From a virus (Duplodnaviria > Caudoviricetes), in IMG/VR virus record IMGVR_UViG_3300029705_000042: a stretch of 64,000 bases of DNA, one strand, 5' to 3'. Shown piece after piece: positions 1 through 64,000 of the stretch. The notes beneath the pieces were generated by a model. It saw nothing but the letters and a program-made list of their open reading frames with translations, was not told the origin of the DNA and ran no database searches. How positions within the stretch are numbered: position 1 is the first letter of the stretch; every line of letters starts with the position of its first letter. The position numbers were made by a program, and so were the translations under genes.

Positions 1-201
1 GAAAAACTCATCATTAAAGTAATCAATCAGATAGGTCTTGATGAATCCCTGCAAACCGAACATAACTACTTTGTCCCATCTCTTCACTCGGCTCATACGA
101 GGAGTAAAGTAAGATACAGACTTAGTAATATTTTTAGGGAGCATTTCAGCGTGTACCGCCTTGTAAAAATCAATTAGCAACATAGGATTTGTTCTTCTCA
201 T
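1..201 (-). CDS. Nicotinamide/nicotinate phosphoribosyltransferase-family protein (NAMPT/Namat-like), 5' part only; runs off the window
   Basis: Manual translation from ATG at 201: MRRTNPMLLIDFYKAVHAEMLPKNITKSVSYFTPR...VVMFGLQGFIKTYL. The DFYKxxH, SYFTPR and FGLQ motifs are typical of NAMPT. ATGA overlap with the upstream gene stop. Confidence 0.8.
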   Translation of the reverse strand, partial: MRRTNPMLLIDFYKAVHAEMLPKNITKSVSYFTPRMSRVKRWDKVVMFGLQGFIKTYLIDYFNDEFF

Positions 202-1004
202 AATTCAAATACCTCAATCTTTTCATGTTCTTTTGTAAAAATACTATTAGTTGTATAAACTCTTTCAATTAAACCGCTTGTAAGAAGTTCTCCTTCAAGG
301 ATGGTGTTCTCGCAATGAGTTATATAAAGATATACGTTCTTAGCACCAGCTTCTTTTAACGCCTTGGCAGAGTGATAGAAAGTACCACCACGAGAACAAA
401 TATCATCAATAATTAAGACATCTTTATCTCTTACAATATCTCTATTCATTAGTTCAAGACCAAGAATCTTACCCGTTTCCCAATCACGCTTTTTAATTCC
501 GAAAGCATAAGCACCCTTTACATAATCCGTACCACGCTTCATTGCACCTTCATCTGGATAAAAAGCAACTAAATTAGTTTTATTCGGGATAGCTGCAATT
601 GTTTTATCAATCATTTCCTGCGGATGTTTAACCTTAACATTATTGATAAGTGCCGTACAAACATTGCTATGTGGGTCAAGGATTCTAACCTCAGTAAAAT
701 TAAGACTATTAATCACATCGGCAAAATGCTTCAAAGTAAAAAATTCATTAGGACTTTTAACTCTATCCATACGAGCGTGTGGACAATAAGGCATTTCAAG
801 AATCATATCTTGTTTATCGAAATGTTTACGAATACAGATTATGGTAAACAGTTCGGCATCATTTTCATAATGCCAAGTAAGCCTCTTTGCACTTTTACCA
901 AACCAATCTAAACTAAAAATAGGCTCTGCATAGTCAGTTTCAATTCTTAAAGAGTTATCTGGAAAATGAGCCTGTGTTACAAGCTTGTCGTTTATTTTAA
1001 TCAT
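198..1004 (-). CDS. prs: Ribose-phosphate pyrophosphokinase-family protein (Prs / Adps-like)
   Basis: Motifs PYCPHARMDR, DPHS, PDEGA and the PRPP-binding loop LIIDDICSRGGTF. Confidence 0.85.
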   Translation of the reverse strand: MIKINDKLVTQAHFPDNSLRIETDYAEPIFSLDWFGKSAKRLTWHYENDAELFTIICIRKHFDKQDMILEMPYCPHARMDRVKSPNEFFTLKHFADVINSLNFTEVRILDPHSNVCTALINNVKVKHPQEMIDKTIAAIPNKTNLVAFYPDEGAMKRGTDYVKGAYAFGIKKRDWETGKILGLELMNRDIVRDKDVLIIDDICSRGGTFYHSAKALKEAGAKNVYLYITHCENTILEGELLTSGLIERVYTTNSIFTKEHEKIEVFEL

Positions 1005-1006
1005 AA

Positions 1007-1525
1007 TTACTCTCCAATTATATTAATCTGGCACATCTTCATAGTTGTAAGTGCTGCCTTGTGCGTTTCGGGAGTTACACCAGCACAACAACTTGCATCA
1101 ACTGTAATGTTAGCGTTGGGGAACTGCGCCTTAAGGATAAGTGCGTTAGATACTACACATATATCAGTACAAAGACCTACAAGTTCAATGTCTTCGAAAT
1201 CGTCAAATTCACATTCATAATTCCAAAGAGTATAGCCAAAAGTTCTTTTGTTGATATGCTTGTATTCAGGATAATTTACTGCATCGGCAATTATCCAACC
1301 ATATGTTCCATTAATACAATGCTCAACAGGAAGATGCTTACCCTCGTTTGTTTCAAGATAATTAGTCTGATGGGTGTCTCTCGTAAAAATAATCTCATCG
1401 CCACGAGCCTTATATTCTTCAATCTTCTTTTTTACATTCGGTACAATAGCCTGTGCCTCTTTAGTGCCAAGAGCACCGTCAATAAAGTCGTTCTGCATGT
1501 CTACTACAATTAATGTTCTTTTCAT
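1007..1525 (-). CDS. pncA: Nicotinamidase / isochorismatase-family cysteine hydrolase
   Basis: Catalytic motifs VVDMQNDF, TRDTH, HC, K and GLCTDICV. Confidence 0.85.
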   Translation of the reverse strand: MKRTLIVVDMQNDFIDGALGTKEAQAIVPNVKKKIEEYKARGDEIIFTRDTHQTNYLETNEGKHLPVEHCINGTYGWIIADAVNYPEYKHINKRTFGYTLWNYECEFDDFEDIELVGLCTDICVVSNALILKAQFPNANITVDASCCAGVTPETHKAALTTMKMCQINIIGE

Positions 1526-1610
1526 TTCATTTTTCTCCTTTTGTTACCTTAATAGTATAACTTTAATTGTTATTAAGTGATAAAACCGTAAAATGTTTTA
1601 TACCAATGAT

Positions 1611-1639
1611 ATTATAACATAAATACTCTGAATTGTCAA
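1611..1639 (-). promoter_or_regulatory. Sigma70/A-type promoter of the NAD operon
   Basis: TTGACA-17 bp-TATAAT with extended TG. Confidence 0.8.
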
Positions 1640-1676
1640 TACTTTTTTTAAAAAAATATCATTTAAAATTAAGTTT

Positions 1677-1934
1677 TTAAAGCTCTTCGGTATAATGATT
1701 GATGGTGTATATAATATCATCTGCACAATTTTTACAATACATTACTTGTGAGCTTAATTTTTCATATGGACTTTTTTCTAACTCACGACTGTATGACGAT
1801 ATAGCATTTGCACAGTCACTAATATCATATTCATACTTGGGCTTAGGATTAAGCTCTGCTTCACCGACAGTGATTGTATAATAATGTTTTCCCACAATCT
1901 CTTTTCCACATCTATCACAATGCAACTTAACCAT
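1677..1934 (-). CDS. Hypothetical protein, zinc-finger-like
   Basis: CDRC and CKNC pairs; co-oriented with neighbours. Confidence 0.6.
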   Translation of the reverse strand: MVKLHCDRCGKEIVGKHYYTITVGEAELNPKPKYEYDISDCANAISSYSRELEKSPYEKLSSQVMYCKNCADDIIYTINHYTEEL

Positions 1935-1937
1935 AGA

Positions 1938-3460
1938 TTACTCTCCCCACTTTCCAGTGTATCTTTCAATAAACTTTTCAGGAACAAATTCTGTATTTAC
2001 ACTAATATACGGACTTCTTTCAGTTTCATCTACATAACAAGTAATGGTAATACCACATCTGTACTTATAATCATTAACAATCTTTTCTGCATTATCAATC
2101 AAAGACTGACCACAATCCTTAATATTCTGAATGATATCATTATTCATCTTAGCCATCTAACTTACCTCTTAAAATATAATTTTTATGTATCCTTCTTTTC
2201 TTCTCTGCAATGTACACTGTCCCAATCATAATCTGCATCCCTTACCATTTTCGCAATCTCTCTCAAGACATCATTGTATGCAGCATGTTTCCCATTGACA
2301 AAGCCCCTTTCGTAATCGGTTTTACAATGTCCAAAATTCATTAGCCTCTTTGAACGAGAACAAAAATACTGCAAATTATATAAAAGTTTTCTGTATTTTT
2401 TTATATTAATACTTCTCATTATCGTACTCTTTCCCAACGAATAGTTTCAGGGAATATATGGTTGGAATCAAAAAACTTAATAGTGTTATGACAAACAGGA
2501 CAATTTATGCAATTGTAATGCTGCTTGTAAACATTAATATATTCTTCGGTTGGTCTAAAAAGATGTTCACAAGTCTTCCTTAGACCACCTCGTTTTTCTT
2601 CTACCAAGTGAAACATATCCGAATCCGTATATTCCAAATCGGTGTTACAAAATCGACAGGTTGTTCTGTGAACTTTTTCATATCCTTTTTTAACTACTCT
2701 CATATTAGCCTCTTTAATATCTTCAATTCACAATGCAAACAGGTGTTACATCTTCTTTGGTCAATTCATATTCCTCAAGGTATTCTTCAAGGTCTTCTTC
2801 TCTGTACATCTCGCCATCTTCGTCAACATATCTAAAACTTGGGTCAAAATATACTTCGTGATATCCATTACCTTCGTCATCCGTAGCATACCAACAATCA
2901 AGGTCGCCATGCTCTGCCATAAACTCCTGCAAATTCTTAATCATCTCTGAAATCTTCATAATTAGTTCTCCTTTAAAAATATTATCAACTTGATATTGTT
3001 AACTTCTCAATAAAACCCTTCATTAATTCCTTAATGAAATCTTTGTCTTCGTTATCGTCCATACATTCGGATTGAGCATACCATTCATCGGAACCAACAG
3101 ATTTATAAATCACATATTCACCAAATCCAATATCAGAAGCCCATCTAATAACGAAGCCAACAAATTTATCGTTTACAAATGGTTCAATGTCATAAGCTTC
3201 TAAATTAATCTTATTAACCTCATGCTTTCTTGCCATATTTACACCTCTTAAAAGTATATTTTTATTTGTTCAGGCTCTTTTAAATCCCAATCGTTATGCC
3301 CAAGACTATACATTTCTTCGTAACATTGTTCGGTTATTGGTATAGCAATACAATTAGGACATCCAATTTGTTTGCACAATTCTTCTGGTGTTATAGGTAA
3401 TTCATTTTTAACATAACAAAGAGGAACTTGTGAACTTGTGCAAATTTTATAATACTTCAT
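1938..3460 (-). other. Block of small hypothetical phage genes (1938-2156, 2183-2437, 2419-2703, 2723-2959, 2985-3236, 3248-3460)
   Basis: Tightly packed co-oriented ORFs with AGGAG/GAGGT-type RBS. Confidence 0.65.
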
Positions 3461-3489
3461 ATTCTTATCACCACTTAAAGTTTCATTTT

Positions 3490-3828
3490 TTATGTTGCCA
3501 ATCCAATACTCTCAATTCTAAAATCAGATATCTTTCCATCTTCAATTTTATTAATAATAATATTAGCACCACTATGAAATACAACGCCATCTAATGTCAT
3601 TCTGCAAACTTGATTCTCATAATCCCAAGTACTAATATTATCGGTAACAAAACCAATAACCTTATCTTGATATCTACTCTCCTTATCTTTGTAAATAATC
3701 GGAGTGTTTATACTAAAATTACTAATAGCATTTTCAACAGCTTCTTTGGTAAATACAGTTCCATTCTTATTTGGCGTATCAAATGCAATAGGCATTGTAA
3801 TTTTTATCTTAATCAAATCATCTTTCAT
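3490..3828 (-). CDS. Small protein resembling the N-terminal part of the phage prohead protease
   Basis: PNKNGTVFTKEAVENAISNFSINTPII resembles LNFNGSIFDKEIVDENIETIKNTPIL in the ORF at 54220. Confidence 0.5.
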   Translation of the reverse strand: MKDDLIKIKITMPIAFDTPNKNGTVFTKEAVENAISNFSINTPIIYKDKESRYQDKVIGFVTDNISTWDYENQVCRMTLDGVVFHSGANIIINKIEDGKISDFRIESIGLAT

Positions 3829-3870
3829 AATTGTTCATCCATTAAAACTCTATTTTTATTAGATACCAGA

Positions 3871-4532
3871 TTACTTTTCTTTACAGTTTACATAGGCAGC
3901 TTTAAAATATGTTTCTGTATATTCGCCCATACCATATCCCTTGGTTCTTGAACTAACTGAAATATCAACATTATCAGTTGTAACTGTATATCCTTCTCTA
4001 TTTAAATAATCTGCAATAATTTCTTTTACATCACTTTCTGAAAGTTCAATTCTAATATTCTTTTTAATCTTCATATTATTCACCTTTTAAATTCTTTTGC
4101 TTCTTATCCAAACATTCACCTAAATCTTTTAAAACATTATAGATGTTACGATAAAATCCATATTTTGATACAACTTCTACTCCAAGTTCTTCCAGATGGT
4201 TTATTGCTAAATCCAATTTTCGTTTCTCTTCCATTTCTTCTTCGAAGGTTTGGTCATACGCTAAAACTCCAAAATTGAGGTCTAAAGCTCTCTCTACATA
4301 TTTATCGCTTGAAATACTACTAATACTACTCATGTTTTTATCTCCTTTTAAAATTTTATTTTTATTAGCTCTTTACTATCTTTCTACGCTTGCATTTCTT
4401 ACAAACATATACCCATTTATGATATGAAGGTATACTATCGTAGTAACTATCATACACTGGAACCTTTTCCATCAAACATTCCCATTCGTGCTTGCAAAAC
4501 CAAGAGCGAATTATATCGATTATATATCCCAT
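3871..4532 (-). other. Small hypothetical genes (3871-4083, 4076-4333, and 4365-4532, a 55-aa Cys/His-rich ORF)
   Basis: Co-oriented ORFs with RBS; 4365-4532 translated by hand (MGYIIDIIRSWFCKHEW...CKKC). Confidence 0.6.
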
Positions 4533-4555
4533 AATCTACCTCTTAAAGTTTGTTT

Positions 4556-5170
4556 TTATAGCCTTAATTCTTTTGCAACATACAACGCATAGCCCCAATT
4601 CAATTCTTTTGGTTGATTACAAATTTGCCTGTATGCCAAGAACATCATTTTTGCAATTACATCATACGAAACTCTACCAGTTAAACCACCAAAAGCAGGA
4701 ATTACTATACTGTCCACATCTTGTTTTAATGCTTCGATAAGTGTAGTTCTCATACATTGATAAACAATTCTGCTATCTACAATTTGCTCAGGAGTTCTCA
4801 TGCTTGGAGTATGAATTAGAATTGGATTACATTGCAGTATTCTTCCGTTATCTATTTGCTTATCATAAAACCTGCTTACAATTGGAACACTGATACTTGT
4901 TCCCACTGGTTGCTCTCCATACCAATCCATAAGAATTACATCTTGGACATCTTTCATAAGTTGCTTTCCAAAGTAATCTGTAATTGCTTTGTCGTAGCCA
5001 CCGTCCATAAGACCAAATGAGTTGGCAGGAGATACAATGGCTTCAATGTCTGGATGCTTACCCATAAAAGTTGCAAAATCTTCGTTTACGATTTCGACAT
5101 TTGGCAAATCAAAATATTTGTACCAAGCATCTGTCATTGATTTGTTGATATCCAATAAATATATCTTCAT
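4556..5170 (-). CDS. Macrodomain protein (ADP-ribose binding/hydrolase, Appr-1-P processing family)
   Basis: Motifs AIVSPANSFGLMDGGYDKAI, HTPSM and IPAFGGLTG. Confidence 0.85.
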   Translation of the reverse strand: MKIYLLDINKSMTDAWYKYFDLPNVEIVNEDFATFMGKHPDIEAIVSPANSFGLMDGGYDKAITDYFGKQLMKDVQDVILMDWYGEQPVGTSISVPIVSRFYDKQIDNGRILQCNPILIHTPSMRTPEQIVDSRIVYQCMRTTLIEALKQDVDSIVIPAFGGLTGRVSYDVIAKMMFLAYRQICNQPKELNWGYALYVAKELRL

Positions 5171-5195
5171 AATACTACCTCTTAAAAGTTTGTTT

Positions 5196-8100
5196 TTAAG
5201 TGTTGCTTATAATCTCTTCAACTACGAATTTAGGGATATAAACAACTCCGTATTCTTCGTTAGTATCAAGATAATATTTTAAAGTTTTCTTTATATGGTC
5301 TGTATTGTAAATAAAATCTTTGCAAGTAATTTCTTTATCTGCAATTGTGCTATATTCACATATTGCATAATGCAAACATTTTTTACACTTCATGTTATCA
5401 CCACTTAAAATTCGTATTTTAAAATGCCATAATATGTCCCGATTCAACACCAAGTCGAGTAAGTTGTTCAACCTTGCGTTCAAGTTCGTCTACTTTTAAT
5501 CTAAGACTATCTCGCTCTTCAAGCACAACAGAATATTCTTCCATTGCTCTTGCTACCTTTAGACTTTGATTCTCTTTTGCCCTTAAAATCTCACATTCAG
5601 CATCAATATTCTTTTCTGCATTTTCCATAAGAAACTTGTAGTGTTTTCTACTAATCCACATAACTTCACCTCACAAATATTCTTTTTTTACTTTTTCCCA
5701 AAATTCTATTCGTTCTTTTGTAAGAACCTTCTTTGCAACATGTTTATCCGACACTCTTTTACCAATATAAGCGTGTCGGTGACAATAATGATACACATTG
5801 TTATCAATATTACAATGGAATGACTTTGGATGATTAGCTTCTCTGCAACATATACAACAGTATTCTTTTACCGTCATTCTCTCATTTGTAGTTTTAATTA
5901 AATCGGATTCACTTTTGAACTCTGAACAGCTCTCGCCATTAACCAGAACATCGTTGAAATTCGGTGCATAAACCGCACAAACTACATGATGAATACAATC
6001 CCTGCAAGTTGACATTATCAGCTTCCTCCAATATTTCTTCTGTGATTCGGCTTATTACTCTTATTACATCTGAAACTTTTACTTCATCTTTGTCGGTATA
6101 TGTTCCAAAGTATATTGCCACATCTTCTTGTATCTTTCGTACAATATTTACCCTGAGTTGTACAATACCATCATATATTTCATCAAGCATTCTCATTTGA
6201 TTTTGATGTTCTATTCTCGATTCTTCGCTTTGTTTTTTAAGAAGGATTACAGAACTATCAATATCATATTTTAAATCTTCGTTTTCTTTGATAAGTTCCT
6301 TGATAAGTTGTAAAACAATATCTGCCAAATCGCTCGAACAATTCTGTTCACAAATGCCTTTTGTTTCAAAATAACAGCCAACACAATTTGAAAAATTAGG
6401 CTGCGATGCAAAACATTCCAAAGCCTTTATAATTTTTTCTTTATCCATATTTACTTATTATACCTTTCAGTAAGTTTGTCAAGCTCATGAATGCATTCCC
6501 ATACCGCCTCTGCTCTTCCTTGATAAAACATTTGCCATTTTTCATCAAGTCTGCGTTTATCTGCATGATTTCTATATTTATGGTAGAGTTCAACGAGATG
6601 GATTCTTGTCTGCCACAAATCATTTACAATTTCACTCTGTTTATGGTAGCCCTGTTCTTTTACAATTCTCTCAATCGTTATACATTGAGTCATAGGCAAC
6701 TTTGTTTCATTCCATAGTTTCCAAGCAAATTTAGAATAACCACTCATACCCATCTCATTAAGATTTTGATAGTCATTTGTTGTACTTATATCAATATGTT
6801 TTTCTCTATCCATATCAACCTCTTAAAATATGTTTTTTATTCGTTTAAATCTTTCCATTCTGCATTGCCTGTTAATAAAGCATATATGCCAAGAGCTTTA
6901 TCTCCATGAAATATATTTACAATCTTTAAGTCGTTTTCTCTGATTCTTCCGACACATAAAGTTGGCGCATCAGACAAAGTGCAATCATAAGTTATCGTTA
7001 AGTAATCTTCCATATCAACCTCACAATGCTTCTAACTGCTTTTCAAGTTCATTAATTTTTTTATCGCAATACTCACGAATTATATTGGTTAATTCATTGT
7101 CGCACAAAGTAATTTCATCTTTACAATAAGCAGACAGCCATAAAAACTTCTTCATTAAGATATATTTCTTATAAGCACTATCACATATCCTTCGAAGCTT
7201 ACGATAATTCTTTAGCTCTTCGTGTATCTCTTCTGCCTTTTTATATGTTGCAATTGTCATATAATCTTACCTCTTAAAACACCCATTTTATTATTCTTCA
7301 TTCCAAACAATGCTCTCGTATTCTTCGGGCATTAACCAATAAGGATAAGCGTCACCAAATTCCTGTTCGCCATAATTATAATCAATGGCAACAATGCCAA
7401 GACCCTTTTCATCATATCGAACAGTCATAACATACTCGGCATTAAGCAAGAATATAACCGCATCTCTGATAGCGTTTTCAAATTCTTCCTGAGAATCATA
7501 TTTATTTCTACAAATTACAATCTGATTAACTTTGTTCATATATCTTTACCCCTTATTCCTTTATCTTTCTAAATCCGTAAACATACTTTGCAAACCGCTC
7601 CCAGTTCAAATGTAATTGGTCATAAAAATCTACCTTCTCACCGACATCAAGATTAACATAATACCTATAAGTTCGACGCTCTTCTCGCTCTTTATTCAAT
7701 CTGTCAAGCTCTTCATTGTCAATGTGAGGCACCCACGAAGTAATTACAATCTCACATTCCGCTCTGCTCCAAAAATGATACCGTGCAATACGATTTAATT
7801 TTTCAGAGAACTCATCATAGGTTAAATTTTCCTTTAATAGTTTTTCAACATCCTCTCTAAAAGAATGATGTTTAAACACATTATATATCTTTATCTCTCT
7901 ACCATTAATATCGTGGTCATATACATTCCAAATCATCTGATTCTTTTCGTTCATACTTTGCGCCCTCCTTTGATTTGGTCATAAATCTACTACACACCTT
8001 ACCGCCGCAAGCTGTTTCACAACCAACGAAATATTTACATTCAGGACACTCTCGCTTTATGTTTATTGCTTCGCTTTCTAACCACATCTTGATTACTTGT

Positions 8101-10610
8101 TTATTGTCTGGAATATCATCCATATCTTGAAAAAATCTACACTTATTATTTAGTTCGCAGTAAGCACACATATGTTCAAAATCTAAGTCCTTTTCGTAAA
8201 CAACCTCTGGCTTACATTTGTTACAATAATTTGTTTCCCACCACTTTAAATAAGGGGTATCATCATTGAATACAAAATATTCATCTATCCAATCAACAAG
8301 CTCGTCAATATTTTTGTTTTTAATATTCTCAAATACTGTCATGATATCATTAGCCTTTCTTAACTCTAATCACAAAATCATCTGCGTCTTCGCACGAATA
8401 CCAATCATATCCATTATAGATTTCAATGTCGGTAATGTTTTTCATATCGTCATCGCATAAAACATTCATTACAGGCTCAACTTGATAAATCTCTTTGCCG
8501 TTCTTAAACCAAACCGCCTCAAGCATCATAATATCATCCTCCATAAAATAAACTTTTTAAGTGCTTATATATTTAATTCATATTTTTCTTTGAGTCTTGC
8601 TAACTCAGCTAACTCTTTTTGTCTAAGTTCTTCTTGCTTCTTTTGTTCTGCTTTTAATTTATATGGCGCTATAAATTGGTCATTCATTAATTTAATATAT
8701 TCGTCATAAACCTTTCTACTATTACCATATGCCAAAAGCTGATATAAATAATCTTGTGCAATTTTTTCTGCTAATTTTCTATTATCCTTCTCAATATTTA
8801 CATGAAAAGCAATCCAAAATCCACCATTTCGTATATTATTAGGTTTTAGTTCATCGGAAATATAACATTTATATCTGTTTGGTTCGTCTCTCATAATCCA
8901 TTCATTGTCCTTAGAATCAAAAACAATTTCGTGGTCGTACTTTAAAGTAATCTTAGACAAATCCTTTTCATTTTGAAGGTCTTTTATTTCTCGGACATAA
9001 TAGTCACCAGCACCATAAGCTGCACAATATTTGTCTGCATCCAAACGATTGTTAAAGTAACCAACTACATACCAATCACTGTAACAACCACCAAAAACTC
9101 CATATACCATATTACTTACCTCTTAAAATATTCTTTTTATTTGTTTTAATCACAATCTAAAACAATGACCTTGCTACTATGACCAATATCAGCAATGCCA
9201 TTTATATTGAAGGTGTGATATGTTCCCCAAGAACTCTCTATCGTACATTGCGAATCATCATAGAATATACCTTCAACTTCAAAGTCTGGATACTTTAACA
9301 ACAATTCAGCCAAATCTTTTGCTTTCATGCCCTTACCTCACTCTATCCAAAAATAAGTTACATCCTGCAAATCTTTGAGCCAACTGTCTTCACAGAATTT
9401 TTCCCAATCATTAATAATGGTTACGAAAAATCTTTTGCAACCTTCGATTGTACCCCAACCATTTTCGGCTTCGTACTTCTTATATTTTTCTGGATACTTT
9501 AACAACTCGGCATAACCATCTATGATACGAGGAATAACATCTTTGCACAGCCCATTGTTCTCTTCATTCTTCCATTCAAGACCAGTAGACTTTACAATCA
9601 TATCTCTAAGATTCCAAGTGATATTGGCATCGCTGTCATAAACTCCAACATAACGATTATCAAGACCTTCAACTTTTACCTTAAAACTAATATCGTATGA
9701 CATATTCTTACCTCATGTATATTTTAAGTAATCTCTTTACAAATTCTCAGTGCTTCTTCAAGGTCGGATATCAAAGGTTTTACCCAATAAGGACTGAAAC
9801 AATTTATAAATTGACCGTACTTTCTCTTGAAAAATATAGTTCCATCGTCTTCTGTACCAAGAACCAATAAGGGATGCTTACTATCCTTATTAATTATCAT
9901 TACAGGCATAACAGCATCGCCACTTGTCATAAAAACAATATCGTATTCTTCCTTCAACTGTTTTAATGTATCGTCATCCCAACACTGGTCTTCTGCGCTA
10001 AACATCATAGGCTCATCATCTTCTAAATTTTCGTTAAAAATAAAGCTCAACATATCTATTACCTCATAAAATCTCGATTTTAATTTCTTTCGAGTATCAA
10101 TTTTCTATAACAATCTTCAAATCGCCAATCATATTCATCGACGCCATCAATAAATCGCACCTTATATGATTCTACACCATATAAATAATAATCAATATCT
10201 ACAATTTCACCAATCTGTAGATACCTCTTGTGCGATTCATCTGTAATAAGTATATAATCTCCACTTCTTAACATGTGCGCTCCTCATCAATCTCGATTTT
10301 AATTTCTATTATCAGCAATTTGAATTTTTGCTCTGTAATGAACCTGCTCTTCAAAAAACTCAGGGTTAAAACTTGTTGTATACGATATGTCCATATGGTC
10401 GATTATTTGTTCGCCTAATCGTTGTGCTAATCTATCTCTAAAACATCCTTCTGGCAACCTCTCAACATCTCGCTTATTCACAACAATATTTTCTTCGAGA
10501 GTTATAAGCGGTTTATACGAATGTGTAATTGTAACCTCTTCAAAAACAGTAGGTTCAAGTTTTCTTAATATCTTTTTAAGAATTTTAATTAACCATTTTC
10601 TCATATACAT
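5196..10610 (-). other. Array of about 17 small hypothetical phage genes (e.g. 5419-5661, 5671-6015, 5939-6448, 6451-6813, 6837-7013, 7021-7260, 7291-7539, 7553-7954, 7917-8342, 8350-8544, 8565-9110, 9146-9328, 9338-9703, 9724-10053, 10080-10274, 10299-10610)
   Basis: Dense co-oriented ORFs with RBS; many end at a TAAAA-N6-TTTTA site. Confidence 0.7.
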
Positions 10611-10817
10611 TTACCACACTTTCTTTGTTGGTGCTATCAAAGGTGTCCAATGAGTAACCTTGTAACAATGTAGTAGCCCATCTTTGCACCACACATTAAT
10701 ATCGCTTCTAAAATAACCTATAAAGAAATAACCACCATTTTTATCCGAATAACAAAGCACCTCTTCGTTATCTTCTGGCAGCTCATCTCTTACATCAATC
10801 CAATCTTCCATATACAT
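10611..10817 (-). CDS. DUF551-like small phage protein
   Basis: WIDVRDELP...VLC...VTHWTPL pattern. Confidence 0.7.
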   Translation of the reverse strand: MYMEDWIDVRDELPEDNEEVLCYSDKNGGYFFIGYFRSDINVWCKDGLLHCYKVTHWTPLIAPTKKVW

Positions 10818-10902
10818 TTACCTCTTACGATTTATTTCTGTATATATTATACTCCTTAAATATGTACTCCACTTGAATAAATTGTAAACAATTTGTAAAC
10901 GC

Positions 10903-11301
10903 TTACAATTTTTCTGTTACATATTTCTTTTTGAGTTCAGCAATGTCGTTTTTAAGTTCCTCGAAATAATGCGGTATTGGGTAATCAGTCCCATCATCAA
11001 CACAATGATTGTTAAACAAGGCTTCCTCAATCTCCTCAAAAATTTCCTCTGCAAGCTCTACATCCCAGCCCTCAACCCAACTTTTCGGTATAACATCGGC
11101 AGTAGAAAGTGTTTCTGCAAAAGATATTGCAGACTTCAAACCAAGCACAGTTCCATAAGCAACGCTTTTTCCATTAATTCTTCCACCATAATGTGGCTCA
11201 CAACACCCCTCAATTTCGTCTTTGAGATGTGCTATAAGTTTATCTGCATCTATATATCTCATATTACTTACCTTCCATATATTTCTCTTTGAGATTGTCA
11301 A
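10903..11301 (-). CDS. Hypothetical protein, tandem paralog of 11264-11629
   Basis: Shared RYIDAD...ADV(I/V)P...EIFEEI...LKxKY. Confidence 0.6.
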   Translation of the reverse strand: MTISKRNIWKVSNMRYIDADKLIAHLKDEIEGCCEPHYGGRINGKSVAYGTVLGLKSAISFAETLSTADVIPKSWVEGWDVELAEEIFEEIEEALFNNHCVDDGTDYPIPHYFEELKNDIAELKKKYVTEKL

Positions 11302-11629
11302 AATCGTATATCATCTCGCCTGTTGAATATTCCTTATCATTAAGATACTTAAATGTGATTTTATCAATCTCTTCAAAGATTTCATTTTTAAATTTCTGCA
11401 AATCTCCGCATAATTTATCAAGCTGCTCAATTCTTTCGTGTGCTCCTTTGAGCAAATGTTCTGACATTTCAAGGTAACTTCTTGGTACGACATCGGCAAT
11501 GGGCATATTTTTAATTTCGCTTGCAAATGCTATTTCTCTAATATCGTATTGGTTTACACGGTCTCCAACATCTCGAATATAAAATGGTATTCTATCTGCA
11601 TCAATATATCGTGCCATATCAATCTCCAT
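11264..11629 (-). CDS. Hypothetical protein, tandem paralog of 10903-11301
   Basis: Shared RYIDAD...ADVVP...EIFEEI. Confidence 0.6.
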   Translation of the reverse strand: MEIDMARYIDADRIPFYIRDVGDRVNQYDIREIAFASEIKNMPIADVVPRSYLEMSEHLLKGAHERIEQLDKLCGDLQKFKNEIFEEIDKITFKYLNDKEYSTGEMIYDFDNLKEKYMEGK

Positions 11630-11837
11630 TCTTTACTATTACAATTTTGCCCTCGTAAATATCCTTATAAATATTCTGTATCTTACGGTATCCCATATTA
11701 TAAAGTTTTTCTGCAGTGTAAGTTGCCTCGCCTATGTTCATATCGGGCGTTGGGCAACTCGTCCAGATATCGTTTGCCATTTCCTCAATCTCTTTATTGC
11801 GTTTTCTCATGCTTGCTTACCCTATAAAAATTTGATT

Positions 11838-12101
11838 TTAATTGTTTCTTCCGACTGTGCAAATAAATTTAATGAATTTACAAAACCACCAAATTATTGA
11901 AAAAACAGGGCAAAGTAGATTAAAGATTAGACATACTACTCCTGTTCCAAAATAATTTAATTCCCATTCATCATATATCCAGATAGGACTCAGTATATTA
12001 TTATCGTCCGAAGGTCTAAGCTTATTTACCCAGAATATCAGAAGAAACAATCCTCCAAATATATGCCAGACAAGCAAAACAGCTATATACCAAGGCATCA
12101 T
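11838..12101 (-). CDS. Small membrane protein
   Basis: Two hydrophobic segments. Confidence 0.6.
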   Translation of the reverse strand: MMPWYIAVLLVWHIFGGLFLLIFWVNKLRPSDDNNILSPIWIYDEWELNYFGTGVVCLIFNLLCPVFSIIWWFCKFIKFICTVGRNN

Positions 12102-12281
12102 TTCATTTTATCTCCTTCCAGCCATTTCTCTCAATAATTGTTCGCATATTAATGAAGCATTCGAAACCATCTTAACTGTTGGCTGTTTCGTTGTGCTGCT
12201 TTTGTATTAAGACTGAGCAATATTGCTAATACAATATTTAAAACTACTGAACAAATTAATCCGATAATAAGCCAAACCATA

Positions 12282-12587
12282 TCAAAATACCTCTTTCCAA
12301 TTATTCCTCTGTATAATTGCCCGCATATTAGCAACGCCGACAGGATTCATACTGTGGATGCGAATAGGGTAGTTGCGACTAGTCTCTTCAAGCCAATCAA
12401 GGAGTTTGATGTAGTCACCACCGAAACAAACATAGTCTCCAGCATCATGGTCTATGTCGATGAGTTCAAAAGGTTCTCCTAAACTTTCCCGTACCTCAAT
12501 CCACTGTTTAGCATTCTCAACACTCATAGACCAAACATCGTAACCTTCAGGTGCAGGTCTTACATCGTCTATCCAAAGTTTCATCAC
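12282..12587 (-). CDS. Cyclic-phosphate-processing receiver-like (cREC) domain protein
   Basis: Signature LWIDDVRPAP...DIDHDAG...IHSMNPVG. Confidence 0.7.
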   Translation of the reverse strand: MMKLWIDDVRPAPEGYDVWSMSVENAKQWIEVRESLGEPFELIDIDHDAGDYVCFGGDYIKLLDWLEETSRNYPIRIHSMNPVGVANMRAIIQRNNWKEVF

Positions 12588-12801
12588 TTAAAATCCTTCT
12601 TTTATAATCTCTAACCTTTTCAAGTCTTCCCAATGTGCATTTTGAAATCTCTTGATTGCTTCTTCTTTAGAAAATGATGGTTGCTTTTCTACATATGCAA
12701 CACCCATTTCGTATGAACTTCTTATGACCTGATATATATATCGTTTAAACACTTCTACATCAAAAAGTATAGTACTCTTTTCCATCGCTTAAACCTTTCT
12801 T

Positions 12802-13716
12802 TTATCTCCCATTCAGAATTTTCTGAAACATTTCGTCAATGCTATCCATAATAGGATATCTTTCAGTTGCCAAAGAATTCTTGCCAAAAGTTCCGTCTAC
12901 CATGTCAATATAAAAAGTATAATTACCATCGTCTCCCATGTAGAATTCTTCCCACTGCTCTTCGGGCAAATGCTTTTGTACATTAAGCTGCTTAATTGCA
13001 AGGTTATCAAAACTTACAACCTTGAACCAGCCAGTGTTAATAATCTCAGGGAACAGATATTTATCCAAGTCTTCCTGCAAGGCATTAACAATCTCGTCAT
13101 TCTGTTCATAATAACTTTCTCCACGACGAAGGTTCTTGTATCCAAGAATAAGAATCTTAAGGTCATATCCAGCAAGGCGAATCAAGTCACATACAGAAAC
13201 TACACCATTAATAACATGAATAACAGCGTTCGGAATCTGAGTAATCATACTAATAAATTCATCGGTAGACTCTCTCAAAGAAACACCAAGACCGTAGATT
13301 AAACCCTCATCAATCCATTCTTTGATAGTATCAAAGTGTCTCTCAAAGTGAATTTGATTGACCGTCATATTCAAAATGATTTTCTTTTCCTTCATCTTCT
13401 GCATAAAAGGAATTAAATCAGGGTGGGAAAGGTCATTACCATTAATGGCAAGTTCAGTATAAGGGTGTAAAGTATCGAGGAATTTATAGTTTAAGATGTC
13501 ACCGTGTCTGCCGTTAGGAGTACATCCTTCATAGCAGAACGGACATCCGCCATCACACTTATCAGTAATTTTTACATCGCAATTTTCCGCAAAAGAAGGA
13601 ATGAATTCATCATCATTCGTCTCTCTAATCTTAGTTCCGTCAGACAGAATCTTAACGGAATAATTACCATTCTTATATACTCCTAACAGCTTCACCATAT
13701 CAATTCTCCTTATCAA
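12802..13716 (-). CDS. Radical SAM protein
   Basis: CxxxCxxC motif CDGGCPFC; no SPASM Cys cluster seen. Confidence 0.85.
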   Translation of the reverse strand: MIRRIDMVKLLGVYKNGNYSVKILSDGTKIRETNDDEFIPSFAENCDVKITDKCDGGCPFCYEGCTPNGRHGDILNYKFLDTLHPYTELAINGNDLSHPDLIPFMQKMKEKKIILNMTVNQIHFERHFDTIKEWIDEGLIYGLGVSLRESTDEFISMITQIPNAVIHVINGVVSVCDLIRLAGYDLKILILGYKNLRRGESYYEQNDEIVNALQEDLDKYLFPEIINTGWFKVVSFDNLAIKQLNVQKHLPEEQWEEFYMGDDGNYTFYIDMVDGTFGKNSLATERYPIMDSIDEMFQKILNGR

Positions 13717-14081
13717 TCATAACCATACTCGCCAAAGGCAACAATTGTTTCGCCAGAGGGAGTCGTAAATTCTTCATAAAAACCTTCGAGATATTCGTTG
13801 CCCTCGTCATCCCAAGAGATAAAGCCAATATCTTTCAGAATCTCGTCATCAATTTCTTCTTTGTCCTTATAATATTTATTCCTCTTTGCAAATTCTACTG
13901 CTTCATCTCTTGTATAAAGCTGATTCTCAACAGGCTTGCTAAATTCCCATCCCCAACCATCTCTATACAGATAAAGATGTTCTTTATGCCATCTATCGTA
14001 ATCGCTCTTCATCATCATTGTAATAGAATGGGTGCTGCTACTATTAGTTTCAAAAACGCTTCGTCTAATCTGTCTCTTCAT
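13713..14081 (-). CDS. Hypothetical protein with N-terminal RxSVFETNSSSTHS motif
   Basis: MKRQIRRSVFETNSSSTHSI; overlaps the radical SAM ORF start. Confidence 0.75.
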   Translation of the reverse strand: MKRQIRRSVFETNSSSTHSITMMMKSDYDRWHKEHLYLYRDGWGWEFSKPVENQLYTRDEAVEFAKRNKYYKDKEEIDDEILKDIGFISWDDEGNEYLEGFYEEFTTPSGETIVAFGEYGYD

Positions 14082-14095
14082 ATTAATTTTCCTCC

Positions 14096-14644
14096 TTAGT
14101 TTCCTTTGTAAAAATAATCATAATTTTCGGGGTCATGATATGGATTTAGCTTTTCAACATATTTGCCATTCTCATATTCCCAAGTTGTTCTATCGGCAAT
14201 ATTACATCCTGCGGGACAAGAGTCTTGATTGTCATTCCCAGTATAAACACTACTATCGCCAAACAGATATCTCATAAGTAAATCTTCGTTTCCAAGAACG
14301 GCGAAGATGAATTCTCTTGCTTCGTTGCTATGGTCAACATATCCATAATCAAGCCACTTATATCCAGACTCGCTATCAATATACTTAGGCTCTTCAAATT
14401 CGTATTCAATTGAATAGCTATCCAGTATGTTCTTAAGCTGTTCAAGCAATTCATCAGAATCATTCTGTTCAAGAATAGCAGTATAAAGATAATCTGCCGT
14501 GTCTACACAGTCATTTTCCCAACCGAATTCTCCGATTCTGAAATGAATATATTTTCCAATCACAGGATTCTTCTTTGAAATGGCAATGCTGTGCGTACTA
14601 CTTGAATTTGTTTCAAACACACTATTTCTAATCTGTCTTTTCAT
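14096..14644 (-). CDS. Hypothetical protein with N-terminal RxSVFETNSSSTHS motif
   Basis: MKRQIRNSVFETNSSSTHSI. Confidence 0.75.
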   Translation of the reverse strand: MKRQIRNSVFETNSSSTHSIAISKKNPVIGKYIHFRIGEFGWENDCVDTADYLYTAILEQNDSDELLEQLKNILDSYSIEYEFEEPKYIDSESGYKWLDYGYVDHSNEAREFIFAVLGNEDLLMRYLFGDSSVYTGNDNQDSCPAGCNIADRTTWEYENGKYVEKLNPYHDPENYDYFYKGN

Positions 14645-14682
14645 ATAAATTTATTCCTTTCTTATTTATTAAAAACCTTATT

Positions 14683-14823
14683 TTATTTGCTCTTTATTTT
14701 CTTATACCGAGGGCAATCTTTTGTTGACTTATTTCCACAAACAACATTATCCATATACCAAATACAACAACCGCCCTCTTTAATTGCTTTCTGATATATC
14801 TTACAGTTCTTACATTTACTCAT
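14683..14823 (-). CDS. 46-aa six-cysteine peptide (paralog of 17801-17944)
   Basis: Hand translation MSKCKNCKIYQKAIKEGGCCIWYMDNVVCGNKSTKDCPRYKKIKSK; GAGGT RBS. Confidence 0.7.
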   Translation of the reverse strand: MSKCKNCKIYQKAIKEGGCCIWYMDNVVCGNKSTKDCPRYKKIKSK

Positions 14824-14833
14824 AACTTACCTC

Positions 14834-15418
14834 TTAAAACTCTCTTCGTCCAATCATCGTATTTACCACATCAGCCACATCTTTATTCGCCTGAGCAACC
14901 TTGACATTATTGTTGTCTACAATGGTTCTATATCCAACACAAAGCTCCTCAAGATTCTTAATCATAGTTCGATACTCTTTAATCTGAGTCTCGGCATCAG
15001 TAATCATTTCTTTATATGTATTGGATTCTGTCTGCACCTGCTGCTTTGTATTTTCCAAGACCTCTTTATATGTATTTAACTTTTCCATCATCTTGGATAC
15101 ATACAATTTGTTAAACTCCTCGTCAAATCCAAGGTCAATCTTATAAAGAGTGACAACATTCTTTGCTCTACTATCTAAAAGAACAACCCAACAATCTTTG
15201 AGATACACATCAATCACATTACCCTTGCCATCCTTCTGCGACTGCTTACCTGTGTAAATAAGTTCTCCATAGTTTATAAGCTTATGTATATCGGTTTTAA
15301 TTTTTTCCTCGTTCAAGGTAATAAAACGATTTACATCCATATCGTTTTCTTTGCCCATAATGCGCTCAGCATAACGAGTTTTGCAATGTGCCGAAATTTG
15401 ATAATCTATAACTTCCAC
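14834..15418 (-). CDS. Hypothetical protein with C-terminal coiled coil
   Basis: 194-aa ORF with GGAGG RBS. Confidence 0.7.
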   Translation of the reverse strand: MEVIDYQISAHCKTRYAERIMGKENDMDVNRFITLNEEKIKTDIHKLINYGELIYTGKQSQKDGKGNVIDVYLKDCWVVLLDSRAKNVVTLYKIDLGFDEEFNKLYVSKMMEKLNTYKEVLENTKQQVQTESNTYKEMITDAETQIKEYRTMIKNLEELCVGYRTIVDNNNVKVAQANKDVADVVNTMIGRREF

Positions 15419-15430
15419 AATATACCTCCG

Positions 15431-16189
15431 CTACATTATTTGAGAATTGTCATAAGACCAAGTTCCAAAATATATTTCTTCTGCTTTCTTTCGTGCCTTA
15501 ACAGCATCTTCAAACTTATCAAAAAATCCTAAATGCATTTCATTTCTGTCCTTTGATATTCTCGCATGCCATTTCCCAATTCTTTTATTCCAACTAACAC
15601 CAGTTACACCACTTGTATTATCACTCTTCAAACCTTTGTTCATTTGATTTTGACTGTTGGTTGCAACTCTAAGATTATACTTCCTATTATCATTTCTTGT
15701 CTCTTTTCCATGGATATGGTCAACTTCTACTTTTTTATATGAAACTTCAGTTAATCCCATTACGAGCCTATGCATCTGAATGTTTTTCTTTGAATTTTTT
15801 ATGTCTTTTGCGACAATATATCTATTGGCACCGATATGCCAACTATAATCTTTTATCTTTTCATAATCTTCTAAGTCAAAATAAAATTCTTCGCCATTAG
15901 CAGTATATCCTATTCCATATTCACCAGATAAATCGTATGTATTATATTTCTTTTTCTTTATTGCATTACTTTCTTTTGTTCTTTCCGTCTTAAGACATCC
16001 ACAAGATTGTGTTTTCTTGCTATGTAACTGTGTGGCACGAACAATGACTTTAGTTTTATTTTCGCAACTACATTCGCACAACCACTGCGAATCGTGCCTC
16101 CCTTTCGGTGAAATATAATCTTCTACTTGTTCTAAAACGGTTAATCTATTAAACTTTTGTCCAGTTAAATCTTTTTTCACTTTAACCAT
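15431..16189 (-). CDS. HNH-AP2 homing endonuclease
   Basis: DLTGQKFNRLTV N-terminal domain, HNH core MHRLV...VDHIHG...DNRKYNLR...N, and AP2 domain SGVTGVSW...WHARI...HLGFFDKFEDAVKAR. Confidence 0.85.
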   Translation of the reverse strand: MVKVKKDLTGQKFNRLTVLEQVEDYISPKGRHDSQWLCECSCENKTKVIVRATQLHSKKTQSCGCLKTERTKESNAIKKKKYNTYDLSGEYGIGYTANGEEFYFDLEDYEKIKDYSWHIGANRYIVAKDIKNSKKNIQMHRLVMGLTEVSYKKVEVDHIHGKETRNDNRKYNLRVATNSQNQMNKGLKSDNTSGVTGVSWNKRIGKWHARISKDRNEMHLGFFDKFEDAVKARKKAEEIYFGTWSYDNSQIM

Positions 16190-17772
16190 ATTATTAACCT
16201 CTTAAAATCCCCTATTGTGTGTTCCATTTGATATATCTGACCATTGAAAAATACATTGCTTGCCATCATCTTAATAATTTCTCTTGCTTCTTCTAGTGTT
16301 TTAATTTCATCAATTGCTTTTACATCGTGCTTCATAATGCGTTTATACAATTCACATACTCTATCAAACATATTTTCCATCCCTTACAAAACCTTTAATT
16401 GTCAACATTATATTTCTCATAATCAATTATTCCAAACTGGTCATCCTGGTCAAATATATTAGGATAAAAAATTCCAACCCAAAAATCATCTTGAAGTGCT
16501 TGGTAAGCTTTAAATTCTTCGTTCCATTTTTGTACCTCAGCAACAACCTCTTCGTTCAATGCACCTGATTCATCACAATAATCGCCACTTGTTACCTTAT
16601 ATTCAAGCGTCTCGTAAGTTTCTTTGTCCACAAATCTATTAGCTAAATATATTCCCGTATGCATACAACCAAGGATAAATATCATAATTGCAAGCACAAC
16701 GCCTGAAATGCGATATATCAACGCTCCAACACACACAATACCATCACTATCTATTCTGAATCCCCAGATAAGCAATCCAACACCTATGATAAATATAATT
16801 GCAAACAACCACAACAACATAATAAATAATAACCCCTTTCTACATTTAAAATTCTTGTTTTATATTCCGTAAAATTCCTTCATAGAAATAATTGAGTTAT
16901 CATAATGGCAAACATAATATGCCTCACCATTATTTTCAAATACATCAATATTTGAAATATGTACACAACGATAATACATATCATCGTCTTTAGATTGCCC
17001 TTCATCTAAAACCAACCAGCCATCAACGATATTGCCAGCATCTGTTGGTTTAAATAGTCGCACATCCCAAGCGTGTCTATCATATGGTGAATAAAAACAT
17101 TTTCCCTGTAATATTCTTGTCATATCTTTTACCTCTAAAGCTTTAAAAATCTTCTTTTATGTCGTCTTTTGGAATCCAATTAGAATATGCATCATAATCT
17201 TTCATACAATCATTAACATATTCACCACAACCATGAGTTTCTTCGTTGCAACGACCACAGTTTGCACATTTTCTTCCATCCTTAAAACATACAACACGAA
17301 CAATTTCATAAACCTGAATCTCCTTGTTCTTAAAAGGAAACTCTTTGCACTTTGGACACTTAATTGTTTCTACCATTTCTTCTTCGGTCATTTCATATCC
17401 AGTCCAACTATTATTCGTTTCAAAATATACTGCATCTTGTTCACACTCTTCAATAGAGTGCATATAATATCCGTCAGACCCATTATCATTAAATAAATTA
17501 ACTGCTACTGTTTTTATTGGCATTCCGCATTTTTCACAATACATACTCTCACCTATTAAAACTCTGCTTTTATGTCATTATCTATTGATTATTCTTTCGA
17601 TATCTTCCAAAGAATATTTTATTGAATCTATCAGACGGAAGATTTCATCTCGTCCTCTTTCCGTCTCATATCCAATTCTCAATATCTCTATTACCGCACA
17701 GTGAAACTTACTTGAAACTTCATTTTCTTTATTCAATAACATATCAACAATCTGCTTTGTGTTCATACTCAC
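16177..17772 (-). other. Small hypothetical genes (16177-16380, 16395-16820 membrane protein, 16860-17123, 17143-17544 Cys-rich, 17578-17772)
   Basis: Co-oriented ORFs with RBS. Confidence 0.65.
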
Positions 17773-17800
17773 CTCAAAATTTCCACTTAAAACTTTACTT

Positions 17801-17944
17801 TTAAGTCCCCTTTTTATATTTATATTCCGTACAATCTTTTACAGATTTATTTCCGCAAACAACATTGTCCATATACCACTTACAACAAGCAAACTTGTTC
17901 AAGGTCTTGTTGTATGTCTTACAAGTCTTACATCTATTATCCAT
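17801..17944 (-). CDS. 47-aa six-cysteine peptide (paralog of 14683-14823)
   Basis: Hand translation MDNRCKTCKTYNKTLNKFACCKWYMDNVVCGNKSVKDCTEYKYKKGT. Confidence 0.7.
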   Translation of the reverse strand: MDNRCKTCKTYNKTLNKFACCKWYMDNVVCGNKSVKDCTEYKYKKGT

Positions 17945-17957
17945 ATAACATTGCCTC

Positions 17958-18602
17958 TTAATCTTCCGTTTCTTCGTCTTCCATCTTCATGACTACATCG
18001 CAGATACCACACTTGATAGTCATATCTCTCTTACCCTTAACTTCTGCTCCACAATCTGGACAAGTGTACTTGAAGACGCTCTTCTTTCTTCCGCCACCGC
18101 CACTAGACGGCTTCATAGGGACACTTCTGAAATACTCGAATGCTTCTTCATTGGGCTTAACAACTTCGTTCATATAGGCTTCCAAAGCTTCAGACATAGA
18201 AGTGTAGCCATAGCCAACACCCTTGCCCTTTTCAACTACCAGACCAACTTTTTCCGCAGAACTCTTGAACTTCTTATTATGTACGTTACCGCTACAATCC
18301 TTAATGTCATTCATCTTATTATAGTAATGGCACATCTCATGCAGAAGAGTTTCTGCTACATCAGCAGGAGTGCGAGTATTGAACCATCTGGGGTCGATAT
18401 TAATTTCATAGTAAGAAGTTTCTTCCGACTCAACATCATTCTTATCTCGCCAAGTTCTGTCTACTGTGAAATGTCCAAGGACGTTTCCTCTGGTCTTCTG
18501 AATGGTAATGACAGGTTCAGGCAGTTCCCCATTGAACTTATCACGATTCAGGATGTCAAAGATTCTATACAATTCTTCCAGTGCCTTGCCAATAATGTTC
18601 AT
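17958..18602 (-). CDS. SprT-like zinc metalloprotease
   Basis: TLLHEMCH (HExxH), a downstream H in VHNKKF, and a C-terminal CxxC...CxxC. Confidence 0.8.
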   Translation of the reverse strand: MNIIGKALEELYRIFDILNRDKFNGELPEPVITIQKTRGNVLGHFTVDRTWRDKNDVESEETSYYEINIDPRWFNTRTPADVAETLLHEMCHYYNKMNDIKDCSGNVHNKKFKSSAEKVGLVVEKGKGVGYGYTSMSEALEAYMNEVVKPNEEAFEYFRSVPMKPSSGGGGRKKSVFKYTCPDCGAEVKGKRDMTIKCGICDVVMKMEDEETED

Positions 18603-18634
18603 AATAATTGTTCCTTTCTTTAATTTACACTTGT

Positions 18635-18669
18635 ATTATATCACAAAATTTTCCATCTGTCAAGTAGTT
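18635..18669 (-). promoter_or_regulatory. Sigma70/A-type promoter with AACTAC upstream of the -35
   Basis: AACTAC-TTGACA-17-TATAAT with extended TG. Confidence 0.8.
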
Positions 18670-18749
18670 ATAAGAATATTCTGATAATTAAAGTTGCACA
18701 TTTTTTTAATATTTAAAAACAAACTTATTTTGGCTTTAAAATCTGTCTT

Positions 18750-19517
18750 TTAATCTTTTTTCTCTTCGGTCTTCTCGCAGTAAATTGTTCCTTTTAACTC
18801 CGCAAAACTATGTAACATCCAATGATGGTGGATATTATACGGATGTCTGAAGCAGGATTTATTATTGCATTTCGAAGAACAGAAAGTAATATCATCACTT
18901 GTCCATGAACTTTTCTTTTTCATATTTTCCACCTCATTGCTCTACATCACAGAACGCACCGTTCACATACATCTTTTCAAGATTGTGTGCAATTCGTAAT
19001 TCTCTGTCCGTCATTTCCCAAATAAGTTTCCATCTATCATTTTTATCTCTAATATAAATCATAGGCATTTTCTTTTCGTCATCCCAACACCAAAAGTTTG
19101 AGAATGCGTCAAGAGAGTTTGTATATACCTTTGTATCAAAAGAGCAATGGTCTTTGATATATCTTAATTTTCTACGACAATTGCTAAACCCCATTCCTGC
19201 ATCAATTTCAATAAGGTCTTCGCCAGTCTCTAATAATGCTCTATGGTGATTAAGCCAACCATCTTCAAAATAAACTATCATATTTTCCACCTCACAAGGC
19301 TATAAAATTCGCCTTTTATTTATTACATACCGCTCTTAATGTAATAAATTTTCGACTGAAGCCTACCAACTCTATCCATAACGGACAGATGCCAACCGCA
19401 CTTACTTCTTCCTTTTTCCATCTGTCGCTTGTATTCTTCATTGTGCTTCAAAAAATATTCCGTAAGAGCAGCGTCAATCAATTCAAGTTCTTCCTTATTA
19501 AACATAGCTACCTCCAC
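18750..19517 (-). other. Three small hypothetical genes (18750-18932, 18934-19290, 19323-19517)
   Basis: Co-oriented ORFs. Confidence 0.6.
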
Positions 19518-19605
19518 TTAAAATTTATCTTTTATGTTATGTTTATAACCTTATCTTTTATGTATTCGGTAAGTGGAATTATCTTCCACTTCCGATTGCA
19601 GATAT

Positions 19606-19634
19606 ATTATACACTATGTTTAACTACTTGTCAA
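19606..19634 (-). promoter_or_regulatory. Sigma70/A-type promoter
   Basis: TTGACA-17-TATAAT. Confidence 0.75.
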
Positions 19635-19656
19635 TAGTTTTTCTAAAATTTTCTTA

Positions 19657-20715
19657 TTATTTTTTGAAAAATTCCGTATAGGATTTTCCAATAGCGTTAT
19701 GTCTTGCTGTGATTGAGGCATTACGAGCGATTCCATTTGAACAAGCCTCCATATATGCAGAGTATGTTTCAGAATCGTTTTCAGTTTTGAAAAAGTTTAC
19801 CATAAACTCTGCAAACATTGCTTCGTTAATTTTCCCAATGGATTGTTTAATATACGGAATAAGGGAAATTAAATGTGTTTCCGTATATAGCTTTTTCGCC
19901 ACATCCTTCTCCTTATTACCTACTAATTCTTCATGTACACTCACCACATAATCAAATACTTTAGCAAGCTCTAATTTTTCACTATCGGAAATTTCCGCTT
20001 CCTCAATCATAGGATTAAACTGTTTACTTGCAAAAGAAATATCTTCTATATCTTTATTAAGCATCGTCCAAGCCTTCATCACAAGGGTTACTTGATTCTT
20101 GCTTGCTCTTGCTTTTTCCGTCAACATTTCTTCAAAGAGTTTGTGCGAACCAATATCAAGTAGCTCTTCAATATTCCGAGCAGATGCCAATGTCCTTGCC
20201 TTAGTTGACAAAGGTTTCCCATTATTTAACCGCTTAAACAACTCCCTTTCTTCTTCTTTGGTAAGATTGTCAAAGTATGTTACTGCAAATGTTACGGTAT
20301 TGAGATAATCCTTTAATCCCTCTGGCAGCTCACTAAATTTCTTATTAGAAATATCTACGACAACTTCTTTATCTTCATCTGTATCAAAGTAGGTAATAGG
20401 TTGTAACTTGGATAAAGCAAACTCATCGTTCAAAAATTCCTTTACAGTTGAAAGTCTTTGCTTACCGTCCATAATATAGTATGTGTTACTACCTCTTTTA
20501 CCGCTTCCATCGTCAATCCGTTTTGCATATACTGTTGGTATAGGATAACCAAGAATCATACTTTCAATTAGCGAAGATTTTCTTGCCCTCTCCCAAACAA
20601 AGCTTCTCTGGATAATGTGTTCAAAATTAATTTTTTCGTTCTTAACCATTCCGCTTAATTGTTTTGCCGACCAAACAATACTTGCTTTCTCTAATGACAT
20701 AAAGAACAACCCCAT
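19657..20715 (-). CDS. DUF262 (ParB/GmrS-like) domain protein
   Basis: Motifs QRSFVW, GYPIP, DGKQRL and FKRLNNG; no HNH/DUF1524 C-terminus seen. Confidence 0.75.
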   Translation of the reverse strand: MGLFFMSLEKASIVWSAKQLSGMVKNEKINFEHIIQRSFVWERARKSSLIESMILGYPIPTVYAKRIDDGSGKRGSNTYYIMDGKQRLSTVKEFLNDEFALSKLQPITYFDTDEDKEVVVDISNKKFSELPEGLKDYLNTVTFAVTYFDNLTKEEERELFKRLNNGKPLSTKARTLASARNIEELLDIGSHKLFEEMLTEKARASKNQVTLVMKAWTMLNKDIEDISFASKQFNPMIEEAEISDSEKLELAKVFDYVVSVHEELVGNKEKDVAKKLYTETHLISLIPYIKQSIGKINEAMFAEFMVNFFKTENDSETYSAYMEACSNGIARNASITARHNAIGKSYTEFFKK

Positions 20716-20739
20716 TCATATATTTTTATTTATTATAAC

Positions 20740-21540
20740 TTAATTATCAAGAAAATCCAATCCAAGATTCAAGCTGTTAAATACATCTTCAATTTCTTCA
20801 TCCATAATTCCAATATACCTTTTCGTGATAGCCACAGATGAGTGGTTGAAGATTGTCATTAACATTACCAAAGCCTTTTCTTTATCTTCTGCGTTATGCC
20901 ATACATGATAACCAAATGTTTTACGCAAGCTATGTGTTCCAATATTGCGTTCAATTCCAACTTCAATAGCGGTATTGGAAATAATTTTCCAAACACTTCT
21001 TTCAGAAATTGCATTGTCACCTTTTCTGGATTTGAAAACAAAATCGTTCATATCCTCAATCGGATATTGTTTTGTATATTCAATGATTGTTTTCTTTACA
21101 ACATCATTAAAATACAATGTAACAAACTTACGATGCTTCTTAGTTTTCTTTGGCTGAACCTTATAAGAATCTTTAAATGTCATATCATCTTTTAAGAAAA
21201 AATTCCAACGAAGTGTGATAAGGTCGCTGATACGAAGAGAAAGATTGATACCGATTAAAAACAGCATTTTATTCCGACAAGCAATCTGTTTCTTATTTTC
21301 ATCAGGAGCTTCTTCAATGCGTTTATTAAATACATCAATCATAGACTTAATCTCTTCTTCAGAAGTGAATGGATAAACCTCGCTTGATACACCAGCAACC
21401 TTATTACTATGTCGTTTGTCAATAGTTCCATCCTTATTAAGTCTAACTTCTTTTTTGGATAGTCCGCCACGAATAACCCTTCCAGAAAATCCGTTAAATT
21501 CTATAACATTGCTTGTTGAAGTTTTTGGTAAAGCACTCAT
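20740..21540 (-). CDS. Tyrosine recombinase/integrase (compact, mainly catalytic domain)
   Basis: Complete R-K-H-R-H-Y set: LRISDL, KKTKK, THSLRKT, NHSS, TKRYI. Confidence 0.9.
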   Translation of the reverse strand: MSALPKTSTSNVIEFNGFSGRVIRGGLSKKEVRLNKDGTIDKRHSNKVAGVSSEVYPFTSEEEIKSMIDVFNKRIEEAPDENKKQIACRNKMLFLIGINLSLRISDLITLRWNFFLKDDMTFKDSYKVQPKKTKKHRKFVTLYFNDVVKKTIIEYTKQYPIEDMNDFVFKSRKGDNAISERSVWKIISNTAIEVGIERNIGTHSLRKTFGYHVWHNAEDKEKALVMLMTIFNHSSVAITKRYIGIMDEEIEDVFNSLNLGLDFLDN

Positions 21541-21575
21541 TTATCTCACTCCTTATCTTCTATCTTTATGTCTTT

Positions 21576-21610
21576 ATTATACCACAACTCACTTGGTTTG
21601 TCAAGTAGTT
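21576..21610 (-). promoter_or_regulatory. Promoter of the recombinase-DUF262 pair
   Basis: AACTAC-TTGACA-17-TATAAT with extended TG. Confidence 0.8.
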
Positions 21611-21612
21611 TT

Positions 21613-22026
21613 CTAAAAATTTTTACATTTATATTTTTCTCTATGTTTTTCTCTCTCCTTCTCCAACTCTTCCGATGTTAAATTATATCTTCCTTGCTTT
21701 GCCCACTCCATTATTTGATAACCGTTATATTTCATTATATCTTGATTATATAATGTACAGTTTTCTATAACAATTTTTCCATCAATAGAATCTCTATGTG
21801 GTTCTGGATATTCTACTTTAGTTTGTGGCTCTGTTAATTTGTATTTGCCATTCTTAATGTTTTGCTGTATTTGTTTATATGGTACTCCTCTAATAATATC
21901 TCGGTCTAAAAGTTTTTTGTTGGCTCGTTGCTCGGCTGTAATTGTCGGCTCAAACATTCTTTTAATTTCATCAATACAAGTACTAATTAACGCTGCGGTA
22001 AATAATCCGTGTAACATATCTATCAC
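21613..22026 (-). CDS. Hypothetical protein
   Basis: 137-aa ORF with RBS. Confidence 0.6.
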   Translation of the reverse strand: MIDMLHGLFTAALISTCIDEIKRMFEPTITAEQRANKKLLDRDIIRGVPYKQIQQNIKNGKYKLTEPQTKVEYPEPHRDSIDGKIVIENCTLYNQDIMKYNGYQIMEWAKQGRYNLTSEELEKEREKHREKYKCKNF

Positions 22027-22409
22027 TCCTTCCGATTATTCGCTACATATTCCATAATCAAATCTTTCTTTACATAATCTTCAACAAAGGCACTAATGAC
22101 ATGTTTGATAAAATATCCGTCATATTTAACTGCATCTTTAAATTTATTATAAACTTCTTTATTAAATGTGCTGTTAAGCGTTTCTGTTTCTCCATTATCT
22201 TCCTTCCATCTAAGTATATCTTCTCTATCTAAAGAATATTTTCTGTTTGCATATTGCCTCATAAAAACTTCAATCACAATATTTAGTGGTAAGTTTCTTT
22301 CTTTACACTTTACTTTAAACTCATAGAAAATATCCTTATTTATTTGCATATTTAATGCTTTTGTCGGTAATTTTTTGGCTTCGACCTTAATAAATCCTGC
22401 CATATACAC
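22023..22409 (-). CDS. Tandem ribbon-helix-helix-like DNA-binding protein
   Basis: Internal duplication LNMQINKDIFYEFK...VIEVFMRQY / LNSTFNKEVYNKFK...VISAFVEDY. Confidence 0.55.
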   Translation of the reverse strand: MYMAGFIKVEAKKLPTKALNMQINKDIFYEFKVKCKERNLPLNIVIEVFMRQYANRKYSLDREDILRWKEDNGETETLNSTFNKEVYNKFKDAVKYDGYFIKHVISAFVEDYVKKDLIMEYVANNRKE

Positions 22410-22492
22410 TCACTTCCTTAAATTGTTTATCTCTTTTTCTAATTTAATTATATCACAATTATCATAGTTATCAACTATTTTATTAACACTTA

Positions 22493-22813
22493 TCAGCAAT
22501 ACCAATCAAACTCTGTATAACCGCCAGATTCTTCTATATAACGGAAACATTCTTCTAAAGTAAATTCTTCGCCATATCCACCAAAGCCAGTATCTTCATC
22601 GTATTCTCCGTAATTATCGTCGCAATCAAACGAAAGAATAATCATAGAAATTAAATTATCCATTGAAGTTTTCGGTTTATAGCCATCGGCAACAATTTTC
22701 TTTTTGATGTCATTGTAATACATTACATAAGTTCCCTCTGGATTGCTTGCACAATCAATAAACACTGACATGCCTCCAACTTTTCTTGTATAACTCATTA
22801 TAATAACCTCCAA
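22493..22813 (-). CDS. Hypothetical acidic protein
   Basis: ORF with RBS. Confidence 0.6.
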   Translation of the reverse strand: MEVIIMSYTRKVGGMSVFIDCASNPEGTYVMYYNDIKKKIVADGYKPKTSMDNLISMIILSFDCDDNYGEYDEDTGFGGYGEEFTLEECFRYIEESGGYTEFDWYC

Positions 22814-22822
22814 TTATTTTAA

Positions 22823-23551
22823 TCATAATATCACTTCGTAATTCATCATTGCTTCATAACATTGCTTTGATATATTACTGTTTGCATACTCCTGTTCTGC
22901 AACTCGTTTAATTTGTTTTTCTCTATACTCTTTATACTTCTGCAACACCGCCTCGCTTGAATCTTCTATATTTAAATCTTGTTCCATAAACAATCTGTTT
23001 ACATTCTGCGGTACTAAACAACAAGTTTCTGGAGAATAAATATCATTATCTTTAACTATTATATTTCTATTTAAAATCCAATTATTTCCTTTTAAAAAGT
23101 TTTCTGCATTAGACTGTTTGTGTATCCATTCATAGAAATTCTCAAAACATAACCATTCTTCACAACAAACTGCATTAAAATGTGTTTGATATTTCTCTTT
23201 GTATTCATCGTCATAACATTTATATAACATATTTCTCCAAGTATAATATTCTCTGCAAACTTTTCCATTTGGTCTGGCAGGATATTTATTACCTCTCATT
23301 CCCACACCATAAATAGTTGGATGATAAGGATTTTTAATGCTTCCATTAGTAAATTCCCTATATGTGCTTTTAATTCTTGCTTGCCGTTTGTCTTGAAACT
23401 CAACTACAATATCGGATGATTTATTATATTCAACAATCTTCATCGAACAACCTTGTTTGTTTAATCGTTCTTCTCCAAGCCTTTCTCTCTTTTGTCTTTC
23501 TTGCGTTTCTTTAGATGTACTATGATTACTGTTATTTCCCATAATAAACAC
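22823..23551 (-). CDS. Phage HNH-endonuclease-related protein, possibly catalytically degenerate
   Basis: Pattern YYTWRNMLYKCY...CEEWLCFENFYEW...YSPETCCLVPQNVN. Confidence 0.6.
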   Translation of the reverse strand: MFIMGNNSNHSTSKETQERQKRERLGEERLNKQGCSMKIVEYNKSSDIVVEFQDKRQARIKSTYREFTNGSIKNPYHPTIYGVGMRGNKYPARPNGKVCREYYTWRNMLYKCYDDEYKEKYQTHFNAVCCEEWLCFENFYEWIHKQSNAENFLKGNNWILNRNIIVKDNDIYSPETCCLVPQNVNRLFMEQDLNIEDSSEAVLQKYKEYREKQIKRVAEQEYANSNISKQCYEAMMNYEVIL

Positions 23552-23567
23552 AACCTTTATAAGTTTA

Positions 23568-23891
23568 TTAGTGTTCTTCTTTTAATTTTCCATCTTTGTA
23601 CAAAGAATGTTTATATCGTCTTGTATTTTTAATTGCCTCCCTATGTTCTTCTTTTGTGCCTTGCCATTCTCTCCAATGTTCTTTTCGGTATTCTTTTGCT
23701 TTTTCCGCACTTTCTTTATTTACAATTAGAAGAATTGTTTTCTTGCTAACTTCAAACATTTTAGCTAAACCATTCAAACTATACTGACCAGTTCCATATA
23801 GCTTCTTAATTTCTTCTCTCTGTGCATCGGTTAATCTTTTCCGTCTATCTTGCAATCCTTGCAGTTTAATCTTTTCACTCTTATAAGGCAT
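23568..23891 (-). CDS. HTH DNA-binding protein
   Basis: YSLNGLAKMFEVSKKTILLIV helix-turn-helix. Confidence 0.6.
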   Translation of the reverse strand: MPYKSEKIKLQGLQDRRKRLTDAQREEIKKLYGTGQYSLNGLAKMFEVSKKTILLIVNKESAEKAKEYRKEHWREWQGTKEEHREAIKNTRRYKHSLYKDGKLKEEH

Positions 23892-23948
23892 TTAGTCCAC
23901 CTTCTTTATTTATATATATTTATTAGTTATAATGGCAGTTATACCACC

Positions 23949-24278
23949 TTAATCAAACTCTGGAATAATAACTGCGTCATAATATCTATCAATGTCATAA
24001 TCAGGTTCTTCCATTTGATACATTAAAACCTTTTCACATCTTTGAATTTCTCCAAATGCTTTTAAATACTTGATTAAAGCATCCTTTGCATCTAATTCAC
24101 AATAAACTGTTACATCGTTGCTACCATAATAATTTTTAACTTTAATTAATTCAGAGCTTTCTCTTACATTATTAAAGATGTGTAAAAAATTCTCTGCATA
24201 TTCTTTAACATCTCCTTCTACATTTACTGTAATCGCATAACCTTCCACTTCGTATACTTTTGTTTCCACTTGTTTCAT
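23949..24278 (-). CDS. Hypothetical protein, paralog of 37303-37644
   Basis: Shared ITV..EG.V..YA..FLHI.NN.RE...NDV.V.C...YL..FGEI; start moved to the ATG at 24278, behind GAGG. Confidence 0.7.
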   Translation of the reverse strand: MKQVETKVYEVEGYAITVNVEGDVKEYAENFLHIFNNVRESSELIKVKNYYGSNDVTVYCELDAKDALIKYLKAFGEIQRCEKVLMYQMEEPDYDIDRYYDAVIIPEFD

Positions 24279-24321
24279 TCCAATAACCTCCTCTATAATA
24301 TCTATCTTTATCCTCAATCAT

Positions 24322-24356
24322 ATTATAACATAGATTTAATTATCCGTCAAGTAGTT
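24322..24356 (-). promoter_or_regulatory. Sigma70/A-type promoter
   Basis: AACTAC-TTGACG-17-TATAAT. Confidence 0.75.
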
Positions 24357-24367
24357 TTAATTTTGTA

Positions 24368-24410
24368 AATAAAGGCGCAGAAAATAGAATCTAAATTCTA
24401 CGCCTTTATT
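24368..24410 (-). terminator. Intrinsic terminator downstream of tRNA-Leu
   Basis: AATAAAGGCG...CGCCTTTATT inverted repeat. Confidence 0.6.
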
Positions 24411-24411
24411 C

Positions 24412-24498
24412 TGGTGCTGGAGAAGGGATTTGAACCCTCACGCTTGTAAAAGCACAAGATTTTAAGTCTCGGATGTCTGCCAATTCCATCACTCCAGC
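24412..24498 (-). tRNA. tRNA-Leu (anticodon TAA)
   Basis: Acceptor GCTGGAG/CTCCAGC, anticodon loop CTTAAAA, long variable arm, GGGTTCAAATCCC T-arm, encoded CCA. Confidence 0.92.
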
Positions 24499-24521
24499 AT
24501 ATTTCTTTTTATTACACAAAC

Positions 24522-24550
24522 ATTATATCACAATAATTTCCACTTGTCAA
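24522..24550 (-). promoter_or_regulatory. Consensus promoter of tRNA-Leu
   Basis: TTGACA-17-TATAAT with extended TG. Confidence 0.85.
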
Positions 24551-24682
24551 CACTTTTTTGAAATTTTCTAAAATTTTTTAAGGTAAATTTAATTTACCTT
24601 ATACGCTATAAGGTACAATTATATATATATATTCATTTTTAATTACACCCTATGGCGTATAAGGTCTTGTTTTTTATTTGTA

Positions 24683-26795
24683 TCAATAAAAAAGCTCCGT
24701 CATCACATTAGACTTGGATACATTATATTTATCTGCAATGTATTCAATAATCTGTTTCTGTATATGTTTGCTTCTTTCCCCAATGGCTTCGCCAATAATG
24801 TGAATTAGTTCAATAGCCTCATCATAATTAGTAAACAATGCTCCGCAATCAGAACTATCGTCTTGCTTTAATTTTTCAAGACCAGACTCGGTATAACATT
24901 CTGTTTTTCTTGCACAAGCATAACAGTTTCTATTCATTATCTAATTCCTCCATATAAAATTGTGTTTTTATCTATTAAGTAAAGAGATTTTCCTTAACAT
25001 AATCAAACCAATATATCTTTACATCTTCCTCGTCAATTTCAAATCCGTCAATCTCTTTTATTGCTTCTTCGTGGTCTTTTTCCCAACTACTTGTGATATA
25101 ATTTACACAATAATCATCATAAGGAAAGTCCAAATTATCCAAAATTTCAATAACTAAATCCGCTCTCATAATTTAATCCTCCTAAATAATTTTTTTATCC
25201 GTAATAAGTTCCGCAAATATGACAGATTCTACTTCTGTAATCAAAATCTTCCGTCAAATACTCACCAAGTTTTGATTTAAGTTCATCTATAATTTCTTCT
25301 ATATCATTATATGCTTTCTTAAACAATGTGGGATAATGTGTCAGCGGTACATAGGCAATGATATCGCCTCTATAAGATTCATAATCTCTGCCCCAATCAA
25401 AATATCCATCATCGTTGATTGTCCGTGCTTCGCCAGTAAACTCACTTATATATTCACAAATTCCTTCATCAAAAAGAATGTATGCAAGGTCTGTATCTTC
25501 ATCCAGAGGCTCAACATCTAACTTTGATATGACTATTTTCATCGTTTCCTTATCAAATACCAAACCGTAATCATCAATCGCCCAATCTCTCGTACTCATA
25601 ATAATTTCCTCCTATATATTTATTAATTAAAATCATTATTTTATTTGTTGTTAATCATAAGATGTGCGTACTTTTCAACAACGCCATAAGTTAATTTAGT
25701 CGGCTCTTCTGTATCGTAATAATCTACTTCCGTATATTTATCCAACACAATAAGATACAAAGGAATACAACCAAACAAAAACCATCCAATATAATCCGTA
25801 ACAATCATATGTTCATACTTGTTTCGTTTCTTGTTCCAAAACTCAAATCTAATTTTCCGATAAGGCTTTTTAACAATCATAAATCCTCCGCTTAAAACCA
25901 CACTTTTATATCTTATCTATATGCTCTTGTTCTGTATCAATAGTCATTGTTTCAAAGTCTAACCAATATCCATTATCCAAACGCAGACTACCATTTTGAT
26001 TTTTTACCATAATGTCAAAACAATACATAAACTTTGTCCAAGTCGGCATAAGTCTATATATAAATTTATATTCCATCAATTTATATAAAAACTTTTTCAT
26101 ATATCATTACCTCTTTAAAATCACTCTTTTATGTGGCTTTCTATTTTCTTTCCCACAAACATCAACACAATGTCAAACATTATTACAAATATTATCCATA
26201 TTGCCAAATCAATTGTGCCTGCAAAATCAAGTTGACAACCATTGATAAAATAGATAAATATAATAGTCAAACAACACATAGAAATTGCAATTGGTTTAAT
26301 ATATTTATTAAATGAAAGCATTTCTAATAACAAGGCGATAACAAAAGCCATTAGTATATCTGTAATCATATATCTTTACCTCTTAAAATCGTCATTTTAA
26401 CACGCCACAATTCGCAACATATTTAATCTTGCATATCTTATGGCACTTTTAACTATATCCATACTCGCTTGTTCATACTTCGTAAAATCAAAAGTAACAT
26501 CTTTAACCTTAAAAGAGCCACCTTGATTTTCTTCTACACTCTTAAGGCAATCACATACAGTTTCGATTTCGTCCATTGTTTTAAGTGACACAGAAATTTT
26601 ACTTCCAGTATACTCCCAATCTCCAATCTTTTCTGTACAACCATCATTCCAAATCTTTGTTCCTGCTCCCTGCGGAGGCTTAATCCCCTTGAATATAATC
26701 GTTTGACCTATCACACCTACATCAATACCACCATATCCAAAAAAACAAGTGTTTGTTTTTATATCCACATAATCAACCATTACAAAATCCTCCAT
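24683..26795 (-). other. Small hypothetical genes (24683-24937, 24975-25169, 25195-25599, 25641-25901, 25906-26100, 26121-26369 membrane protein, 26397-26795)
   Basis: Co-oriented ORFs, most bounded by TAAAA-N6-TTTTA. Confidence 0.65.
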
Positions 26796-26822
26796 TTAAA
26801 ATTATCCTTTTAAGATATAAGC

Positions 26823-27476
26823 TTAATAGTTTAAGCAAACACATCTGCCATCATTCAACTGCATATACTGTTCTTCTTCCAACAAGTCCTCGCCAAACTT
26901 TTCAAAGTCAAAGTATCTTTCTGCAACCGAATTACTATCTACATATCCAAGGCTATATGCTTCGTCATAACCCAAATCATAAACACTATCAAACACACAA
27001 CCTACAATTCCTCTATCTCTATAATCAAGATAGTATTCATCGAAAATCTGTTCAATATCTTCTTCGTCAAATCCGTATTCGTCCATCAAATACTCTTTTT
27101 CTTCTTCGATTACTTCATTAAACAGCTTTTTATTCTCTGCGGACAACAGCTTGTCATATACGGATTGAATTGCGTTACAAAGTTCAATACCTTTGTTGTA
27201 TCTTTCATCACCTTTAGTTATTCCATAACCCAAATCGTTTATATCCTTATTAAACTTAATAAGCTGATTATATTCATCTTCTGTTAAAACAGTTTTAATA
27301 TCCTCATAGTTAGCAAAATCGTGTCCGCTATAACAAGCACCATGCAATATCACACTTCCAAAATAATGGTCGCACTCCCATCTTTTAGGCGTTGTTTCAA
27401 TGTATGCACAACAATCTCTGCCTTCCGCATATTCCTTATACAAAAATACATATCTTTTCATTTTAAATCCCTCCAT
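26823..27476 (-). CDS. Acidic protein with ArdA-like (antirestriction, DNA mimic) C-terminus
   Basis: C-terminal RYFDFEKFGEDL resembles the ArdA motif YFDYEAFGRDL; very D/E-rich. Confidence 0.55.
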   Translation of the reverse strand: MEGFKMKRYVFLYKEYAEGRDCCAYIETTPKRWECDHYFGSVILHGACYSGHDFANYEDIKTVLTEDEYNQLIKFNKDINDLGYGITKGDERYNKGIELCNAIQSVYDKLLSAENKKLFNEVIEEEKEYLMDEYGFDEEDIEQIFDEYYLDYRDRGIVGCVFDSVYDLGYDEAYSLGYVDSNSVAERYFDFEKFGEDLLEEEQYMQLNDGRCVCLNY

Positions 27477-27482
27477 ATAAAA

Positions 27483-28003
27483 TTAGTCTTTTAATTTATT
27501 TGCTATGACGGACAATTCCAAAAGCACCTCGGAATTTCTGTCATACTTTTCAATTTCTTCATCCGTAAATCTTTCGGTCTTTTCATCCATCTTCCAGTTC
27601 TCTTGTTGTCTCTTGATTTCTTCCATCCTAACCAAGCACATAAGAATTGTTTGCTCTCTGTTTGTTAATTCAACTGTTTTCATATTTGAATACTCCTATA
27701 AATTTTCTTATGTATGGTTGAACGGATTTTATTCCGTTCAACCTATTCTTAATGTTTTATAAATCACCAGTTTTCCTTATCAATTACTGCGTTATGCTTC
27801 ATAGCATATTCATAAAAATCTTCCGTATCATCTGCGGTATATTCTGTTAGAAAATCTTCCAAGTCTTTGAAGTATTCGCCTTTGTTGCATTCTTTGAAGT
27901 ATTGTTCGGCAAATTCTTTTGTGACTAAAACTTCCGTTAAGTTTTCACTTTCATCATGTTCCTCAATCGTATCACGATAAACGCAAATCCATAGTTTTTC
28001 CAT
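27483..28003 (-). other. Two small hypothetical genes (27483-27683, 27764-28003)
   Basis: ORFs with RBS, separated by a hairpin at about 27716-27743. Confidence 0.6.
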
Positions 28004-28031
28004 GATTATTCACTCCTTATAAAATTATGTC

Positions 28032-28664
28032 TTATTCTTCGACAACTTCTACTGTTTTAGTGTGGATAAAATTGTTAATATTCCAATCATAACCGCTATT
28101 ATTACTTCCATATAAATCTACATAAGGCATACCATATACATTTGTTCCGTTTACAAATTTATCTTCACCAAAACCCATAACCTTATGTTTTACAAACTTT
28201 TCATTACATTCCTTGATGAAAACTGTATCACCAACATTTAAATCTTCCGTTGGGATTTCTTTTGCTTTAATATATTCTCCAATCTGTTCCTTCTCTGGCA
28301 TAGCTACATCAATTCCCATCAGCATATCTTCCATATCGTGATTCATTTGTTCACAACCTTTGAAATGCTTGCGGTCAACGATTTCCCAACCTTTGATGAT
28401 ATAAGTTCCGTTATCATAATTGTTGCAATCTAACTTGTCTACTGTATCAATTCCAACTGATAATGAACCACCAAAGAAATTTCCGATTACTTGACACAAT
28501 CTTGCCCATCCGTAACAATCTGCATCAGGACTACGATACCCTTTAAGTTCGCAATACTTTAGGAAAGCACTTACGCTATCATAGCCTCCGTTCCAATGTA
28601 AATAAACTCCAACACCATTGTTCTCAAAATTTTCTTTCGTTGTGATTACTGCACGATTACCCAT
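28032..28664 (-). CDS. Hypothetical phage protein
   Basis: MGNRAVI...GVYLHWNGG N-terminus; has its own promoter. Confidence 0.7.
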   Translation of the reverse strand: MGNRAVITTKENFENNGVGVYLHWNGGYDSVSAFLKYCELKGYRSPDADCYGWARLCQVIGNFFGGSLSVGIDTVDKLDCNNYDNGTYIIKGWEIVDRKHFKGCEQMNHDMEDMLMGIDVAMPEKEQIGEYIKAKEIPTEDLNVGDTVFIKECNEKFVKHKVMGFGEDKFVNGTNVYGMPYVDLYGSNNSGYDWNINNFIHTKTVEVVEE

Positions 28665-28712
28665 GATTCATCACTCCTGATGTTTTTTATTTACTTCTTA
28701 CCTTACACCTAT

Positions 28713-28747
28713 ATTATAGCATATAAAACATACATCGTCAAGTAGTT
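28713..28747 (-). promoter_or_regulatory. Sigma70/A-type promoter
   Basis: AACTAC-TTGACG-17-TATAAT. Confidence 0.75.
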
Positions 28748-28809
28748 TTCAGAATATTTTCTGTAAAATATTACACAAATTTTCCGTTAAGTTTTTGTAT
28801 ATTTTAACT

Positions 28810-28851
28810 AAAAAAGTTTGGACAGATAGACTTTCCATCTATCCAAACTTT
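28810..28851 (-). terminator. Intrinsic terminator
   Basis: AAAGTTTGGATAGAT...ATCTGTCCAAACTTTTT on the minus strand. Confidence 0.65.
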
Positions 28852-28861
28852 CAATCAATGC

Positions 28862-29257
28862 TTATACAAACAATGCTTTGACTTTAAATTCCGCTCCATT
28901 TGGATATGTTATATTAATATCCATTTGCAACTCTTGTTTTACAATCTTCACTTGTTTATCGTTCAATTCTATTGTATTTCCTTCTTTGTCGTGACTTGCA
29001 AATACACAATTACCAAAGATGACATCTAAAACTTGTTTAGTCTTTCCGTCAACAACGGCAATCTCTGCTTTTAATCCTTCGATATATTTACCTTCCTCGT
29101 TGATAATTACATCAATTACATTGTCACGAAACTCCTTGCTTATAAACGGAAATTCAATATAACCGCCTACAATGGTTTGTAATTCCTCCAAAGTGTTTTT
29201 AATTTCTTGCTCCTTGAATTGTCCGTTGCTTAATATCAACACCTTCATAGGAAACAC
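28862..29257 (-). CDS. DUF3846-like protein
   Basis: NTLEELQTIVGGYIE...INEEGK motif. Confidence 0.65.
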   Translation of the reverse strand: MFPMKVLILSNGQFKEQEIKNTLEELQTIVGGYIEFPFISKEFRDNVIDVIINEEGKYIEGLKAEIAVVDGKTKQVLDVIFGNCVFASHDKEGNTIELNDKQVKIVKQELQMDINITYPNGAEFKVKALFV

Positions 29258-29272
29258 ATCCTTTATTATAGT

Positions 29273-29678
29273 TTATCCTTCTATATGCTCCGTTACCTCA
29301 CCAGTTAAGATATGACTTTTAAGTGATATATATTTTCCATCACGCTTAAATACAATTACATTTACGGCTGGCTGCTCAAACCATTCGTCCGTTTCTCTTT
29401 CACCATAATGCTCTACATAATACTTGTACAAATTACTGTTAAATTGTTCTTTAGTTAAAATTGCCATTACAACACCTCTTATATATTTTTAATTATTTTT
29501 CCGTTACTTCCCCAGTTTGCATATCACAAACAAGAATAATTGTTTTGCCATCACGGTCAAATTTCCAAGTGTTGACCGCAGGATTTACATACCAAGCATC
29601 CGTATCACGCTCTCCAAAATGCTTTTTATAGTATCTGTCAAGTCGTGTGTGCAACTGTTTTTCCGTTAAAGTTTTCAT
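29273..29678 (-). other. Two tandem paralogous small genes (29273-29467, 29493-29678)
   Basis: Both contain LT..Q....L..YY..H.GER.TD.W...PAVN...F.RDGK.I.L.....TGEVTE. Confidence 0.7.
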
Positions 29679-29903
29679 TATATCTCACTCCTTATTTATA
29701 ATATACTTTAAAATATTGTCTTACATTGTTTTGGATAGCAGAACAAACAACCCACGCATATCCTTCCGATTTGATTTTTCCAATACAAATCACTTCACCA
29801 AGTTTTGCTTCGATTGCTGGAGATTCTTTAATACATTCCATATAGATATTATACCAAACCTTTTTCATGTTTCATCACTCCTTATATATTTTCCAAGCAA
29901 TAT

Positions 29904-30392
29904 TTAAATTGCATTGTCATCAATGATAAAATCCAATCTTGTTAATACATCGTCTTGTTCATTTGTAAACGGATTATAGATATAATATGTTAAGATTTTA
30001 TCTCCTTCTTTTGCTCCGTCTACACGCTCATAACTGATATAATTTCCACCATCTTTATTTGTATAACCACCATCATCAGTATTACAATTAAGGATTTCTC
30101 CATCTAACTTATGACTTGTAACCTTACCAATGATTTTTTCCACAACGATTTTTCCTTTTCTGTTCGCCATGACTTGCGGTGTTAGTTCGCTTGTATCATA
30201 GATTTCGATTGCGTTTACATCTTTAATCATATTGTCGTAAAATTCCATTTGTGAAACATTATCAACATATATTCCGTCATGTACTTTAGTTTCAGTTATT
30301 GATACATCATCTTTGAAATTCAAACCTATTGAAAATCCAACTGATAAACATATTCCAGTATGCAATACTTTTTGCAAGATTTTGTTCATCAT
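29904..30392 (-). CDS. Hypothetical protein with N-terminal hydrophobic/signal segment
   Basis: 162-aa ORF. Confidence 0.6.
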   Translation of the reverse strand: MMNKILQKVLHTGICLSVGFSIGLNFKDDVSITETKVHDGIYVDNVSQMEFYDNMIKDVNAIEIYDTSELTPQVMANRKGKIVVEKIIGKVTSHKLDGEILNCNTDDGGYTNKDGGNYISYERVDGAKEGDKILTYYIYNPFTNEQDDVLTRLDFIIDDNAI

Positions 30393-30669
30393 CCTTCATT
30401 CCCTTCGGCTTTGTTTAATGATTCAAAACTGGATGGAAGGTGTATAATTATTCAATTTTCCATCCAATGTTCAATCATTAAATGTCATTCGCAAGGCTTC
30501 CAAACCTCTACATATTTTCCGTTTGATTTTTCGTCTATAAAATCCTTCTCGTTGCAATGATAATATCCAGTAGCACTTAAAACTTCCGCATCATTATCAC
30601 TAACAAAAGCAACTCCGATTTCTTTAGTTTCTGCGTTCTTGTAGACTAAAAGCATTTTCCATCACTCCT

Positions 30670-32560
30670 TTAATTATTTTTGAGTTCCATCATTGCTTTT
30701 ATTAACACTTCATTCTCTGCATACTTTTTGATATAACGATAGCTCTTATAATTCGTCATGTTCTTATAAACATTGCCGATAATCAAATCTCCGTTATAGT
30801 CAAAGTAGAAAAGTATACCAACAGATTTTCCATCTTCTTTAAATTCTATGTGATACTTGTCACCTAACAGCTCTTTGTATACTTTCATTCCGTCAACTTC
30901 TTTATAGAAATGATAGTGAACAGTTTTGGTCATAATTAAAACCTCCGTTTAATCTTCATCATCGTATTCGCAACAATCGTTGATAATATCCACTATATCT
31001 TTAACAGATAACCATTCATATTTTCCGTTGACATAAACGCTACATCCGCATTCATCGTTTAAATCTCCGTACTTTCTCTCTAACAGTTCTAACAATTCTT
31101 CTTTTTCAATAAACATTTTCCAATCTCCGTTTTAAAATGATATTTTTATATGCTTGACAATATATTGTTTATTGAATATGTCATAATCCAATAATTAAAT
31201 CCTTGCATTTTTCTTCTGTTGTTGTTCATCTCTGTTGAATAATCGCAACAATCAATAAATTTATCCGTGATTTTCGCAAATTCTTTTTGTCCAAAATTCT
31301 CGTAAATTCCGTTTTCTTTTGCTTTTTTAGTTAATATCTTTTTTGCTCTGCTTATTGCTGTGTCAATCTTTTTACAGTTTAAATAATTTTCCATAATATT
31401 CTCCTTTAAAATAGTAGTTTTATAACCTTATATTTTATACTTCTTCTCCGTATGCTTCGAGAAATTCCATCTTCAAATCATCGACATTTTCTCCAATGCT
31501 TTCAAGGATTTTAATTGCCCTTCGTGTCATTTCCTTTGTGTCTTGTTCTTGCCTAATCTGTTCTGCAATACTCATATTAAAATCCTCCGTCAAACCAAAC
31601 CTTGTAAATTCATTACTCTTACACATAAAGCATCAAATTCTGCCTTTGTGATTTTCTTCCATTTCCAGAGCCAATCAATAGAACAAATACACCAGTAAAG
31701 GTCTAAACCAGTATATTTACTTGTTTCCAAGCAATCAAGAGTATCAAGTACAAGAGCATATCTCTTGTTGATTTCCTTTGCCTTATCGGTTTTCTTATTT
31801 GTTACCTTTTTCATAACTGCCTCCAAAATAATGAACATTCCCTTTGTTCTGCATACATTATACCACAAACAATCTACTTTGTCAAGTAGTTTTTAGAATT
31901 TTCTAACTGTTATTTTGCACAAAATTTTGACTTGTTTGTTGTGAAATTTGACTAATCCTCCGCTTAAAATGCGATTTTTATGTGGCGGTTTAAATTCTAC
32001 CGCCACATACTCTATCTTTTTCGTTGAAATAATCAACGATTTCATCCAACTTTTTTGTAACAAGAAAATCGGGAATTTCTCTGTTACCAAGAGTATGAAC
32101 GGGACAATGTGTATCCCTGCAATGCTTTACAAATCTCCGTAAAGCATCCCAATTATCAATGCCGTGCCAAACGATATGATATATCTCCTTTGGAAATTCG
32201 GGAAAACGATAAGTAATTAAATAATTTTTCATATCTTAAATCCTCCACTTAAAATACATGTTTTATAGTTTAATTTATCCACGCATTGCGTAAATCTTTA
32301 TAGTTTATTTTCTGTTTGACTATTAAATCGCATCCGTGATACCGCATTTTCAACTCCACTAAAAGCGATTTATATTCATCCTCTGTTGCCTTTTTGGTAT
32401 TGTGATAAAATTCCAAGTCCGCTTCGCTGTGTTGTCCTATGTGCATATAGGATAGAATTCTTCCATAATTTGCGCTTGCCTCTGGGAAGAATGCCACAAC
32501 CTCATATTTCTTTGTATATGGATTCTTTGCTTTCCTAAAGATAACCTTTACTTTTTCCAT
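30670..32560 (-). other. Small hypothetical genes (30670-30933, 31146-31394, 31435-31626, 31590-31814, 31990-32232, 32270-32560)
   Basis: Co-oriented ORFs with RBS; internal promoter at 31857-31891. Confidence 0.65.
31857..31891 (-). promoter_or_regulatory. Sigma70/A-type promoter
   Basis: AACTAC-TTGACA-17-TATAAT with extended TG. Confidence 0.8.
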
Positions 32561-32852
32561 CTTCGTTTCCTCCTTTTATTTTCCGTTTGATAACTCAAAT
32601 CATGAGAGGATAATTTTACTTGTTTTATCCTCTCAATCTTTCAATCATCAAAGCGTTTCCAAAAATTCGTTTACCTTTTTAAGTTCCGCTTCATCGGCTT
32701 TAACTTCAAAGTGTACCAAGTTGTAACAAGAGGATGGCTCAAAGTAAATTCCATTTTCTTTAAGATATACTTTAAGCTTTTCCGCATCTCCCTTGTTAAG
32801 CTCTACATTATAAAAGTTTTTCATGTTCCGTCAACTCCTATAAGTTTATGTT

Positions 32853-33407
32853 TTATTCCTCGTCCTCATAAGGTACATTGCATTTGATGTTGGTCAGCAC
32901 ATAACTCCAAGCAGTTCCATAATGAGTCACACCCCATACATACATATCAAGTTCCTCATTGTAGAATACAATCTCGTTGATTTCTTTGAGAATTTCCGCT
33001 CCATTGTCGCTTACAATGTAATACTGATAACATTCTTCGTTATAAGAATCTTCCTGCTCTTCTTCAAGCTCATTGATTTTATCTTGAAGTTCTTCCATCT
33101 TGCTTACCATAGCAAGATGTTTTTCACTGTTCTCAAAGCTTTCGTCTGCATCAATCATTTCGCTGATATCATACATAATGCTGTCGATTTCTTCCTGAAG
33201 TTCTTCGATTTCTTCCGTGTTGTCTACCATTCCGCTTTCCTGCTCCCAGTAGCCTATTTCATAGGTTTTCTGGATGATGTCGTTATTCAACACAGCATCA
33301 AAAGCTTTTGCCAAAGTTCCGTAATCAACATATCCGTTTTCCTGTCCGTATTCGCTGATTTCGTTTCCGTAAAAGTATTTTCCGTGTACCTGCATGTTGT
33401 TTTTCAA
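32853..33407 (-). CDS. Highly acidic hypothetical protein with coiled coil
   Basis: 184 aa, D/E-rich. Confidence 0.7.
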   Translation of the reverse strand: MKNNMQVHGKYFYGNEISEYGQENGYVDYGTLAKAFDAVLNNDIIQKTYEIGYWEQESGMVDNTEEIEELQEEIDSIMYDISEMIDADESFENSEKHLAMVSKMEELQDKINELEEEQEDSYNEECYQYYIVSDNGAEILKEINEIVFYNEELDMYVWGVTHYGTAWSYVLTNIKCNVPYEDEE

Positions 33408-33671
33408 CTCCTTATATTTATAATTTTATTTGTTGACTTGTTTATAGGACGATTTTTCAATCGTCCGTTATTTTTCTACATAATATAGAATGTAACCATA
33501 TTGAAAAGTGAATTTGTACTTAACCATTTTATACTCTGGATGTTCTTTCAACCAATCGTCCATCTCATACGCTTCTGCAAAGTAATATTTTACTTTGATT
33601 TCTTTTCCGTCTGTTGTTTTCATGATGAACACCATCCTTTGTGGTTATGGTCTTTCCTTATCCTCAAATAC

Positions 33672-33706
33672 AGTATAGCATACGAAACATACCTTGTCAA
33701 GTAGTT
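33672..33706 (-). promoter_or_regulatory. Sigma70/A-type promoter
   Basis: AACTAC-TTGACA-17-TATACT with extended TG. Confidence 0.75.
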
Positions 33707-33759
33707 TATTGAAATTTGTAAATTGTTTACAATTTGTTCACAATTTTATTTTCCATTGC

Positions 33760-33969
33760 TTAATCAATGGATTTTCCAATAGCATTCATACAAGCTTCAC
33801 GGAAGAATGTGTTTTTTGGAATATTATTTTCCTCGCAGTACGCTTCAATATCTTCCAACTCTGTGATTTTGAATAAAACTGTCTGGCGTTTATAATTTTT
33901 CTTTTCGTATTCTTTCCTTGCTTTTTTATTACACTCCATTTGATTCTTTTCTCTTATTGTCTTTGCCAT
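33760..33969 (-). CDS. Small ribbon-helix-helix-like protein
   Basis: YEKKNYKRQTVLF...IEAYCEENNIPKNTFFREA; start moved to 33969 (AGGAGG RBS). Confidence 0.55.
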   Translation of the reverse strand: MAKTIREKNQMECNKKARKEYEKKNYKRQTVLFKITELEDIEAYCEENNIPKNTFFREACMNAIGKSID

Positions 33970-33994
33970 AACAAATTTCCTCCTTTTCCATTTC

Positions 33995-34081
33995 AGCATA
34001 CCCACTACTTTAGATTTGTGGTGTGTAGCTTTAAACAGCGGATTTCTTGTAGCTTTCCGCTGTCCTATCAGCTTTTATGCT
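33995..34081 (-). ncRNA. Twister ribozyme, P5-type permutation (variant)
   Basis: P5 AGCATA/TATGCT, P2 AGCT/AGCT, GA-TAG pairing with CTA in loop 4 (TCTAAAGT), long closed P1, UAA cleavage loop at 34033-34031. Confidence 0.75.
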
Positions 34082-34278
34082 ATTATTATGTCGCTCATAT
34101 CCATTGGTTTTCCAACCTTATTCCATTGTGTTACGCTGATTTGATACCCTTCGCTTTCGGGGAATTTTTCTTTGAAAATCATATACATCCCTTCCGCTTG
34201 CGTTAAGCTTGTAATACTTCTTTCCGCTGTTGCAAAAAAGTGATAACCATTCTTTGAAACATTGATTTCATAATACAT
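34075..34278 (-). CDS. Hypothetical protein
   Basis: GGAGG RBS; the last codon and stop form part of the twister P5 stem. Confidence 0.7.
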   Translation of the reverse strand: MYYEINVSKNGYHFFATAERSITSLTQAEGMYMIFKEKFPESEGYQISVTQWNKVGKPMDMSDIIIA

Positions 34279-34291
34279 AATACTTTCCTCC

Positions 34292-34681
34292 TTATGCTTT
34301 CAAAGTTTCAACCAATTCAACAAGTTTATCATAAAAATCTTCCGAAACATAACCAGCAAGATAACCGCCAATCTCATTTATCCATTGATAGATAAATTCA
34401 TCTTCGTCATCTTCATACTGGCAACTTTCGTACCAATTTTCTTTGGTAAACTCTTTGAATTTTTCCATATTGTTTGTGATAAGTTCCGTCCACTTCACAA
34501 TTAAAATATCGTCGTTCTGTTCTTCCAATTCGACTTTCTTCATCAGTTCAATGCAGAATTTATCATAATTATCTTCCGCATCTTCTTCGTCAATGTAGCA
34601 AACAGTAACTCCAGTATCAAAAACTGTGTCGCAGGTATCGTAATCGTTCTGGGAGATTTTCATAAAGTCATATAATTTCAT
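34292..34681 (-). CDS. Acidic hypothetical protein
   Basis: 129-aa ORF with RBS. Confidence 0.7.
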   Translation of the reverse strand: MKLYDFMKISQNDYDTCDTVFDTGVTVCYIDEEDAEDNYDKFCIELMKKVELEEQNDDILIVKWTELITNNMEKFKEFTKENWYESCQYEDDEDEFIYQWINEIGGYLAGYVSEDFYDKLVELVETLKA

Positions 34682-34710
34682 ATAATTTTCCTTCCTTCTC
34701 TTTTTATTTT

Positions 34711-34787
34711 AGCACCTACCTACTTTGGATATGGTAGTGTAGCTTTACTACGGAAAATAAATTTTCCGTAGCCATCAGCCTTATGCC
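34711..34787 (-). ncRNA. Twister ribozyme, P5-type permutation (variant)
   Basis: GGCAT..GGCT-GA-TGG-[P1 CTACGGAAAAT/ATTTTCCGTAG]-TAA-AGCT-AC-[P4 CTACC ATATCCAAAGTA GGTAG]-GTGCT; TGG/CCA covaries with TAG/CTA of the sister copy. Confidence 0.75.
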
Positions 34788-35986
34788 TTGATAGTACATC
34801 TTGTCAGCTCTGTCTGTTTGACTCCCTTGTACTCATTGTGCGCTTTAATTGTTCCCTTGATTTTCCCTTTAAAATCGTCTTGCAACCAATTTGAAGTTTT
34901 CCATGTGAAAATGTTTCCATTTTCATCAACGATTTTGTAAATTGTGACAGTACCAAAATCGGTTGACCAACTTGTTAAAGCCTTAACAAGTGATACACAA
35001 AATTCAATTCTATCACCAATCTTTCCAACATGAGCGGAAATTTCTCGCTCTTTTTGTTTTTCTTCTTCCAATTTTCTACGCTGGGATTCTTTTTCAAGCT
35101 CCTTATCATAAGTAGGAAGAAGAGAAACCAAAATACCGATTTGTCCATAATTAACAAATCTCAAACTTCCGACAACCTTCAAATTATGCATATAATTTCC
35201 GTTGCCTTCTTGATTTGCCAACCATTCAAGAGCAGATTTTGCGATTCTTTCCGCTTTTGCGCTATGTGCATCGAATGCAACTCTTCGCATTTCTTCCTCG
35301 CATTGCTCCTCCATCTCTTTGCTCATCGGAAGACCTCCATGCTCTACAAAGTAGTAGTCCATAGTTTGCTTTTTGGTATTTCGTTCACTTGTGTTATATG
35401 CAGGGATATAACCAAAATGACGAATGGTTTCGCTTGCGTAACATAAGATTTCAAAAGTATCATAATATCTTTGCATTGTACCAAGATTATTGACTTCCTC
35501 ACCTTGAATAAGTTCGTCAAAATAGGCAATATACCTTGCTATATTTTCCGCACTCATTCCGTTTGTAAAGTCCTTCAAACAAGCCTTTCCAACCTGCTTG
35601 AATTCTCCATTTTCGGTATTCTGCACAATATAAGTATATTTCCGTACTCTGTTACTATTGCAATGTTCACAAATCGGGTCAGCATTGTAGTAATTTTCTG
35701 GAATTTCAATTTCAGCGGATTCTACCGACTTTTTGAAGATATTTCCTTTTTCGGTATGCTCTACCGTTGCAATGAATTTCCAGTTATTAATGATTGCCGT
35801 TCCACTTGCTTCTACTATGATGAATTTTGCGGTGTATGTTTTGCCATTTTCCATCTTGACTTCTTTAAACTCTTCGCCAATCCGTTCATAGTGAAAATCA
35901 CAACCGTATTTTTCACACTTGTTTCGGATAGCGTTCAACTTCTTTTCAAGTCTTTCCAGATTTCCTTCAAAAATAGAATATTGCAT
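34781..35986 (-). CDS. Phage protein with CxxC Zn site and C-terminal OB-fold-like domain
   Basis: CEHC, VGKACLKDF, and C-terminal HVGKIGDR...WKTS...IKGTIKAH...KQTELTRC. Confidence 0.7.
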   Translation of the reverse strand: MQYSIFEGNLERLEKKLNAIRNKCEKYGCDFHYERIGEEFKEVKMENGKTYTAKFIIVEASGTAIINNWKFIATVEHTEKGNIFKKSVESAEIEIPENYYNADPICEHCNSNRVRKYTYIVQNTENGEFKQVGKACLKDFTNGMSAENIARYIAYFDELIQGEEVNNLGTMQRYYDTFEILCYASETIRHFGYIPAYNTSERNTKKQTMDYYFVEHGGLPMSKEMEEQCEEEMRRVAFDAHSAKAERIAKSALEWLANQEGNGNYMHNLKVVGSLRFVNYGQIGILVSLLPTYDKELEKESQRRKLEEEKQKEREISAHVGKIGDRIEFCVSLVKALTSWSTDFGTVTIYKIVDENGNIFTWKTSNWLQDDFKGKIKGTIKAHNEYKGVKQTELTRCTIKA

Positions 35987-36024
35987 AGCTCCCTCCGTTT
36001 TTATTTTCCTTTTCTTTTTAATTC

Positions 36025-36103
36025 AGCATACCGCTTACTTTGGATATAGCGGTGTACCTTTAACAAGACAGATATTTCCGTCTTGCCCATCAGGGTTTAT
36101 GCT
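36025..36103 (-). ncRNA. Twister ribozyme, P5-type permutation (variant)
   Basis: AGCATA..CCCT-GA-TGG-[P1 GCAAGACGGA/TCTGTCTTGT]-TAA-AGGT-AC-[P4 ACCGCT ATATCCAAAGTA AGCGGT]-ATGCT. Confidence 0.75.
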
Positions 36104-36186
36104 TTGTTTAATTCTTCATCCAACTCTTTTAAAGCTTGTTCAAGTTCTTTTAAGAGTTGGTAGGTGTATAAGTCATAGACTTTCAT
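36097..36186 (-). CDS. 29-aa micropeptide
   Basis: MKVYDLYTYQLLKELEQALKELDEELNKA behind a GGGAGG RBS. Confidence 0.6.
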   Translation of the reverse strand: MKVYDLYTYQLLKELEQALKELDEELNKA

Positions 36187-36216
36187 TTTTTTACACCTCC
36201 CAGATAAAATTCTCCG

Positions 36217-36552
36217 TCAAGCTTCGTTGTGTTTGTCAATGATTTTCTGCAAGTCTGGCGTGATATTTTCCAAGACAGTATAGCCGTTTGCTTCTAACGC
36301 TTCTTCCATACCTTCTTTAATAAAATACTGTGTAACATCTTCAAATTGAATATCTTCCACGAAATTGTTTGCACCTACCCAGCCTTGTACATCATTTTCG
36401 TCGGGATTTACATAATCCCAACCAGCAACAAGCTCAAGATTAATTAAAATATATTCCGTATTGCCGTATGTTTCAAATTCTCCTACCTTGTAAACAAGAT
36501 TCCCAGTATCATTGACAACATAGAATTTATGATTTTCAAGATAATGTTTCAT
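36217..36552 (-). CDS. Acidic hypothetical protein
   Basis: 111-aa ORF. Confidence 0.7.
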   Translation of the reverse strand: MKHYLENHKFYVVNDTGNLVYKVGEFETYGNTEYILINLELVAGWDYVNPDENDVQGWVGANNFVEDIQFEDVTQYFIKEGMEEALEANGYTVLENITPDLQKIIDKHNEA

Positions 36553-36587
36553 AATTTATTCCTTCTCTCTTTTTATTTTTGTGGCTT

Positions 36588-36655
36588 CCCACTACACCCA
36601 GCGGAATTTTCCGCTGAATGTTTCGGCTGGTTGCCGTCCAGCCTCATCAGGTAGG
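36588..36655 (-). ncRNA. Type I hammerhead ribozyme (GUA site)
   Basis: CCTAC-CTGATGA-[GGCTGG..CCAGCC]-GAAA-[CATTCAGCGG..CCGCTGGGTG]-TA|GTGGG. Confidence 0.9.
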
Positions 36656-37198
36656 TCAATGTGCATACTCATAAACTGCTTCTCCGTTTGAGAAAATTCC
36701 AAGGCAATGCAATTCTCTCCATCCGTATTCGGGAGCAACCTTTTCCATCCAACGATTGATTTTGCGAATTTCCGCATCATACTTGCGAATTGCTTGACTT
36801 CTACACATATCATAGTAGTATCTGCAATCCTCATTGTCTAGTTCGTGCGGATTTTCCTTTTCTTCCACGAAAAGCTGAATACCTGTATAATATCCGCTTT
36901 TGAAAACGATTTTGTGGAATGTTAGAGTATCGTTCAATTCTTCCATCTTGTCTTTAAATCCGTCATAACCATTGATAATGTCATCATAGAATGTTTCATT
37001 CCATAAATCCATTGTTTCATTATAGGATTTTTCCAGAATGTGTTTTTTCCATTCGTCAGAAACAGCGACTTCATATTCAGGATAATAATACTCATCATAC
37101 TGAAATTCTTCCGCTTCATATTCTTCCAAACTGATAGGCTCAAAGGCTTGAATGTAAAGGCTAAAATTTTTCTGGGTATAAAAGTTTGGTGTACTCAT
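36656..37198 (-). CDS. Acidic hypothetical protein
   Basis: Likely start MSTPNFY at 37198; the upstream part of the track ORF is ribozyme sequence. Confidence 0.7.
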   Translation of the reverse strand: MSTPNFYTQKNFSLYIQAFEPISLEEYEAEEFQYDEYYYPEYEVAVSDEWKKHILEKSYNETMDLWNETFYDDIINGYDGFKDKMEELNDTLTFHKIVFKSGYYTGIQLFVEEKENPHELDNEDCRYYYDMCRSQAIRKYDAEIRKINRWMEKVAPEYGWRELHCLGIFSNGEAVYEYAH

Positions 37199-37233
37199 AA
37201 TATACCATCCTTCCTTTTCTCTTTTTAGTGATT

Positions 37234-37299
37234 TCTCACGACAAGAGGAAATTTTCCTCTTGTTTCGGACGGTCATCATCCGTCCATCATCAGGTGAGA
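37234..37299 (-). ncRNA. Type I hammerhead ribozyme (GUC site)
   Basis: TCTCAC-CTGATGA-T-[GGACGG..CCGTCC]-GAAA-[CAAGAGGAA..TTCCTCTTG]-TC|GTGAGA. Confidence 0.92.
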
Positions 37300-37302
37300 T
37301 TT

Positions 37303-37644
37303 TCAATAAATATCAACCGAAAAATCCGTTTCATTGTCACCATCGAAAAGCTCTTCATATCCTGCTTTGTTGTATTCTGCGGAAATAATAATCCAGTTGA
37401 TTTCTTCCGTATAGACAATTTCTCCAAACTGTTCCAGATATTCTTTGATACTTTCCGCATCCTTCGGTCTACAAGTGACATATACATCGTTTCCGCTGTC
37501 ATTTTCCACCTTGTAGAACATATCAGGATATTCCCTTGCATTATTCCATATATGCAAGAATGACAACGCATATTTCTGTACACCACCTTCAAGACGGACG
37601 GTGATTCGGATTGCTTTTTCTTTTTCATAGAACAAATTAATCAT
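37303..37644 (-). CDS. Hypothetical protein, paralog of 23949-24278
   Basis: See 23949. Confidence 0.7.
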   Translation of the reverse strand: MINLFYEKEKAIRITVRLEGGVQKYALSFLHIWNNAREYPDMFYKVENDSGNDVYVTCRPKDAESIKEYLEQFGEIVYTEEINWIIISAEYNKAGYEELFDGDNETDFSVDIY

Positions 37645-37680
37645 GATTTTTTCCTTTTCTTTTTTAAATTTTTGTAGTTT

Positions 37681-37739
37681 CCTACGACACGGATTTCTCC
37701 GTGTTTCGACAAGTAACTATCTTGTCATCATCAGGTAGG
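37681..37739 (-). ncRNA. Type I hammerhead ribozyme (GUC site)
   Basis: CCTAC-CTGATGA-T-[GACAAG..CTTGTC]-GAAA-[CACGG..CCGTG]-TC|GTAGG. Confidence 0.92.
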
Positions 37740-37741
37740 TT

Positions 37742-38113
37742 TCAAATTTCACAGCAAGTTAAATTCCAAGCGTTTCCAAGCTCGTAATATAATCCGTATT
37801 TTCCAAGAATTTTGGAAAATTCCATCTCAAATTTTGCTCCCCAGTATCCATTTAATACTTCGTATAAACTTCCTTCAAAGCTCATACTCAAAATATTTGG
37901 CTCTGCGACATACTCAAAATAATCCTTCGGGTTTGCCTCATACTCAAAATATTTATTTTGGTTATAGCAAAATTCTGTTCCGTCCTTGCTATTTGTGCTC
38001 CAGCATTTTCCATTAAAATAAATGTGTACATCAATCCACAATTCATTTTTAATCAAAAATGCGTGAATTTCCTTTGCTAACTGTTCAATTTTTTTATGCT
38101 GTTTTGCATTCAT
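37742..38113 (-). CDS. Hypothetical protein
   Basis: Likely start MNAKQHK at 38113, downstream of a hammerhead. Confidence 0.7.
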   Translation of the reverse strand: MNAKQHKKIEQLAKEIHAFLIKNELWIDVHIYFNGKCWSTNSKDGTEFCYNQNKYFEYEANPKDYFEYVAEPNILSMSFEGSLYEVLNGYWGAKFEMEFSKILGKYGLYYELGNAWNLTCCEI

Positions 38114-38146
38114 TTTTGACAGCTCCCTTTTCGCTTTTATGTGGTT

Positions 38147-38202
38147 TTCCACGACGCTCCAAGCGTTTCGGCAAGTGACCAACTTGCCATCGTCAGGTGG
38201 AA
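38147..38202 (-). ncRNA. Type I hammerhead ribozyme (GUC site)
   Basis: TTCCAC-CTGACGA-T-[GGCAAG..CTTGCC]-GAAA-[CGC..GCG]-TC|GTGGAA. Confidence 0.9.
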
Positions 38203-38203
38203 T

Positions 38204-38320
38204 TTACTTTTGTCCGTCAAATTTACAAATACCTTCTTTGACAGCTTCTTTTGCGATTTCTCCCTTGCCAGTAGTCAGGAAGATAATCCAATTCAAGATT
38301 GATTTTAGTACTTTTTTCAT
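38204..38320 (-). CDS. 38-aa micropeptide
   Basis: MKKVLKSILNWIIFLTTGKGEIAKEAVKEGICKFDGQK; ATGA-coupled to the upstream gene. Confidence 0.6.
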   Translation of the reverse strand: MKKVLKSILNWIIFLTTGKGEIAKEAVKEGICKFDGQK

Positions 38321-38523
38321 ACGATTTTTCCTCCGCATTTAATAATACTTGCAATTATAACCATTGTTTCGGATTCTCCGAAGTGCATTCTATAACGCAA
38401 CATGTTATATATTTCTTCAAATGATATGGGATTACCAGATAATGTATTTCCGAAGTATGCAGTATTATCTTTGTTTGCGTTAATAATCTGTTCACATTCT
38501 TTTTTCGTCCAATGATTTTTCAT
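38317..38523 (-). CDS. Hypothetical protein
   Basis: 68-aa ORF directly downstream of a pistol ribozyme. Confidence 0.65.
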   Translation of the reverse strand: MKNHWTKKECEQIINANKDNTAYFGNTLSGNPISFEEIYNMLRYRMHFGESETMVIIASIIKCGGKIV

Positions 38524-38557
38524 ATGATTTTTTCCTTTTCTTTTTATTCAGGTTTTC

Positions 38558-38627
38558 ACCTACCCCAGCGGATAAAACCGCTGGACGCTCACGGCTTAAA
38601 GGTCTGTTTATACTTGCCGTGACAAGT
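38558..38627 (-). ncRNA. Pistol ribozyme
   Basis: P1 ACTTG/CAAGT whose loop pairs with GCCGTG, ATAAACAG linker, P2 ACCT/AGGT, TTAA-GCCGTG-AGCG, P3 TCCAGCGG/CCGCTGGG, G|U site. Confidence 0.88.
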
Positions 38628-38629
38628 TT

Positions 38630-38986
38630 TTAAAGCATCGTGTAAAGCTCTTGCAGGTCTGCATAAAATACAGGTTTGTTTTCGGCAAGGTCTTGCATCA
38701 TGACAGCTTCTTTTGCTCCCGTCATACGCTTTATATTGTGCTTGCGTTTGTATGCTTCTCTAAAGTCTGCAAATTCAGCATCAAGCAAAGCATAAACGCA
38801 TCTTTTCATGACGGATTGATAACAGTATGATTCCCAAGTACGATTATAGTACTGAACTTTTGCCTCGCCTATCAAACTACCGTTTTTATACAGTTTTGTT
38901 TCATGTACAAAACCAGAACGATTTGAACGATAGGAATTGACAAATTCATACTCATTATTGTTTATAATCTTTGTTGTAGTACTCAT
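38630..38986 (-). CDS. Hypothetical protein
   Basis: Likely start MSTTTK at 38986, downstream of a hammerhead. Confidence 0.7.
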   Translation of the reverse strand: MSTTTKIINNNEYEFVNSYRSNRSGFVHETKLYKNGSLIGEAKVQYYNRTWESYCYQSVMKRCVYALLDAEFADFREAYKRKHNIKRMTGAKEAVMMQDLAENKPVFYADLQELYTML

Positions 38987-39010
38987 AATATAGCACCTTC
39001 CTTTTCTTTT

Positions 39011-39072
39011 AATCTGGACGCCTTGACTTGCAAGGCGTTTCGTCTTAATTTTCAAAGACTCATCAGCAGATT
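39011..39072 (-). ncRNA. Type I hammerhead ribozyme (GUC site)
   Basis: AATCTG-CTGATGA-[GTCTT..AAGAC]-GAAA-[CGCCTTG..CAAGGCG]-TC|CAGATT. Confidence 0.93.
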
Positions 39073-39073
39073 T

Positions 39074-39325
39074 TTATATTACGCTTAATTCTTTTAATGC
39101 TTTTTTGCCTAGCGTATAAATATGCGTATCATCACAATTATATTTTTCATACCATTCGCACATAGTATTTGAGCCTATAAAAGCACGGAGACAGTCAAAA
39201 GTTAAACGCTTTTCAAAGTCGTTATATTGACCGCTTGCCTTTAGTTTTGGAGCGTATTCTTTGATTTTATCAATATGCTTTTCAAATTGATTTTTTACAA
39301 ATTCAAATTCATTTTGAAGCTTCAT
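39074..39325 (-). CDS. Hypothetical protein
   Basis: 83-aa ORF between two ribozymes. Confidence 0.7.
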   Translation of the reverse strand: MKLQNEFEFVKNQFEKHIDKIKEYAPKLKASGQYNDFEKRLTFDCLRAFIGSNTMCEWYEKYNCDDTHIYTLGKKALKELSVI

Positions 39326-39360
39326 GACTTATACCTTCCTTTTCTTTTTATTGAGTTTTC

Positions 39361-39431
39361 GCTCATCCCAGCCTTTATTGAGGCTGGACGCTCCCAGCTT
39401 AAGAGCCTATTTTTAATCGCTGGGACGATTA
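39361..39431 (-). ncRNA. Pistol ribozyme
   Basis: P1 TAATCG/CGATTA whose loop pairs with GCTGGG, AAAATAG linker, P2 GCTC/GAGC, TTAA-GCTGGG-AGCG, P3 TCCAGCC/GGCTGGG, A|U site. Confidence 0.85.
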
Positions 39432-39434
39432 TTT

Positions 39435-39704
39435 TTAACAAGTAATTAAATAACTATTTTTTGTAGTTACAATACGCCAGCCGTTTTTTACTTGCCAAGA
39501 TACTGTATATTGATAATCGTTATAACTGCAAATATGAAAGTTTTTGCCGTGTTCTGCTGAACACTTAAAAATTAAATCAATGAAAATATGATTTTCTAAA
39601 GGCGTATAACTTGAATAAATGTCATCAATCAAAAAGCCTTTGTCTTGTTTGGCTAGTTTAATCATTGCCTGACCTTTATGCGTTTTGCCGTCGATAACTT
39701 TCAT
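39435..39704 (-). CDS. Hypothetical protein
   Basis: 89-aa ORF between two ribozymes. Confidence 0.7.
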   Translation of the reverse strand: MKVIDGKTHKGQAMIKLAKQDKGFLIDDIYSSYTPLENHIFIDLIFKCSAEHGKNFHICSYNDYQYTVSWQVKNGWRIVTTKNSYLITC

Positions 39705-39740
39705 TTTTGACAGCTCCCTTTTCTCTTTTTATAGGATTTT

Positions 39741-39796
39741 ATCCCGACGCCCGTGCTGGGCGTTTCGTCGTAATTTTCAACGACTCATCAGGGGAT
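39741..39796 (-). ncRNA. Type I hammerhead ribozyme (GUC site)
   Basis: ATCCC-CTGATGA-[GTCGT..ACGAC]-GAAA-[CGCCC..GGGCG]-TC|GGGAT. Confidence 0.93.
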
Positions 39797-39807
39797 TTTA
39801 CGGGGAA

Positions 39808-40161
39808 TTATATAAAATACATTTCCCCGTTAATCTCAAGAGCAACAGCATCCTGATTCAATTCTGTTTTTACTGTCTCGCAAAAATCAATTACTTTTTC
39901 GATATTGTTTTGTAAATCTGTATCGCTACAATATGCAAATACCATTGTTGAACGTTCTTTTACTAAACCAGCAGAAGGGCTTACCCAGTATCCCAGAGCC
40001 TCGCAAGATGTAGCACCGCCGAAAGACTCGGAAAGTAAAACAGCGCAAGCATCAATATATTTTTTTGTGTTTGCTGTCTGGTTTATATCTACTGTTGACG
40101 GGATATAAACTGTAATTTTGCTAGACAATTTAAACATATTTTTTAATTTTGCGTTCATCAT
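39808..40161 (-). CDS. Hypothetical protein (DUF3574-like)
   Basis: FGGAT...GYWV...LVKE...ELNQDAVALE pattern; first gene of the early transcript. Confidence 0.6.
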   Translation of the reverse strand: MMNAKLKNMFKLSSKITVYIPSTVDINQTANTKKYIDACAVLLSESFGGATSCEALGYWVSPSAGLVKERSTMVFAYCSDTDLQNNIEKVIDFCETVKTELNQDAVALEINGEMYFI

Positions 40162-40190
40162 TTTTGACCGCCTCCATTATCTTTTTATTT

Positions 40191-40243
40191 TGCCTATCGC
40201 CTTTTTACATACGGGCTTTAGACCGTCAACGGCAGGTTTAGCA
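40191..40243 (-). ncRNA. Twister ribozyme, type P1
   Basis: TGC-TAA-ACCT-GC-CGTTG-ACGG-T-CTA-AA-GC-CCGT-ATGTAAAA-AGGC-GA-TAG-GCA maps element by element onto the canonical P1 twister (pseudoknots CTA/TAG and GC/GC). Confidence 0.85.
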
Positions 40244-40390
40244 GGGTATAACCTTAATAGTTATACCCCAGATAAAAAGATAAAGGAAAAGGAATTTTTA
40301 ACGTCGACTTGCTACATTTTCAAGCTTTCAGGTGTACGCCTCATGCGATACTTTTATAACCTTACGACTTGACACGCTTTCAAGCTCGAC

Positions 40391-40409
40391 TATTCAATTA
40401 TCAAGGAAC
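40391..40409 (-). promoter_or_regulatory. boxA-like antitermination signal in the leader
   Basis: GTTCCTTGATAATTGAATA resembles the Firmicute rrn boxA GTTCTTTGAAAAC. Confidence 0.5.
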
Positions 40410-40605
40410 GCCAGACCTGCTACGCCTTTATAGCCTCGTACGCTAAGGCTCGCGCCTCTGTTGCATCTCAGCGGTTGTAACGGCTGAACGCCTCCCGCCT
40501 GCTGGCTTTAACTGGCTATGTGGTTGTAACAAGTTACCCCAGCCAAACGGCTGACGGAGCTTTGAAGGTTTAGCAAGTTTTGCGCTTGCTTTACCTTACA
40601 CTTAA

Positions 40606-40634
40606 AGTATAGCATACCTTGCAAGGTAAGTCAA
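40606..40634 (-). promoter_or_regulatory. Early promoter P1 with palindromic spacer TACCTTGCAAGGTA
   Basis: TTGACT-17-TATACT with extended TG; perfect palindrome at 40615-40628. Confidence 0.8.
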
Positions 40635-40737
40635 TAAACAAACTGTAAATTAATTTTGAACAATTTGTGAACGACTTTCACTAGCTCGTATGCTGTCAAT
40701 CAGGCGAGCGTTTGCCGTTTGCCTTTTTGACGATATC

Positions 40738-40766
40738 ATTTTACCATACTTTGCAAGGAATGTCAA
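40738..40766 (-). promoter_or_regulatory. Early promoter P2 (tandem), with a similar spacer TTCCTTGCAAAGTA
   Basis: TTGACA-17-TAAAAT with extended TG. Confidence 0.75.
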
Positions 40767-40886
40767 TGAATAAACTGTAAACTATTTGTAAATTGAAAAT
40801 GAATTTAATATGAATTTGGCGTGAATTAAATGTGAATAAATTGTGAATGGAATTTGTGGAGTTTTAGATAGATTTTTTTATAGGCT

Positions 40887-40953
40887 ATTACGGAAATGCG
40901 AAATAGTTTTTTCTATTATTACGGAAATGCGAAATATTACGGAAAACCGAAAT
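40887..40953 (+). repeat. Three 18-bp direct repeats ATTACGGAAA(TG/AC)CGAAAT
   Basis: Copies at 40887, 40918 and 40936. Confidence 0.85.
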
Positions 40954-41904
40954 AATTAAACGATGCGAAAATGTGTAAAAGTATATTCAATAAAATGCTT
41001 TATATAAATATATATAATAAAAAATATTTATAGTAAAAATCGCTTGAATTTGAATGCGAAAAAATAATCTAAAATCGCATTGAACGGGAGCGGGCTATTT
41101 TACATTTTTTTTCAATTTTTTTTGGCGGTTGGAGGGGTAAGGTGATACATCTATTCCTCAATAAAATTTTTACCATTCCGTTCCTATATACAACCTTCCT
41201 ATATACAACCAAAGAATAAAGTCTTTTAGTCTCCTTAATTACCTTCTTAATTACCTCCTTAGTTAATCACTTAATTACTAACTCATACCAGCTCGAATCA
41301 ACCAAAACTGTTTTAAAACAATCGCTTATTATACTATATTTATTTCTATCACTATTCTCATTTCATTATTTTATTTATATATCATTTTATCTATAACTTT
41401 TAATTTTTCATTTTCTCATCCACCCCTACTTTACACTCTCTTATCAATCAAAATTCGTTTCTTTTTTTACGGTAAATTTACGATACAAATAAAAAAGTAT
41501 AAAAATTTTAACTACGCTTAAATAACCTAAAAACAAAGCAATTTAAAACCATTAAAATACTCAGAGATACCATTTTATTTTATGACCCAAAAACTCTTAT
41601 TTTTTCAAAATTACATTCTAAAGTGTTCTTAAATCAATGCTCAATTATTTTTAAACAACTTTAAAATAATGTTATTTCAAATTTAAAATATTCAAAAAAT
41701 ATCCCATCTTTGCCGTAAAATCTTTACCGTAACCAAATTAAAAAATTCTAACATCACCTTGTTTTAAGGCTGTATATATCTAAAGTGTCTATTATGAACC
41801 GTAAAGCCAAAAATTATTTTTTATAATAACACCTCTTACTGAGAGACAAATAAATTCTTGAAAAAAAAATTATGAAAAAAATAAAAAAATTTTTAAAAAA
41901 ACTA

Positions 41905-41933
41905 TTGACAATCTTATAATAATGGTGTATAAT
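41905..41933 (+). promoter_or_regulatory. Rightward sigma70/A-type promoter
   Basis: TTGACA-17-TATAAT with an A-tract UP element. Confidence 0.8.
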
Positions 41934-42130
41934 TATATCAGCAAAATAATTTATCAAATTATTGATTATTCAACTAATAAAGTTATAATAAATAATATTA
42001 ACACAAAATAATAATTATAATTATAACATAGTATAAAAATTATAATCCTCTATATTCAATAAATCGGCAGCAGATGAGCGTAGCTCATTAGTATTCTTAT
42101 ACTTTTATTATACTTATAGGATAGAAGTCG

Positions 42131-42202
42131 AAAAAGGGGTACAAAAAGTACCCCAAAATGACGCAAGTTTGACAAAAAGGGGTACAAAAAATACCCTTTT
42201 TT
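42131..42202 (+). repeat. Two direct repeats AAAAAGGGGTACAAAAA, each part of a GGGGTAC/GTACCCC-type palindrome
   Basis: 42131-42154 and 42174-42202. Confidence 0.8.
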
Positions 42203-42262
42203 CACCACGATAGTATTTATGATATCTGATGGATGTGATATTTTTGAAAGGAGATGATATAA

Positions 42263-43168
42263 GTGGATATGCGTGACAATGACGATAAAGATTATAAATA
42301 TGAATATTCTAAAACTCTATTAACAGATATGGAATCAAAATATATATACCTCCCTTTGTCTGTCATTGTAAACAATGAAATAGATGTAAAAAGAATTGGC
42401 ATATTATCATATCTAAGAATACACTGTGGCTTAAATGATATGGTAGGTTTTACTGTTCCAGATATGGTTGAATGGTGTGGTATGAAGCCAAATAATAGAG
42501 ATGGGAAAACTAATGATAAATTCTTAAGCGTTATAAATGATTTAAGTAGTATGGGCTATTTAACATATTTGACCGAACAAAGTAAAAGCTCTTATATTAA
42601 ATGCAAGTTTAATACTGAGTTATATTATAATGAATGTTCTAATGGATATGCTGTTGTATATTTGGATGAATTTAAAAAAATAATGGATTATAAAAACTTG
42701 CAAGGTAATTCTGTCAATAATGTAACCATGCTCCTTGTCTTTGCTTATTTAAGAAACAGAATAAGACGGAGACCAAATGAATTAAAACCAGAAGAAAGAA
42801 CATTAGACGGTATAAGGCAAAGAAAAGAAAGATTGCCAGATGCTTTTGATGGTAATATTTCTGATATCGCAAAAGAGTTAGGAATACACAAACAAACTCT
42901 CTCAAAAACAATTAATATTCTTGAACAAGAATTAGAATTAATAATAACTGACAGAGCTTATAGAATTAAAATTGATAATAATGAATTTAGAACACTGCCT
43001 ACTATCTTTGCCAACTCTTATAAACGAGAAGATAAATATTTGTTAGCTGCTGGTGAAGAATATAGTAGAGCGGAAATTGAGTTAAAAGCTCAAAATATGA
43101 AACAACATTATCAAGAATATAAAATTGATAAAAGAAAAAGAAAAAACAATAATGAAAGGAGGAATTAA
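42263..43168 (+). CDS. Winged-HTH DNA-binding protein, possible replication initiator or regulator
   Basis: ISDIAKELGIHKQTLSKTINILE HTH; follows iteron-like repeats. Confidence 0.55.
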   Translation: MDMRDNDDKDYKYEYSKTLLTDMESKYIYLPLSVIVNNEIDVKRIGILSYLRIHCGLNDMVGFTVPDMVEWCGMKPNNRDGKTNDKFLSVINDLSSMGYLTYLTEQSKSSYIKCKFNTELYYNECSNGYAVVYLDEFKKIMDYKNLQGNSVNNVTMLLVFAYLRNRIRRRPNELKPEERTLDGIRQRKERLPDAFDGNISDIAKELGIHKQTLSKTINILEQELELIITDRAYRIKIDNNEFRTLPTIFANSYKREDKYLLAAGEEYSRAEIELKAQNMKQHYQEYKIDKRKRKNNNERRN

Positions 43169-43170
43169 TT

Positions 43171-43419
43171 ATGAATAAAGAATTTTTATTTAGTAACACA
43201 TTGTTCGATAAAGAACTTGATGAAAAGTTTGACGAACAAACACCTTATCATAAAGATAAAGATATAGATTTGTATTTAACAGAATCTGATTTCTATCCAC
43301 CTTGTGATAACAGAATGTGGAAATCTAATGTTGCAGATATAAACGGCGGAGATAATTTTGCCGATTATTGCGAATACTTTTTTAGAATGCTTGAAAAAGA
43401 AGAATATTATGATAATTAA
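43171..43419 (+). CDS. Hypothetical acidic protein
   Basis: AGGAGG RBS. Confidence 0.65.
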   Translation: MNKEFLFSNTLFDKELDEKFDEQTPYHKDKDIDLYLTESDFYPPCDNRMWKSNVADINGGDNFADYCEYFFRMLEKEEYYDN

Positions 43420-43469
43420 TAATCAATAATTTAAACAATTAAAGTTATAAATATTGGAGATGATGTACA

Positions 43470-46361
43470 ATGCTTGATGTTCAAGTACAGATTCTAAGTG
43501 TAGATACGGGCGATTTTTATAGTAATCGTGAAGCAATGCTGCATTGGTTCAATCATAAACTTAGAATAGAAAGAAATGAATTAAAGAAAAAAGAAAGCGA
43601 TATTGTCAACAAGTTATCTGAATACGGAATTAATAAAAATGATTTGATATCAATTTTAAATTATGAATTTGGTTTTGAGTCACTGGATGATAGCTCTGTC
43701 GTGTCTGAGCTTGGCGAAGAATATTGTAAAACTGTAGAGTTAATTAAGCTCAAAAATAAAAAAATTAAAGAGTCAAAAAATAAGCTGCTGAAATTGTTGG
43801 CAAATAAAGTAGAGTCTAATGCTGTTACAAATGGAATACATCATATTAGAGAATTAAGAAATCTTAATCCATCGGGAGATAAATGCAATATATATAAATA
43901 TGCAAAAGAACCGTTCAATGATAAAAAGATTATTTCGGTGTTTGATTCTGCTTTTACAAGAATGATAGGTGCAAAACAAGATGAACTAAACGAAGACTTT
44001 ATGGTTGTACAAGTTTTCTACTTTGATATTATAAAAGACTTAATTTATCACGGATTTACTTACAAAGGTGAAAAATATATTTACTTTACCTCTTCTGCTG
44101 GACAAATTAGAACCAAAAAGACTGTTTTTATAAAAGAATCTGTTTGGAAAAAATACGAAAAAACAATTATGTGCGGATTAACAATCGACTCTATTAATGC
44201 TAAGGGTGGTAATAATCCTAATAAACATTTGGCTTATATGGCTTTGACTAATTCCGCTACTGATGTTTGGGAAGAATTTGATATTGATAAAACGATAGTA
44301 ATTGACGATTTTGAAACAGATGTATATGGCACATACGACTTAGTAGACGATACTGATTACTCTATTAAAAGGGTGTCTGATTATGTTCCTATTACCCATA
44401 CCGATGGCGCTGGAATGATGCTTCCTTGTGCTTTTGGTAAAGAACAAAAAAATCAAATGGTGCGATTACCTTGGATAAAAGGACTTTTAGGAGTGTTTGA
44501 TTTTAAGAAATTTATAGAGGTTAATAATTGCTCTTCTAAAATTACGGATATATACGGCAAGACATGGGATATCATAGAAGATGATATTCAAGTAATTTTT
44601 ACAAAGAGTCAAACTAAAATGTGGAAATATTACGACTCTTGGGAACAGTATAAAGAATATTATAAATATTATAAGTGCACTGCTGGATATACTAACAAAG
44701 AAGAAGATAAAATTAAAGACGCTACTATTAATTATCAAATGCTGCAGACTCTTACCGAGGTAAACGATAATGAGATAGAGCAAATTATTAATAGGTCAAA
44801 TAACAAGTTGAAAAATTTATGCTCTTCTATAGAGTCTATGAAATCTGCTTTTGGTGTAACACCAGATACTTGCGAAGGTAATATGACATATTTACAGAAA
44901 GCCATTAAACTTTATCCTGATTTAATGAATGATGAATGGCTAAAAATTATTTTAAGACAGATTAAAGATAGTATGGTCAAAAACTACAAGGCGGGAAGTT
45001 TATCTATTAATGGCAAGTATACATTTTTGTTGCCAGATTTCTATGCGGCTTGTGAGTATTGGTTTATGAATAATAAAAATCCCAACGGCTTATTAAATGA
45101 CAAAGAAGTTTTTTGTTGGTTATTTAGAAAGGCAAAAGAACTTGACTGTTTAAGAAGCCCGCATTTATACAAAGAACACGCCATTAGAGATAATATGGCT
45201 TGGAATGGCAACAAAGAGAATCAACAGCGAATTAGAGAGTGGTTTAATACTGATGCGGTTTATACAAGCTGCAAAGATTTAATTAGTAAAATTTTACAGT
45301 TTGATGTTGATGGCGATAAATCTCTTGTGGTAGCTGATGAAAATATTATTAATGTTGCCAAAAATAGTATGAATAACATTGTTCCTCTTTATTACAATAT
45401 GAGAAAGGCATCTCCTGTTCAATTAAACAATCAAACAATTTATGATGGTCTTAATGCAGCGTTTATCGGTGGTAACATTGGAATATATAGCAACAATATA
45501 TCTAAAATTTGGAATAGCGATATCTTTGTCAATGGCTCTGTAGAAGAAAGACAAAACGCTGTTGATTTAATTAAATTGTTGTGTATGGAAAATAATTTTG
45601 TAATTGACTTTGCCAAAACTTTATATAAGCCAGAGAGACCCGATTATATTCACGATAAAATTACAAGTTTTACAAACAAAAAACTCCCCCACTTCTTTAC
45701 ATACGCAAAAGACAAAACAATTGACCAAGTTGAAAATATTAATAATAGTTTGGTAAATAAATTAGATTCTAAAATAATTAATCCAAGAATTAATTCTCGC
45801 AGCATTGGATTAAAACAAATTGACTATACCAAATTAGTAAGCAATCCAGATATTGAATGTCGTGTTGTATTTAATAAAAATGGGAAAATTAACGAAGAAT
45901 TATCAGACCCTATGATTGTTAAATATTATGAACTTAATCAGCAATATCATTTTAAGGTTAATATGGAATGCGCCGAATTAACAAGGGGCGACTTGTTAAG
46001 TAATACTCAATACAAACAAGATTTATTTTTTAAAAGAATTGCTAATGAAATTCGCACTGAGCTTTCTCAGTTTGGATATAGTGAATCTGAGATTGTTGAT
46101 ATTTTGGTCAAGTTTTTGTATTATGTTAAACCAAGTAAACATAAAAGTGTTCTTTGGTTTTGCTATGGAAAACAGATTTTTGAGAACATAGAGAAAAATA
46201 TTAAGTCAAAAACTAAGATTATTCAGTGTGTTGATTGCGGCAAATGGATTGAGATTGGCATAAAAGATACAAAGACTTGTCGGTGTGAAGATTGTTCAAA
46301 AGAACATAAGAGAGAATTAACTCGCTTAAGAGTTCAAAAACATAGAACGAAGTCTATGTAA
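43470..46361 (+). CDS. yonO: YonO-like single-subunit two-barrel RNA polymerase
   Basis: Catalytic DxDGD (QFDVDGDKSLV), plus THTDGAGM, RLPWIKGLL and LRSPHL; position before HU and the head genes as in SPbeta. Confidence 0.85.
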   Translation: MLDVQVQILSVDTGDFYSNREAMLHWFNHKLRIERNELKKKESDIVNKLSEYGINKNDLISILNYEFGFESLDDSSVVSELGEEYCKTVELIKLKNKKIKESKNKLLKLLANKVESNAVTNGIHHIRELRNLNPSGDKCNIYKYAKEPFNDKKIISVFDSAFTRMIGAKQDELNEDFMVVQVFYFDIIKDLIYHGFTYKGEKYIYFTSSAGQIRTKKTVFIKESVWKKYEKTIMCGLTIDSINAKGGNNPNKHLAYMALTNSATDVWEEFDIDKTIVIDDFETDVYGTYDLVDDTDYSIKRVSDYVPITHTDGAGMMLPCAFGKEQKNQMVRLPWIKGLLGVFDFKKFIEVNNCSSKITDIYGKTWDIIEDDIQVIFTKSQTKMWKYYDSWEQYKEYYKYYKCTAGYTNKEEDKIKDATINYQMLQTLTEVNDNEIEQIINRSNNKLKNLCSSIESMKSAFGVTPDTCEGNMTYLQKAIKLYPDLMNDEWLKIILRQIKDSMVKNYKAGSLSINGKYTFLLPDFYAACEYWFMNNKNPNGLLNDKEVFCWLFRKAKELDCLRSPHLYKEHAIRDNMAWNGNKENQQRIREWFNTDAVYTSCKDLISKILQFDVDGDKSLVVADENIINVAKNSMNNIVPLYYNMRKASPVQLNNQTIYDGLNAAFIGGNIGIYSNNISKIWNSDIFVNGSVEERQNAVDLIKLLCMENNFVIDFAKTLYKPERPDYIHDKITSFTNKKLPHFFTYAKDKTIDQVENINNSLVNKLDSKIINPRINSRSIGLKQIDYTKLVSNPDIECRVVFNKNGKINEELSDPMIVKYYELNQQYHFKVNMECAELTRGDLLSNTQYKQDLFFKRIANEIRTELSQFGYSESEIVDILVKFLYYVKPSKHKSVLWFCYGKQIFENIEKNIKSKTKIIQCVDCGKWIEIGIKDTKTCRCEDCSKEHKRELTRLRVQKHRTKSM

Positions 46362-46618
46362 CGCTACCAAAATGCTTTTATAAACAACCAATAATTAAGG
46401 TTATATATCATTTTTATAAATTTTATAAATAACCTTATTTTAAGGTTGTTTATATTATGTACATTTAGCGCCTATAAGGGAAACACCCTCGAAAACAAAC
46501 AGTCTAAAGGTTGCTGGCAGAAAGTACTAATTAGAAACTACAGATAACCTTTAGATACTTTGTTGATAAATATTTTAATATTTTATAAAATTTTATGTTA
46601 ATTATTTGAGGTGAATTT

Positions 46619-46930
46619 ATGAAAGAAAAAATTAAAATAACAAAAGAAAATCTTATTAAGGATATTGCTAAACAAACTAATAAAAATATAAGCGATGTTA
46701 AAGATGTTTATAATACTTTAGAAAAAACCGTTTTTGACATCCTCTCTTCTGTTGATGTTAATGGAGATATAACCATTAAATTATTTGAAGGTATTAGTTT
46801 GGATGGAATTTATATCCCTAAAAAAACAAAGCAAAATAATTTAACTGGCAAAATAAGTATTGTAGAAAGTAAGATTAAACCCAAATTCAATGTTACTCGT
46901 TCTTATTGTGAAAAGTTAAATTCAAAGTAA
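46619..46930 (+). CDS. HU/IHF-like DNA-binding protein
   Basis: ITKENLIKDIA...NNLTGKISIV...KPKF. Confidence 0.75.
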   Translation: MKEKIKITKENLIKDIAKQTNKNISDVKDVYNTLEKTVFDILSSVDVNGDITIKLFEGISLDGIYIPKKTKQNNLTGKISIVESKIKPKFNVTRSYCEKLNSK

Positions 46931-46977
46931 ATAATTAATTATTTGATATAAGCAGTGTTTCACTGATTATATATACT

Positions 46978-47017
46978 ATCGCAGTTATCCAAAGAGATGG
47001 CTGCGATATTTCTTTTC
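46978..47017 (+). terminator. Intrinsic terminator
   Basis: ATCGCAGTTATC/GATGGCTGCGAT hairpin with a T-rich tail. Confidence 0.6.
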
Positions 47018-47105
47018 ATTCATTTTTCTACCTTTTGGCTTGTTGGCTGCCTATCCTTTTGGATAGGTGGCTGATAAAGTTTGAGGATAAGAGAAATGAA
47101 TATAT

Positions 47106-47181
47106 GCTTCGATATCTCAATTGGCAGAGGACTTGATTTGTAATCAAGATGTTGTGGGTTCAATTCCCTCTCGAAGCTCCA
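47106..47181 (+). tRNA. tRNA-Thr (anticodon TGT)
   Basis: Acceptor GCTTCGA/TCGAAGC, anticodon arm CTTGA-TTTGTAA-TCAAG, T-arm with one T-T mismatch, encoded CCA. Confidence 0.85.
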
Positions 47182-47264
47182 TACAAAATAAAGGTGGTAT
47201 ATCTATGTACCACCTTTTGTCTTTTATATTTTTTTGTAATGTTTGGAGGTTAAATAAAATAAAC

Positions 47265-48479
47265 ATGGATGAATTTAGAAAATTAGATAATGAAAATTAT
47301 CATCAATATATTTGGCGAATGGACGGATTAGTTCAGTCTGGTAAATATAAAAACTGGAAAGAAATAACACCTCTTATTAATAGAGAGTTATTTGGCGACG
47401 ATGAAGAGTTGTATCGAGATGAATCAGCTTTCCGCAAAGCTGTAAAGTATGCAAGAGACTTTTATGAAGCTGGCGTATTTGGCGATAACGAAGACGAATA
47501 TTATAAAAAGTTACAGACTGAAAAGCGAGAATTGCAAAAAGTAAAAGCCCAAGTTCAAACTGAGAAGTTAGAATATTCTCGTTGGCTTAGAGAAGAAGCA
47601 AGAGATGAACTAATTACAGAGAAAATTTGTAATGCAATATCTTCCCTCCCCTCTCTCGATATTCCTCATCATATTTACCCTGTTCATAATTCTCGTGCTT
47701 ATGCGTTGGTTTTTGGCGACGAACATTACGGAGTTGAATTTGAATTAAAAGGATTGTTTGGAGATATTCTTAATGCTTATAGTCCCGAAATTTTTGAAAA
47801 GAGAATGTGGGATTTGTTTGACCAGACTATCGAAATTATTCAAAGAGAGAATATTGATAGCCTAAATGTTTTTTCTATGGGAGATTTTAGTGATGGTGTT
47901 CTCAGAGTTTCACAATTAATGAAATTAAGATATGGTGTCGTAGACGGAACAATTAAGTATGCTGATTTTATTAGTGGTTGGCTTAACGAATTAACTAAAT
48001 ATGTGCGAGTAAAATATCAGTCTACTAATGGCAACCATACCGAACTTCGCCAATTAGGACAACCCAAAGGTACTTTTACAGAGGATAATATGGGAAAGGT
48101 TGTATCTGAGTTTATTAAAACACGATTAAAGGATAATCCTAATTTTGAATATATTGAAAATCCTACTGGCTATATTTATGCAGAGCTTGTGGGAAATCCA
48201 GTATTGGGGATACATGGAGAGGTAAAAAATATGAGCAACGCCATTAAGGAGTTTTCTTCTATTTATGGCATACACATTCAGTACTTGTTGGCTGGTCATT
48301 TGCATCACAACAAAGTCGAGGAAGTGGGCGTAAATCAAGAAGTAATAAATATTGGCTCTATTATTGGCGTAGATAGTTATTCTCTGTCTTTAAGAAAAAC
48401 ATCGAATGCTTCTGCCAAGTTATTGGTGTTCGAACAAGATAAGGGAAAAACTTGTGAATATATATTAAAGTTAAATTAA
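47265..48479 (+). CDS. Calcineurin-like metallophosphoesterase (SPbeta YonJ-like position)
   Basis: Motifs GDEH, GDFSD, GNH, HGE and GHLH; start moved to 47265 because the track ORF runs through the tRNA. Confidence 0.85.
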   Translation: MDEFRKLDNENYHQYIWRMDGLVQSGKYKNWKEITPLINRELFGDDEELYRDESAFRKAVKYARDFYEAGVFGDNEDEYYKKLQTEKRELQKVKAQVQTEKLEYSRWLREEARDELITEKICNAISSLPSLDIPHHIYPVHNSRAYALVFGDEHYGVEFELKGLFGDILNAYSPEIFEKRMWDLFDQTIEIIQRENIDSLNVFSMGDFSDGVLRVSQLMKLRYGVVDGTIKYADFISGWLNELTKYVRVKYQSTNGNHTELRQLGQPKGTFTEDNMGKVVSEFIKTRLKDNPNFEYIENPTGYIYAELVGNPVLGIHGEVKNMSNAIKEFSSIYGIHIQYLLAGHLHHNKVEEVGVNQEVINIGSIIGVDSYSLSLRKTSNASAKLLVFEQDKGKTCEYILKLN

Positions 48480-48518
48480 AAGAAATAAAGTTATAAAAAT
48501 ATGGAGATTAATTAAATA

Positions 48519-48716
48519 ATGGAAAAAGATATAGAACTTTACTATTGCTACTCTCTCAACCTTAGAGAATTTCTTTATAACAATGGTGTGAGATATAAAT
48601 TAGCAGCACTGAACCCTAATAGTAAGAGTCTGTTTTGGGTTTATGTTAAAGATAAAAAATTAGACAAATTATTGAGTGAGTGGTCAGCTAATAAACAGAC
48701 TGCTTTTGAAAAATAA
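48519..48716 (+). CDS. Small DUF5659-like protein
   Basis: YCYSLNLREFL...G.RY...FWVY...LDKLLSEW. Confidence 0.55.
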   Translation: MEKDIELYYCYSLNLREFLYNNGVRYKLAALNPNSKSLFWVYVKDKKLDKLLSEWSANKQTAFEK

Positions 48717-48756
48717 ATACTTTGATGTAGAAATGATGTGGAGGTGAAACATATAT

Positions 48757-49839
48757 ATGCCAAGAGGTAGACCACCAAAAAAAGACAAAGAGTTGCAAGA
48801 AAATCAAGATGCAAACACCCAAACGAAAAAGGGCGTTAAATCAACCAAAGATAAACGTGCTTGTTTTTATTGTGGGAGAGAATATGTTGAAACAAATTAT
48901 TATAATTCAAATAGTGAATTTTATAGTAATACAGGTAAAATTCCATATTGTAAGCAATGTATAGAAAAATTTTATCAACAATATTACGAAAGATATACCA
49001 ACGAGGGTTGTTTAACTCCTGAAAAGAAGGCGGTTCAAAGGCTGTGTATGATTTTCGATATTTATTATAGAGATGATGTTTTCGAGTCTTCTATGAATAA
49101 AATTAAAACAAGCGGTATGAACATAACTCCCATGTTTCAATATATGAAACAAATACAACTTCAGCAATATAATCGTAATAAAGAAACATATGAGAAGACT
49201 ATAACCGAAGCAGAGCAAGAGAATTTTGCTATGGCTTCTATTTCGGATATATCTGGCGAAACAACCGTTGACCAAAAGACGATTGATTTCTTTGGTAGTG
49301 GGTTTACCGATGAAGATTATAAATTTTTAAAAAGAGAATATGAAGATTGGACTGCGAGACACGAGTGTAAAACTAAAACGCAGGAAGAAAATTTTAAGGA
49401 CATATGTTTCAACAGATTACAAAATCTAAAAGCATTACGAAAGGGCGAAGATACAAAAGATATCACGGCTTCGTTTCAGAAAATGTTGGATGCTGGTAAA
49501 TTGCAACCTAAACAAAATGCTGGCGATACTACAGCGGACAATCAAACATTTGGCACTTTAATTGATAAATGGGAGAATGAAAGACCTTTGCCCGAAATTG
49601 ATGAAGAGTTAAGAGATGTTGATAAAATAGGAGCTTATATGGACATTTTTTATCGTGGACATTTAAGCAAGATGATGGGCTTAAAAAATGGATTGTCGAA
49701 CTTATATACAAAATTTATGAAAAAGTATACTGTGAACAAACCAGAGTATAACGATGAAGAAAATAGTGAAGTTTTATTTGACGCCATTTTTGGAAACGCC
49801 TCTTTGGACTCTAATGAGGACAACGAGGGGGTGGTGTAA
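48757..49839 (+). CDS. Putative terminase small subunit / Zn-finger protein
   Basis: CxxC...CxxC; directly upstream of terL, as in SPbeta synteny. Confidence 0.55.
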   Translation: MPRGRPPKKDKELQENQDANTQTKKGVKSTKDKRACFYCGREYVETNYYNSNSEFYSNTGKIPYCKQCIEKFYQQYYERYTNEGCLTPEKKAVQRLCMIFDIYYRDDVFESSMNKIKTSGMNITPMFQYMKQIQLQQYNRNKETYEKTITEAEQENFAMASISDISGETTVDQKTIDFFGSGFTDEDYKFLKREYEDWTARHECKTKTQEENFKDICFNRLQNLKALRKGEDTKDITASFQKMLDAGKLQPKQNAGDTTADNQTFGTLIDKWENERPLPEIDEELRDVDKIGAYMDIFYRGHLSKMMGLKNGLSNLYTKFMKKYTVNKPEYNDEENSEVLFDAIFGNASLDSNEDNEGVV

Positions 49840-49841
49840 CG

Positions 49842-51620
49842 ATGGAAAAAAAGAAATCTGAAAAGCAATTAGCCAATGAAAAATCTGAACGAATCATGCA
49901 AGGCGTTGCTTATTGGGCTAGTTTCTATCGTCATTAGCAAAATCCTCAAAGATTTGTTAAAGAATATTTAAATATTAATTTAAAATTATTTCAAAAAATA
50001 TTATTATATATGATGATGTGTTGCAACTACTTTATGTATTTGGCGGCACGAGGTCAGGGCAAGACCTTTTTAACTGCGCTCTTCTGTGTAGTTAGGTGTA
50101 TTTTATTCCCCAAAACAAAGATTTGTGTGGCTTCTGCAACTAGAACTCAAGCAAATGAAGTTCTTCTTAAAATAACAGACGATTTTATGAAGAATTATGG
50201 ATGGGGTTCGGAAAATCTAAGACGAGAAATTACATATGCGTCGGTGGGTGCAAATAAAGCAGTCATTGAGTTTGCTAATGGTTCTTGGATAAGGGTTGTT
50301 ACCGCTTCAGATAGTGGGCGAGGTGCGAGATGTAATATACTTCTCGTAGATGAGTTCCGTATGGTTGACTTAGATACAATCAATACCGTTCTTAGAAGAT
50401 TTTTAACGGCACCAAGACAGCCTAATTATTTAAACAATCCAAAGTATGCGCATTTATTGGAACGAAACAAGGAATTCTATATGAGTTCTTGTTGGTATAA
50501 ATCGCATTGGTCTTTTGAAAAAGCAAAAGCATATGTAGTGAATATGCTTGATGAAACAAAAAAATATTTTATATGTGGTCTTCCCTATCAAATTTCAATT
50601 AAAGAAGGATTGTTGTCAAGAGAGCAAATTGAAGATGAAATGTCCGAATCTGATTTTGACCCAATGAAGTTTGCAATGGAAATGGAATGTCTTTGGCACG
50701 GCGATACAGATGGCGCCTTTTTTACATTTGATGACATATCAAGTCGTAGAAAGTTAAAAACTGCTATTTATCCCACTTCTTTGATTGGTAATAGTAGAAA
50801 CTTAAAAATACCAGATTTGGTTCCAAACGAACGTAGAATATTATCAGTGGATATAGCTCTAATGGCTTCTAAAAAGCAGAACAATGACGCAAGTGCAATT
50901 ATTATTAATAGTGCTATTCCTACAAACAATGATAACTATACATCTAATATTATATATATGGAAAATCACGAAGGTTTAACCACTGATGAGTTGGCATTGG
51001 TGGTTCGTAGATTGTACGATATGTATAAATGTACAGATTTAGTTGTGGATACAAATGGTGTTGGACTTTCCGTATTTGATATGCTTATACAAGATATAGT
51101 TGACCCAACTACTGGTGAACTATACCCCGCCCTCTCTTGTTGTAATGATAAGGCTATGGCAGAGAGATGCAAGGTTGATAATGCGCCCAAAGTGATTTGG
51201 TCGATTAAAGCAAGTGCGGCATTCAACAATGAGATTTGTACTCTTCTTCGTAGTGGATTCCAAAACGGAAAAATCAATTTGCTTGTTTCAGAATTTGAAG
51301 CCGAGGAAATTTTAAAAGACAAAATTAAAGGTTTTAACAAAATGCCAGCTTACGAACAGATGCAATATAAGTTGCCTTATATTCAAACAACACTGCTTGT
51401 TTATGAGTTGATAAACCTTGAATATGAGATAAAAGGTACAAATGTAAAGATTACTGAAAAAAGTGGTATGCGTAAGGATAGATATTCTTCTCTTGCGTAT
51501 AACTATTGGGTTCAATGTCAGCTTGAACGAGAAATGTTAAGAAAACAAAAAACTGGGTTTAATGCTTCTGATTATGCGTCAAAGTTGAGAAGATTAAATC
51601 ATCGTCCTACGACTTATTAA
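49842..51620 (+). CDS. terL: Terminase large subunit with an in-frame TAG at 49935-49937
   Basis: Walker A AARGQGKT, Walker B LLVDEFR, nuclease motifs SVDIA, VVDTNG and KDRYSS. The frame extends upstream of 50010 to an RBS-preceded ATG at 49842 across one amber codon. Confidence 0.85.
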
Positions 51621-51682
51621 AGTATGACAAATAAAATTACAAATAATAAATTAAATTCTAAAGAAAGGGGTGAGATATCGTT

Positions 51683-53236
51683 TTGAGTAATGAAAAAGAT
51701 AATATACAAAGTATAGATATTCCTATTTATACAGAGTCAGATTATAAAAATGACCAAAGTAAATTTGAAGAATCTATGAAAACGGGCAAAGTTGATTTTA
51801 AAAATTTTCAACGCCTAATGATAAGAGATATTTGTACTAATACGAGCGTTATTGAGACTGGTTGTATTGGCGATGTGAGTTTAAAAGATGTGGAACTTGC
51901 ATTAAAGCATCCCAAACAAGGTTGGAAGATATTGTTAGACGCTTCTAATGAATTAATGCGTATCTCTCCCCACTACTTTAGAATGAATAATCTGTATTCT
52001 AATATGGCTTTGTTCTGTTGGTGGATAGATTTATATGATGTTAAAGATAATGCACAGATTGATAAAATAAAGAAAACTTATGCTGCCCTTGCTGCTAAGT
52101 TGGAGAGTATGAACCTAAAACACGAATTTTCTAAAATAATGAAGGTTATACCTTATCAAGATATTTATTGTGGATTAGTGTTTGAAAATCAATCAGACTT
52201 TTTCTTTCAACAGATAAATTACAAGATTTGTGAATTATGTGAAATTCAAGATGGTTTGTATAATTTTAGAATAGACTTAACTAAAATAGACGCTACAAAT
52301 CTCACCGCATATCCCGACTATGTTCAACAGGCGTGGGTGGATTTAAGAGATAAAAAAGTCAATCCAAATATTGTCGGTCAATGGTATAAACCATCTGCTG
52401 ACAAGCAAATTTGTTTAAAGATGAATAGTCAGTGGATTTACCCCTACCCTATTCTTATTGGATTAATTAAGGATATTCTTAATTTGGATGTTTATAAGAA
52501 ATTAAAATTGCAATCCGCAAGAACGGATAATTATAAGGCGATTGCCGTTGAGGTGCCTATTGATGAGAATACGGTTGATAAGCCTTTGCTTACTCCAGAT
52601 ACACTTGGAATTTTTGCTGAAATTAATAGAGAAAGTATGACTGACGATATTGGTCTTATTCACACACTTGGTTCAAGTGCTACACCTATTAGTTTTAAAG
52701 ACTCAAGCAATACAAGAAATAATGTTAGCGATGCCGTAGATGAAATTTATAATTCGTCTGGTATTAGTAAAGAAATGTACAATGGTAGTTCATCTGGTAC
52801 AGCTCTAACACTTTCTATTGAAAATGATTCTGGATTTATATATGGATTATATAGACAATTTGAGCGTTGGACTAACCGTTTGATTAAGATTAGAAAATAT
52901 AATAAATCAGCATTTAAATTTTTATTCTATCTTGTAGATGTTACTATTTTTAATAGAGATAATGTTTCTAAGAGATATAAAGAAGCGGCAAGCTTAGGCG
53001 CTTCTGTTATTGACAAATGGCTTGCTACGCTTGATATGACACCTTCTCGTACATTAGGTTCGTTTGTGTTACACAAAGATGTTTTTGATTTTCAAAATAA
53101 CTTTGTGCCGCTTCAATCTTCATTTAATAGTTCTATGGAGGGAGAGGTTGGCAGACCGACCAATGAGAGTAAAGGGAAAACGCTTGATGAAGCTGGCGAA
53201 AAAACAAAAGACCTTGATTCAAACATAGATAGATAA
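51683..53236 (+). CDS. Portal protein
   Basis: 517 aa directly after terL; C-terminal GRP motif; synteny. Confidence 0.7.
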   Translation: MSNEKDNIQSIDIPIYTESDYKNDQSKFEESMKTGKVDFKNFQRLMIRDICTNTSVIETGCIGDVSLKDVELALKHPKQGWKILLDASNELMRISPHYFRMNNLYSNMALFCWWIDLYDVKDNAQIDKIKKTYAALAAKLESMNLKHEFSKIMKVIPYQDIYCGLVFENQSDFFFQQINYKICELCEIQDGLYNFRIDLTKIDATNLTAYPDYVQQAWVDLRDKKVNPNIVGQWYKPSADKQICLKMNSQWIYPYPILIGLIKDILNLDVYKKLKLQSARTDNYKAIAVEVPIDENTVDKPLLTPDTLGIFAEINRESMTDDIGLIHTLGSSATPISFKDSSNTRNNVSDAVDEIYNSSGISKEMYNGSSSGTALTLSIENDSGFIYGLYRQFERWTNRLIKIRKYNKSAFKFLFYLVDVTIFNRDNVSKRYKEAASLGASVIDKWLATLDMTPSRTLGSFVLHKDVFDFQNNFVPLQSSFNSSMEGEVGRPTNESKGKTLDEAGEKTKDLDSNIDR

Positions 53237-53241
53237 TTTAA

Positions 53242-53457
53242 TTGATATTCGAAGGAGTTGTAAAAATGAATGAATGTTTATTTTGTTGTAAAGGAAAACG
53301 ATTAGCCAATTATTTACTTGAACATAATTGTAAGTTAATAAGAATTGATTGTGACCAGAAATCAGAAGGATTTCTGGTCTTTATTTTTGAAAAAAGTCAA
53401 AATCTTAAAGATGCTTTACAATCTTGGAAAATAGATAAAAGTACTTATTTGTTTTAA
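53242..53457 (+). CDS. Small DUF5659-like protein
   Basis: CKGKRLANYLLE...LVFIFEK...LKDALQSW. Confidence 0.55.
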   Translation: MIFEGVVKMNECLFCCKGKRLANYLLEHNCKLIRIDCDQKSEGFLVFIFEKSQNLKDALQSWKIDKSTYLF

Positions 53458-53477
53458 TAGTTATGTTTTAGAAGGAG

Positions 53478-54206
53478 ATGTTTCGTATGTTTAATGAAAA
53501 AACTAATAAATATGAAGGCTATATTTATTGTATATATAACACAATGAATTTTAGCGGATATATTGGGCAGACGATTAGAAGCGTAGAGATGCGATTTAAG
53601 TCGCATAAGTCCAGTAGTAAAAATATAAACAAATCAATTTATTTATATTCAGATGTAAGAACTTTCGGATGGGATATTTTCGATGTTTTTGAAGTTGAAA
53701 AAATCGAAGCCGATACTTTATCTGAGTTAAAAATATTACTTAATGAAAAGGAAATTTTTTATATTGCAAAATATAACACTTTATACCCTAATGGATACAA
53801 TATTTCAAAGGGTGGATGGATTTTAGGTAATACTTTTGAAAGTTGCAAGGTTTACAAGTTTGATTTAGATGGCAACTTACTATCGGAATATCAGTCTATA
53901 ACAGATGCCGCAGAAAACAATCATCTAAATCAATCTGATATATCTAACTGTTGTAATAATAAAAAAGTTGCTACTGTTGGTGGGTTTTATTGGTCTAAAA
54001 ATAGAGTGTTGAACAAATCTAAAATCAATACTCAAAAGAAAAGAATAGTTATGATGGATGCAAACGAAAATATAATTAGAGAATTTAATTCTGCAACCGA
54101 CGCTTCTCTGATTTTATTTAATAATAAAAGTAAGCGTTCTGCTATTTCAAAGTGTTTGACGGGCAACAATAAAACCGCTTTTGGTTATATATGGCGATAT
54201 AAATAA
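53478..54206 (+). CDS. GIY-YIG homing endonuclease with NUMOD1-like repeats
   Basis: GYIYCIYN...YIGQT...RFKSH...E...NGYN; two C-terminal S..DA...IS.C...GF/YxW repeats. Confidence 0.85.
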   Translation: MFRMFNEKTNKYEGYIYCIYNTMNFSGYIGQTIRSVEMRFKSHKSSSKNINKSIYLYSDVRTFGWDIFDVFEVEKIEADTLSELKILLNEKEIFYIAKYNTLYPNGYNISKGGWILGNTFESCKVYKFDLDGNLLSEYQSITDAAENNHLNQSDISNCCNNKKVATVGGFYWSKNRVLNKSKINTQKKRIVMMDANENIIREFNSATDASLILFNNKSKRSAISKCLTGNNKTAFGYIWRYK

Positions 54207-54219
54207 AGGTGATGGTCAT

Positions 54220-55743
54220 ATGATTAAAAGCAGATTGTCGCTTCCTATTTGTTTTGAAGTTAATAATGAGATATCTAATGCAGATGAGCGTTTTATTAAT
54301 GTTACCATTGATGTCTTGCATACTGGTCTTAATTTTAACGGAAGTATTTTTGACAAAGAAATTGTCGATGAGAATATTGAGACAATCAAAAACACTCCCA
54401 TTTTAGGTTTCATTTCCGAAGATTCTTATGTTGGCAAAGACTTTAAAGGACATGAATATATCATAACAAAAACAGATAAAGATGGTATTACACGCAAATA
54501 TATAGGAAGTGCTTATGGCGTGGTTCCAGAATCATGCAATCCTCGCTGGATAACAAAGATGTGTGATGATGGACAAGAAAGAGAGTTTTTACAAGTTGAC
54601 GGCTTGTTATGGACAAAATTTAATGATGCAACAGATATTATGCTTAGAGATATTGAAAAGTCACATTCAATGGAATTGTACCCAAAAAATATTGATGGCT
54701 ACGAAGATGATGATGGCAATTTTATATTTACTAAATTTAGTTTTGATGGATGTTGTATTTTAGGAATGTCTAAAGACCCAGCTATGATTAACTCTACTAT
54801 CGAAGTTCAGTTTACAATGAGTGATTTTGTAAAGAACATTCAAAGTGAACTTAACGATAAATATAGTGCGTTTGAAAAAATAACAAACGACAAAGCTTTC
54901 ACCAAAATGGTGAATAAAAAAACTAATCAAGGAGGTATTAAAACTATGTCGAATACGGATTTTACTCAGACTCTTTTGGCGCAGTTTGAAGATATTTCCA
55001 CGATGGTAAGAGAACATGAGGTCACAAGGGATAGATGGGGAGATTCGGTTCCTCGCTATTATGCTGTTGATGTTCAGGAGAACGAAGTAATTGTTGTAGA
55101 TAGAGAGTCTGGATACAATTATTTTGGTTTCGTATTTACCATAAATGGTGATAAGCCCGAAATAGATTTCACCAGTGGGAAGAGAAAGAAGCTTCGTTAT
55201 GAAGACTATGTTGAGGGTGCCACGACTCCCGAAGGTGGCTTTGATTTTGGTAATCATATTTCTGAAGTTGAAGAGACTGCCTTTACTAAGGTTGAGGAAG
55301 CAAACACAAAAGTTTCTGAAGCTGAAGGCAAAGTTTCTGAGCTTGAATCAAAGGCTTCCGAATTTGAAACAGCTAAGAACGAGATTGAAGAGAAGTTCAA
55401 TCAGATTAATGCTGAATTTGAAGAAATGAAGCCCAAGTACGAGGATTATGTAAGAGCTGAACAGGCTCGCATTGAAGCTGAGTTAGATGCTCAGAAAGAT
55501 GCAGAATTCGCTAAGTATGAATCTGTTTTAATTGACGATATTAATTTTGCCGCTCTTAAAGAAAAGAAGGCTGAAATGTCGGTTAAAGAGATTGAAAGCG
55601 AATGTGCAATTTTGTATGCAAGAAAGAATCTTGCGACCAACTTTAGTAAGCCTAACGATGATGCTATGACCGCAGGACTTGTTGATGATGGCGAGAAAAA
55701 CGGTTTTGTTGCAACTAAGTATGGCTATGTTCGTAAATCATAA
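54220..55743 (+). CDS. Prohead protease / scaffold fusion
   Basis: N-terminal H.G.N.NGS.F, HSME, GCCILG...PAM; acidic coiled-coil C-terminus; lies between portal and capsid. Confidence 0.7.
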   Translation: MIKSRLSLPICFEVNNEISNADERFINVTIDVLHTGLNFNGSIFDKEIVDENIETIKNTPILGFISEDSYVGKDFKGHEYIITKTDKDGITRKYIGSAYGVVPESCNPRWITKMCDDGQEREFLQVDGLLWTKFNDATDIMLRDIEKSHSMELYPKNIDGYEDDDGNFIFTKFSFDGCCILGMSKDPAMINSTIEVQFTMSDFVKNIQSELNDKYSAFEKITNDKAFTKMVNKKTNQGGIKTMSNTDFTQTLLAQFEDISTMVREHEVTRDRWGDSVPRYYAVDVQENEVIVVDRESGYNYFGFVFTINGDKPEIDFTSGKRKKLRYEDYVEGATTPEGGFDFGNHISEVEETAFTKVEEANTKVSEAEGKVSELESKASEFETAKNEIEEKFNQINAEFEEMKPKYEDYVRAEQARIEAELDAQKDAEFAKYESVLIDDINFAALKEKKAEMSVKEIESECAILYARKNLATNFSKPNDDAMTAGLVDDGEKNGFVATKYGYVRKS

Positions 55744-55784
55744 TAATTATTTTAATTTGTTTTATTTTTAAGGAGGAATTTAAT

Positions 55785-56357
55785 ATGGCTATTGATATGT
55801 CTAGAATCCATACAGTCGTAGACTCTGTGAACATGGCTTCGACCAAATATGCAGAAAGAATTTTTGATTGTGTGGCAGATGTTGATTTGGACAACGGTAC
55901 TTTTGGCTATATGGCTGAACTTGTTGACCGTAATATTTATAAGTTTATACCTGGCACTAAGGCTGGTGAGAAAGTGCTTATGGTGGATGTTCCTGCATGG
56001 GACGAGGACGAGTCTAGCGTTTTGAATCAGCGCAGAAATCGTTTCTATATTCCTGCTGGTACACCTTTCCGTGCTCGTGTTGTTAAGGCAAACGACGAGT
56101 TCGGTATTACTATTGAGGGTGTTTCAGCAGATACTCAGACCATACTTTCTGAGCAGACTGATTTTATGGCTAATGATGTGTTTCTGACTGTTGGCAACGA
56201 TGGTAAGCTTGTTGCTTCTGCTACTTCTACTGATGGCGCTATTATGGAAGCTCGTGTTGAGCGTAAGCGTCTTATGGGTGCAAAGCTCATTACTCCTCTT
56301 CGTCAGTATGGCAGTGACAACTTTATGTACGAAGCTCGCATCAAGGTTTTAGCTTAA
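55785..56357 (+). CDS. Head decoration/cement protein (putative)
   Basis: Position immediately before the major capsid gene; strong RBS. Confidence 0.55.
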   Translation: MAIDMSRIHTVVDSVNMASTKYAERIFDCVADVDLDNGTFGYMAELVDRNIYKFIPGTKAGEKVLMVDVPAWDEDESSVLNQRRNRFYIPAGTPFRARVVKANDEFGITIEGVSADTQTILSEQTDFMANDVFLTVGNDGKLVASATSTDGAIMEARVERKRLMGAKLITPLRQYGSDNFMYEARIKVLA

Positions 56358-56376
56358 TTTAAGGAGGTAATAGATT

Positions 56377-57399
56377 ATGACAAATTTTAGTGCTGAACAG
56401 AATCATGTATTTTCTCTTGCCGCAGACCTTGTTAGCGGCAACTATTCTCTTGAGGGCGGTCTTACCAAAAAGGATTTAGAGAACCATCTTCGTGAATCTA
56501 TTAACAAGGACATTTTTGGCGGTCTGACCTTTGAACAGGCTCTCCGTCGTAATAAGAATACCGTATATGAGGTTATGGAGCAGATTACCGATATTGTTGT
56601 TGGCGAGAATGTTCTTAAGAGCGCATTCGTTGACCAGTTTGTAGAGGTTAAGAACCGTGTGTTTGGAGACCGTACTGATTGGGTTACTCAGGGTGATTCT
56701 CTGCTTACCGTTGCTTCTTTTGCTGGTAATCACTGGGACACCAACCGTCAGTCCTTCGACTCTGGTGAGAAGTTCACCCTTCCTTCCGAGTGGGCGTTTA
56801 TCCATGTATATATGGAATTTGAGCGTTTTATGCTTGGCATTGAGTCTTTTGATAAGCTGACCAATGCTATCACTAAGTCTTTTGAAGCGTTCATTAACGA
56901 GCGTGTCTTTGCACAGTTCCACAATATTGCTTCCGCCGTTCCTTCTGAATTTGTTTACAATGGCAACGATGAGGACGCAATTCTTGGTCTTTGCGAGAAG
57001 CTTGAGGTATTTGGCGGTTACAACAACATGACAATTTGTGGTACTCAGGGCGCTCTTCGTAAACTTGGCAATATCCTCCCCGTTGAGATTCTTCCTGAAT
57101 CTTTGAAGGAGCAGCGTGCTCTTACTGGTGCATATGGCGTATGGAATGGCTATAATTGTATGCGTATTCCGCAGGTAAAGAAGAACGACGCATTTGAGCT
57201 TGCTCTTGATAACAATAAGCTGTTTGTTATCGGTGCCGATACTAAGCCCATTAAGCTTGAGTACATTGGTGGCACTCGTGCAAAAATGATTGATGATGAG
57301 AAAGTTAACAACGACCTTACTCTTGACCTTCAGGTTCAGACTAAGTTTGCGCTTGGAACTCTTCTTCCTAAGTATTTCGGAGTCATTAATTTGGCTTAA
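56377..57399 (+). CDS. Major capsid protein
   Basis: 340 aa, strong RBS, highly biased codons; synteny protease-decoration-MCP. Confidence 0.75.
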   Translation: MTNFSAEQNHVFSLAADLVSGNYSLEGGLTKKDLENHLRESINKDIFGGLTFEQALRRNKNTVYEVMEQITDIVVGENVLKSAFVDQFVEVKNRVFGDRTDWVTQGDSLLTVASFAGNHWDTNRQSFDSGEKFTLPSEWAFIHVYMEFERFMLGIESFDKLTNAITKSFEAFINERVFAQFHNIASAVPSEFVYNGNDEDAILGLCEKLEVFGGYNNMTICGTQGALRKLGNILPVEILPESLKEQRALTGAYGVWNGYNCMRIPQVKKNDAFELALDNNKLFVIGADTKPIKLEYIGGTRAKMIDDEKVNNDLTLDLQVQTKFALGTLLPKYFGVINLA

Positions 57400-57445
57400 T
57401 AATTAAAGTTATATTATTTGAATTTATAAGAAAGGTGGTTTAGCT

Positions 57446-58000
57446 ATGGCTTCACAAAAAGGAAACGCTAAACTCACTGTTGATACAGTGGATGAAAATA
57501 TGGATGTAAAAGTTGAACACAAAGTAGATGTTGAGAAGAATATTAAAAAGGAAAAGCCTCTTGACAAAGATGACATAATCGAAGTTGTTTCGCTTGTTCC
57601 TAATGTTAGTTATGAAGATAAGAAATCTGGCGATATCTATAAATGGGAAAAGTCTGGTGAAATTGTTGAAATGACTTTTGATGTTATTAATTATATGCAT
57701 CAAAATTATAAGACATATTTTAAGTCAATGTGGATTAAACCTCTTGATAATCGAGTTGTTAAGAAATTCGGTTTGGAATCTACTTATCGAGATTATGATT
57801 TCTTAATGGATGCTTCTAATTATACCAGAAAGAATGTTAATGAGATTTGTGATAGTATTCGTAAAACTCCTCAGTCTCTTAAGTTTGCAATTTGCAACAG
57901 AATTAAGAGTCTTGTTTCTTCTGGTGAAATTTCTGATATTCTCATTCTTCGTGAAATCGAAAAGAGTCTCAACATTGATTTAATCCCTTTGATTGGTTAA
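57446..58000 (+). CDS. Hypothetical virion-module protein
   Basis: Synteny after the MCP. Confidence 0.6.
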   Translation: MASQKGNAKLTVDTVDENMDVKVEHKVDVEKNIKKEKPLDKDDIIEVVSLVPNVSYEDKKSGDIYKWEKSGEIVEMTFDVINYMHQNYKTYFKSMWIKPLDNRVVKKFGLESTYRDYDFLMDASNYTRKNVNEICDSIRKTPQSLKFAICNRIKSLVSSGEISDILILREIEKSLNIDLIPLIG

Positions 58001-58023
58001 TAAATAAAATTTGAGAGGTAGAT

Positions 58024-58488
58024 ATGATGGCTACTTCATATGAAAAACTTTACGAAAATCTTTTACCCAAATTTCGTAGTTATGAAATACCACTCATGTC
58101 TACTGAAGAAGTAAAAGATTATTTACACGATTTTCTTATACCTGCGATATCAAGATTTCATGTTTGTCGTAAGGACTTAAATGACAGAGATGATATCTTG
58201 CAAAGGTTTAATGTTGAGTTGTCGGATACAGAGATTGAAATATTGAGCAATTATATGCTTATTGAGTATATTGATTCTGCATATATAAGAGTTCCTTCTT
58301 TATTGCAGAAACAGATGCCTTCGAGTGATTTCAAAGTGTTTTCTGATGCTAATATGATTGATAAATTGATGGCAATGCATACAACCTATGTGAAAGAAAA
58401 TGAAACTCTTCTCTCTCGCTATGCGTGGATGGGAGCAAAAGAATTAGGCGTGAAGCTTGGTGCTGGATATAAGAAAGCAAAATTTTAA
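58024..58488 (+). CDS. Putative head-tail connector/adaptor
   Basis: Size, position and LSDTEIEILS motif. Confidence 0.5.
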   Translation: MMATSYEKLYENLLPKFRSYEIPLMSTEEVKDYLHDFLIPAISRFHVCRKDLNDRDDILQRFNVELSDTEIEILSNYMLIEYIDSAYIRVPSLLQKQMPSSDFKVFSDANMIDKLMAMHTTYVKENETLLSRYAWMGAKELGVKLGAGYKKAKF

Positions 58489-58518
58489 TAATAATTTAAA
58501 TGAAAGGTGGTGGGTCAC

Positions 58519-59601
58519 ATGAAATGTTTAGATAGATTTAATAAACGAATGAATTTAAGTGGTGGGTCTCTTAGAGAAGAATATATTTTTAATACGAGAG
58601 AGTTGTTAAATGAAACATTTACAGACGACCCATCCTTTACATTTGGAATATATTTTTGGAGATTAGGTTTAAAAGAATACATTCACGAAAAGCCGATTGG
58701 TATTAGATTGTATGGTAGGGCATTTTCTGCTGCTAATGGTGTAACTGTTAAGTTTCAAACACCTTATGATACTCCTGTAGTTGTTGGAGATATCATATAT
58801 GATGCTAACAAAGACGAATATTTGATTTGTACAGAAGCGTTTGATATTGATGGTATGCATTATAAAGGCAAATTTACTCTTTGTAACTGGATATTAAAGT
58901 GGCAGAAGAAGGATGGTACAATTTTGGAGTATCCTTGTCATGACATGAACTCTACACAGTACAACTCTGGTGAACAGTCTAATAGAAACTTTGTAATTGG
59001 TTCATCTCAGCATATGCTTACATTGCCTTGCGATGAAAATACTATGGAGTTAAGTACTCCACAAAGATTTTATCTCGATAAGGCTACAGTCAATCCTACT
59101 TCCTTTATTGTAACTCAGAATGATACTACGAGTTATAATTACGGCAAGAAAGGTTTAGTTAAAGTTACGGTATATGAATATCCAAACAACTCTGCTACTG
59201 ACAGACCCGATTTAGGTATTTGTGATTATATTGATATGACGAATCAAAATGCGAGTAAAACAGAGATTGTTCAAACTATAAGTATAAATTCTAATAGAGC
59301 GCTTAAAGCGGTTATTGATTATAATACTACGGTTATTAAATCTGGTGGTGACTCGCAGATGTTTATTGGTAAATTCTATGACGAAAAGGGGAATGAGGTT
59401 CAAGGCGTAACGCCGCATTGGACTGTGACTTGCCCTTTCTTTGATAAATTGACAGTGGAAGAATTTGATAACGGATTGAGTATAGGGATAGATGACGATG
59501 CTTATATTGACGAGGAATTTAAGATAACTCTTTCGGATAAAAATAAAGATAGTGATGTCACCCCCTCCTCTCTGCTTATCAGAATTGAGTCGTTGTTGTA
59601 A
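58519..59601 (+). CDS. Putative head-closure/neck protein with Ig-like C-terminus
   Basis: Position; beta-rich sequence. Confidence 0.45.
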   Translation: MKCLDRFNKRMNLSGGSLREEYIFNTRELLNETFTDDPSFTFGIYFWRLGLKEYIHEKPIGIRLYGRAFSAANGVTVKFQTPYDTPVVVGDIIYDANKDEYLICTEAFDIDGMHYKGKFTLCNWILKWQKKDGTILEYPCHDMNSTQYNSGEQSNRNFVIGSSQHMLTLPCDENTMELSTPQRFYLDKATVNPTSFIVTQNDTTSYNYGKKGLVKVTVYEYPNNSATDRPDLGICDYIDMTNQNASKTEIVQTISINSNRALKAVIDYNTTVIKSGGDSQMFIGKFYDEKGNEVQGVTPHWTVTCPFFDKLTVEEFDNGLSIGIDDDAYIDEEFKITLSDKNKDSDVTPSSLLIRIESLL

Positions 59602-60110
59602 TGGCTAATAGTTCAATTATTAAAAAAGCGAAAAATAAGATTGTTAAAGAATTTATCAAAGATGCTGATATTGTAGCCGCTATAAATAGTAGTACAGTAA
59701 AACCTAATGAATCCGAAAAACTTATTAATACACATATTTTCAATTATAATCAGAATCCCCACACTCTGAATATAGTTGGAACATTTATAACTATACAGGT
59801 TCACATACCTCACGATTATTATACTGATTATAAAGCCGCTGCTAATCGTGTAAGACCTACTATCGAAATTTGGATTATATCACACGAAAAACATATGGTT
59901 GTTGATAATGTACCAAAAGTTACTCAAAATCGAAATGATTATTTGTCTGAATTGATTGATAATAAGGTAAATGGCAAGACTGGTATTGGTATTGGTGAAA
60001 CAATATTGTTGAGCAATATTGAAGGCTCTTTTCAACAAGATTATTTATTTAGAAAGATGATATTCCAATGTACGGACTTGAACTGGTCTTTATGTGAAGA
60101 AGACGGGTAA
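59601..60110 (+). CDS. Putative tail terminator/neck protein
   Basis: Position; translationally coupled to the upstream gene. Confidence 0.4.
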   Translation: MANSSIIKKAKNKIVKEFIKDADIVAAINSSTVKPNESEKLINTHIFNYNQNPHTLNIVGTFITIQVHIPHDYYTDYKAAANRVRPTIEIWIISHEKHMVVDNVPKVTQNRNDYLSELIDNKVNGKTGIGIGETILLSNIEGSFQQDYLFRKMIFQCTDLNWSLCEEDG

Positions 60111-60130
60111 GGTAAAATGGATGAGGTAAT

Positions 60131-60964
60131 GTGGAAATGTTTGATATAGATGAACTTAAAATTTATAGAGGTTCTGACATACCGATTACTGATAAAATTA
60201 TTGTCACACAACCTACGATTGACCAAATTATAGAGTTTGGTGAGAAACGATATTTGCAAACAGTACATTGTTTGACTGGCGTAGGCGCCGATTTTAAGTG
60301 GCAATTATGGGATTACTTTAATATTGATTATACTACGATTGACGACTATGAATTGTTTAAGAAAATGATTTGGAGAAGTCTTTCGAGTAAGAAACATATC
60401 CATAAAGAATTAACAGAAAATCGGGAAAAATATGCAGAACAATTAAAAAATATATCAGAAGAGGAATTGACTGAAATGTTAGTTAACCCCCTCTCTTTGA
60501 TTTTAAAAGATATTGACTTGGCTGATTTTGAAGAATATGAGTCGGATAAGTGTTCAGAAACTATTTTATATGACAAAGAACACGATATAACTATTGATAG
60601 ATTTGTATATATGAGAATCGTTGATGCTGTCAGAAAAATTCACGGTTTTAAGCGGAACAATCAAATGCCCGCTAATGAAAGAACCAAGATGGATTTAATT
60701 GACGACGCAAGAGACGAAGCTATGATGGCTGCTCAAAAAGAATATAAGAGCGTGTTGCAACCTCTTATTTCTGCTTTGGCTGTTAAAACAGGGCAATTGG
60801 GCAGTGATAGCATTTGGAATACAAAGATTTATATGTTCTTTGATAGTATAAAAAGAATTAATAAAATACAGGATGCCACTTTGTTGTTACAAGGTGTTTA
60901 TTCTGGCTTCGCTAGTCTTAAGGGTGTTGATAAAACACGACTTGATTGGATGGGCGAAATATAA
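60131..60964 (+). CDS. Hypothetical virion-module protein
   Basis: 277-aa ORF. Confidence 0.6.
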   Translation: MEMFDIDELKIYRGSDIPITDKIIVTQPTIDQIIEFGEKRYLQTVHCLTGVGADFKWQLWDYFNIDYTTIDDYELFKKMIWRSLSSKKHIHKELTENREKYAEQLKNISEEELTEMLVNPLSLILKDIDLADFEEYESDKCSETILYDKEHDITIDRFVYMRIVDAVRKIHGFKRNNQMPANERTKMDLIDDARDEAMMAAQKEYKSVLQPLISALAVKTGQLGSDSIWNTKIYMFFDSIKRINKIQDATLLLQGVYSGFASLKGVDKTRLDWMGEI

Positions 60965-61031
60965 AAAATATATAACTGACAAAAGTTATTATACATTAAA
61001 TTAATAAATTGAATTAAAGGAGATATATATT

Positions 61032-61853
61032 ATGGCTTTTAATAAGAATGAAGTTGTTCTTGAGAAAGTGCGTCAGGCAAGTTATTATAACTTGGAAGAC
61101 GGCAAACTTGAACTTAGAATTACCAGTATTGAAGACCCCTCTTTGGGTTGTACAGCAGAGGGTGAAGAGGTAACTGATGCTATCGGTTCTCTTATCACAA
61201 CGATTTATAGAGCTAAGAAGGCGACATTCGGCGGTAGTAACTCCCTCATGTCCTTTGACCTTGCTGCTGCTCAGTACGGTACAAAGAAAGAGGTTGCTTC
61301 TGCTGATAACAAGATTGTCAACTATGCATATGAGATTCTTGAAGTTACTACCACGGAAACTGGCGAAGGTGAAAATAAGGTTGTAACCGTAAACCCTGTA
61401 AAGCTTAAGAATGTACCTAAGGTAGATAGCATTAAGTATATTTATAGCATTGAGAGTGGCGAGATTGGCGCCCATTACAAGGTTAATAATGCTGCAGCTT
61501 CTGAGAATGAGTGCTTTGTAGCTGACGACGGCACTATTACTCTTCCTTCTGCTGTAACTTCTGGTAAGGTATATGTTGAGTATGCATATGAGACGGAAAA
61601 TGCTGTTCGTGTAGTAAACCGTGCGTCTCAGTTCCCGACTGCTGGTAGACTTGTAATTCTCGCTTACTTCAGAGATAAGTGCACGGATAAGGTATATTCT
61701 GGTGCTGTAGTTTGTCCCAAGGCAAAACTCAATCCTGAATCTGTAGAGCTTGCTCTTACTTCTACTGGTAAGCATCCTTTCGAGTTTACCATGATGAGAG
61801 ATTACTGCGATGAGCTTAACGACGAGCTGTTCGAAATCATCCTCAGCGAGTAA
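61032..61853 (+). CDS. Putative major tail tube protein
   Basis: 273 aa, T/S/A/V-rich, biased codons, followed by a terminator. Confidence 0.6.
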   Translation: MAFNKNEVVLEKVRQASYYNLEDGKLELRITSIEDPSLGCTAEGEEVTDAIGSLITTIYRAKKATFGGSNSLMSFDLAAAQYGTKKEVASADNKIVNYAYEILEVTTTETGEGENKVVTVNPVKLKNVPKVDSIKYIYSIESGEIGAHYKVNNAAASENECFVADDGTITLPSAVTSGKVYVEYAYETENAVRVVNRASQFPTAGRLVILAYFRDKCTDKVYSGAVVCPKAKLNPESVELALTSTGKHPFEFTMMRDYCDELNDELFEIILSE

Positions 61854-61888
61854 TATATTAATAGAAATTATAAGTTTCAAATATATAT

Positions 61889-61911
61889 GAGTAGGGGGTA
61901 AACCCCTACTC
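61889..61911 (+). terminator. Hairpin terminator
   Basis: GAGTAGGGG-GTAAA-CCCCTACTC. Confidence 0.6.
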
Positions 61912-61936
61912 TATGTATTTAATCGGAGGTAAACAG

Positions 61937-62374
61937 ATGGCAGAAAAAAATAACGCTACTTGTTCAATTTGCGGCAACGAATATTATGTTTGTCTTTCGT
62001 GTAAAGATGCAATAAAGCTTCACCCTTGGAAGATTCATTGTTGTTCAGCAGATTGTTTCAAGGTTTCCCAAGTGGTTAGAGGGTTTTCTACTAATGTATA
62101 TACCAAGGACGAGTTTAAGTCTAAGTTGAAGAACATTGATTTGAGTAACTTGGAAAATTATAGAGAACATATTAAAGCATTGATTAAAGATGCTTTAAAA
62201 GAAGAAAAATTTGTTGAAGATATTGTAACTATTGAAGAAACGGTTAAAAATGTTACAACAGATGAAGATATAGTTGTTGAAAATATTGTAGAGATTGAAA
62301 AGACTGAAACTGCTGAAAATATTATAAAGCCAACTATATCTCGTAAGAGAAATTATAAGGTAGAAACAGAGTAA
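61937..62374 (+). CDS. Zn-finger hypothetical protein
   Basis: CSIC...CLSC...CCSADC; start at 61937 behind GGAGG. Confidence 0.6.
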   Translation: MAEKNNATCSICGNEYYVCLSCKDAIKLHPWKIHCCSADCFKVSQVVRGFSTNVYTKDEFKSKLKNIDLSNLENYREHIKALIKDALKEEKFVEDIVTIEETVKNVTTDEDIVVENIVEIEKTETAENIIKPTISRKRNYKVETE

Positions 62375-62544
62375 TATTCTTTTCTATTATTTTTATGTGT
62401 GTGAATTAAGTTAAATCATAAACGAAAGGATATATTGTATTATAAAAAATTCACACGCATTTATTAAAACAATATATCCTTTTTTTTACGATTTAACTCT
62501 TAATGTAAGAAATATTTGAAAATTAATGAAAGGTAGAAAGAAAA

Positions 62545-62775
62545 ATGAAAGTATTTTCATCAACAACAGGTAAAAATTACGAAGTTGAGGAATCGACACA
62601 TTATAGAAATATGGCTCAATGTGCATTTATGCTAAGCAAAGTAGATTGTGAGCTGCTAGATGTTTTTGAAAATAACGGAAAAATTGTTATGGTCTTCCCT
62701 CGTTGGATGCACGAGAAGTATATTCGTGAATGGTCTGAACGACCTCATGAAATGAAGGATAAGAATAATGGCTAA
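62545..62775 (+). CDS. Small DUF5659-like protein
   Basis: RNMAQCAFML...IVMVFPR...YIREW. Confidence 0.45.
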   Translation: MKVFSSTTGKNYEVEESTHYRNMAQCAFMLSKVDCELLDVFENNGKIVMVFPRWMHEKYIREWSERPHEMKDKNNG

Positions 62776-63316
62776 GAATGAAGGTAAAAAATTTGAATCA
62801 ATTTTAAAGTCTAATTCCCCCTCTTATCTAAAAATGGTCAGAATTCCAGACCCACCCCAAAGTTTTGTTCAAAGAGATGACACTAAGTTTTCTCATCAGA
62901 ATCCTTATGACTTTGAAGCATACGATAGTCTTCACAGAATATCATATTCATTAGAATTAAAGTCAACATCTCAAAAGTATCTTTCTTATCATACTTGTGA
63001 AAAGGATGAAAAAGATGGTAAGAATGCTATGATTCAATGGCATCAAATTAAAGGGTTAACTATAGCTTCTGAATACGACAATTGCATCGCAGGATTTATG
63101 TTTAATTTCAGATTAGATAATGGTGAACAATTGTTGTACTTTATGAATATAAAAGATTTTAACAAGTTTAGACAAAGCACAAATAAGAAATCTCTAAATA
63201 TTTTAGATATCTCCCTTGGTGGTGGCATTAAAATCAATGGGGAGAAATTGAGAAAAAATTACAGATGGAATTTAGATGAGTTTTTTAAATCTCAATCTAA
63301 AATCTATCCATTATAA
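62768..63316 (+). CDS. recU: RecU-like Holliday junction resolvase
   Basis: NEGKKFE...RIPD...PYDF...ELKST...HQIKGL (PD-(D/E)xK fold). Confidence 0.7.
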   Translation: MAKNEGKKFESILKSNSPSYLKMVRIPDPPQSFVQRDDTKFSHQNPYDFEAYDSLHRISYSLELKSTSQKYLSYHTCEKDEKDGKNAMIQWHQIKGLTIASEYDNCIAGFMFNFRLDNGEQLLYFMNIKDFNKFRQSTNKKSLNILDISLGGGIKINGEKLRKNYRWNLDEFFKSQSKIYPL

Positions 63317-63392
63317 CAAATAAGTAGATAATTAATAAAATAAAATAAAAATTTTATGTGAAAATATAAGAAAGGTTTGAAATGGTGAAAAT

Positions 63393-64000
63393 ATGAAAAA
63401 CATTAAAACAGGAGCTTATTTTTACAACGACGAAGCCCGCAATTTTAATTTTGCAACTGACCTCTCGGCTTATAAAAAAATGATGTTTGTAAACTATGTC
63501 GTTAATTCAATCATTGACGATGACCGCTATGATTCTATAGTAAGAGATATGATTTTTGATTTTGGTCTGGTCTCTATCTTTACAGATATCAATACTTCCT
63601 TTATTAACACTACGGACGATGATGGTAATTCTATTAACCCCATTATCTTTATTGAGCAGTTTCTTGAAGAAACTAATGTTGTAGATATTGTAAAAGCAAA
63701 TATGGAAATCGGTCTTCTTGACGAACTTAATAAGGCAGTAGACAAGTCGATTGAATATCGTACTGGTATTCACCCCTCTCCTCTCAACGAAGCTCTTGCG
63801 AGTCTTGCATCTACTCTTGAAAAGAAGATTAATGAATTTGATATGGGTAGCATGATGGACATGGCACAGAAGTTTGCTGGTATGACTGATGAACTTACTC
63901 CTGAGAGTATTATGAATGCTTATATAAATAGCGATATGCATAAGAAGAATTTGGAAGAGGTTGCTGAAGCTAAGAAAGATAATGACGAAGTTGTTGATGA
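63393..64000 (+). CDS. Hypothetical protein, runs off the window end
   Basis: Open frame from ATG 63393 (MKNIKTGAYFYNDEARNF...) to the edge. Confidence 0.6.
   Translation, partial: MKNIKTGAYFYNDEARNFNFATDLSAYKKMMFVNYVVNSIIDDDRYDSIVRDMIFDFGLVSIFTDINTSFINTTDDDGNSINPIIFIEQFLEETNVVDIVKANMEIGLLDELNKAVDKSIEYRTGIHPSPLNEALASLASTLEKKINEFDMGSMMDMAQKFAGMTDELTPESIMNAYINSDMHKKNLEEVAEAKKDNDEVVD

Follow-up and report, generated by a model that had tools for sequence, protein, structure and literature searches.

Why should one 16-base palindrome stand at junction after junction in the accessory region of an SPbeta-like Caudoviricetes phage? The window, the whole 64,000-nucleotide stretch analysed, had been read in a preliminary description as an integron-like array in which each gene, with its ribosome-binding site and palindrome, is a mobile cassette. 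Comparison with related phages supports part of that reading and points to a different role for the site.

A palindrome between stop codon and ribosome-binding site

The site consists of a TAAAA arm, six bases (the centre) and a TTTTA arm forming a strict 16-base palindrome, for which no published description was found in the literature. The window holds 35 exact matches against 1.20 expected (sd 1.14; 100 dinucleotide shuffles, highest count 5). Thirty-four lie within 1664-32265, and both the empty 33-40 kb interval and the lone structural-arm copy at 63341 are as previously noticed. A scan of other spacer lengths, as proposed in that description, shows N6 to be the sole enriched spacing: spacers of 0-15 otherwise yield 0-4 matches each, and the swapped layout TTTTA-N-TAAAA likewise 0-4. 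The motif is thus confirmed as real. Only three or four junction copies carry one arm mismatch, and this rarity of near-misses indicates strong constraint on all ten arm positions. The array and its surroundings contain the following features, with centres written in the sense orientation.

1664..32265, minus: site array, 34 TAAAA-N6-TTTTA copies among ~100 small genes
1664..1679, minus: junction site ACTTAA, centre common to relatives, colinear; sigma-A-like promoter downstream instead of a ribosome-binding site
2170..2185, minus: junction site ATTATA, centre common to relatives
3249..3264, minus: junction site ATATAC, centre common to relatives
3843..3858, minus: junction site ATAGAG, centre common to relatives
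4349..4364, minus: junction site ATAAAA, centre common to relatives and distant phage G017
4543..4558, minus: degenerate second ACAAAC copy (right arm TTTAA); with site 5183, brackets the macro-domain gene
4556..5170, minus: macro-domain gene, between the two ACAAAC copies
5183..5198, minus: junction site ACAAAC, centre common to G013, G018 and G017
5406..5421, minus: junction site TACGAA, centre common to five relatives
6824..6839, minus: junction site AACATA, centre common to relatives
7275..7290, minus: junction site TGGGTG, centre unique so far
8544..8559, minus: junction site AGTTTA, centre common to relatives
9124..9139, minus: junction site AGAATA, centre common to relatives
10067..10082, minus: junction site TCGAGA, centre common to relatives
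11825..11840, minus: junction site TCAAAT, centre unique so far
12589..12604, minus: junction site GAAGGA, centre common to relatives
14670..14685, minus: junction site TAAGGT, centre common to relatives
16847..16862, minus: junction site CAAGAA, centre common to G014; TTCTTG, its reverse complement, at this place in G013
17144..17159, minus: junction site GAAGAT, centre common to relatives
17557..17572, minus: junction site GCAGAG, centre common to relatives
17788..17803, minus: junction site GTAAAG, centre common to relatives
18737..18752, minus: junction site GACAGA, centre common to relatives; followed by a promoter-like region and a SprT-like gene
19303..19318, minus: junction site GGCGAA, centre unique so far
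19519..19534, minus: junction site GATAAA, centre common to relatives
19657..20700, minus: GmrSD_N (DUF262, ParB-like) protein
20740..21540, minus: small Xer-like tyrosine recombinase, 266 aa
21256..21271, minus: motif match TGCTGT, in frame within the recombinase ORF; centre unique, probably chance
24955..24970, minus: junction site ACACAA, centre common to relatives
25628..25643, minus: junction site TAATGA, centre common to relatives
25893..25908, minus: junction site GTGTGG, centre common to G001 and G019
26116..26131, minus: junction site GAGTGA, centre common to relatives and G017
26384..26399, minus: junction site TGACGA, centre common to relatives and G017
26797..26812, minus: junction site GGATAA, centre common to relatives and G017
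27478..27493, minus: junction site GACTAA, centre unique so far
31133..31148, minus: junction site ATATCA, centre unique so far
31407..31422, minus: junction site CTACTA, centre unique so far
31965..31980, minus: junction site ATCGCA, centre unique so far
32250..32265, minus: junction site CATGTA, centre unique so far
63341..63356, no strand assigned: motif match within an AT-rich spacer between structural-arm genes, probably chance

The matches at 21256 and 63341 are probably the chance occurrences expected among 35. Neighbouring sites lie a median of 563 bp apart in this phage group. GC skew and ORFs place the genes of 1-41 kb on the minus strand, which sets the reading direction of the site. 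In this orientation about 33 copies are intergenic, with a stop codon before them and the ribosome-binding site of the following gene after them. At all 12 junctions where this had been proposed, the upstream ORF stops at the first arm's TAA (judged from ORF ends, with an offset of -3), and five further upstream ORFs have their stop inside the site. The claim that the second arm leads into the next ribosome-binding site also holds: aGAGGt/GGAGG lies directly 3' of the site on the sense strand, and 10-28 nt, mostly 12-17, separate the site's end from the start codon. Neither a promoter nor a terminator was found in the site itself. As RNA, the 16 nt would fold with a mean of +1.3 kcal/mol, so the site is not a stable RNA hairpin, and the arms never co-vary. 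Self-cleaving ribozymes punctuate the adjoining operon at 34-40 kb; RNA-level marking of gene junctions thus does occur in this phage.

Conserved centres amid differing genes

Five independent relatives, all IMG/VR contigs, carry 57 (G003), 54 (G011), 47 (G018), 44 (G014) and 40 (G013) motifs. Genome pairs have 14-32 centres in common, against 1.2-2.1 by chance, and almost all of these keep the same order. The 205 identical-centre site pairs are strictly colinear, and only six syntenic pairs differ by one mismatch, giving a per-base divergence in the centre of ~0.5% versus ~25% in the backbone; even the structural arm, the best-conserved module, shows 72-77% nucleotide identity. The spacer, earlier regarded as heterology that a recombinase tolerates, is instead the region's most conserved DNA. 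Since centres are position-specific and strictly colinear, the array keeps its order rather than shuffling freely, as had been supposed. Centres within a genome also avoid one another: pairs at Hamming distance <=1 number 0 in the window (7.8 expected), 1 in G014 (10.6), 2 in G013 (10.5), 3 in G018 (14.5) and 8 in G003 (20.7). The centres are therefore conserved, colinear and over-dispersed. The distant phage G017 has only 22 of 283 ORFs in common with G003, yet it carries nine sites with shared centres and has two mini-arrays in which matching centres follow one another in unchanged order.

The sequence around the sites is far less conserved. Only 2-23% of the array is alignable between relatives, and both 90-nt flanks fall below 55% identity at 211 of 214 shared sites. 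Identity drops from 100% in the site to 0.59, 0.44 and 0.38 at positions -1, -2 and -3, while address-specific extra identity spans ~8 nt over the ribosome-binding site, which brings the shared stretch to ~24 nt. The same slot contains no common protein family in 96 of 113 comparisons. Sites thus bound exchangeable gene units, as first proposed, with the same site in relatives and different genes on both sides. Two single-gene insertions bracketed by a duplicated site agree with this: in each tandem same-centre duplicate one arm is mutated and one cassette is enclosed, and the macro-domain gene between the ACAAAC copies looks like what the insertion of one cassette would leave behind. Some cassette families are found in different slots, and their homology begins at the site. 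Gene 2156-1938, downstream of the ATTATA site, has a 70% identical homologue in G003, located two genes downstream of that phage's own ATTATA site.

Cultured phages show the same association. SPbeta carries 34 sites, and in a comparison of SPbeta, phi3T, Goe14 and BUCT083, homology is missing from one flank or both at 94 of the 128 shared sites. Of 28 non-redundant one-sided mosaic junctions, 27 end 0-9 nt from a site, and gene ends are homology breakpoints in 38% of cases with a site versus 16% without (odds ratio 3.1, p = 0.001). Sites therefore coincide with mosaic junctions. Three observations weigh against a crossover role. Among Bacillus phages of the SPbeta group, most mosaic breakpoints (84 of 101 at gene ends) fall at site-free junctions. 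Eight crossovers could be resolved to <100 bp in a pair of phi3T x SPbeta hybrids made in the laboratory, a resolution the others do not allow, and every one of them falls in ordinary, site-free shared sequence. Turnover of small genes is about equally fast in long site-free stretches and in short slots (21% versus 28% shared, p = 0.13).

Crossover joint, boundary or signal

Because the centres keep their order while the surrounding genes differ, the copies look like fixed crossover points. On this comparative pattern we lean, by a little, towards addressed crossover joints, at which a putative protein or enzyme would carry out in-register exchange of accessory genes. A two-fold symmetric protein would dock on double-stranded DNA at the pair of invariant 5-bp arms, one helical turn apart, and the 6-bp centre would act as a label specific to its position. 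A phage genome recombining with another, or with a resident prophage, would do so preferentially at same-centre sites, so that genes or gene blocks are swapped in register. A swapped gene would bring along both its stop codon, which lies in the first arm or ahead of it, and its own ribosome-binding site, which follows the second arm, and distinct centres within a genome would prevent deletions between neighbouring copies. Recombination would then be the selected function of the site, and the centre may play the part that the overlap region has in sites for Xer/Cre-type tyrosine recombinases. We infer that a dedicated enzyme exists. A site-specific recombinase, phage-encoded or host Xer-type, is the likelier of two agents considered, though well below even odds, and known tyrosine-recombinase core sites have arms of 11-13 bp, far longer than the 5-base arms here; a nick or break made at the site and then annealed or ligated seems an unlikely agent.

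Heterospecific lox and FRT sites, used in recombinase-mediated cassette exchange, have constant arms and a centre that decides pairing; when their centres differ, two sites fail to recombine, which keeps cassette exchange in register and avoids deletion. The proposed joints share constant arms and centre-determined pairing with these sites, which are man-made, with two or three variants and 13-bp arms, whereas at least 130 natural centres occur across six genomes here. The dif modules of Acinetobacter plasmids, which pdif sites flank, and Xer/dif core sites more broadly also place inverted arms around a 6-bp central region, occur in many copies in accessory regions, bracket adaptive genes mobile between replicons, and rely on a recombinase encoded away from the sites (PMC6449649). 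Unlike the present sites, with identical arms of 5 fixed bp each, pdif has 11-bp XerC and XerD arms that are unlike each other, and its centres are not position-specific labels in one order (PMC6449649). Here, moreover, each phage genome carries 30-57 sites, each fused to stop-codon and ribosome-binding-site punctuation.

An integron-like system, in which the 266-aa recombinase moves single RBS-ORF-site cassettes at any site and tolerates the spacers, is very improbable. The recombinase, called catalytically intact in the preliminary description, does lie inside the array with R, HxxR, H and Y present by alignment, and comprises little beyond the catalytic domain (Pfam match, residues 60-244), which would suit short arms; cassette families in different slots and the bracketed insertions also fit. 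Unshuffled, conserved and strictly colinear centres argue against it, and the link between recombinase and site fails: homologues with 58-59% identity occur in G004 and G005, where junction sites are almost absent, none was found in site-bearing G017, and Streptococcus phage Javan553 encodes one shortly before its terminase genes but lacks sites. The array resembles an integron in its promoterless single-gene units, each with a recombination-type inverted repeat, in one long one-directional series. However, integron-integrase models gave no match to the recombinase at cut-off, IntI, attI and Pc are absent, nothing attC-like in structure is present, and attC sites are folded single-strand substrates of 57-141 bp with extrahelical bases that travel with the cassette, whereas here the site stays while the gene changes. 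The integron-like reading thus survives for the exchangeable units, and not for shuffling, the recombinase link or integron membership. No dedicated site enzyme was found, the array's only recombinase failing to co-vary with sites; the GmrSD_N protein, which the site-rich relatives have and G004 and G017 lack, is a candidate actor but a weak lead.

A passive boundary is rather unlikely. Here the arms would serve expression or bind a regulator, and ordinary or short-homology recombination would resolve at the site because it is the only sequence that divergent phages share, with centre conservation and over-dispersion as by-products; the Susskind-Botstein linker model is an analogue. The fixed position between stop codon and ribosome-binding site, the ~24-nt shared stretch that includes the latter, the homologous origin of the laboratory hybrids, the many site-free breakpoints and the missing enzyme all favour it. 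Yet dozens of junctions use only 16-24 bp, which does not exceed the length normally needed for homologous recombination to be efficient, both surviving tandem duplicates carry a single arm mutation, and regulation alone does not explain centres that differ per site and yet diverge so little. A precedent is the promoter-early stem-loops (PeSLs) of T4-type phages, short repeated intergenic elements in hyperplastic regions that mark the ends of small ORFan insertions, deletions and replacements (PMC2839356, PMC4122927). Each PeSL combines a promoter with a terminator, and the copies in one genome resemble each other and recombine among themselves, giving gene shuffling and mini-circles (PMC2839356, PMC4122927); the present sites contain neither promoter nor terminator, have distinct centres and keep their order.

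Regulation with no recombination role, through a repressor roadblock or operator or an RNA processing or translation signal, is very improbable as well. The adjoining ribosome-binding site and the neighbouring ribozymes are compatible with it, as is the abundance of copies in the small gaps between genes of a temperate phage, which recalls the stoperators of mycobacteriophage L5 (PMC3029335). Cluster A mycobacteriophage stoperators and Cluster K SAS/ESAS are likewise dozens of short conserved intergenic sites adjoining starts or stops in temperate phages (PMC3029335, PMC3203893). Stoperators, however, are asymmetric 13-mers bound by a repressor, SAS/ESAS travel with particular gene families, and none of them has a position-specific centre or marks gene-replacement points (PMC3029335, PMC3203893). 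The unstable hairpin and the arms without co-variation also speak against this reading, and it leaves conserved, ordered and over-dispersed centres and breakpoints at the site unexplained. SPBRE, the operator of the SPbeta master repressor MrpR, is likewise a repeat found in this phage group, and its binder has a tyrosine-recombinase fold (PMC10516654). All 10 MrpR ChAP-seq peaks lie at SPBRE promoters (PMC10516654), and the site was rejected as an SPBRE operator because the sequences differ. SPBRE overlaps ~10 sigma-A promoters (PMC10516654), whereas SPbeta has 34 copies of the present site, placed at gene ends.

Layout and phage context of the site

The array of small accessory genes at window 1664-32265 carries a 16-base palindrome, TAAAA-N6-TTTTA, in which two 5-bp arms enclose a 6-bp centre, or address. 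The preliminary description had noticed such palindromes at gene boundaries, and the counts bear this out: the window holds 35 copies against 1.2 expected, and 33 of them occupy 20-40 nt gaps between genes when read on the minus strand, which GC skew and the ORF map identify as the coding strand of 1-41 kb. The enrichment is specific to N6, with 0-4 matches in the window for each other spacer length and for swapped arm order. A start codon follows 10-28 nt (mostly 12-17) past the site end, with aGAGGt or GGAGG directly after the site. At 12 sites the upstream gene takes its stop codon from the first arm's TAA, and at 5 others the upstream ORF stops within the site. About one third of the array junctions have a site, and arm mismatches are rare among the copies. 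Two matches are probably the one or two expected by chance:

21256: motif match in frame within a gene, probably a chance match
63341: motif match within an AT-rich intergenic spacer, probably a chance match

The window terminase is 47% identical to its counterparts in SPbeta, a Bacillus phage, and in phages related to SPbeta. The portal and further structural proteins match phage families, which places the window in a large temperate phage of SPbeta-like type. Among cultured phages no close relative was found; relatives in IMG/VR have terminases 75-93% identical. Scanning one address against genome contigs for a host gave only chance-level matches.

Conserved centres among changing genes

Several of the relatives are as rich in sites as the window (57 in contig G003, 54 in G011, 47 in G018, 44 in G014, 40 in G013 and 21 in G001), against 0-4 for the motif written backwards. 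G011, G015 and G007 nearly duplicate G003, and the independent genomes are the window, G003, G013, G014, G018 and G001. Read in gene order, the lists of centres are strikingly colinear: genome pairs have 14-32 centres in common against 1.2-2.1 expected, and nearly all shared centres keep their order. Colinear pairs with identical centres number 205 and syntenic pairs differing by one base number 6, a ratio that corresponds to about 0.5% per-base divergence of the centres. The structural arm, the best-conserved part of the genome, is 72-77% identical to that of the window, and only 2-23% of the array can be aligned between genomes. At 211 of 214 shared sites, ungapped identity is below 55% in both 90-nt flanks. 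Across 207 same-centre pairs, mean identity over the 16-mer is 100%; at positions -1, -2 and -3 it is 0.59, 0.44 and 0.38, against a background of 0.49, 0.31 and 0.34, and a modest excess persists across the ribosome-binding site, over roughly 8 nt.

Of the 749 proteins encoded in the arrays of the six genomes, 478 are singletons, and comparisons of address pairs that are adjacent in at least two genomes reveal no common protein family in 96 of 113 cases. The slot from ATAAAA to ATAGAG, a slot being the interval between neighbouring sites, has five different contents in five genomes. Together, the unrelated flanks and the protein turnover indicate that the sites are fixed and labelled and that the intervening genes are replaceable.

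This pattern extends to G017, a phage whose genome is complete at 170 kb, ends in direct terminal repeats and has 39% GC. G017 shares only 22 of 283 ORFs with G003, being otherwise nearly unrelated, and carries two short arrays:

G017 115793-116886: mini-array with centres shared with the window's group
G017 143788-144400: second mini-array of the same kind

Their centres (ATGTAA, GGATAA, TGACGA and GAGTGA, plus TACGAA, ACAAAC and ATAAAA) agree with the window's group in identity and order, and the genes are mostly different, which suggests that phage lineages have exchanged sets of junctions. The centre TTCTTG of G013, the reverse complement of CAAGAA, belongs to an ordinary sense-oriented site and may be a coincidence. 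A master list of centres elsewhere in G003 was not found (at most 32 in any 300 nt, against null maxima of 29-47).

Within a genome, the centres differ from one another more than column-shuffled controls do. Pairs at a Hamming distance of at most 1 number 0 in the window (7.8 expected), 1 in G014 (10.6), 2 in G013 (10.5), 3 in G018 (14.5) and 8 in G003 (20.7), values reached in at most 1 of 500 shuffles. None of the genomes contains two perfect sites with the same centre. Two same-centre tandem duplicates exist, each pair enclosing one cassette and having a single arm mutation in one copy:

Window 5183 and 4543-4558: ACAAAC duplicate, flanking the macro-domain gene
G003: GAAACA duplicate, copies 330 bp apart

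Such duplicates are what a circular cassette would leave if it inserted at its own address and one copy was then inactivated. Degenerate same-centre copies are at chance level overall across the genome, and only these two adjacent one-mismatch duplicates appear meaningful. Most often a cassette family keeps to one slot, but some families occur in other slots with homology starting at the site. These are signs that centre identity may matter for recombination.

Cultured phages of the SPbeta group place the breakpoints at nucleotide resolution. SPBc2 has 34 sites (control 2), many of which supply the TAA stop of a yoq, yor, yos or yot gene, and phi3T, Goe14, Goe11 and BUCT083 have 30-34 each. 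Because the shared blocks of these phages are 94-97% identical, breakpoints can be located precisely. Among 128 same-centre site pairs, both flanks are conserved in 34, one flank in 40 and neither in 54. Homology is lost 0-9 nt from the site edge in 27 of 28 non-redundant one-sided junctions, and within 2 nt in 15. A homology breakpoint lies within 30 nt of 38% of site-bearing gene ends and 16% of site-free ones (odds ratio 3.1, p = 0.001). The majority of breakpoints in the Bacillus phages fall at site-free junctions. Bacillus-group and window-group phages have 6 centres in common against 4.5 by chance, so the address sets are specific to each group and belong to exchange communities. Gene sharing is 22% in short slots and 44% elsewhere (p = 1e-8 overall); for genes below 120 aa the difference in turnover by slot is not significant (p = 0.13), small genes being replaced nearly as fast elsewhere as in short slots, and faster turnover in short slots is not claimed.

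Proposed exchange, its rival and known systems

Sequence comparison shows the sites as conserved, addressed mosaic junctions; an enzyme, and recombination as their primary function, would go beyond that showing. A reading that we hold with moderate confidence joins several steps. A two-fold symmetric protein would dock on the arms, and exchange would occur within or at the centre and require matching centres, like the overlap region of Xer/Cre-type sites. The outcome would be in-register gene replacement between co-resident phage genomes, and duplications would arise by occasional integration of single-gene circles. A broader proposal is more tentative and somewhat doubtful: SPbeta-like phages might possess a natural counterpart of recombinase-mediated cassette exchange, with one putative enzyme on the arms and more than 100 mutually incompatible 6-bp addresses. 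Through these, any two phages of one exchange community would trade accessory genes, among them anti-defence genes, one at a time and in register, leaving arrays neither scrambled nor deleted.

The main rival, which we regard as rather improbable, is a conserved expression or binding element used passively by general recombination, as with PeSLs (PMC2839356). In two laboratory hybrids of phi3T and SPbeta, all 8 crossovers resolved to less than 100 bp lie in ordinary, site-free shared sequence and the remaining ones fall within long shared blocks, which shows that the sites are dispensable for recombination between close relatives; the hybrids are uninformative for heterologous flanks. PeSLs of the T4 type consist of a sigma-70-type promoter and a terminator stem-loop, whereas the site has neither, and no -35/-10 pattern was found in the 30 nt upstream of it. 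Moreover, PeSL copies are alike within a genome and recombine with one another, whereas the centres of the site are over-dispersed and keep their order. Binding by a repressor, raised earlier as a refuting alternative, does not apply to MrpR, the SPbeta repressor with a recombinase-like fold: its ChAP-seq profile has only 10 peaks, all at promoters with its operator SPBRE (PMC10516654), and the SPBRE copies upstream of yorE, yorZ and yosX overlap sigma-A promoters and differ in sequence from the site. Stoperators are bound by a prophage master repressor, and the site is not the SPBRE of MrpR, the repressor that this test covered. SAS/ESAS elements of Cluster K are tied to particular gene families, unlike identical slots here, which in most comparisons have no family in common. 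A hairpin standing by itself as an RNA structure is also rejected, as the 5-bp A-U stem with its 6-nt loop has a mean energy of +1.3 kcal/mol and a median pairing probability of 0.13 in context, and the arms never co-vary, with no compensatory variation between them.

The integron-like array first proposed was not upheld, since there is no IntI, no attC structure and no attI/Pc layout, and the sites stay put. Integron attC sites are imperfect inverted repeats of 57-141 bp that act as a folded single-strand substrate, whereas the present site spans 16 bp and its 5-bp arms are perfect. In integrons the site travels with its cassette; here, as the unrelated flanks on both sides of shared sites indicate, the genes change and the site stays. 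In integrons, attI and Pc adjoin the integrase and the array extends from it in one direction only, whereas the window's tyrosine recombinase gene is embedded in the array and flanked by sites to its left and right. Xer/dif sites, pdif included, likewise have a 6-bp central region between inverted arms, yet their arms are about 11 bp with distinguishable XerC and XerD sides, against 5 invariant bp per arm here; positions outside the arms are near background in the window and have no two-fold symmetry. Among known systems, pdif/dif modules (PMC6449649), engineered heterospecific lox/FRT sites, PeSLs and integron attC come closest, and none of them has the position-specific, colinear and mutually distinct centres of this site, of which the searchable literature yielded no description.

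The catalytic recombinase inside the array (20740-21540) had been suggested as the site's enzyme. It is a distant Xer-like tyrosine recombinase of 266 aa with R, HxxR, H and Y by XerA alignment; its top NCBIfam matches, the XerA, XerD and XerC models, score 49-55 bits, far under cut-offs of 220-335, and no integron-integrase model reaches its cut-off, which rejects an IntI-type integrase. Co-occurrence with the sites fails both ways. Homologues with 58-59% identity occur in G004, which has only 7 motif matches (2 of them junction-like), and in G005, which also has 7; no homologue was found in site-carrying G017. Related small recombinases are common in Streptococcus phages, and Javan553, whose copy lies just upstream of the terminase genes, has no sites. 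This distribution leaves the assignment unsupported. The only genes specific to site-rich genomes are a DUF262/GmrSD_N protein that adjoins the recombinase, absent from G004 as well, and two small neighbouring proteins, all absent from G017. An NAD-dependent ligase is common to G003, G017, G018 and G014 and absent from G004. With effectively one independent contrast, all these proteins are leads only.

How phage genome mosaicism arises is a long-standing question, and clear examples of the short conserved boundary sequences that have been proposed were lacking, since most junctions show none (PMC3029335). The present genomes each contain dozens of explicit boundary sequences that are individually labelled and better preserved than any surrounding gene, and since the phage group includes the genetically tractable SPbeta, the question is directly testable. 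An enzyme, should one come to light, would account for the rapid trading of accessory and counter-defence genes between phages, such as the macro domain in the window and NAD-related genes nearby, and would provide a ready-made set of orthogonal recombination sites.

Other features in and around the arrays

Several further elements lie within the array or beside it:

198-1004, minus strand: phosphoribosyltransferase/Prs-like protein at the array end, past a sigma-A-like promoter following the site at 1664
15431-16189, minus strand: 252-aa protein with weak HNH_3 and AP2 matches, within one array slot
24415-24498, minus strand: tRNA gene in a 400-nt gap within the accessory array
38558-38627 and 39361-39430: pistol ribozymes, passing the Rfam gathering score
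39032-39087: type III hammerhead (E = 6.5e-4, below the Rfam gathering score)
40190-40244: twister-P1 (E = 0.009, below the Rfam gathering score)
43470-46361, plus strand: 963-aa protein, phrog_8308 (E = 2e-233), heading the plus-strand arm
47106-47178, plus strand: tRNA gene overlapping the listed 5' end of the 452-aa exonuclease ORF (47121-48479)

The HNH_3 and AP2 domains form a homing-endonuclease-like combination, and members of this family are placed elsewhere in relatives. The true start of the exonuclease ORF may lie downstream of the listed one. The 963-aa protein has no annotated function and is conserved in G003, G001 and G004. The ribozymes belong to the minus-strand operon beside the array (33900-40300), where self-cleaving ribozymes occupy intergenic gaps of about 100 nt and a common A-rich leader of the type AAAAAGAGAAAAGGAAGG stands ahead of every gene.

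Two relatives display additional repeats. At 109944, 110471 and 113883 (plus coordinates) of G003, the site is part of a longer repeat after terminator-like hairpins, with the unit TCTCT-site-TTTTTT...CCAAAAAAAT...AATTTTTAAAAACTTT, which suggests that the arms may also occur inside a promoter-like element. In G001, the palindrome GTATA-W-TATAC occurs 80 times at 9600-30800 against 0.5 expected, with 2-10 copies per intergenic region beside terminators, in a part matching the window's ribozyme region; these clusters look like operator arrays for another DNA-binding protein.

What the first reader, a model, noticed from the sequence alone, without database searches (positions are those of the whole stretch)
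33995..40243. Ribozyme-punctuated operon: 12 self-cleaving ribozymes of three classes cut one early transcript into near-monocistronic mRNAs
Seen, in transcription order from the tandem promoters at 40.6-40.8 kb: twister-P1 (40191), hammerhead (39741), pistol (39361), hammerhead (39011), pistol (38558), hammerheads (38147, 37681, 37234, 36588), and twister-P5 (36025, 34711, 33995). Each internal ribozyme starts within a few nt of, or overlaps, the upstream stop codon and ends shortly before an A-rich RBS. This yields 12 units of 1-2 small genes in 6.3 kb. Cores are conserved while stems differ with compensatory pairing, which implies selection for function. Established: these classes leave 5'-OH and 2',3'-cyclic phosphate ends and are known to cluster in phage-like Firmicute DNA, but their biological role there is largely unknown. 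Inference: a host-nuclease-independent mRNA maturation system for immediate-early genes. It could stabilise messages (5'-OH ends are poor RNase J/Y substrates) and set per-gene expression. Mixing classes may avoid both mis-pairing and deletion by recombination.
Basis: partly seen in the sequence, partly recalled or inferred. Interest (0 to 1): 0.92.

Follow-up and report, generated by a model that had tools for sequence, protein, structure and literature searches.

The report
Twelve-ribozyme array in phage operon
One promoter-to-promoter stretch of an uncultured gut phage carries a self-cutting RNA motif at nearly every gene boundary (12 in 6.3 kb, three classes), a very dense example of an arrangement known in phages since 2011 whose purpose has never been shown by experiment.

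Summary
Observation confirmed. All 12 elements lie at the stated coordinates on the minus strand.

- Two pistols pass Rfam's gathering score.
- Six type I hammerheads have intact cores and three helices (about 0.05 expected by chance per window).
- One minimal twister-P1 has every conserved twister nucleotide and both pseudoknots.
- The three "twister-P5" calls get no Rfam hit. Comparison of 34 members from phage and MAG contigs shows a twister-type double-pseudoknot fold (96% paired, 24 of 27 pairs compensatory). One pseudoknot reads AC/GU in place of GC/GC.

The array fills the only long stretch of this gene arm without a strong promoter. Each ribozyme starts 0-11 nt after the upstream stop codon or overlaps it, and ends 24-37 nt before the next start codon. 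A complete related phage has a parallel array of 10 ribozymes.

Interpretation partly supported. Cutting one long transcript into one- or two-gene mRNAs is the best reading, but Perreault et al. proposed it in 2011. Protection more likely comes from the hairpin and strong ribosome-binding site that follow most cleavage sites, as in the synthetic RiboJ insulator. No RNA data exist.

This scan has already flagged similar arrays on other phage DNA. It is a new member of a known kind.

The parts
40738..40766 (-). Upstream promoter-like site TTGACA-17-TAAAAT with TG (11 of 12)
   Evidence: consensus match only
40606..40634 (-). Second promoter-like site TTGACT-17-TATACT with TG (10 of 12)
   Evidence: consensus match only
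40245..40605 (-). About 360-nt GC-rich non-coding leader that the first twister would release
   Evidence: GC 0.44-0.64 against 0.25-0.35 around it, no sense ORF; MFE z-score -2.4; no Rfam family
40190..40244 (-). Minimal twister ribozyme, type P1, no P3; predicted cleavage U40240|A40239
   Evidence: Rfam RF03160 28.5 bits, E 0.008, below gathering score; all conserved nucleotides and both pseudoknots read from the sequence
39741..39796 (-). Type I hammerhead a; cleavage C39746|G39745
   Evidence: weak Rfam Hammerhead_3 hit
39361..39430 (-). Pistol ribozyme a; junction A39366|U39365
   Evidence: Rfam RF02679 60.2 bits, above gathering score; a varying junction dinucleotide is tolerated (PMC4604425)
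39011..39072 (-). Type I hammerhead b; cleavage C39017|C39016; the Rfam hit extends to 39090
   Evidence: RAGATH-1-hammerhead 39.3 bits, E 8e-4
38558..38627 (-). Pistol ribozyme b; cleavage G38563|U38562
   Evidence: Rfam RF02679 69.2 bits
38147..38202 (-). Type I hammerhead c (N7 = C, extra U after A9); cleavage C38153|G38152
37681..37739 (-). Type I hammerhead d (extra U after A9); cleavage C37686|G37685
37234..37299 (-). Type I hammerhead e (extra U after A9); cleavage C37240|G37239
36588..36655 (-). Type I hammerhead f (GUA triplet); cleavage A36593|G36592
36024..36103 (-). Variant type-P5 twister (TwX a); P5 holds the upstream stop codon; cleavage U36062|A36061
   Evidence: model R1 87.2 bits; pair counts; no Rfam hit
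34709..34788 (-). Variant type-P5 twister (TwX b); cleavage U34747|A34746
   Evidence: model R1 87.6 bits
33994..34081 (-). Variant type-P5 twister (TwX c), T2 = UAG/CUA; cleavage U34033|A34032
   Evidence: model R1 76.3 bits; no Rfam hit
33760..40161 (-). Fifteen small ORFs (29-401 aa) in 12 units of one or two genes, each unit led by an A-rich leader and SD
   Evidence: only PHROG families of unknown function match
33672..33700 (-). Next strong promoter-like site (11 of 12, TG), just downstream of the last unit; marks the end of the promoter-less stretch

Best explanation
This is a promoter-proximal operon of an uncultured tailed gut phage. A self-cleaving ribozyme occupies every intercistronic gap longer than about 30 nt: 1 twister-P1, 6 type I hammerheads, 2 pistols and 3 variant twister-P5.

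Transcription from the tandem promoters at 40.7 kb gives one RNA of about 7 kb. The ribozymes cut it, probably during transcription, into a roughly 360-nt leader and 12 mRNAs of one or two genes.

Each upstream product keeps its stop codon and ends in the folded ribozyme body with a 2',3'-cyclic phosphate. Each downstream product starts with a 5'-OH and has a standard short 5' UTR. After a hammerhead or pistol this UTR is 39-41 nt in seven of eight cases. In seven of eight cases it begins with a 4-5-bp terminal hairpin made from the 3' strand of the ribozyme's closing stem, followed by an A-rich leader and a strong SD.

The likely benefits:
(i) Each cistron's translation and decay become independent of its neighbours. 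This is insulation, as in the engineered RiboJ part, and it suits a region whose genes are constantly exchanged.
(ii) Both new ends are structurally protected.

Shown here: the motifs, their positions and orientation, their conservation and covariation. Inferred: transcription as one unit, cleavage in vivo, and the benefits.
For: Motif identity:
- Pistols pass the Rfam gathering score.
- Six hammerheads have intact cores and helices, against about 0.05 expected per window.
- The twister-P1 has all conserved positions.
- The variant twister family is 96.3% paired, with 24 of 27 pairs compensatory. T2 is 100% paired in three complementary versions, and GA, U|AA and the loop AA are invariant.

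Placement: all 12 are on the coding strand, 0-11 nt after the upstream stop or overlapping it, and 24-37 nt before the next ATG. Junctions without a ribozyme are 30 nt or shorter.

One transcript: there is no strong minus-strand promoter between 40606 and 33700 and no minus-strand terminator. The next 17 kb of the same arm has a strong promoter about every 1.4 kb.

Lineage trait: complete phage G002 has 10 ribozymes of the same classes in 6 kb in a similar order. Other relatives have smaller mixed arrays. Gene content differs while the punctuation persists.

Precedent for activity: prophage hammerhead arrays cleave in vitro and in E. coli (PMC3088659).

Precedents for the benefits: RiboJ, a hammerhead plus a hairpin, normalises 5' UTRs, and uncleaved mRNA decays faster (PMC7536230). 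In B. subtilis, a 5' hairpin or a ribosome-binding site stabilises downstream mRNA (PMC3997798).
Against: - There is no RNA evidence at all for this phage.
- Ten of the 12 elements do not reach Rfam gathering scores.
- Three hammerheads carry an extra U after A9, and the three variant twisters have an altered T1. Neither change has been tested for activity here.
- The promoters and the absence of terminators are consensus-scan inferences.
- A 5'-OH is an RNase J1 entry site, so cleavage could destabilise messages where the terminal hairpin is absent (hammerhead b, the twisters).
- The terminal hairpin is frequent but not universal in relatives: most hammerheads have it, but only 1 of 3 pistols.
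- The stop codon lies inside P5 of the variant twisters, so terminating ribosomes could interfere with folding.
Confidence: 0.7

Rival explanations
1. The ribozymes act as timers, not stabilisers. Cleavage exposes 5'-OH ends that the host's RNase J degrades, so early messages are short-lived and early expression shuts off without a phage nuclease.
For: The glmS precedent: a ribozyme-made 5'-OH is an RNase J1 entry site that leads to rapid decay (PMC3997798). Hammerhead b and the four twister-type elements leave no tight hairpin at the very 5' end.
Against: Seven of the eight hammerhead or pistol products begin with a terminal hairpin followed by a strong SD, both known stabilisers in B. subtilis. 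In the synthetic RiboJ case, cleaved mRNA is more stable than uncleaved. The host, and so whether it has RNase J, is unknown.
Confidence: 0.12
2. The elements matter mainly at the DNA level or as selfish passengers. Conserved ribozyme-plus-leader segments would serve as recombination joints for swapping gene cassettes, or would spread like small mobile elements, with RNA cleavage incidental.
For: Gene content is mosaic between relatives while the boundary elements persist. The leader/SD segments are the longest direct repeats in the array (30 nt at 97%). The ribozyme tends to travel with the gene downstream of it.
Against: The stems covary while the catalytic cores and pseudoknots are preserved, which is selection on RNA structure. 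The ribozymes share little DNA identity with one another. All lie in one orientation at a fixed distance from stop and start codons.
Confidence: 0.08
3. The cleaved fragments, which carry 5'-OH and 2',3'-cyclic phosphate ends, are substrates for an RtcB-type ligase. They would be circularised or re-joined in new combinations, giving circular or spliced mRNAs.
For: Every internal fragment would carry both end types. Perreault et al. raised the possibility.
Against: Perreault et al. looked for spliced or circular products and found none. Nothing in the window points to a ligase. The terminal hairpins sequester the 5' end.
Confidence: 0.04
4. Only some of the elements are active. The variant twisters (T1 AC/GU) or the hammerheads with the A9-U insertion may be decayed or non-cleaving structured RNAs with another role, such as protein binding or 3'-end protection.
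For: These elements get no Rfam hit. Some natural core variants of hammerheads cleave poorly (PMC3088659).
Against: Both variants recur in other phages with different stems. All invariant twister nucleotides are kept. They occupy the same kind of site as canonical ribozymes, and in L181 a variant lies 300 nt downstream of a canonical twister-P5.
Confidence: 0.15

Closest known systems
Clustered hammerhead ribozymes flanking genes in prophages (Perreault et al. 2011, PMC3088659)
   Same: Several ribozymes lie on one strand and flank single genes or short gene blocks in phage DNA. The proposed role is processing long phage transcripts into gene-length mRNAs.
   Different: Here there are 12 elements of three classes in 6.3 kb, covering every long junction of one promoter-to-promoter stretch. 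The tested published arrays were triple hammerhead arrangements.
Ribozyme-associated gene neighbourhoods used to discover twister, pistol, hatchet and twister-sister (Roth 2014; Weinberg 2015; as summarised in PMC10085705 and PMC4604425)
   Same: Different self-cleaving classes occur near one another and near phage genes, and the class appears interchangeable at a given kind of site. The reason was still called unknown in 2023.
   Different: This locus shows the full layout: promoters, leader, one ribozyme per junction and standard 5' UTRs. A related complete phage provides a parallel array for comparison.
Type-P5 twister ribozyme (Rfam RF02684)
   Same: The three distal elements have the same order of P5, P2, T2, P1, U|AA, T1, P4 and loop elements, and the same invariant nucleotides. 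In relatives, canonical members sit at equivalent sites.
   Different: The T1 core is AC/GU, not GC/GC. P2 has 3 bp, there is no P3, and P5 embeds the upstream stop codon. The Rfam model does not detect them.
RiboJ synthetic insulator (hammerhead plus downstream hairpin; PMC7536230)
   Same: A ribozyme is followed by a hairpin and then the ribosome-binding site. Cleavage removes the upstream context and gives a standard 5' UTR.
   Different: RiboJ is engineered and is used once per gene behind a promoter. Here the arrangement is natural, repeated 12 times inside one transcript, and uses three classes. The hairpin reuses the ribozyme's own stem strand.
glmS ribozyme and RNase J1 (Collins 2007, as reviewed in PMC3997798)
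   Same: Self-cleavage in a 5' UTR leaves a 5'-OH on the coding fragment.
   Different: glmS is ligand-dependent, and its product is degraded. Here no ligand domain is seen, and most products carry a protective 5' hairpin.

Membership tests
Pistol ribozyme (RF02679) | Match to the family model above the curated score | tested here: met
   69.2 and 60.2 bits against a gathering score of 34.5
Pistol ribozyme (RF02679) | Pseudoknot between the P1 loop and the P2-P3 junction; two-nucleotide cleavage junction of fixed length | tested here: met
   UCACGGC/GCCGUGA and UCCCAGC/GCUGGGA, 7 bp each with compensatory differences. The junctions are GU and AU, and variation there is reported as tolerated.
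Hammerhead ribozyme, type I | Core C3-U4-G5-A6-N7-G8-A9, G12-A13-A14, A15.1-U16.1 and H17 | tested here: met
   All six have the core. Three have one extra U between A9 and stem II, and the same insertion recurs in two hammerheads of G002.
Hammerhead ribozyme, type I | Three helices, with stems II and III closed and stem I open | tested here: met
   Stems of 5-6, 5-7 and 5-12 bp; the MFE folds give the junction.
Hammerhead ribozyme, type I | Match to an Rfam hammerhead model above the curated score | tested here: not met
   The best hit is RAGATH-1-hammerhead at 39.3 bits against 56.3. One other hit scores 19.3 bits, and four are not reported.
Hammerhead ribozyme, type I | Tertiary contact between stems I and II, needed for fast cleavage at low Mg | not tested
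   No obvious loop-loop partner was sought. Stem I is only 5-6 bp before the flanks.
Twister ribozyme, type P1 (RF03160) | P1, U|AA, P2, T1 (GC/GC), P4 with loop T2'-AA-T1', and GA plus T2 | tested here: met
   Read from 40244-40190. T2 is UAG/CUA, complementary, where the consensus has GGG/CCC.
Twister ribozyme, type P1 (RF03160) | Match above the curated score | tested here: not met
   28.5 bits against 67.2, E 0.008. The optional P3 hairpin is absent.
Twister ribozyme, type P5 (RF02684) | Match above the curated score | tested here: not met
   No hit at E up to 10, even in 106-nt scans.
Twister ribozyme, type P5 (RF02684) | Order of helices and both pseudoknots, supported by covariation | tested here: met
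   34 members, 96.3% paired against 30-43% for slid controls. T2 occurs in three complementary versions. The T1 middle pair is A-U in 33 members and G-C in 1.
Twister ribozyme, type P5 (RF02684) | Invariant nucleotides: U-A at the cleavage site plus A, G-A before T2, A-A in the P4 loop | tested here: met
   Invariant in all 34 members.
Twister ribozyme, type P5 (RF02684) | Canonical T1 letters GC/GC | tested here: not met
   AC/GU in 33 of 34 members and GC/GC in L203:647-720. Pairing is kept, so this is a variant and not a break.
All four ribozyme types | Site-specific self-cleavage giving 2',3'-cyclic phosphate and 5'-OH ends | not testable with these tools
   No RNA run holds the stretch.
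Ribozyme clusters in phage operons (Perreault 2011) | Several ribozymes on the coding strand flanking single genes or short gene blocks in phage DNA | tested here: met

The most novel reading that the evidence does not exclude
The array is a natural, modular insulation system. A portable cassette of ribozyme, terminal hairpin made from the ribozyme's own stem strand, A-rich leader and SD gives any downstream gene a context-free, end-protected message. This would let the phage lineage shuffle small early genes freely within one transcript. In this reading the AC/GU twister subclass, with the upstream stop codon inside P5, couples cleavage to termination of the upstream cistron.
Probability: 0.25. 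Interest if true: 0.7.

Novelty: new member of a known kind. Interest (0 to 1): 0.5.

Why it matters
The biological role of the many self-cleaving ribozymes in phage DNA has been an open question since 2011. A 2023 paper still calls the reason for their clustering unknown.

This locus, with its parallel in a complete relative, is a particularly clean natural design: one promoter region, one ribozyme per junction, uniform 5' UTRs, and three classes used interchangeably. It gives precise, falsifiable cleavage coordinates. It is also a ready construct for testing whether ribozymes insulate, stabilise or time phage messages.

It also shows that Rfam's models miss a widespread twister-P5 subclass and most of these phage hammerheads. 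Ribozyme density in phage genomes is therefore likely to be underestimated.

The phage is uncultured, so tests would have to be done in vitro or in a heterologous host.

Tried and rejected
- RNA evidence: the look-up of sequencing runs listed no RNA holder, only DNA runs from animal faeces metagenomes.
- Whole genome: none is held for this window.
- Close relatives by DNA: the phage collection gave only 40-nt matches to hammerhead cores in crAss-like phages.
- Relatives through the 401-aa protein: no close locus in viral contigs. tblastn hits in large phages were all below 30% identity and useless for synteny.
- Two loose DNA patterns for the twister variant returned mostly chance matches. The 24-base pattern worked. 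L230, L231, L091 and L115 were rejected as chance hits.
- Other identities for the three distal elements (hammerhead variant, twister-sister, hatchet, RAGATH motif) were considered and dropped. No Rfam family matches, and the twister-P5 parse explains every conserved block.
- A possible twister upstream of the first gene in G002 could not be parsed convincingly.
- The leader 40245-40605 has no counterpart in the fetched parts of four relatives.
- Roth 2014, Weinberg 2015 and Collins 2007 are not held in the paper library. I therefore could not check whether the AC/GU T1 variant or the largest known array is already described there.

Full report
**What is there**

The window is a tailed-phage genome. 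Terminase and portal lie on the plus-strand arm from 42 kb. A long arm of small minus-strand genes lies below 41 kb. The finding covers the first 6.3 kb of that minus-strand arm.

*Pistols.* An Rfam scan at gathering thresholds finds two pistol ribozymes at exactly the stated places: 38558-38627 (69.2 bits) and 39361-39430 (60.2 bits). Their P1-loop/junction pseudoknots are perfect 7-bp duplexes with different letters. The second pistol has AU at the cleavage junction where the consensus has GU. The biochemical paper calls that dinucleotide only modestly conserved (PMC4604425).

*Hammerheads and twister-P1.* A permissive scan adds three hits, all below gathering score:
- a RAGATH-1-type hammerhead at 39012-39090 (39.3 bits);
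- a weak hammerhead at 39761-39802;
- a twister-P1 at 40190-40244 (28.5 bits, E 0.008).

I wrote a detector that requires the hammerhead core, closed stems II and III, the A15.1-U16.1 pair, H17 and an open stem I. It finds six type I hammerheads in the whole window. Twenty shuffles gave one hit in total, and 1.8 Mb of unrelated viral loci gave none. Each folds by MFE into the three-helix junction. Three of them carry an extra U between A9 and stem II. Two hammerheads in a related phage have the same insertion with quite different stems.

The twister-P1 lacks the optional P3, which explains its low score. It has U|AA, T1 GC/GC, the loop AA, GA, and a T2 that reads UAG/CUA where the consensus has GGG/CCC, so pairing is kept.

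*The three 'twister-P5' calls.* Rfam gives nothing for them, even in 106-nt scans. Read by hand, they have every twister element in the P5-permuted order:
- P5 (AGCAUA/UAUGCU, which includes the upstream stop codon);
- the 3' strand of P2;
- GA;
- T2;
- the P1 hairpin;
- U|AA;
- the 5' strand of P2;
- T1;
- P4, whose loop reads T2'-AA-T1'.

A 24-base pattern pulled ten homologs from IMG/VR. On a plain MAFFT alignment the structure is 98.5% paired, against 27-46% for slid controls.

A covariance model built from the nested stems only (R1) found further members in relatives and in MAG contigs. On 34 distinct members:
- 96.3% of cells pair, and 24 of 27 pairs show changes on both sides.
- T2, which the model does not contain, is 100% paired in three complementary versions: UGG/CCA in 18, UAG/CUA in 10, UGA/UCA in 6.
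- The T1 core is AC/GU in 33 members and GC/GC, the canonical twister form, in one.
- GA, UAA and the loop AA never vary.

In L181 a canonical Rfam twister-P5 (55.5 bits) lies 300 nt upstream of a variant copy, on the same strand and in the same kind of gap. I therefore accept these as a twister-P5 subclass that the Rfam model misses. Cleavage itself is untested.

**Layout**

Ribozyme-like elements occur only between 33994 and 40244. Each begins 0-11 nt after the upstream stop codon or overlaps it. Each ends 24-37 nt before the next ATG.

Fifteen small ORFs form 12 units of one or two genes. The three junctions without a ribozyme are 30 nt or shorter. The proteins match only PHROG families of unknown function.

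Strong minus-strand promoter-like sites lie at 40766-40738 and 40634-40606, and then not until 33700-33672, just past the last unit. There is no minus-strand terminator in between. The next 17 kb of the arm has such a promoter about every 1.4 kb. So the array fills exactly one promoter-to-promoter stretch.

After a hammerhead or pistol, the distance from cleavage site to ATG is 39-41 nt in seven of eight cases. In seven of eight cases the new 5' end folds into a 4-5-bp hairpin made from the 3' strand of the ribozyme's closing stem, followed by an A-rich leader and SD.

**Relatives**

| Phage or locus | Ribozymes on one strand |
|---|---|
| G002 (complete, 146 kb) | HH, pistol, pistol, HH, HH, HH, canonical twister-P5, HH, variant twister, variant twister; ten in 6 kb, in an order much like the window's |
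| L030 | pistol, hammerhead, variant twister within 1.2 kb |
| L203 | four variant twisters in 1.7 kb |
| L254 | five variant twisters in 2.4 kb |

Few genes are shared with the window. Where they are, the ribozyme upstream of a gene is kept (the variant twister before the orthologs of g12 and g13), while the one downstream differs in class. This points to a unit of ribozyme, leader and gene, and to selection for cutting as such and not for a particular fold.

**How it most likely works**

One long transcript is cut into a leader and 12 short mRNAs. This is inferred from the layout, not shown, because no public RNA run holds the stretch.

The idea is not new. Perreault et al. 2011 reported multiple hammerheads flanking single genes in prophages, proposed processing into gene-length mRNAs, and showed triple arrays cleaving in vitro and in E. 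coli. Reviews of 2019 and 2023 still call the function elusive or unknown.

The glmS ribozyme's 5'-OH is an RNase J1 entry site. By contrast, a hairpin or ribosome-binding site at or near the 5' end stabilises B. subtilis mRNAs. The synthetic RiboJ part, a hammerhead plus a hairpin, is used to normalise 5' UTRs, and cleaved mRNA outlasts uncleaved mRNA. I therefore favour insulation plus structural end protection. A timer role through RNase J is the main rival.

Strict class alternation is not seen. There are runs of four hammerheads and three twisters, so the 'mixing' idea is weak. Neighbours differ in stem sequence, and the longest repeats in the array are the leaders, not the ribozymes.

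The host phylum is open. MAG bins that carry the variant twister include Paludibacteraceae, Prevotella, Clostridia and Ruminococcus.

**Verdict**

This is a very dense member of a known kind. Earlier follow-ups in this scan reached the same verdict for similar arrays on other phage DNA. The twister subclass missed by Rfam and the RiboJ-like product design are the parts most worth a bench test.

Noticed in passing
window 40245-40605 (-): A roughly 360-nt GC-rich leader (GC up to 0.64 against about 0.3 around it) lies between the promoters and the first twister. It has no sense ORF and no Rfam match. Its MFE z-score is -2.4, and it has no counterpart in the fetched parts of four relatives.
   Followed up: partly
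window 16400-33700 (-): Beyond the ribozyme array, the same gene arm has strong consensus promoters with an extended -10 about every 1.4 kb (33700, 32834, 31885, 28741, 26207, 24550, 24350, 22474, 21604, 19634, 18663, 16453). This is a different way of subdividing expression.
   Followed up: partly
window 39745, 39365, 38562, 38152, 37685, 37239, 36592 (-), first 12-14 nt of each 3' product: Seven of the eight hammerhead or pistol products begin with a 4-5-bp hairpin, often with a GNRA-like loop, built from the 3' strand of the ribozyme's closing stem. After cleavage this hairpin would compete with the stem and cap the 5'-OH end. Most hammerheads in relatives show the same feature with other letters, but only 1 of 3 pistols does.
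   Followed up: partly
window 38147-38202, 37681-37739, 37234-37299 (-); L244 6171-6236, 6844-6911 (+): Hammerheads with one extra U between A9 and stem II recur in two phages with unrelated stems. This suggests a tolerated subtype that Rfam models do not report.
   Followed up: partly
L243 2357-2441 (-): A SAM riboswitch aptamer (48.8 bits, above the gathering score) lies in a complete 167-kb phage genome (G005), about 7 kb from its ribozyme cluster.
   Followed up: no
L213 941-1505 (-): A ROOL RNA (310 bits) lies next to a tRNA gene in a phage contig that also carries the variant twister.
   Followed up: no
L254 4498-6907 (-); L203 42-1690 (-): Homogeneous tandem arrays of the variant twister alone: five copies in 2.4 kb in a contig binned as Paludibacteraceae, and four in 1.7 kb in an IMG/VR contig.
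   Followed up: partly
window 39029-39074 and 39754-39799: The only matches in the GenBank phage collection are 40-nt stretches of the hammerhead a and b cores, found in crAss-like phages cr131_1, cr272_1 and cr273_1 in unannotated regions. Those phages probably carry similar unannotated hammerheads.
   Followed up: no
window 24415-24498 (-), 47106-47178 (+): The phage window carries two tRNA genes.
   Followed up: no

Follow-up and report, generated by a model that had tools for sequence, protein, structure and literature searches.

Self-cleaving hammerhead ribozymes of type I have been described from phages and prophages by Perreault et al. 2011 (PMC3088659). These ribozymes share the core, the three stems and the open stem I with those discussed here, occupy intergenic positions with several copies flanking single small genes, and carry, just 3' of stem I, a short tail whose pairing partner is loop II. 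This pseudoknot is required for fast cleavage (PMC3088659). In the part of that paper available to us it figures as a tertiary brace only, and a hairpin between the tail and the 3' strand of stem I is absent from the description. The closest engineered analogue of such a hairpin is RiboJ, an insulator in which the sTRSV hammerhead is followed by an appended 23-nt hairpin upstream of a ribosome binding site (RBS). The cleaved RiboJ transcript starts with this hairpin, which is thought to raise mRNA stability and to expose the RBS, but the element is a separate add-on that does not derive from the closing strand of the ribozyme (PMC6206723). Secondary structure at the 5' end is also known to stabilize mRNA. 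Stabilizer stem-loops on primary transcripts hinder 5'-end-dependent decay through a base-paired 5' terminus and must lie near the end, and the 5'-OH end made by the glmS ribozyme is an entry site for RNase J1, which degrades this product (PMC3997798). Finally, Mahen et al. 2010 (PMC2817708) placed short complementary segments next to a hairpin ribozyme as engineered test inserts; these compete with an essential ribozyme helix, and competitor helices downstream block ribozyme assembly in vivo. Our limited literature search returned no description of a natural product hairpin made from the closing strand of a ribozyme, although an earlier one may exist.

The window analysed here, a 64,000-nucleotide stretch of viral DNA (Caudoviricetes), contains six type I hammerheads and two pistols on its minus strand, between small genes, as called by Infernal and a descriptor of our own (Table 1). 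Both pistols contain P1, P2, P3 and the conserved linker of RF02679, cover model positions 1-68 of 68 and exceed the gathering score of 34.5 bits. Their cut falls in the G-U linker 5' of the P2 3' strand, which is A-U in pistol-2. None of the six hammerheads reaches the gathering score of an Rfam hammerhead model, and five give no match at E values up to 5. HH-B stays below threshold with the RAGATH-1 hammerhead (39.3 vs 56.3 bits) and Hammerhead_3 (32.6 vs 48.5 bits). For this reason the hammerhead calls rest on our descriptor, which asks for a complete core, three stems and a cut after UH, and the copies are predicted ribozymes. All six have the core CUGANGA ... GAAA, the A15.1-U16.1 pair and cleavage after UH. 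Stem I is open and 5-6 bp long, while stems II (5-7 bp) and III (4-12 bp) are closed by loops. Helix sequences differ from copy to copy. One additional U is inserted between A9 and stem II in HH-C, HH-D and HH-E, a trait shared by many of the sampled phage hammerheads. HH-A and HH-B have the same loop II, which also occurs in crAss-like phage hammerheads. A search of viral contigs for relatives of two operon proteins gave none for one protein and seven loci for the other, 0/7 with a hammerhead or pistol. A general hammerhead pattern matched 120 loci across genome contigs, one of which parsed as a type I hammerhead.

Table 1. Predicted ribozymes and product hairpins in the window (hairpin energies and pairing probabilities are predictions for the free 3' product).
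Feature	Position	Strand	Details
HH-A, type I hammerhead	39741..39796	(-)	stem I 5' strand 39796-39792, core from 39791; cut before 39745; descriptor
HH-A product hairpin	39733..39745	(-)	5 bp, 3-nt loop, from nt 1; -3.2 kcal/mol; P(4 nt paired) 0.88
Pistol-2 ribozyme	39361..39430	(-)	cut before 39365; RF02679, 60.2 bits
Pistol-2 product hairpin	39352..39365	(-)	4 bp, 6-nt loop; -2.6 kcal/mol; P paired 0.93
HH-B, type I hammerhead	39011..39072	(-)	cut before 39016; sole copy without product hairpin
Pistol-1 ribozyme	38558..38627	(-)	cut before 38562; RF02679, 69.2 bits
Pistol-1 product hairpin	38549..38562	(-)	4 Watson-Crick bp 38561-38550; -4.8 kcal/mol; P paired 0.95
HH-C, type I hammerhead	38147..38202	(-)	cut before 38152; loop II pseudoknot strand 38181-38178
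HH-C product hairpin	38141..38152	(-)	4 bp, 4-nt loop; 3' arm 38144-38141 overlaps loop II partner 38145-38142
HH-D, type I hammerhead	37681..37739	(-)	cut before 37685; loop II pseudoknot strand 37719-37715
HH-D product hairpin	37674..37685	(-)	4 bp, GAAA loop; 3' arm overlaps loop II partner 37679-37675
HH-E, type I hammerhead	37234..37299	(-)	cut before 37239; loop II pseudoknot strand 37278-37275
HH-E product hairpin	37228..37239	(-)	4 bp, GAAA loop; 3' arm overlaps loop II partner 37232-37229
HH-F, type I hammerhead	36588..36655	(-)	cut before 36592; loop II partner 3 bp only (36635-36633)
HH-F product hairpin	36581..36592	(-)	4 bp, 4-nt loop; 3' arm overlaps loop II partner 36585-36583

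A first-pass annotation of this DNA had pointed to mini-hairpins with covarying stems at the start of most 3' products, and had identified their 5' arm as the strand that forms stem I or P2. Our analysis bears this out. All seven hairpins are present on the minus strand where that annotation had placed them, 0-1 nt from the predicted cut in 7/8 copies, and in every one the 5' arm is the 3' strand of stem I or P2. Six different arm pairs occur among the seven, with pairing kept while the sequence differs. The helices are 4-5 bp long and start at product nucleotide 1 in six cases and at nucleotide 2 in pistol-1, where an outer U-G pair is optional. This offset of 0 or 1 places them within the few nucleotides of the RNA 5' end expected of a 5'-terminal stem-loop. 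In pistol-2, the 5' arm consists of the cleavage-site U and three nucleotides of the P2 3' strand. Predicted hairpin energies in the free product range from -2.6 to -5.9 kcal/mol, and the first four nucleotides are predicted to be paired with probabilities of 0.88-1.0 for the seven copies and 0.02 for HH-B. Shuffled or swapped tails give a strict 4-bp Watson-Crick hairpin at the cut in about 3-7% of sites, far below the observed seven of eight. Unlike that of RiboJ, the hairpin in the window is natural and covarying, takes its 5' arm from the stem I or P2 strand, and excludes the ribozyme fold.

The first-pass annotation missed a second partner of the tail. In four copies, HH-C to HH-F, 3 nt of the 3' arm also belong to the tail segment that serves as loop II's partner in the known pseudoknot of hammerheads. 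This pairing comprises 4 bp in HH-C, 5 bp in HH-D and 4 bp in HH-E, but only 3 bp in HH-F, against a criterion of at least 4 covarying bp for this pseudoknot; HH-A and HH-B have none. Loop II and the tail covary across the sampled phage hammerhead families. Since the same nucleotides serve as 3' arm and as loop II partner, the tail of these four copies has two mutually exclusive partners and belongs to the active ribozyme before it could act as a competitor. Competition of this kind recalls the segments of Mahen et al. 2010 (PMC2817708), except that here the competitor occurs naturally, is conserved and, in four copies, also belongs to the active fold.

The same arrangement recurs in other phages. 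Among 84 other pseudoknot-type phage hammerheads from unrelated contexts, the best hairpin starts at product nucleotide 1 in 57 and at offsets 1-3 in 12. Strict 4-bp Watson-Crick hairpins from nucleotide 1 occur in 35/82 with loops of up to 8 nt and in 47/82 with loops of up to 18 nt, where tail shuffles and swapped tails predict 2-6 of 82. Counted by offset, hairpin starts are most frequent at 0 and 1 (38 and 25 of 88) and fall to 0-5 further downstream. In an anchored alignment, 71.3% of cells pair, compared to 63.5% after shuffling and 33-58% after sliding; 0/500 shuffles reach the observed value. The corresponding covariation score is 0.366 vs 0.230. Significance based on shuffles is overstated, because many of the sampled sequences are related to one another. 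The arms covary with stem I, and in 25/77 cases the 3' arm differs from the 5' strand of stem I and is still complementary to the 3' strand, which led us to reject a target-site duplication or a relic direct repeat as the origin of the arm. Because the arrangement recurs with compensating changes in so many other phage hammerheads, the hairpin has probably been selected for in type I hammerheads of phages. It is also dispensable, since 22 of 88 pseudoknot-type hammerheads have the pseudoknot only and HH-B has no hairpin.

How might such an element work? On balance we favour a reading in which the tail swaps partners, so that a post-cleavage hairpin would lock the cut and shield the new 5' end. 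Before cleavage, the 3' strand of stem I (or P2) would close the ribozyme, and in HH-C to HH-F the tail would pair with loop II in the pseudoknot that joins stems I and II. After cleavage, short helices alone would retain the 3' product. Upon its release, the first 4-5 nucleotides and the tail could fold into a hairpin whose helix begins right at the newly made 5'-OH. By taking away both strands needed for re-docking, this hairpin would make the cut irreversible. The mRNA would then begin with a paired 5' terminus, followed by an A-rich leader and a Shine-Dalgarno site, and its 5'-end-dependent decay should be slower as a result, be it by an RNase J-type 5' exonuclease as in Bacillota, the probable host group of this phage, or by 5'-end sensing elsewhere. 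The hairpin would thus be a predicted stabilizer that, in contrast to the stem-loops on primary transcripts (PMC3997798), forms only after release of the ribozyme strand. Our analysis establishes the sequences, the two alternative pairings with their covariation across many phages, and the near-equal predicted energies of the two folds; the succession of steps, and any influence on release, ligation or half-life, are inferred. The roles proposed in the first-pass annotation, namely product release, a block to re-ligation and capping of the 5'-OH against RNase J-type decay, are plausible proposals. Against the favoured reading, a stem I of 5-6 bp would dissociate readily unaided.

An unlikely rival explanation is that the 3' arm is nothing but the known loop II partner, that its complementarity to the 3' strand of stem I is incidental, and that the hairpin is irrelevant. 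The 3-nt overlap in HH-C to HH-F speaks for this account, the pseudoknot has an established role in cleavage (PMC3088659), and it is also the more constant element: about 76/88 pseudoknot-type hammerheads have at least 4 bp of it, compared to 63/88 with the hairpin. The account does not explain HH-A and the two pistols, whose tails contain no partner for loop II. In some families the hairpin loop encloses the loop II partner, and there the outer arm tracks stem I and not loop II; 14 hammerheads have such a separate outer arm flanking the loop II partner and covarying with stem I. The joint change of loop II, stem I and tail in the overlapped class is also left unexplained, as is the usual pairing of product nucleotide 1 with the base that follows the loop II partner.

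Alternatively, the hairpin could act before cleavage as an attenuator that competes with stem I or P2 and sets the fraction or timing of cleavage, with polycistronic and processed transcripts coexisting. During transcription the competitor strand follows its target by only 4-8 nt, and the hairpin can therefore form in the precursor, which also counts against the favoured reading. Nearest-neighbour folding without the pseudoknot indeed predicts it in the minimum-energy fold of 7/8 precursors, with the ribozyme and hairpin folds within about 2.3 kcal/mol of each other, and downstream competitor helices are known to be inhibitory in vivo (PMC2817708). In the overlapped class, however, the pseudoknot sequesters the competitor strand, and its duplex adds a predicted -2.2 to -5.6 kcal/mol in favour of the active fold. 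Moreover, competition does not require a helix flush with the cut, yet nucleotide 1 is strongly preferred (57 vs 12). We therefore regard attenuation as improbable.

Each of the seven hairpins is followed by an A-rich leader and a strong Shine-Dalgarno site, the latter 30-41 nt from the cut. This suggests a third possibility, to which we give little credence: that the hairpin serves translation or protein binding as part of the leader, either as a natural RBS-exposing insulator of the RiboJ kind (PMC6206723) or as the target of a protein from phage or host, with the overlap with the ribozyme strand as a by-product. Enrichment does track the leader type. In a constant-loop-II subclass without tail pseudoknot, the pairing probability is 0.62 vs 0.36 for shuffled sequences when a Shine-Dalgarno-like leader, our weak proxy for host taxonomy, is present, and 0.35 vs 0.36 when it is not. 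The unpaired probability of the Shine-Dalgarno window in the products is predicted at 0.28-1.0, so the RBS that had been described as unstructured is only partly so. Compared to the precursors these values show no consistent change, and for this reason we dropped the idea that cleavage unmasks the RBS. A sequence-specific protein site is unlikely because the arm sequences vary freely.

The first-pass annotation had also proposed a design shared across two ribozyme classes. In that form, this part is not supported. In 58 other viral pistols the hairpin is not enriched (pairing probability 0.35 vs 0.37 after shuffling), and strict hairpins occur in 3/60 viral pistols against 3.4 expected. A product hairpin that reuses the P2 strand is a feature of the copies in the window and not of the pistol class (RF02679). 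The sharing between hammerhead and pistol is local to this phage, and its two pistols are exceptions. The two pistol cases by themselves are only modestly improbable, and the leaders after the hairpins resemble one another, which would suit duplicated modules, but a functionless pattern, due to chance or to one leader module copied within this phage, is disfavoured and very hard to credit given that six different arm pairs each fit their own ribozyme strand, that dozens of unrelated viral contigs have the hairpin, in clear excess over the shuffled and swapped-tail controls, and that complementarity rather than identity is conserved.

Extending the favoured reading of a post-cleavage hairpin beyond this locus, we tentatively suggest that phages of Shine-Dalgarno hosts may carry a conserved "cleave, then cap" module. 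A tail of 4-6 nt would activate the hammerhead via loop II and, after the cut, pair with the released stem I strand, which would disable re-docking and re-ligation and cap the 5'-OH. RiboJ would then have a natural counterpart that executes itself, and in this phage the idea may have been carried over to pistols. The finding bears on two open questions: what purpose intergenic self-cleaving ribozymes serve in phages and bacteria, and how mRNAs with a 5'-OH avoid the degradation that the glmS product undergoes. That the tail of the known pseudoknot has a second partner matters for hammerhead models and for the interpretation of kinetics. A conserved hairpin that is formable only once the ribozyme strand is freed provides a concrete element to mutate, and it may supply compact ribozyme insulators of natural design for Gram-positive hosts. 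The hairpin would couple cleavage with both irreversibility and a protected new 5' end.

The ribozymes lie between small genes without Pfam matches, in an operon on the minus strand (see table). Both pistols are matched by Infernal over their full length and above the gathering score. The six type I hammerheads (HH-A to HH-F) were located by a descriptor search for the conserved core and three stems. Since the Rfam hammerhead models catch HH-B alone, below threshold, and do not match HH-A or HH-C to HH-F, the hammerhead assignment depends on an intact conserved core and on the stems, whose sequences vary from copy to copy. In HH-C, HH-D and HH-E, core A9 and stem II are separated by one additional U (38189, 37727 and 37286, minus strand), an insertion that is common among sampled phage hammerheads too. 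A sub-threshold twister-P1-like match directly upstream of the array's first gene would cleave close to its own 5' end, so that its product would retain the entire ribozyme fold.

Ribozymes and other features of the window (product nt 1, first nucleotide after the cut)
Feature	Strand	Position	Product nt 1	Basis
HH-A	-	core start 39791	39745	descriptor search
pistol-2	-	39430-39361	39365	Infernal, full-length, 60.2 bits (gathering score 34.5)
HH-B	-	core start 39066	39016	descriptor search
pistol-1	-	38627-38558	38562	Infernal, full-length, 69.2 bits (gathering score 34.5)
HH-C	-	core start 38196	38152	descriptor search
HH-D	-	core start 37734	37685	descriptor search
HH-E	-	core start 37293	37239	descriptor search
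HH-F	-	core start 36650	36592	descriptor search
Twister-P1-like match	-	40244-40190		28.5 bits, E 0.014, sub-threshold
963-aa ORF	+	43470-46361		
tRNA gene, long variable arm	-	24415-24498		Rfam, 50.9 bits
tRNA gene	+	47106-47178		Rfam, 63.9 bits

Seven of the eight 3' products open with a small hairpin, at the coordinates listed by the first-pass annotation, and the 5' arm is always supplied by the 3' strand of stem I (hammerheads) or P2 (pistols). Their arms read GUGG/CCAC (in two copies), GUGA/UCAC, GUAG/CUAC, AGGU/ACCU, UGAG/CUCA and GGGAU/AUCCU. In the free products these hairpins have predicted energies of -2.6 to -5.9 kcal/mol, with pairing probabilities of 0.88-1.0 for the first four nucleotides. 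HH-B is the copy without a hairpin (pairing probability 0.02). The 3' arm of HH-A can alternatively pair with the Shine-Dalgarno sequence GGGA of the next gene (39733-39745 and 39711-39718, minus strand), which repeats the first nucleotides of the product. For this Shine-Dalgarno window the predicted unpaired probability is 0.18 in the precursor and 0.47 in the product, a rise that hints at cleavage-activated translation of this particular gene.

For comparison, viral contigs were fetched by three patterns (hammerhead, pistol, and the loop II of HH-A and HH-B), and the descriptors used on the window were applied to parse all their type I hammerheads and pistols. The main set comprises 82-88 unique hammerheads, with a subclass of constant loop II left out. 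Of 82 hammerheads, 35 (loop of up to 8 nt) or 47 (up to 18 nt) have a strict 4-bp Watson-Crick hairpin that begins precisely at product nt 1, versus 2.2 and 5.7 expected from shuffled tails and 2.6 and 4.4 from tails grafted between ribozymes that differ at two or more of the first five nucleotides; these counts overstate independence because many of the hammerheads are related. Hairpin starts are most frequent at offsets 0 (38) and 1 (25), over a background of 0-5, and the best hairpin begins at product nt 1 in 57 of 84 hammerheads. When all 88 tails are aligned without gaps on a common anchor, a single geometry (4 bp and a 4-nt loop) yields 71.3% paired cells, compared to 63.5% after shuffling (0/500 shuffles reached the observed value) and 33-58% after sliding; the covariation score is 0.366 versus 0.230, and sequence kinship inflates the independence of this score and of the pairing figures alike. 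Even so, the sampled hammerheads contain about two dozen distinct arm pairs. We can reject the idea that the arm is a relic direct repeat, because 25 of 77 arms, including those of HH-F and HH-A, differ from the 5' strand of stem I by changes that preserve pairing with the 3' strand.

The first-pass annotation missed that the 3' arm in HH-C to HH-F is also complementary to loop II, with the loop II/tail pairs UGGU/ACCA (HH-C), UAGUU/AACUA (HH-D), UGAU/AUCA (HH-E) and GGC/GCC (HH-F). Such pseudoknots, which join loop II to the tail past stem I, are an established tertiary brace; they occur in about 40% of hammerheads and are required for fast cleavage (PMC3088659). The hairpin could then be nothing more than the partner of loop II, as the overlap in HH-C to HH-F, where the two elements share three nucleotides, would suggest. 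Against this reading, several families enclose the loop II partner in the hairpin loop, and a distinct outer arm comes after it (GUAGC-GUCCU-GCUAC, or GUGGG and CCCAC separated by a loop of 12-16 nt). Covariation links the inner segment to loop II (GUCCU to GUCUC as AGGAC changes to GAGAC) and the outer arm to stem I (GCAGC/GCUGU, AUAGC/GCUAU). Among 88 hammerheads, the loop II partner overlaps the 3' arm in 34, lies within the hairpin loop in 14, and coexists with a hairpin in some other arrangement in 6; 22 have a pseudoknot without a hairpin, 9 a hairpin without a pseudoknot, and 3 neither. Since the sampled families separate the two pairings, these sequence patterns make both the loop II-tail pairing and the stem I-tail hairpin appear to be under selection. 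In HH-C to HH-F, pseudoknot and hairpin draw on the same nucleotides and exclude each other.

HH-A and HH-B share their constant loop II with crAss-like phages, and this subclass lacks the tail pseudoknot. Enrichment of the hairpin is weaker here (12/77 versus 4.3 +/- 2.0) and is carried by Shine-Dalgarno-like leaders alone (P paired 0.62 versus 0.36 shuffled); subclass leaders without such a site show no enrichment (0.35 versus 0.36). The stem II and loop II core of HH-A and HH-B (near 39800 and 39037-39076, respectively) matches sites in crAss-like phages of animal-faecal origin (NC_055902, NC_055903, NC_055904) at about 95% identity across 40 nt; these phages have A-rich leaders with neither a Shine-Dalgarno site nor a product hairpin. 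HH-A is immediately preceded by a hairpin (about 39800-39830, minus strand) whose U-rich loop could base-pair with the A-run of loop II. This hairpin is similar to an additional one in RAGATH-1-type hammerheads and may take the place of the tail pseudoknot in HH-A. Pistols from the sampled viral contigs and the window show no class-wide signal: 3/60 carry the strict hairpin versus 3.4 expected, P paired is 0.35 versus 0.37, and two of the three hairpin-bearing pistols are the window's own. The proposed design common to two ribozyme classes thus holds only inside this phage.

Nearest-neighbour calculations place the ribozyme and hairpin folds of the six hammerhead precursors within about 2.3 kcal/mol of each other. 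Calculated without a pseudoknot term, the minimum-energy fold is the hairpin in 7/8 precursors; the loop II duplex is predicted to contribute -2.2 to -5.6 kcal/mol toward the active fold in HH-C to HH-F. We infer that the hairpin would form mainly after cleavage, since the pseudoknot sequesters the competitor strand and cleavage removes the intramolecular link. Some attenuation of cleavage by the hairpin is also conceivable, because the competitor strand follows its target in the transcript by only 4-8 nt, and competing helices located downstream can prevent ribozymes from assembling in vivo (PMC2817708).

The ribozymes, their placement between phage genes and the pseudoknot are already known (PMC3088659, PMC6765202). 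Neither a natural, covarying hairpin built on the stem I strand nor a double role for the pseudoknot tail turned up within our incomplete coverage of the full-text literature. The engineered insulator RiboJ combines a hammerhead with a downstream hairpin, and the hairpin left at the terminus is believed to make the mRNA more stable (PMC6206723). In contrast to the hairpins of the window, which re-use a strand of stem I or P2, the RiboJ hairpin is independent of the ribozyme helices.

The 963-aa ORF neighbouring the array has no Pfam match. Its nearest protein relatives come from SPbeta-like Bacillus phages and from Clostridium and Enterocloster phages; identity to hypothetical proteins encoded by Clostridium phage D-1873 and by SPbeta-like Bacillus phages is 44-45%. 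These relatives, together with strong Shine-Dalgarno sites in the leaders after the ribozymes, indicate that the host is probably a member of Bacillota. Past the hairpins (36552-39745, minus strand), the leaders have a common A-rich module that closes with a Shine-Dalgarno site of the AAGGAA or AAGGGAG type, lying 30-41 nt from the cut, which suggests module copying or convergent selection. Unmasking of the ribosome-binding site on cleavage is unsupported, as predicted Shine-Dalgarno accessibility shows no consistent shift.

The first product nucleotides of a type I hammerhead or pistol are by necessity the closing strand of the ribozyme. Any flush 5' hairpin must therefore re-use this strand, which accounts both for its competition with the ribozyme stem and for the strongly preferred start at nt 1. 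We have high confidence in the structural claim for the hairpins. In Bacillota, RNase J1 degrades the 5'-OH product of the glmS ribozyme. Secondary structure at the 5' end stabilises mRNAs more generally, as enzymes that depend on this end require single-stranded termini (PMC3997798). We lean slightly toward a functional reading in which the same hairpin would lock the products apart and cap the 5' end of the product, two effects that are mutually compatible.
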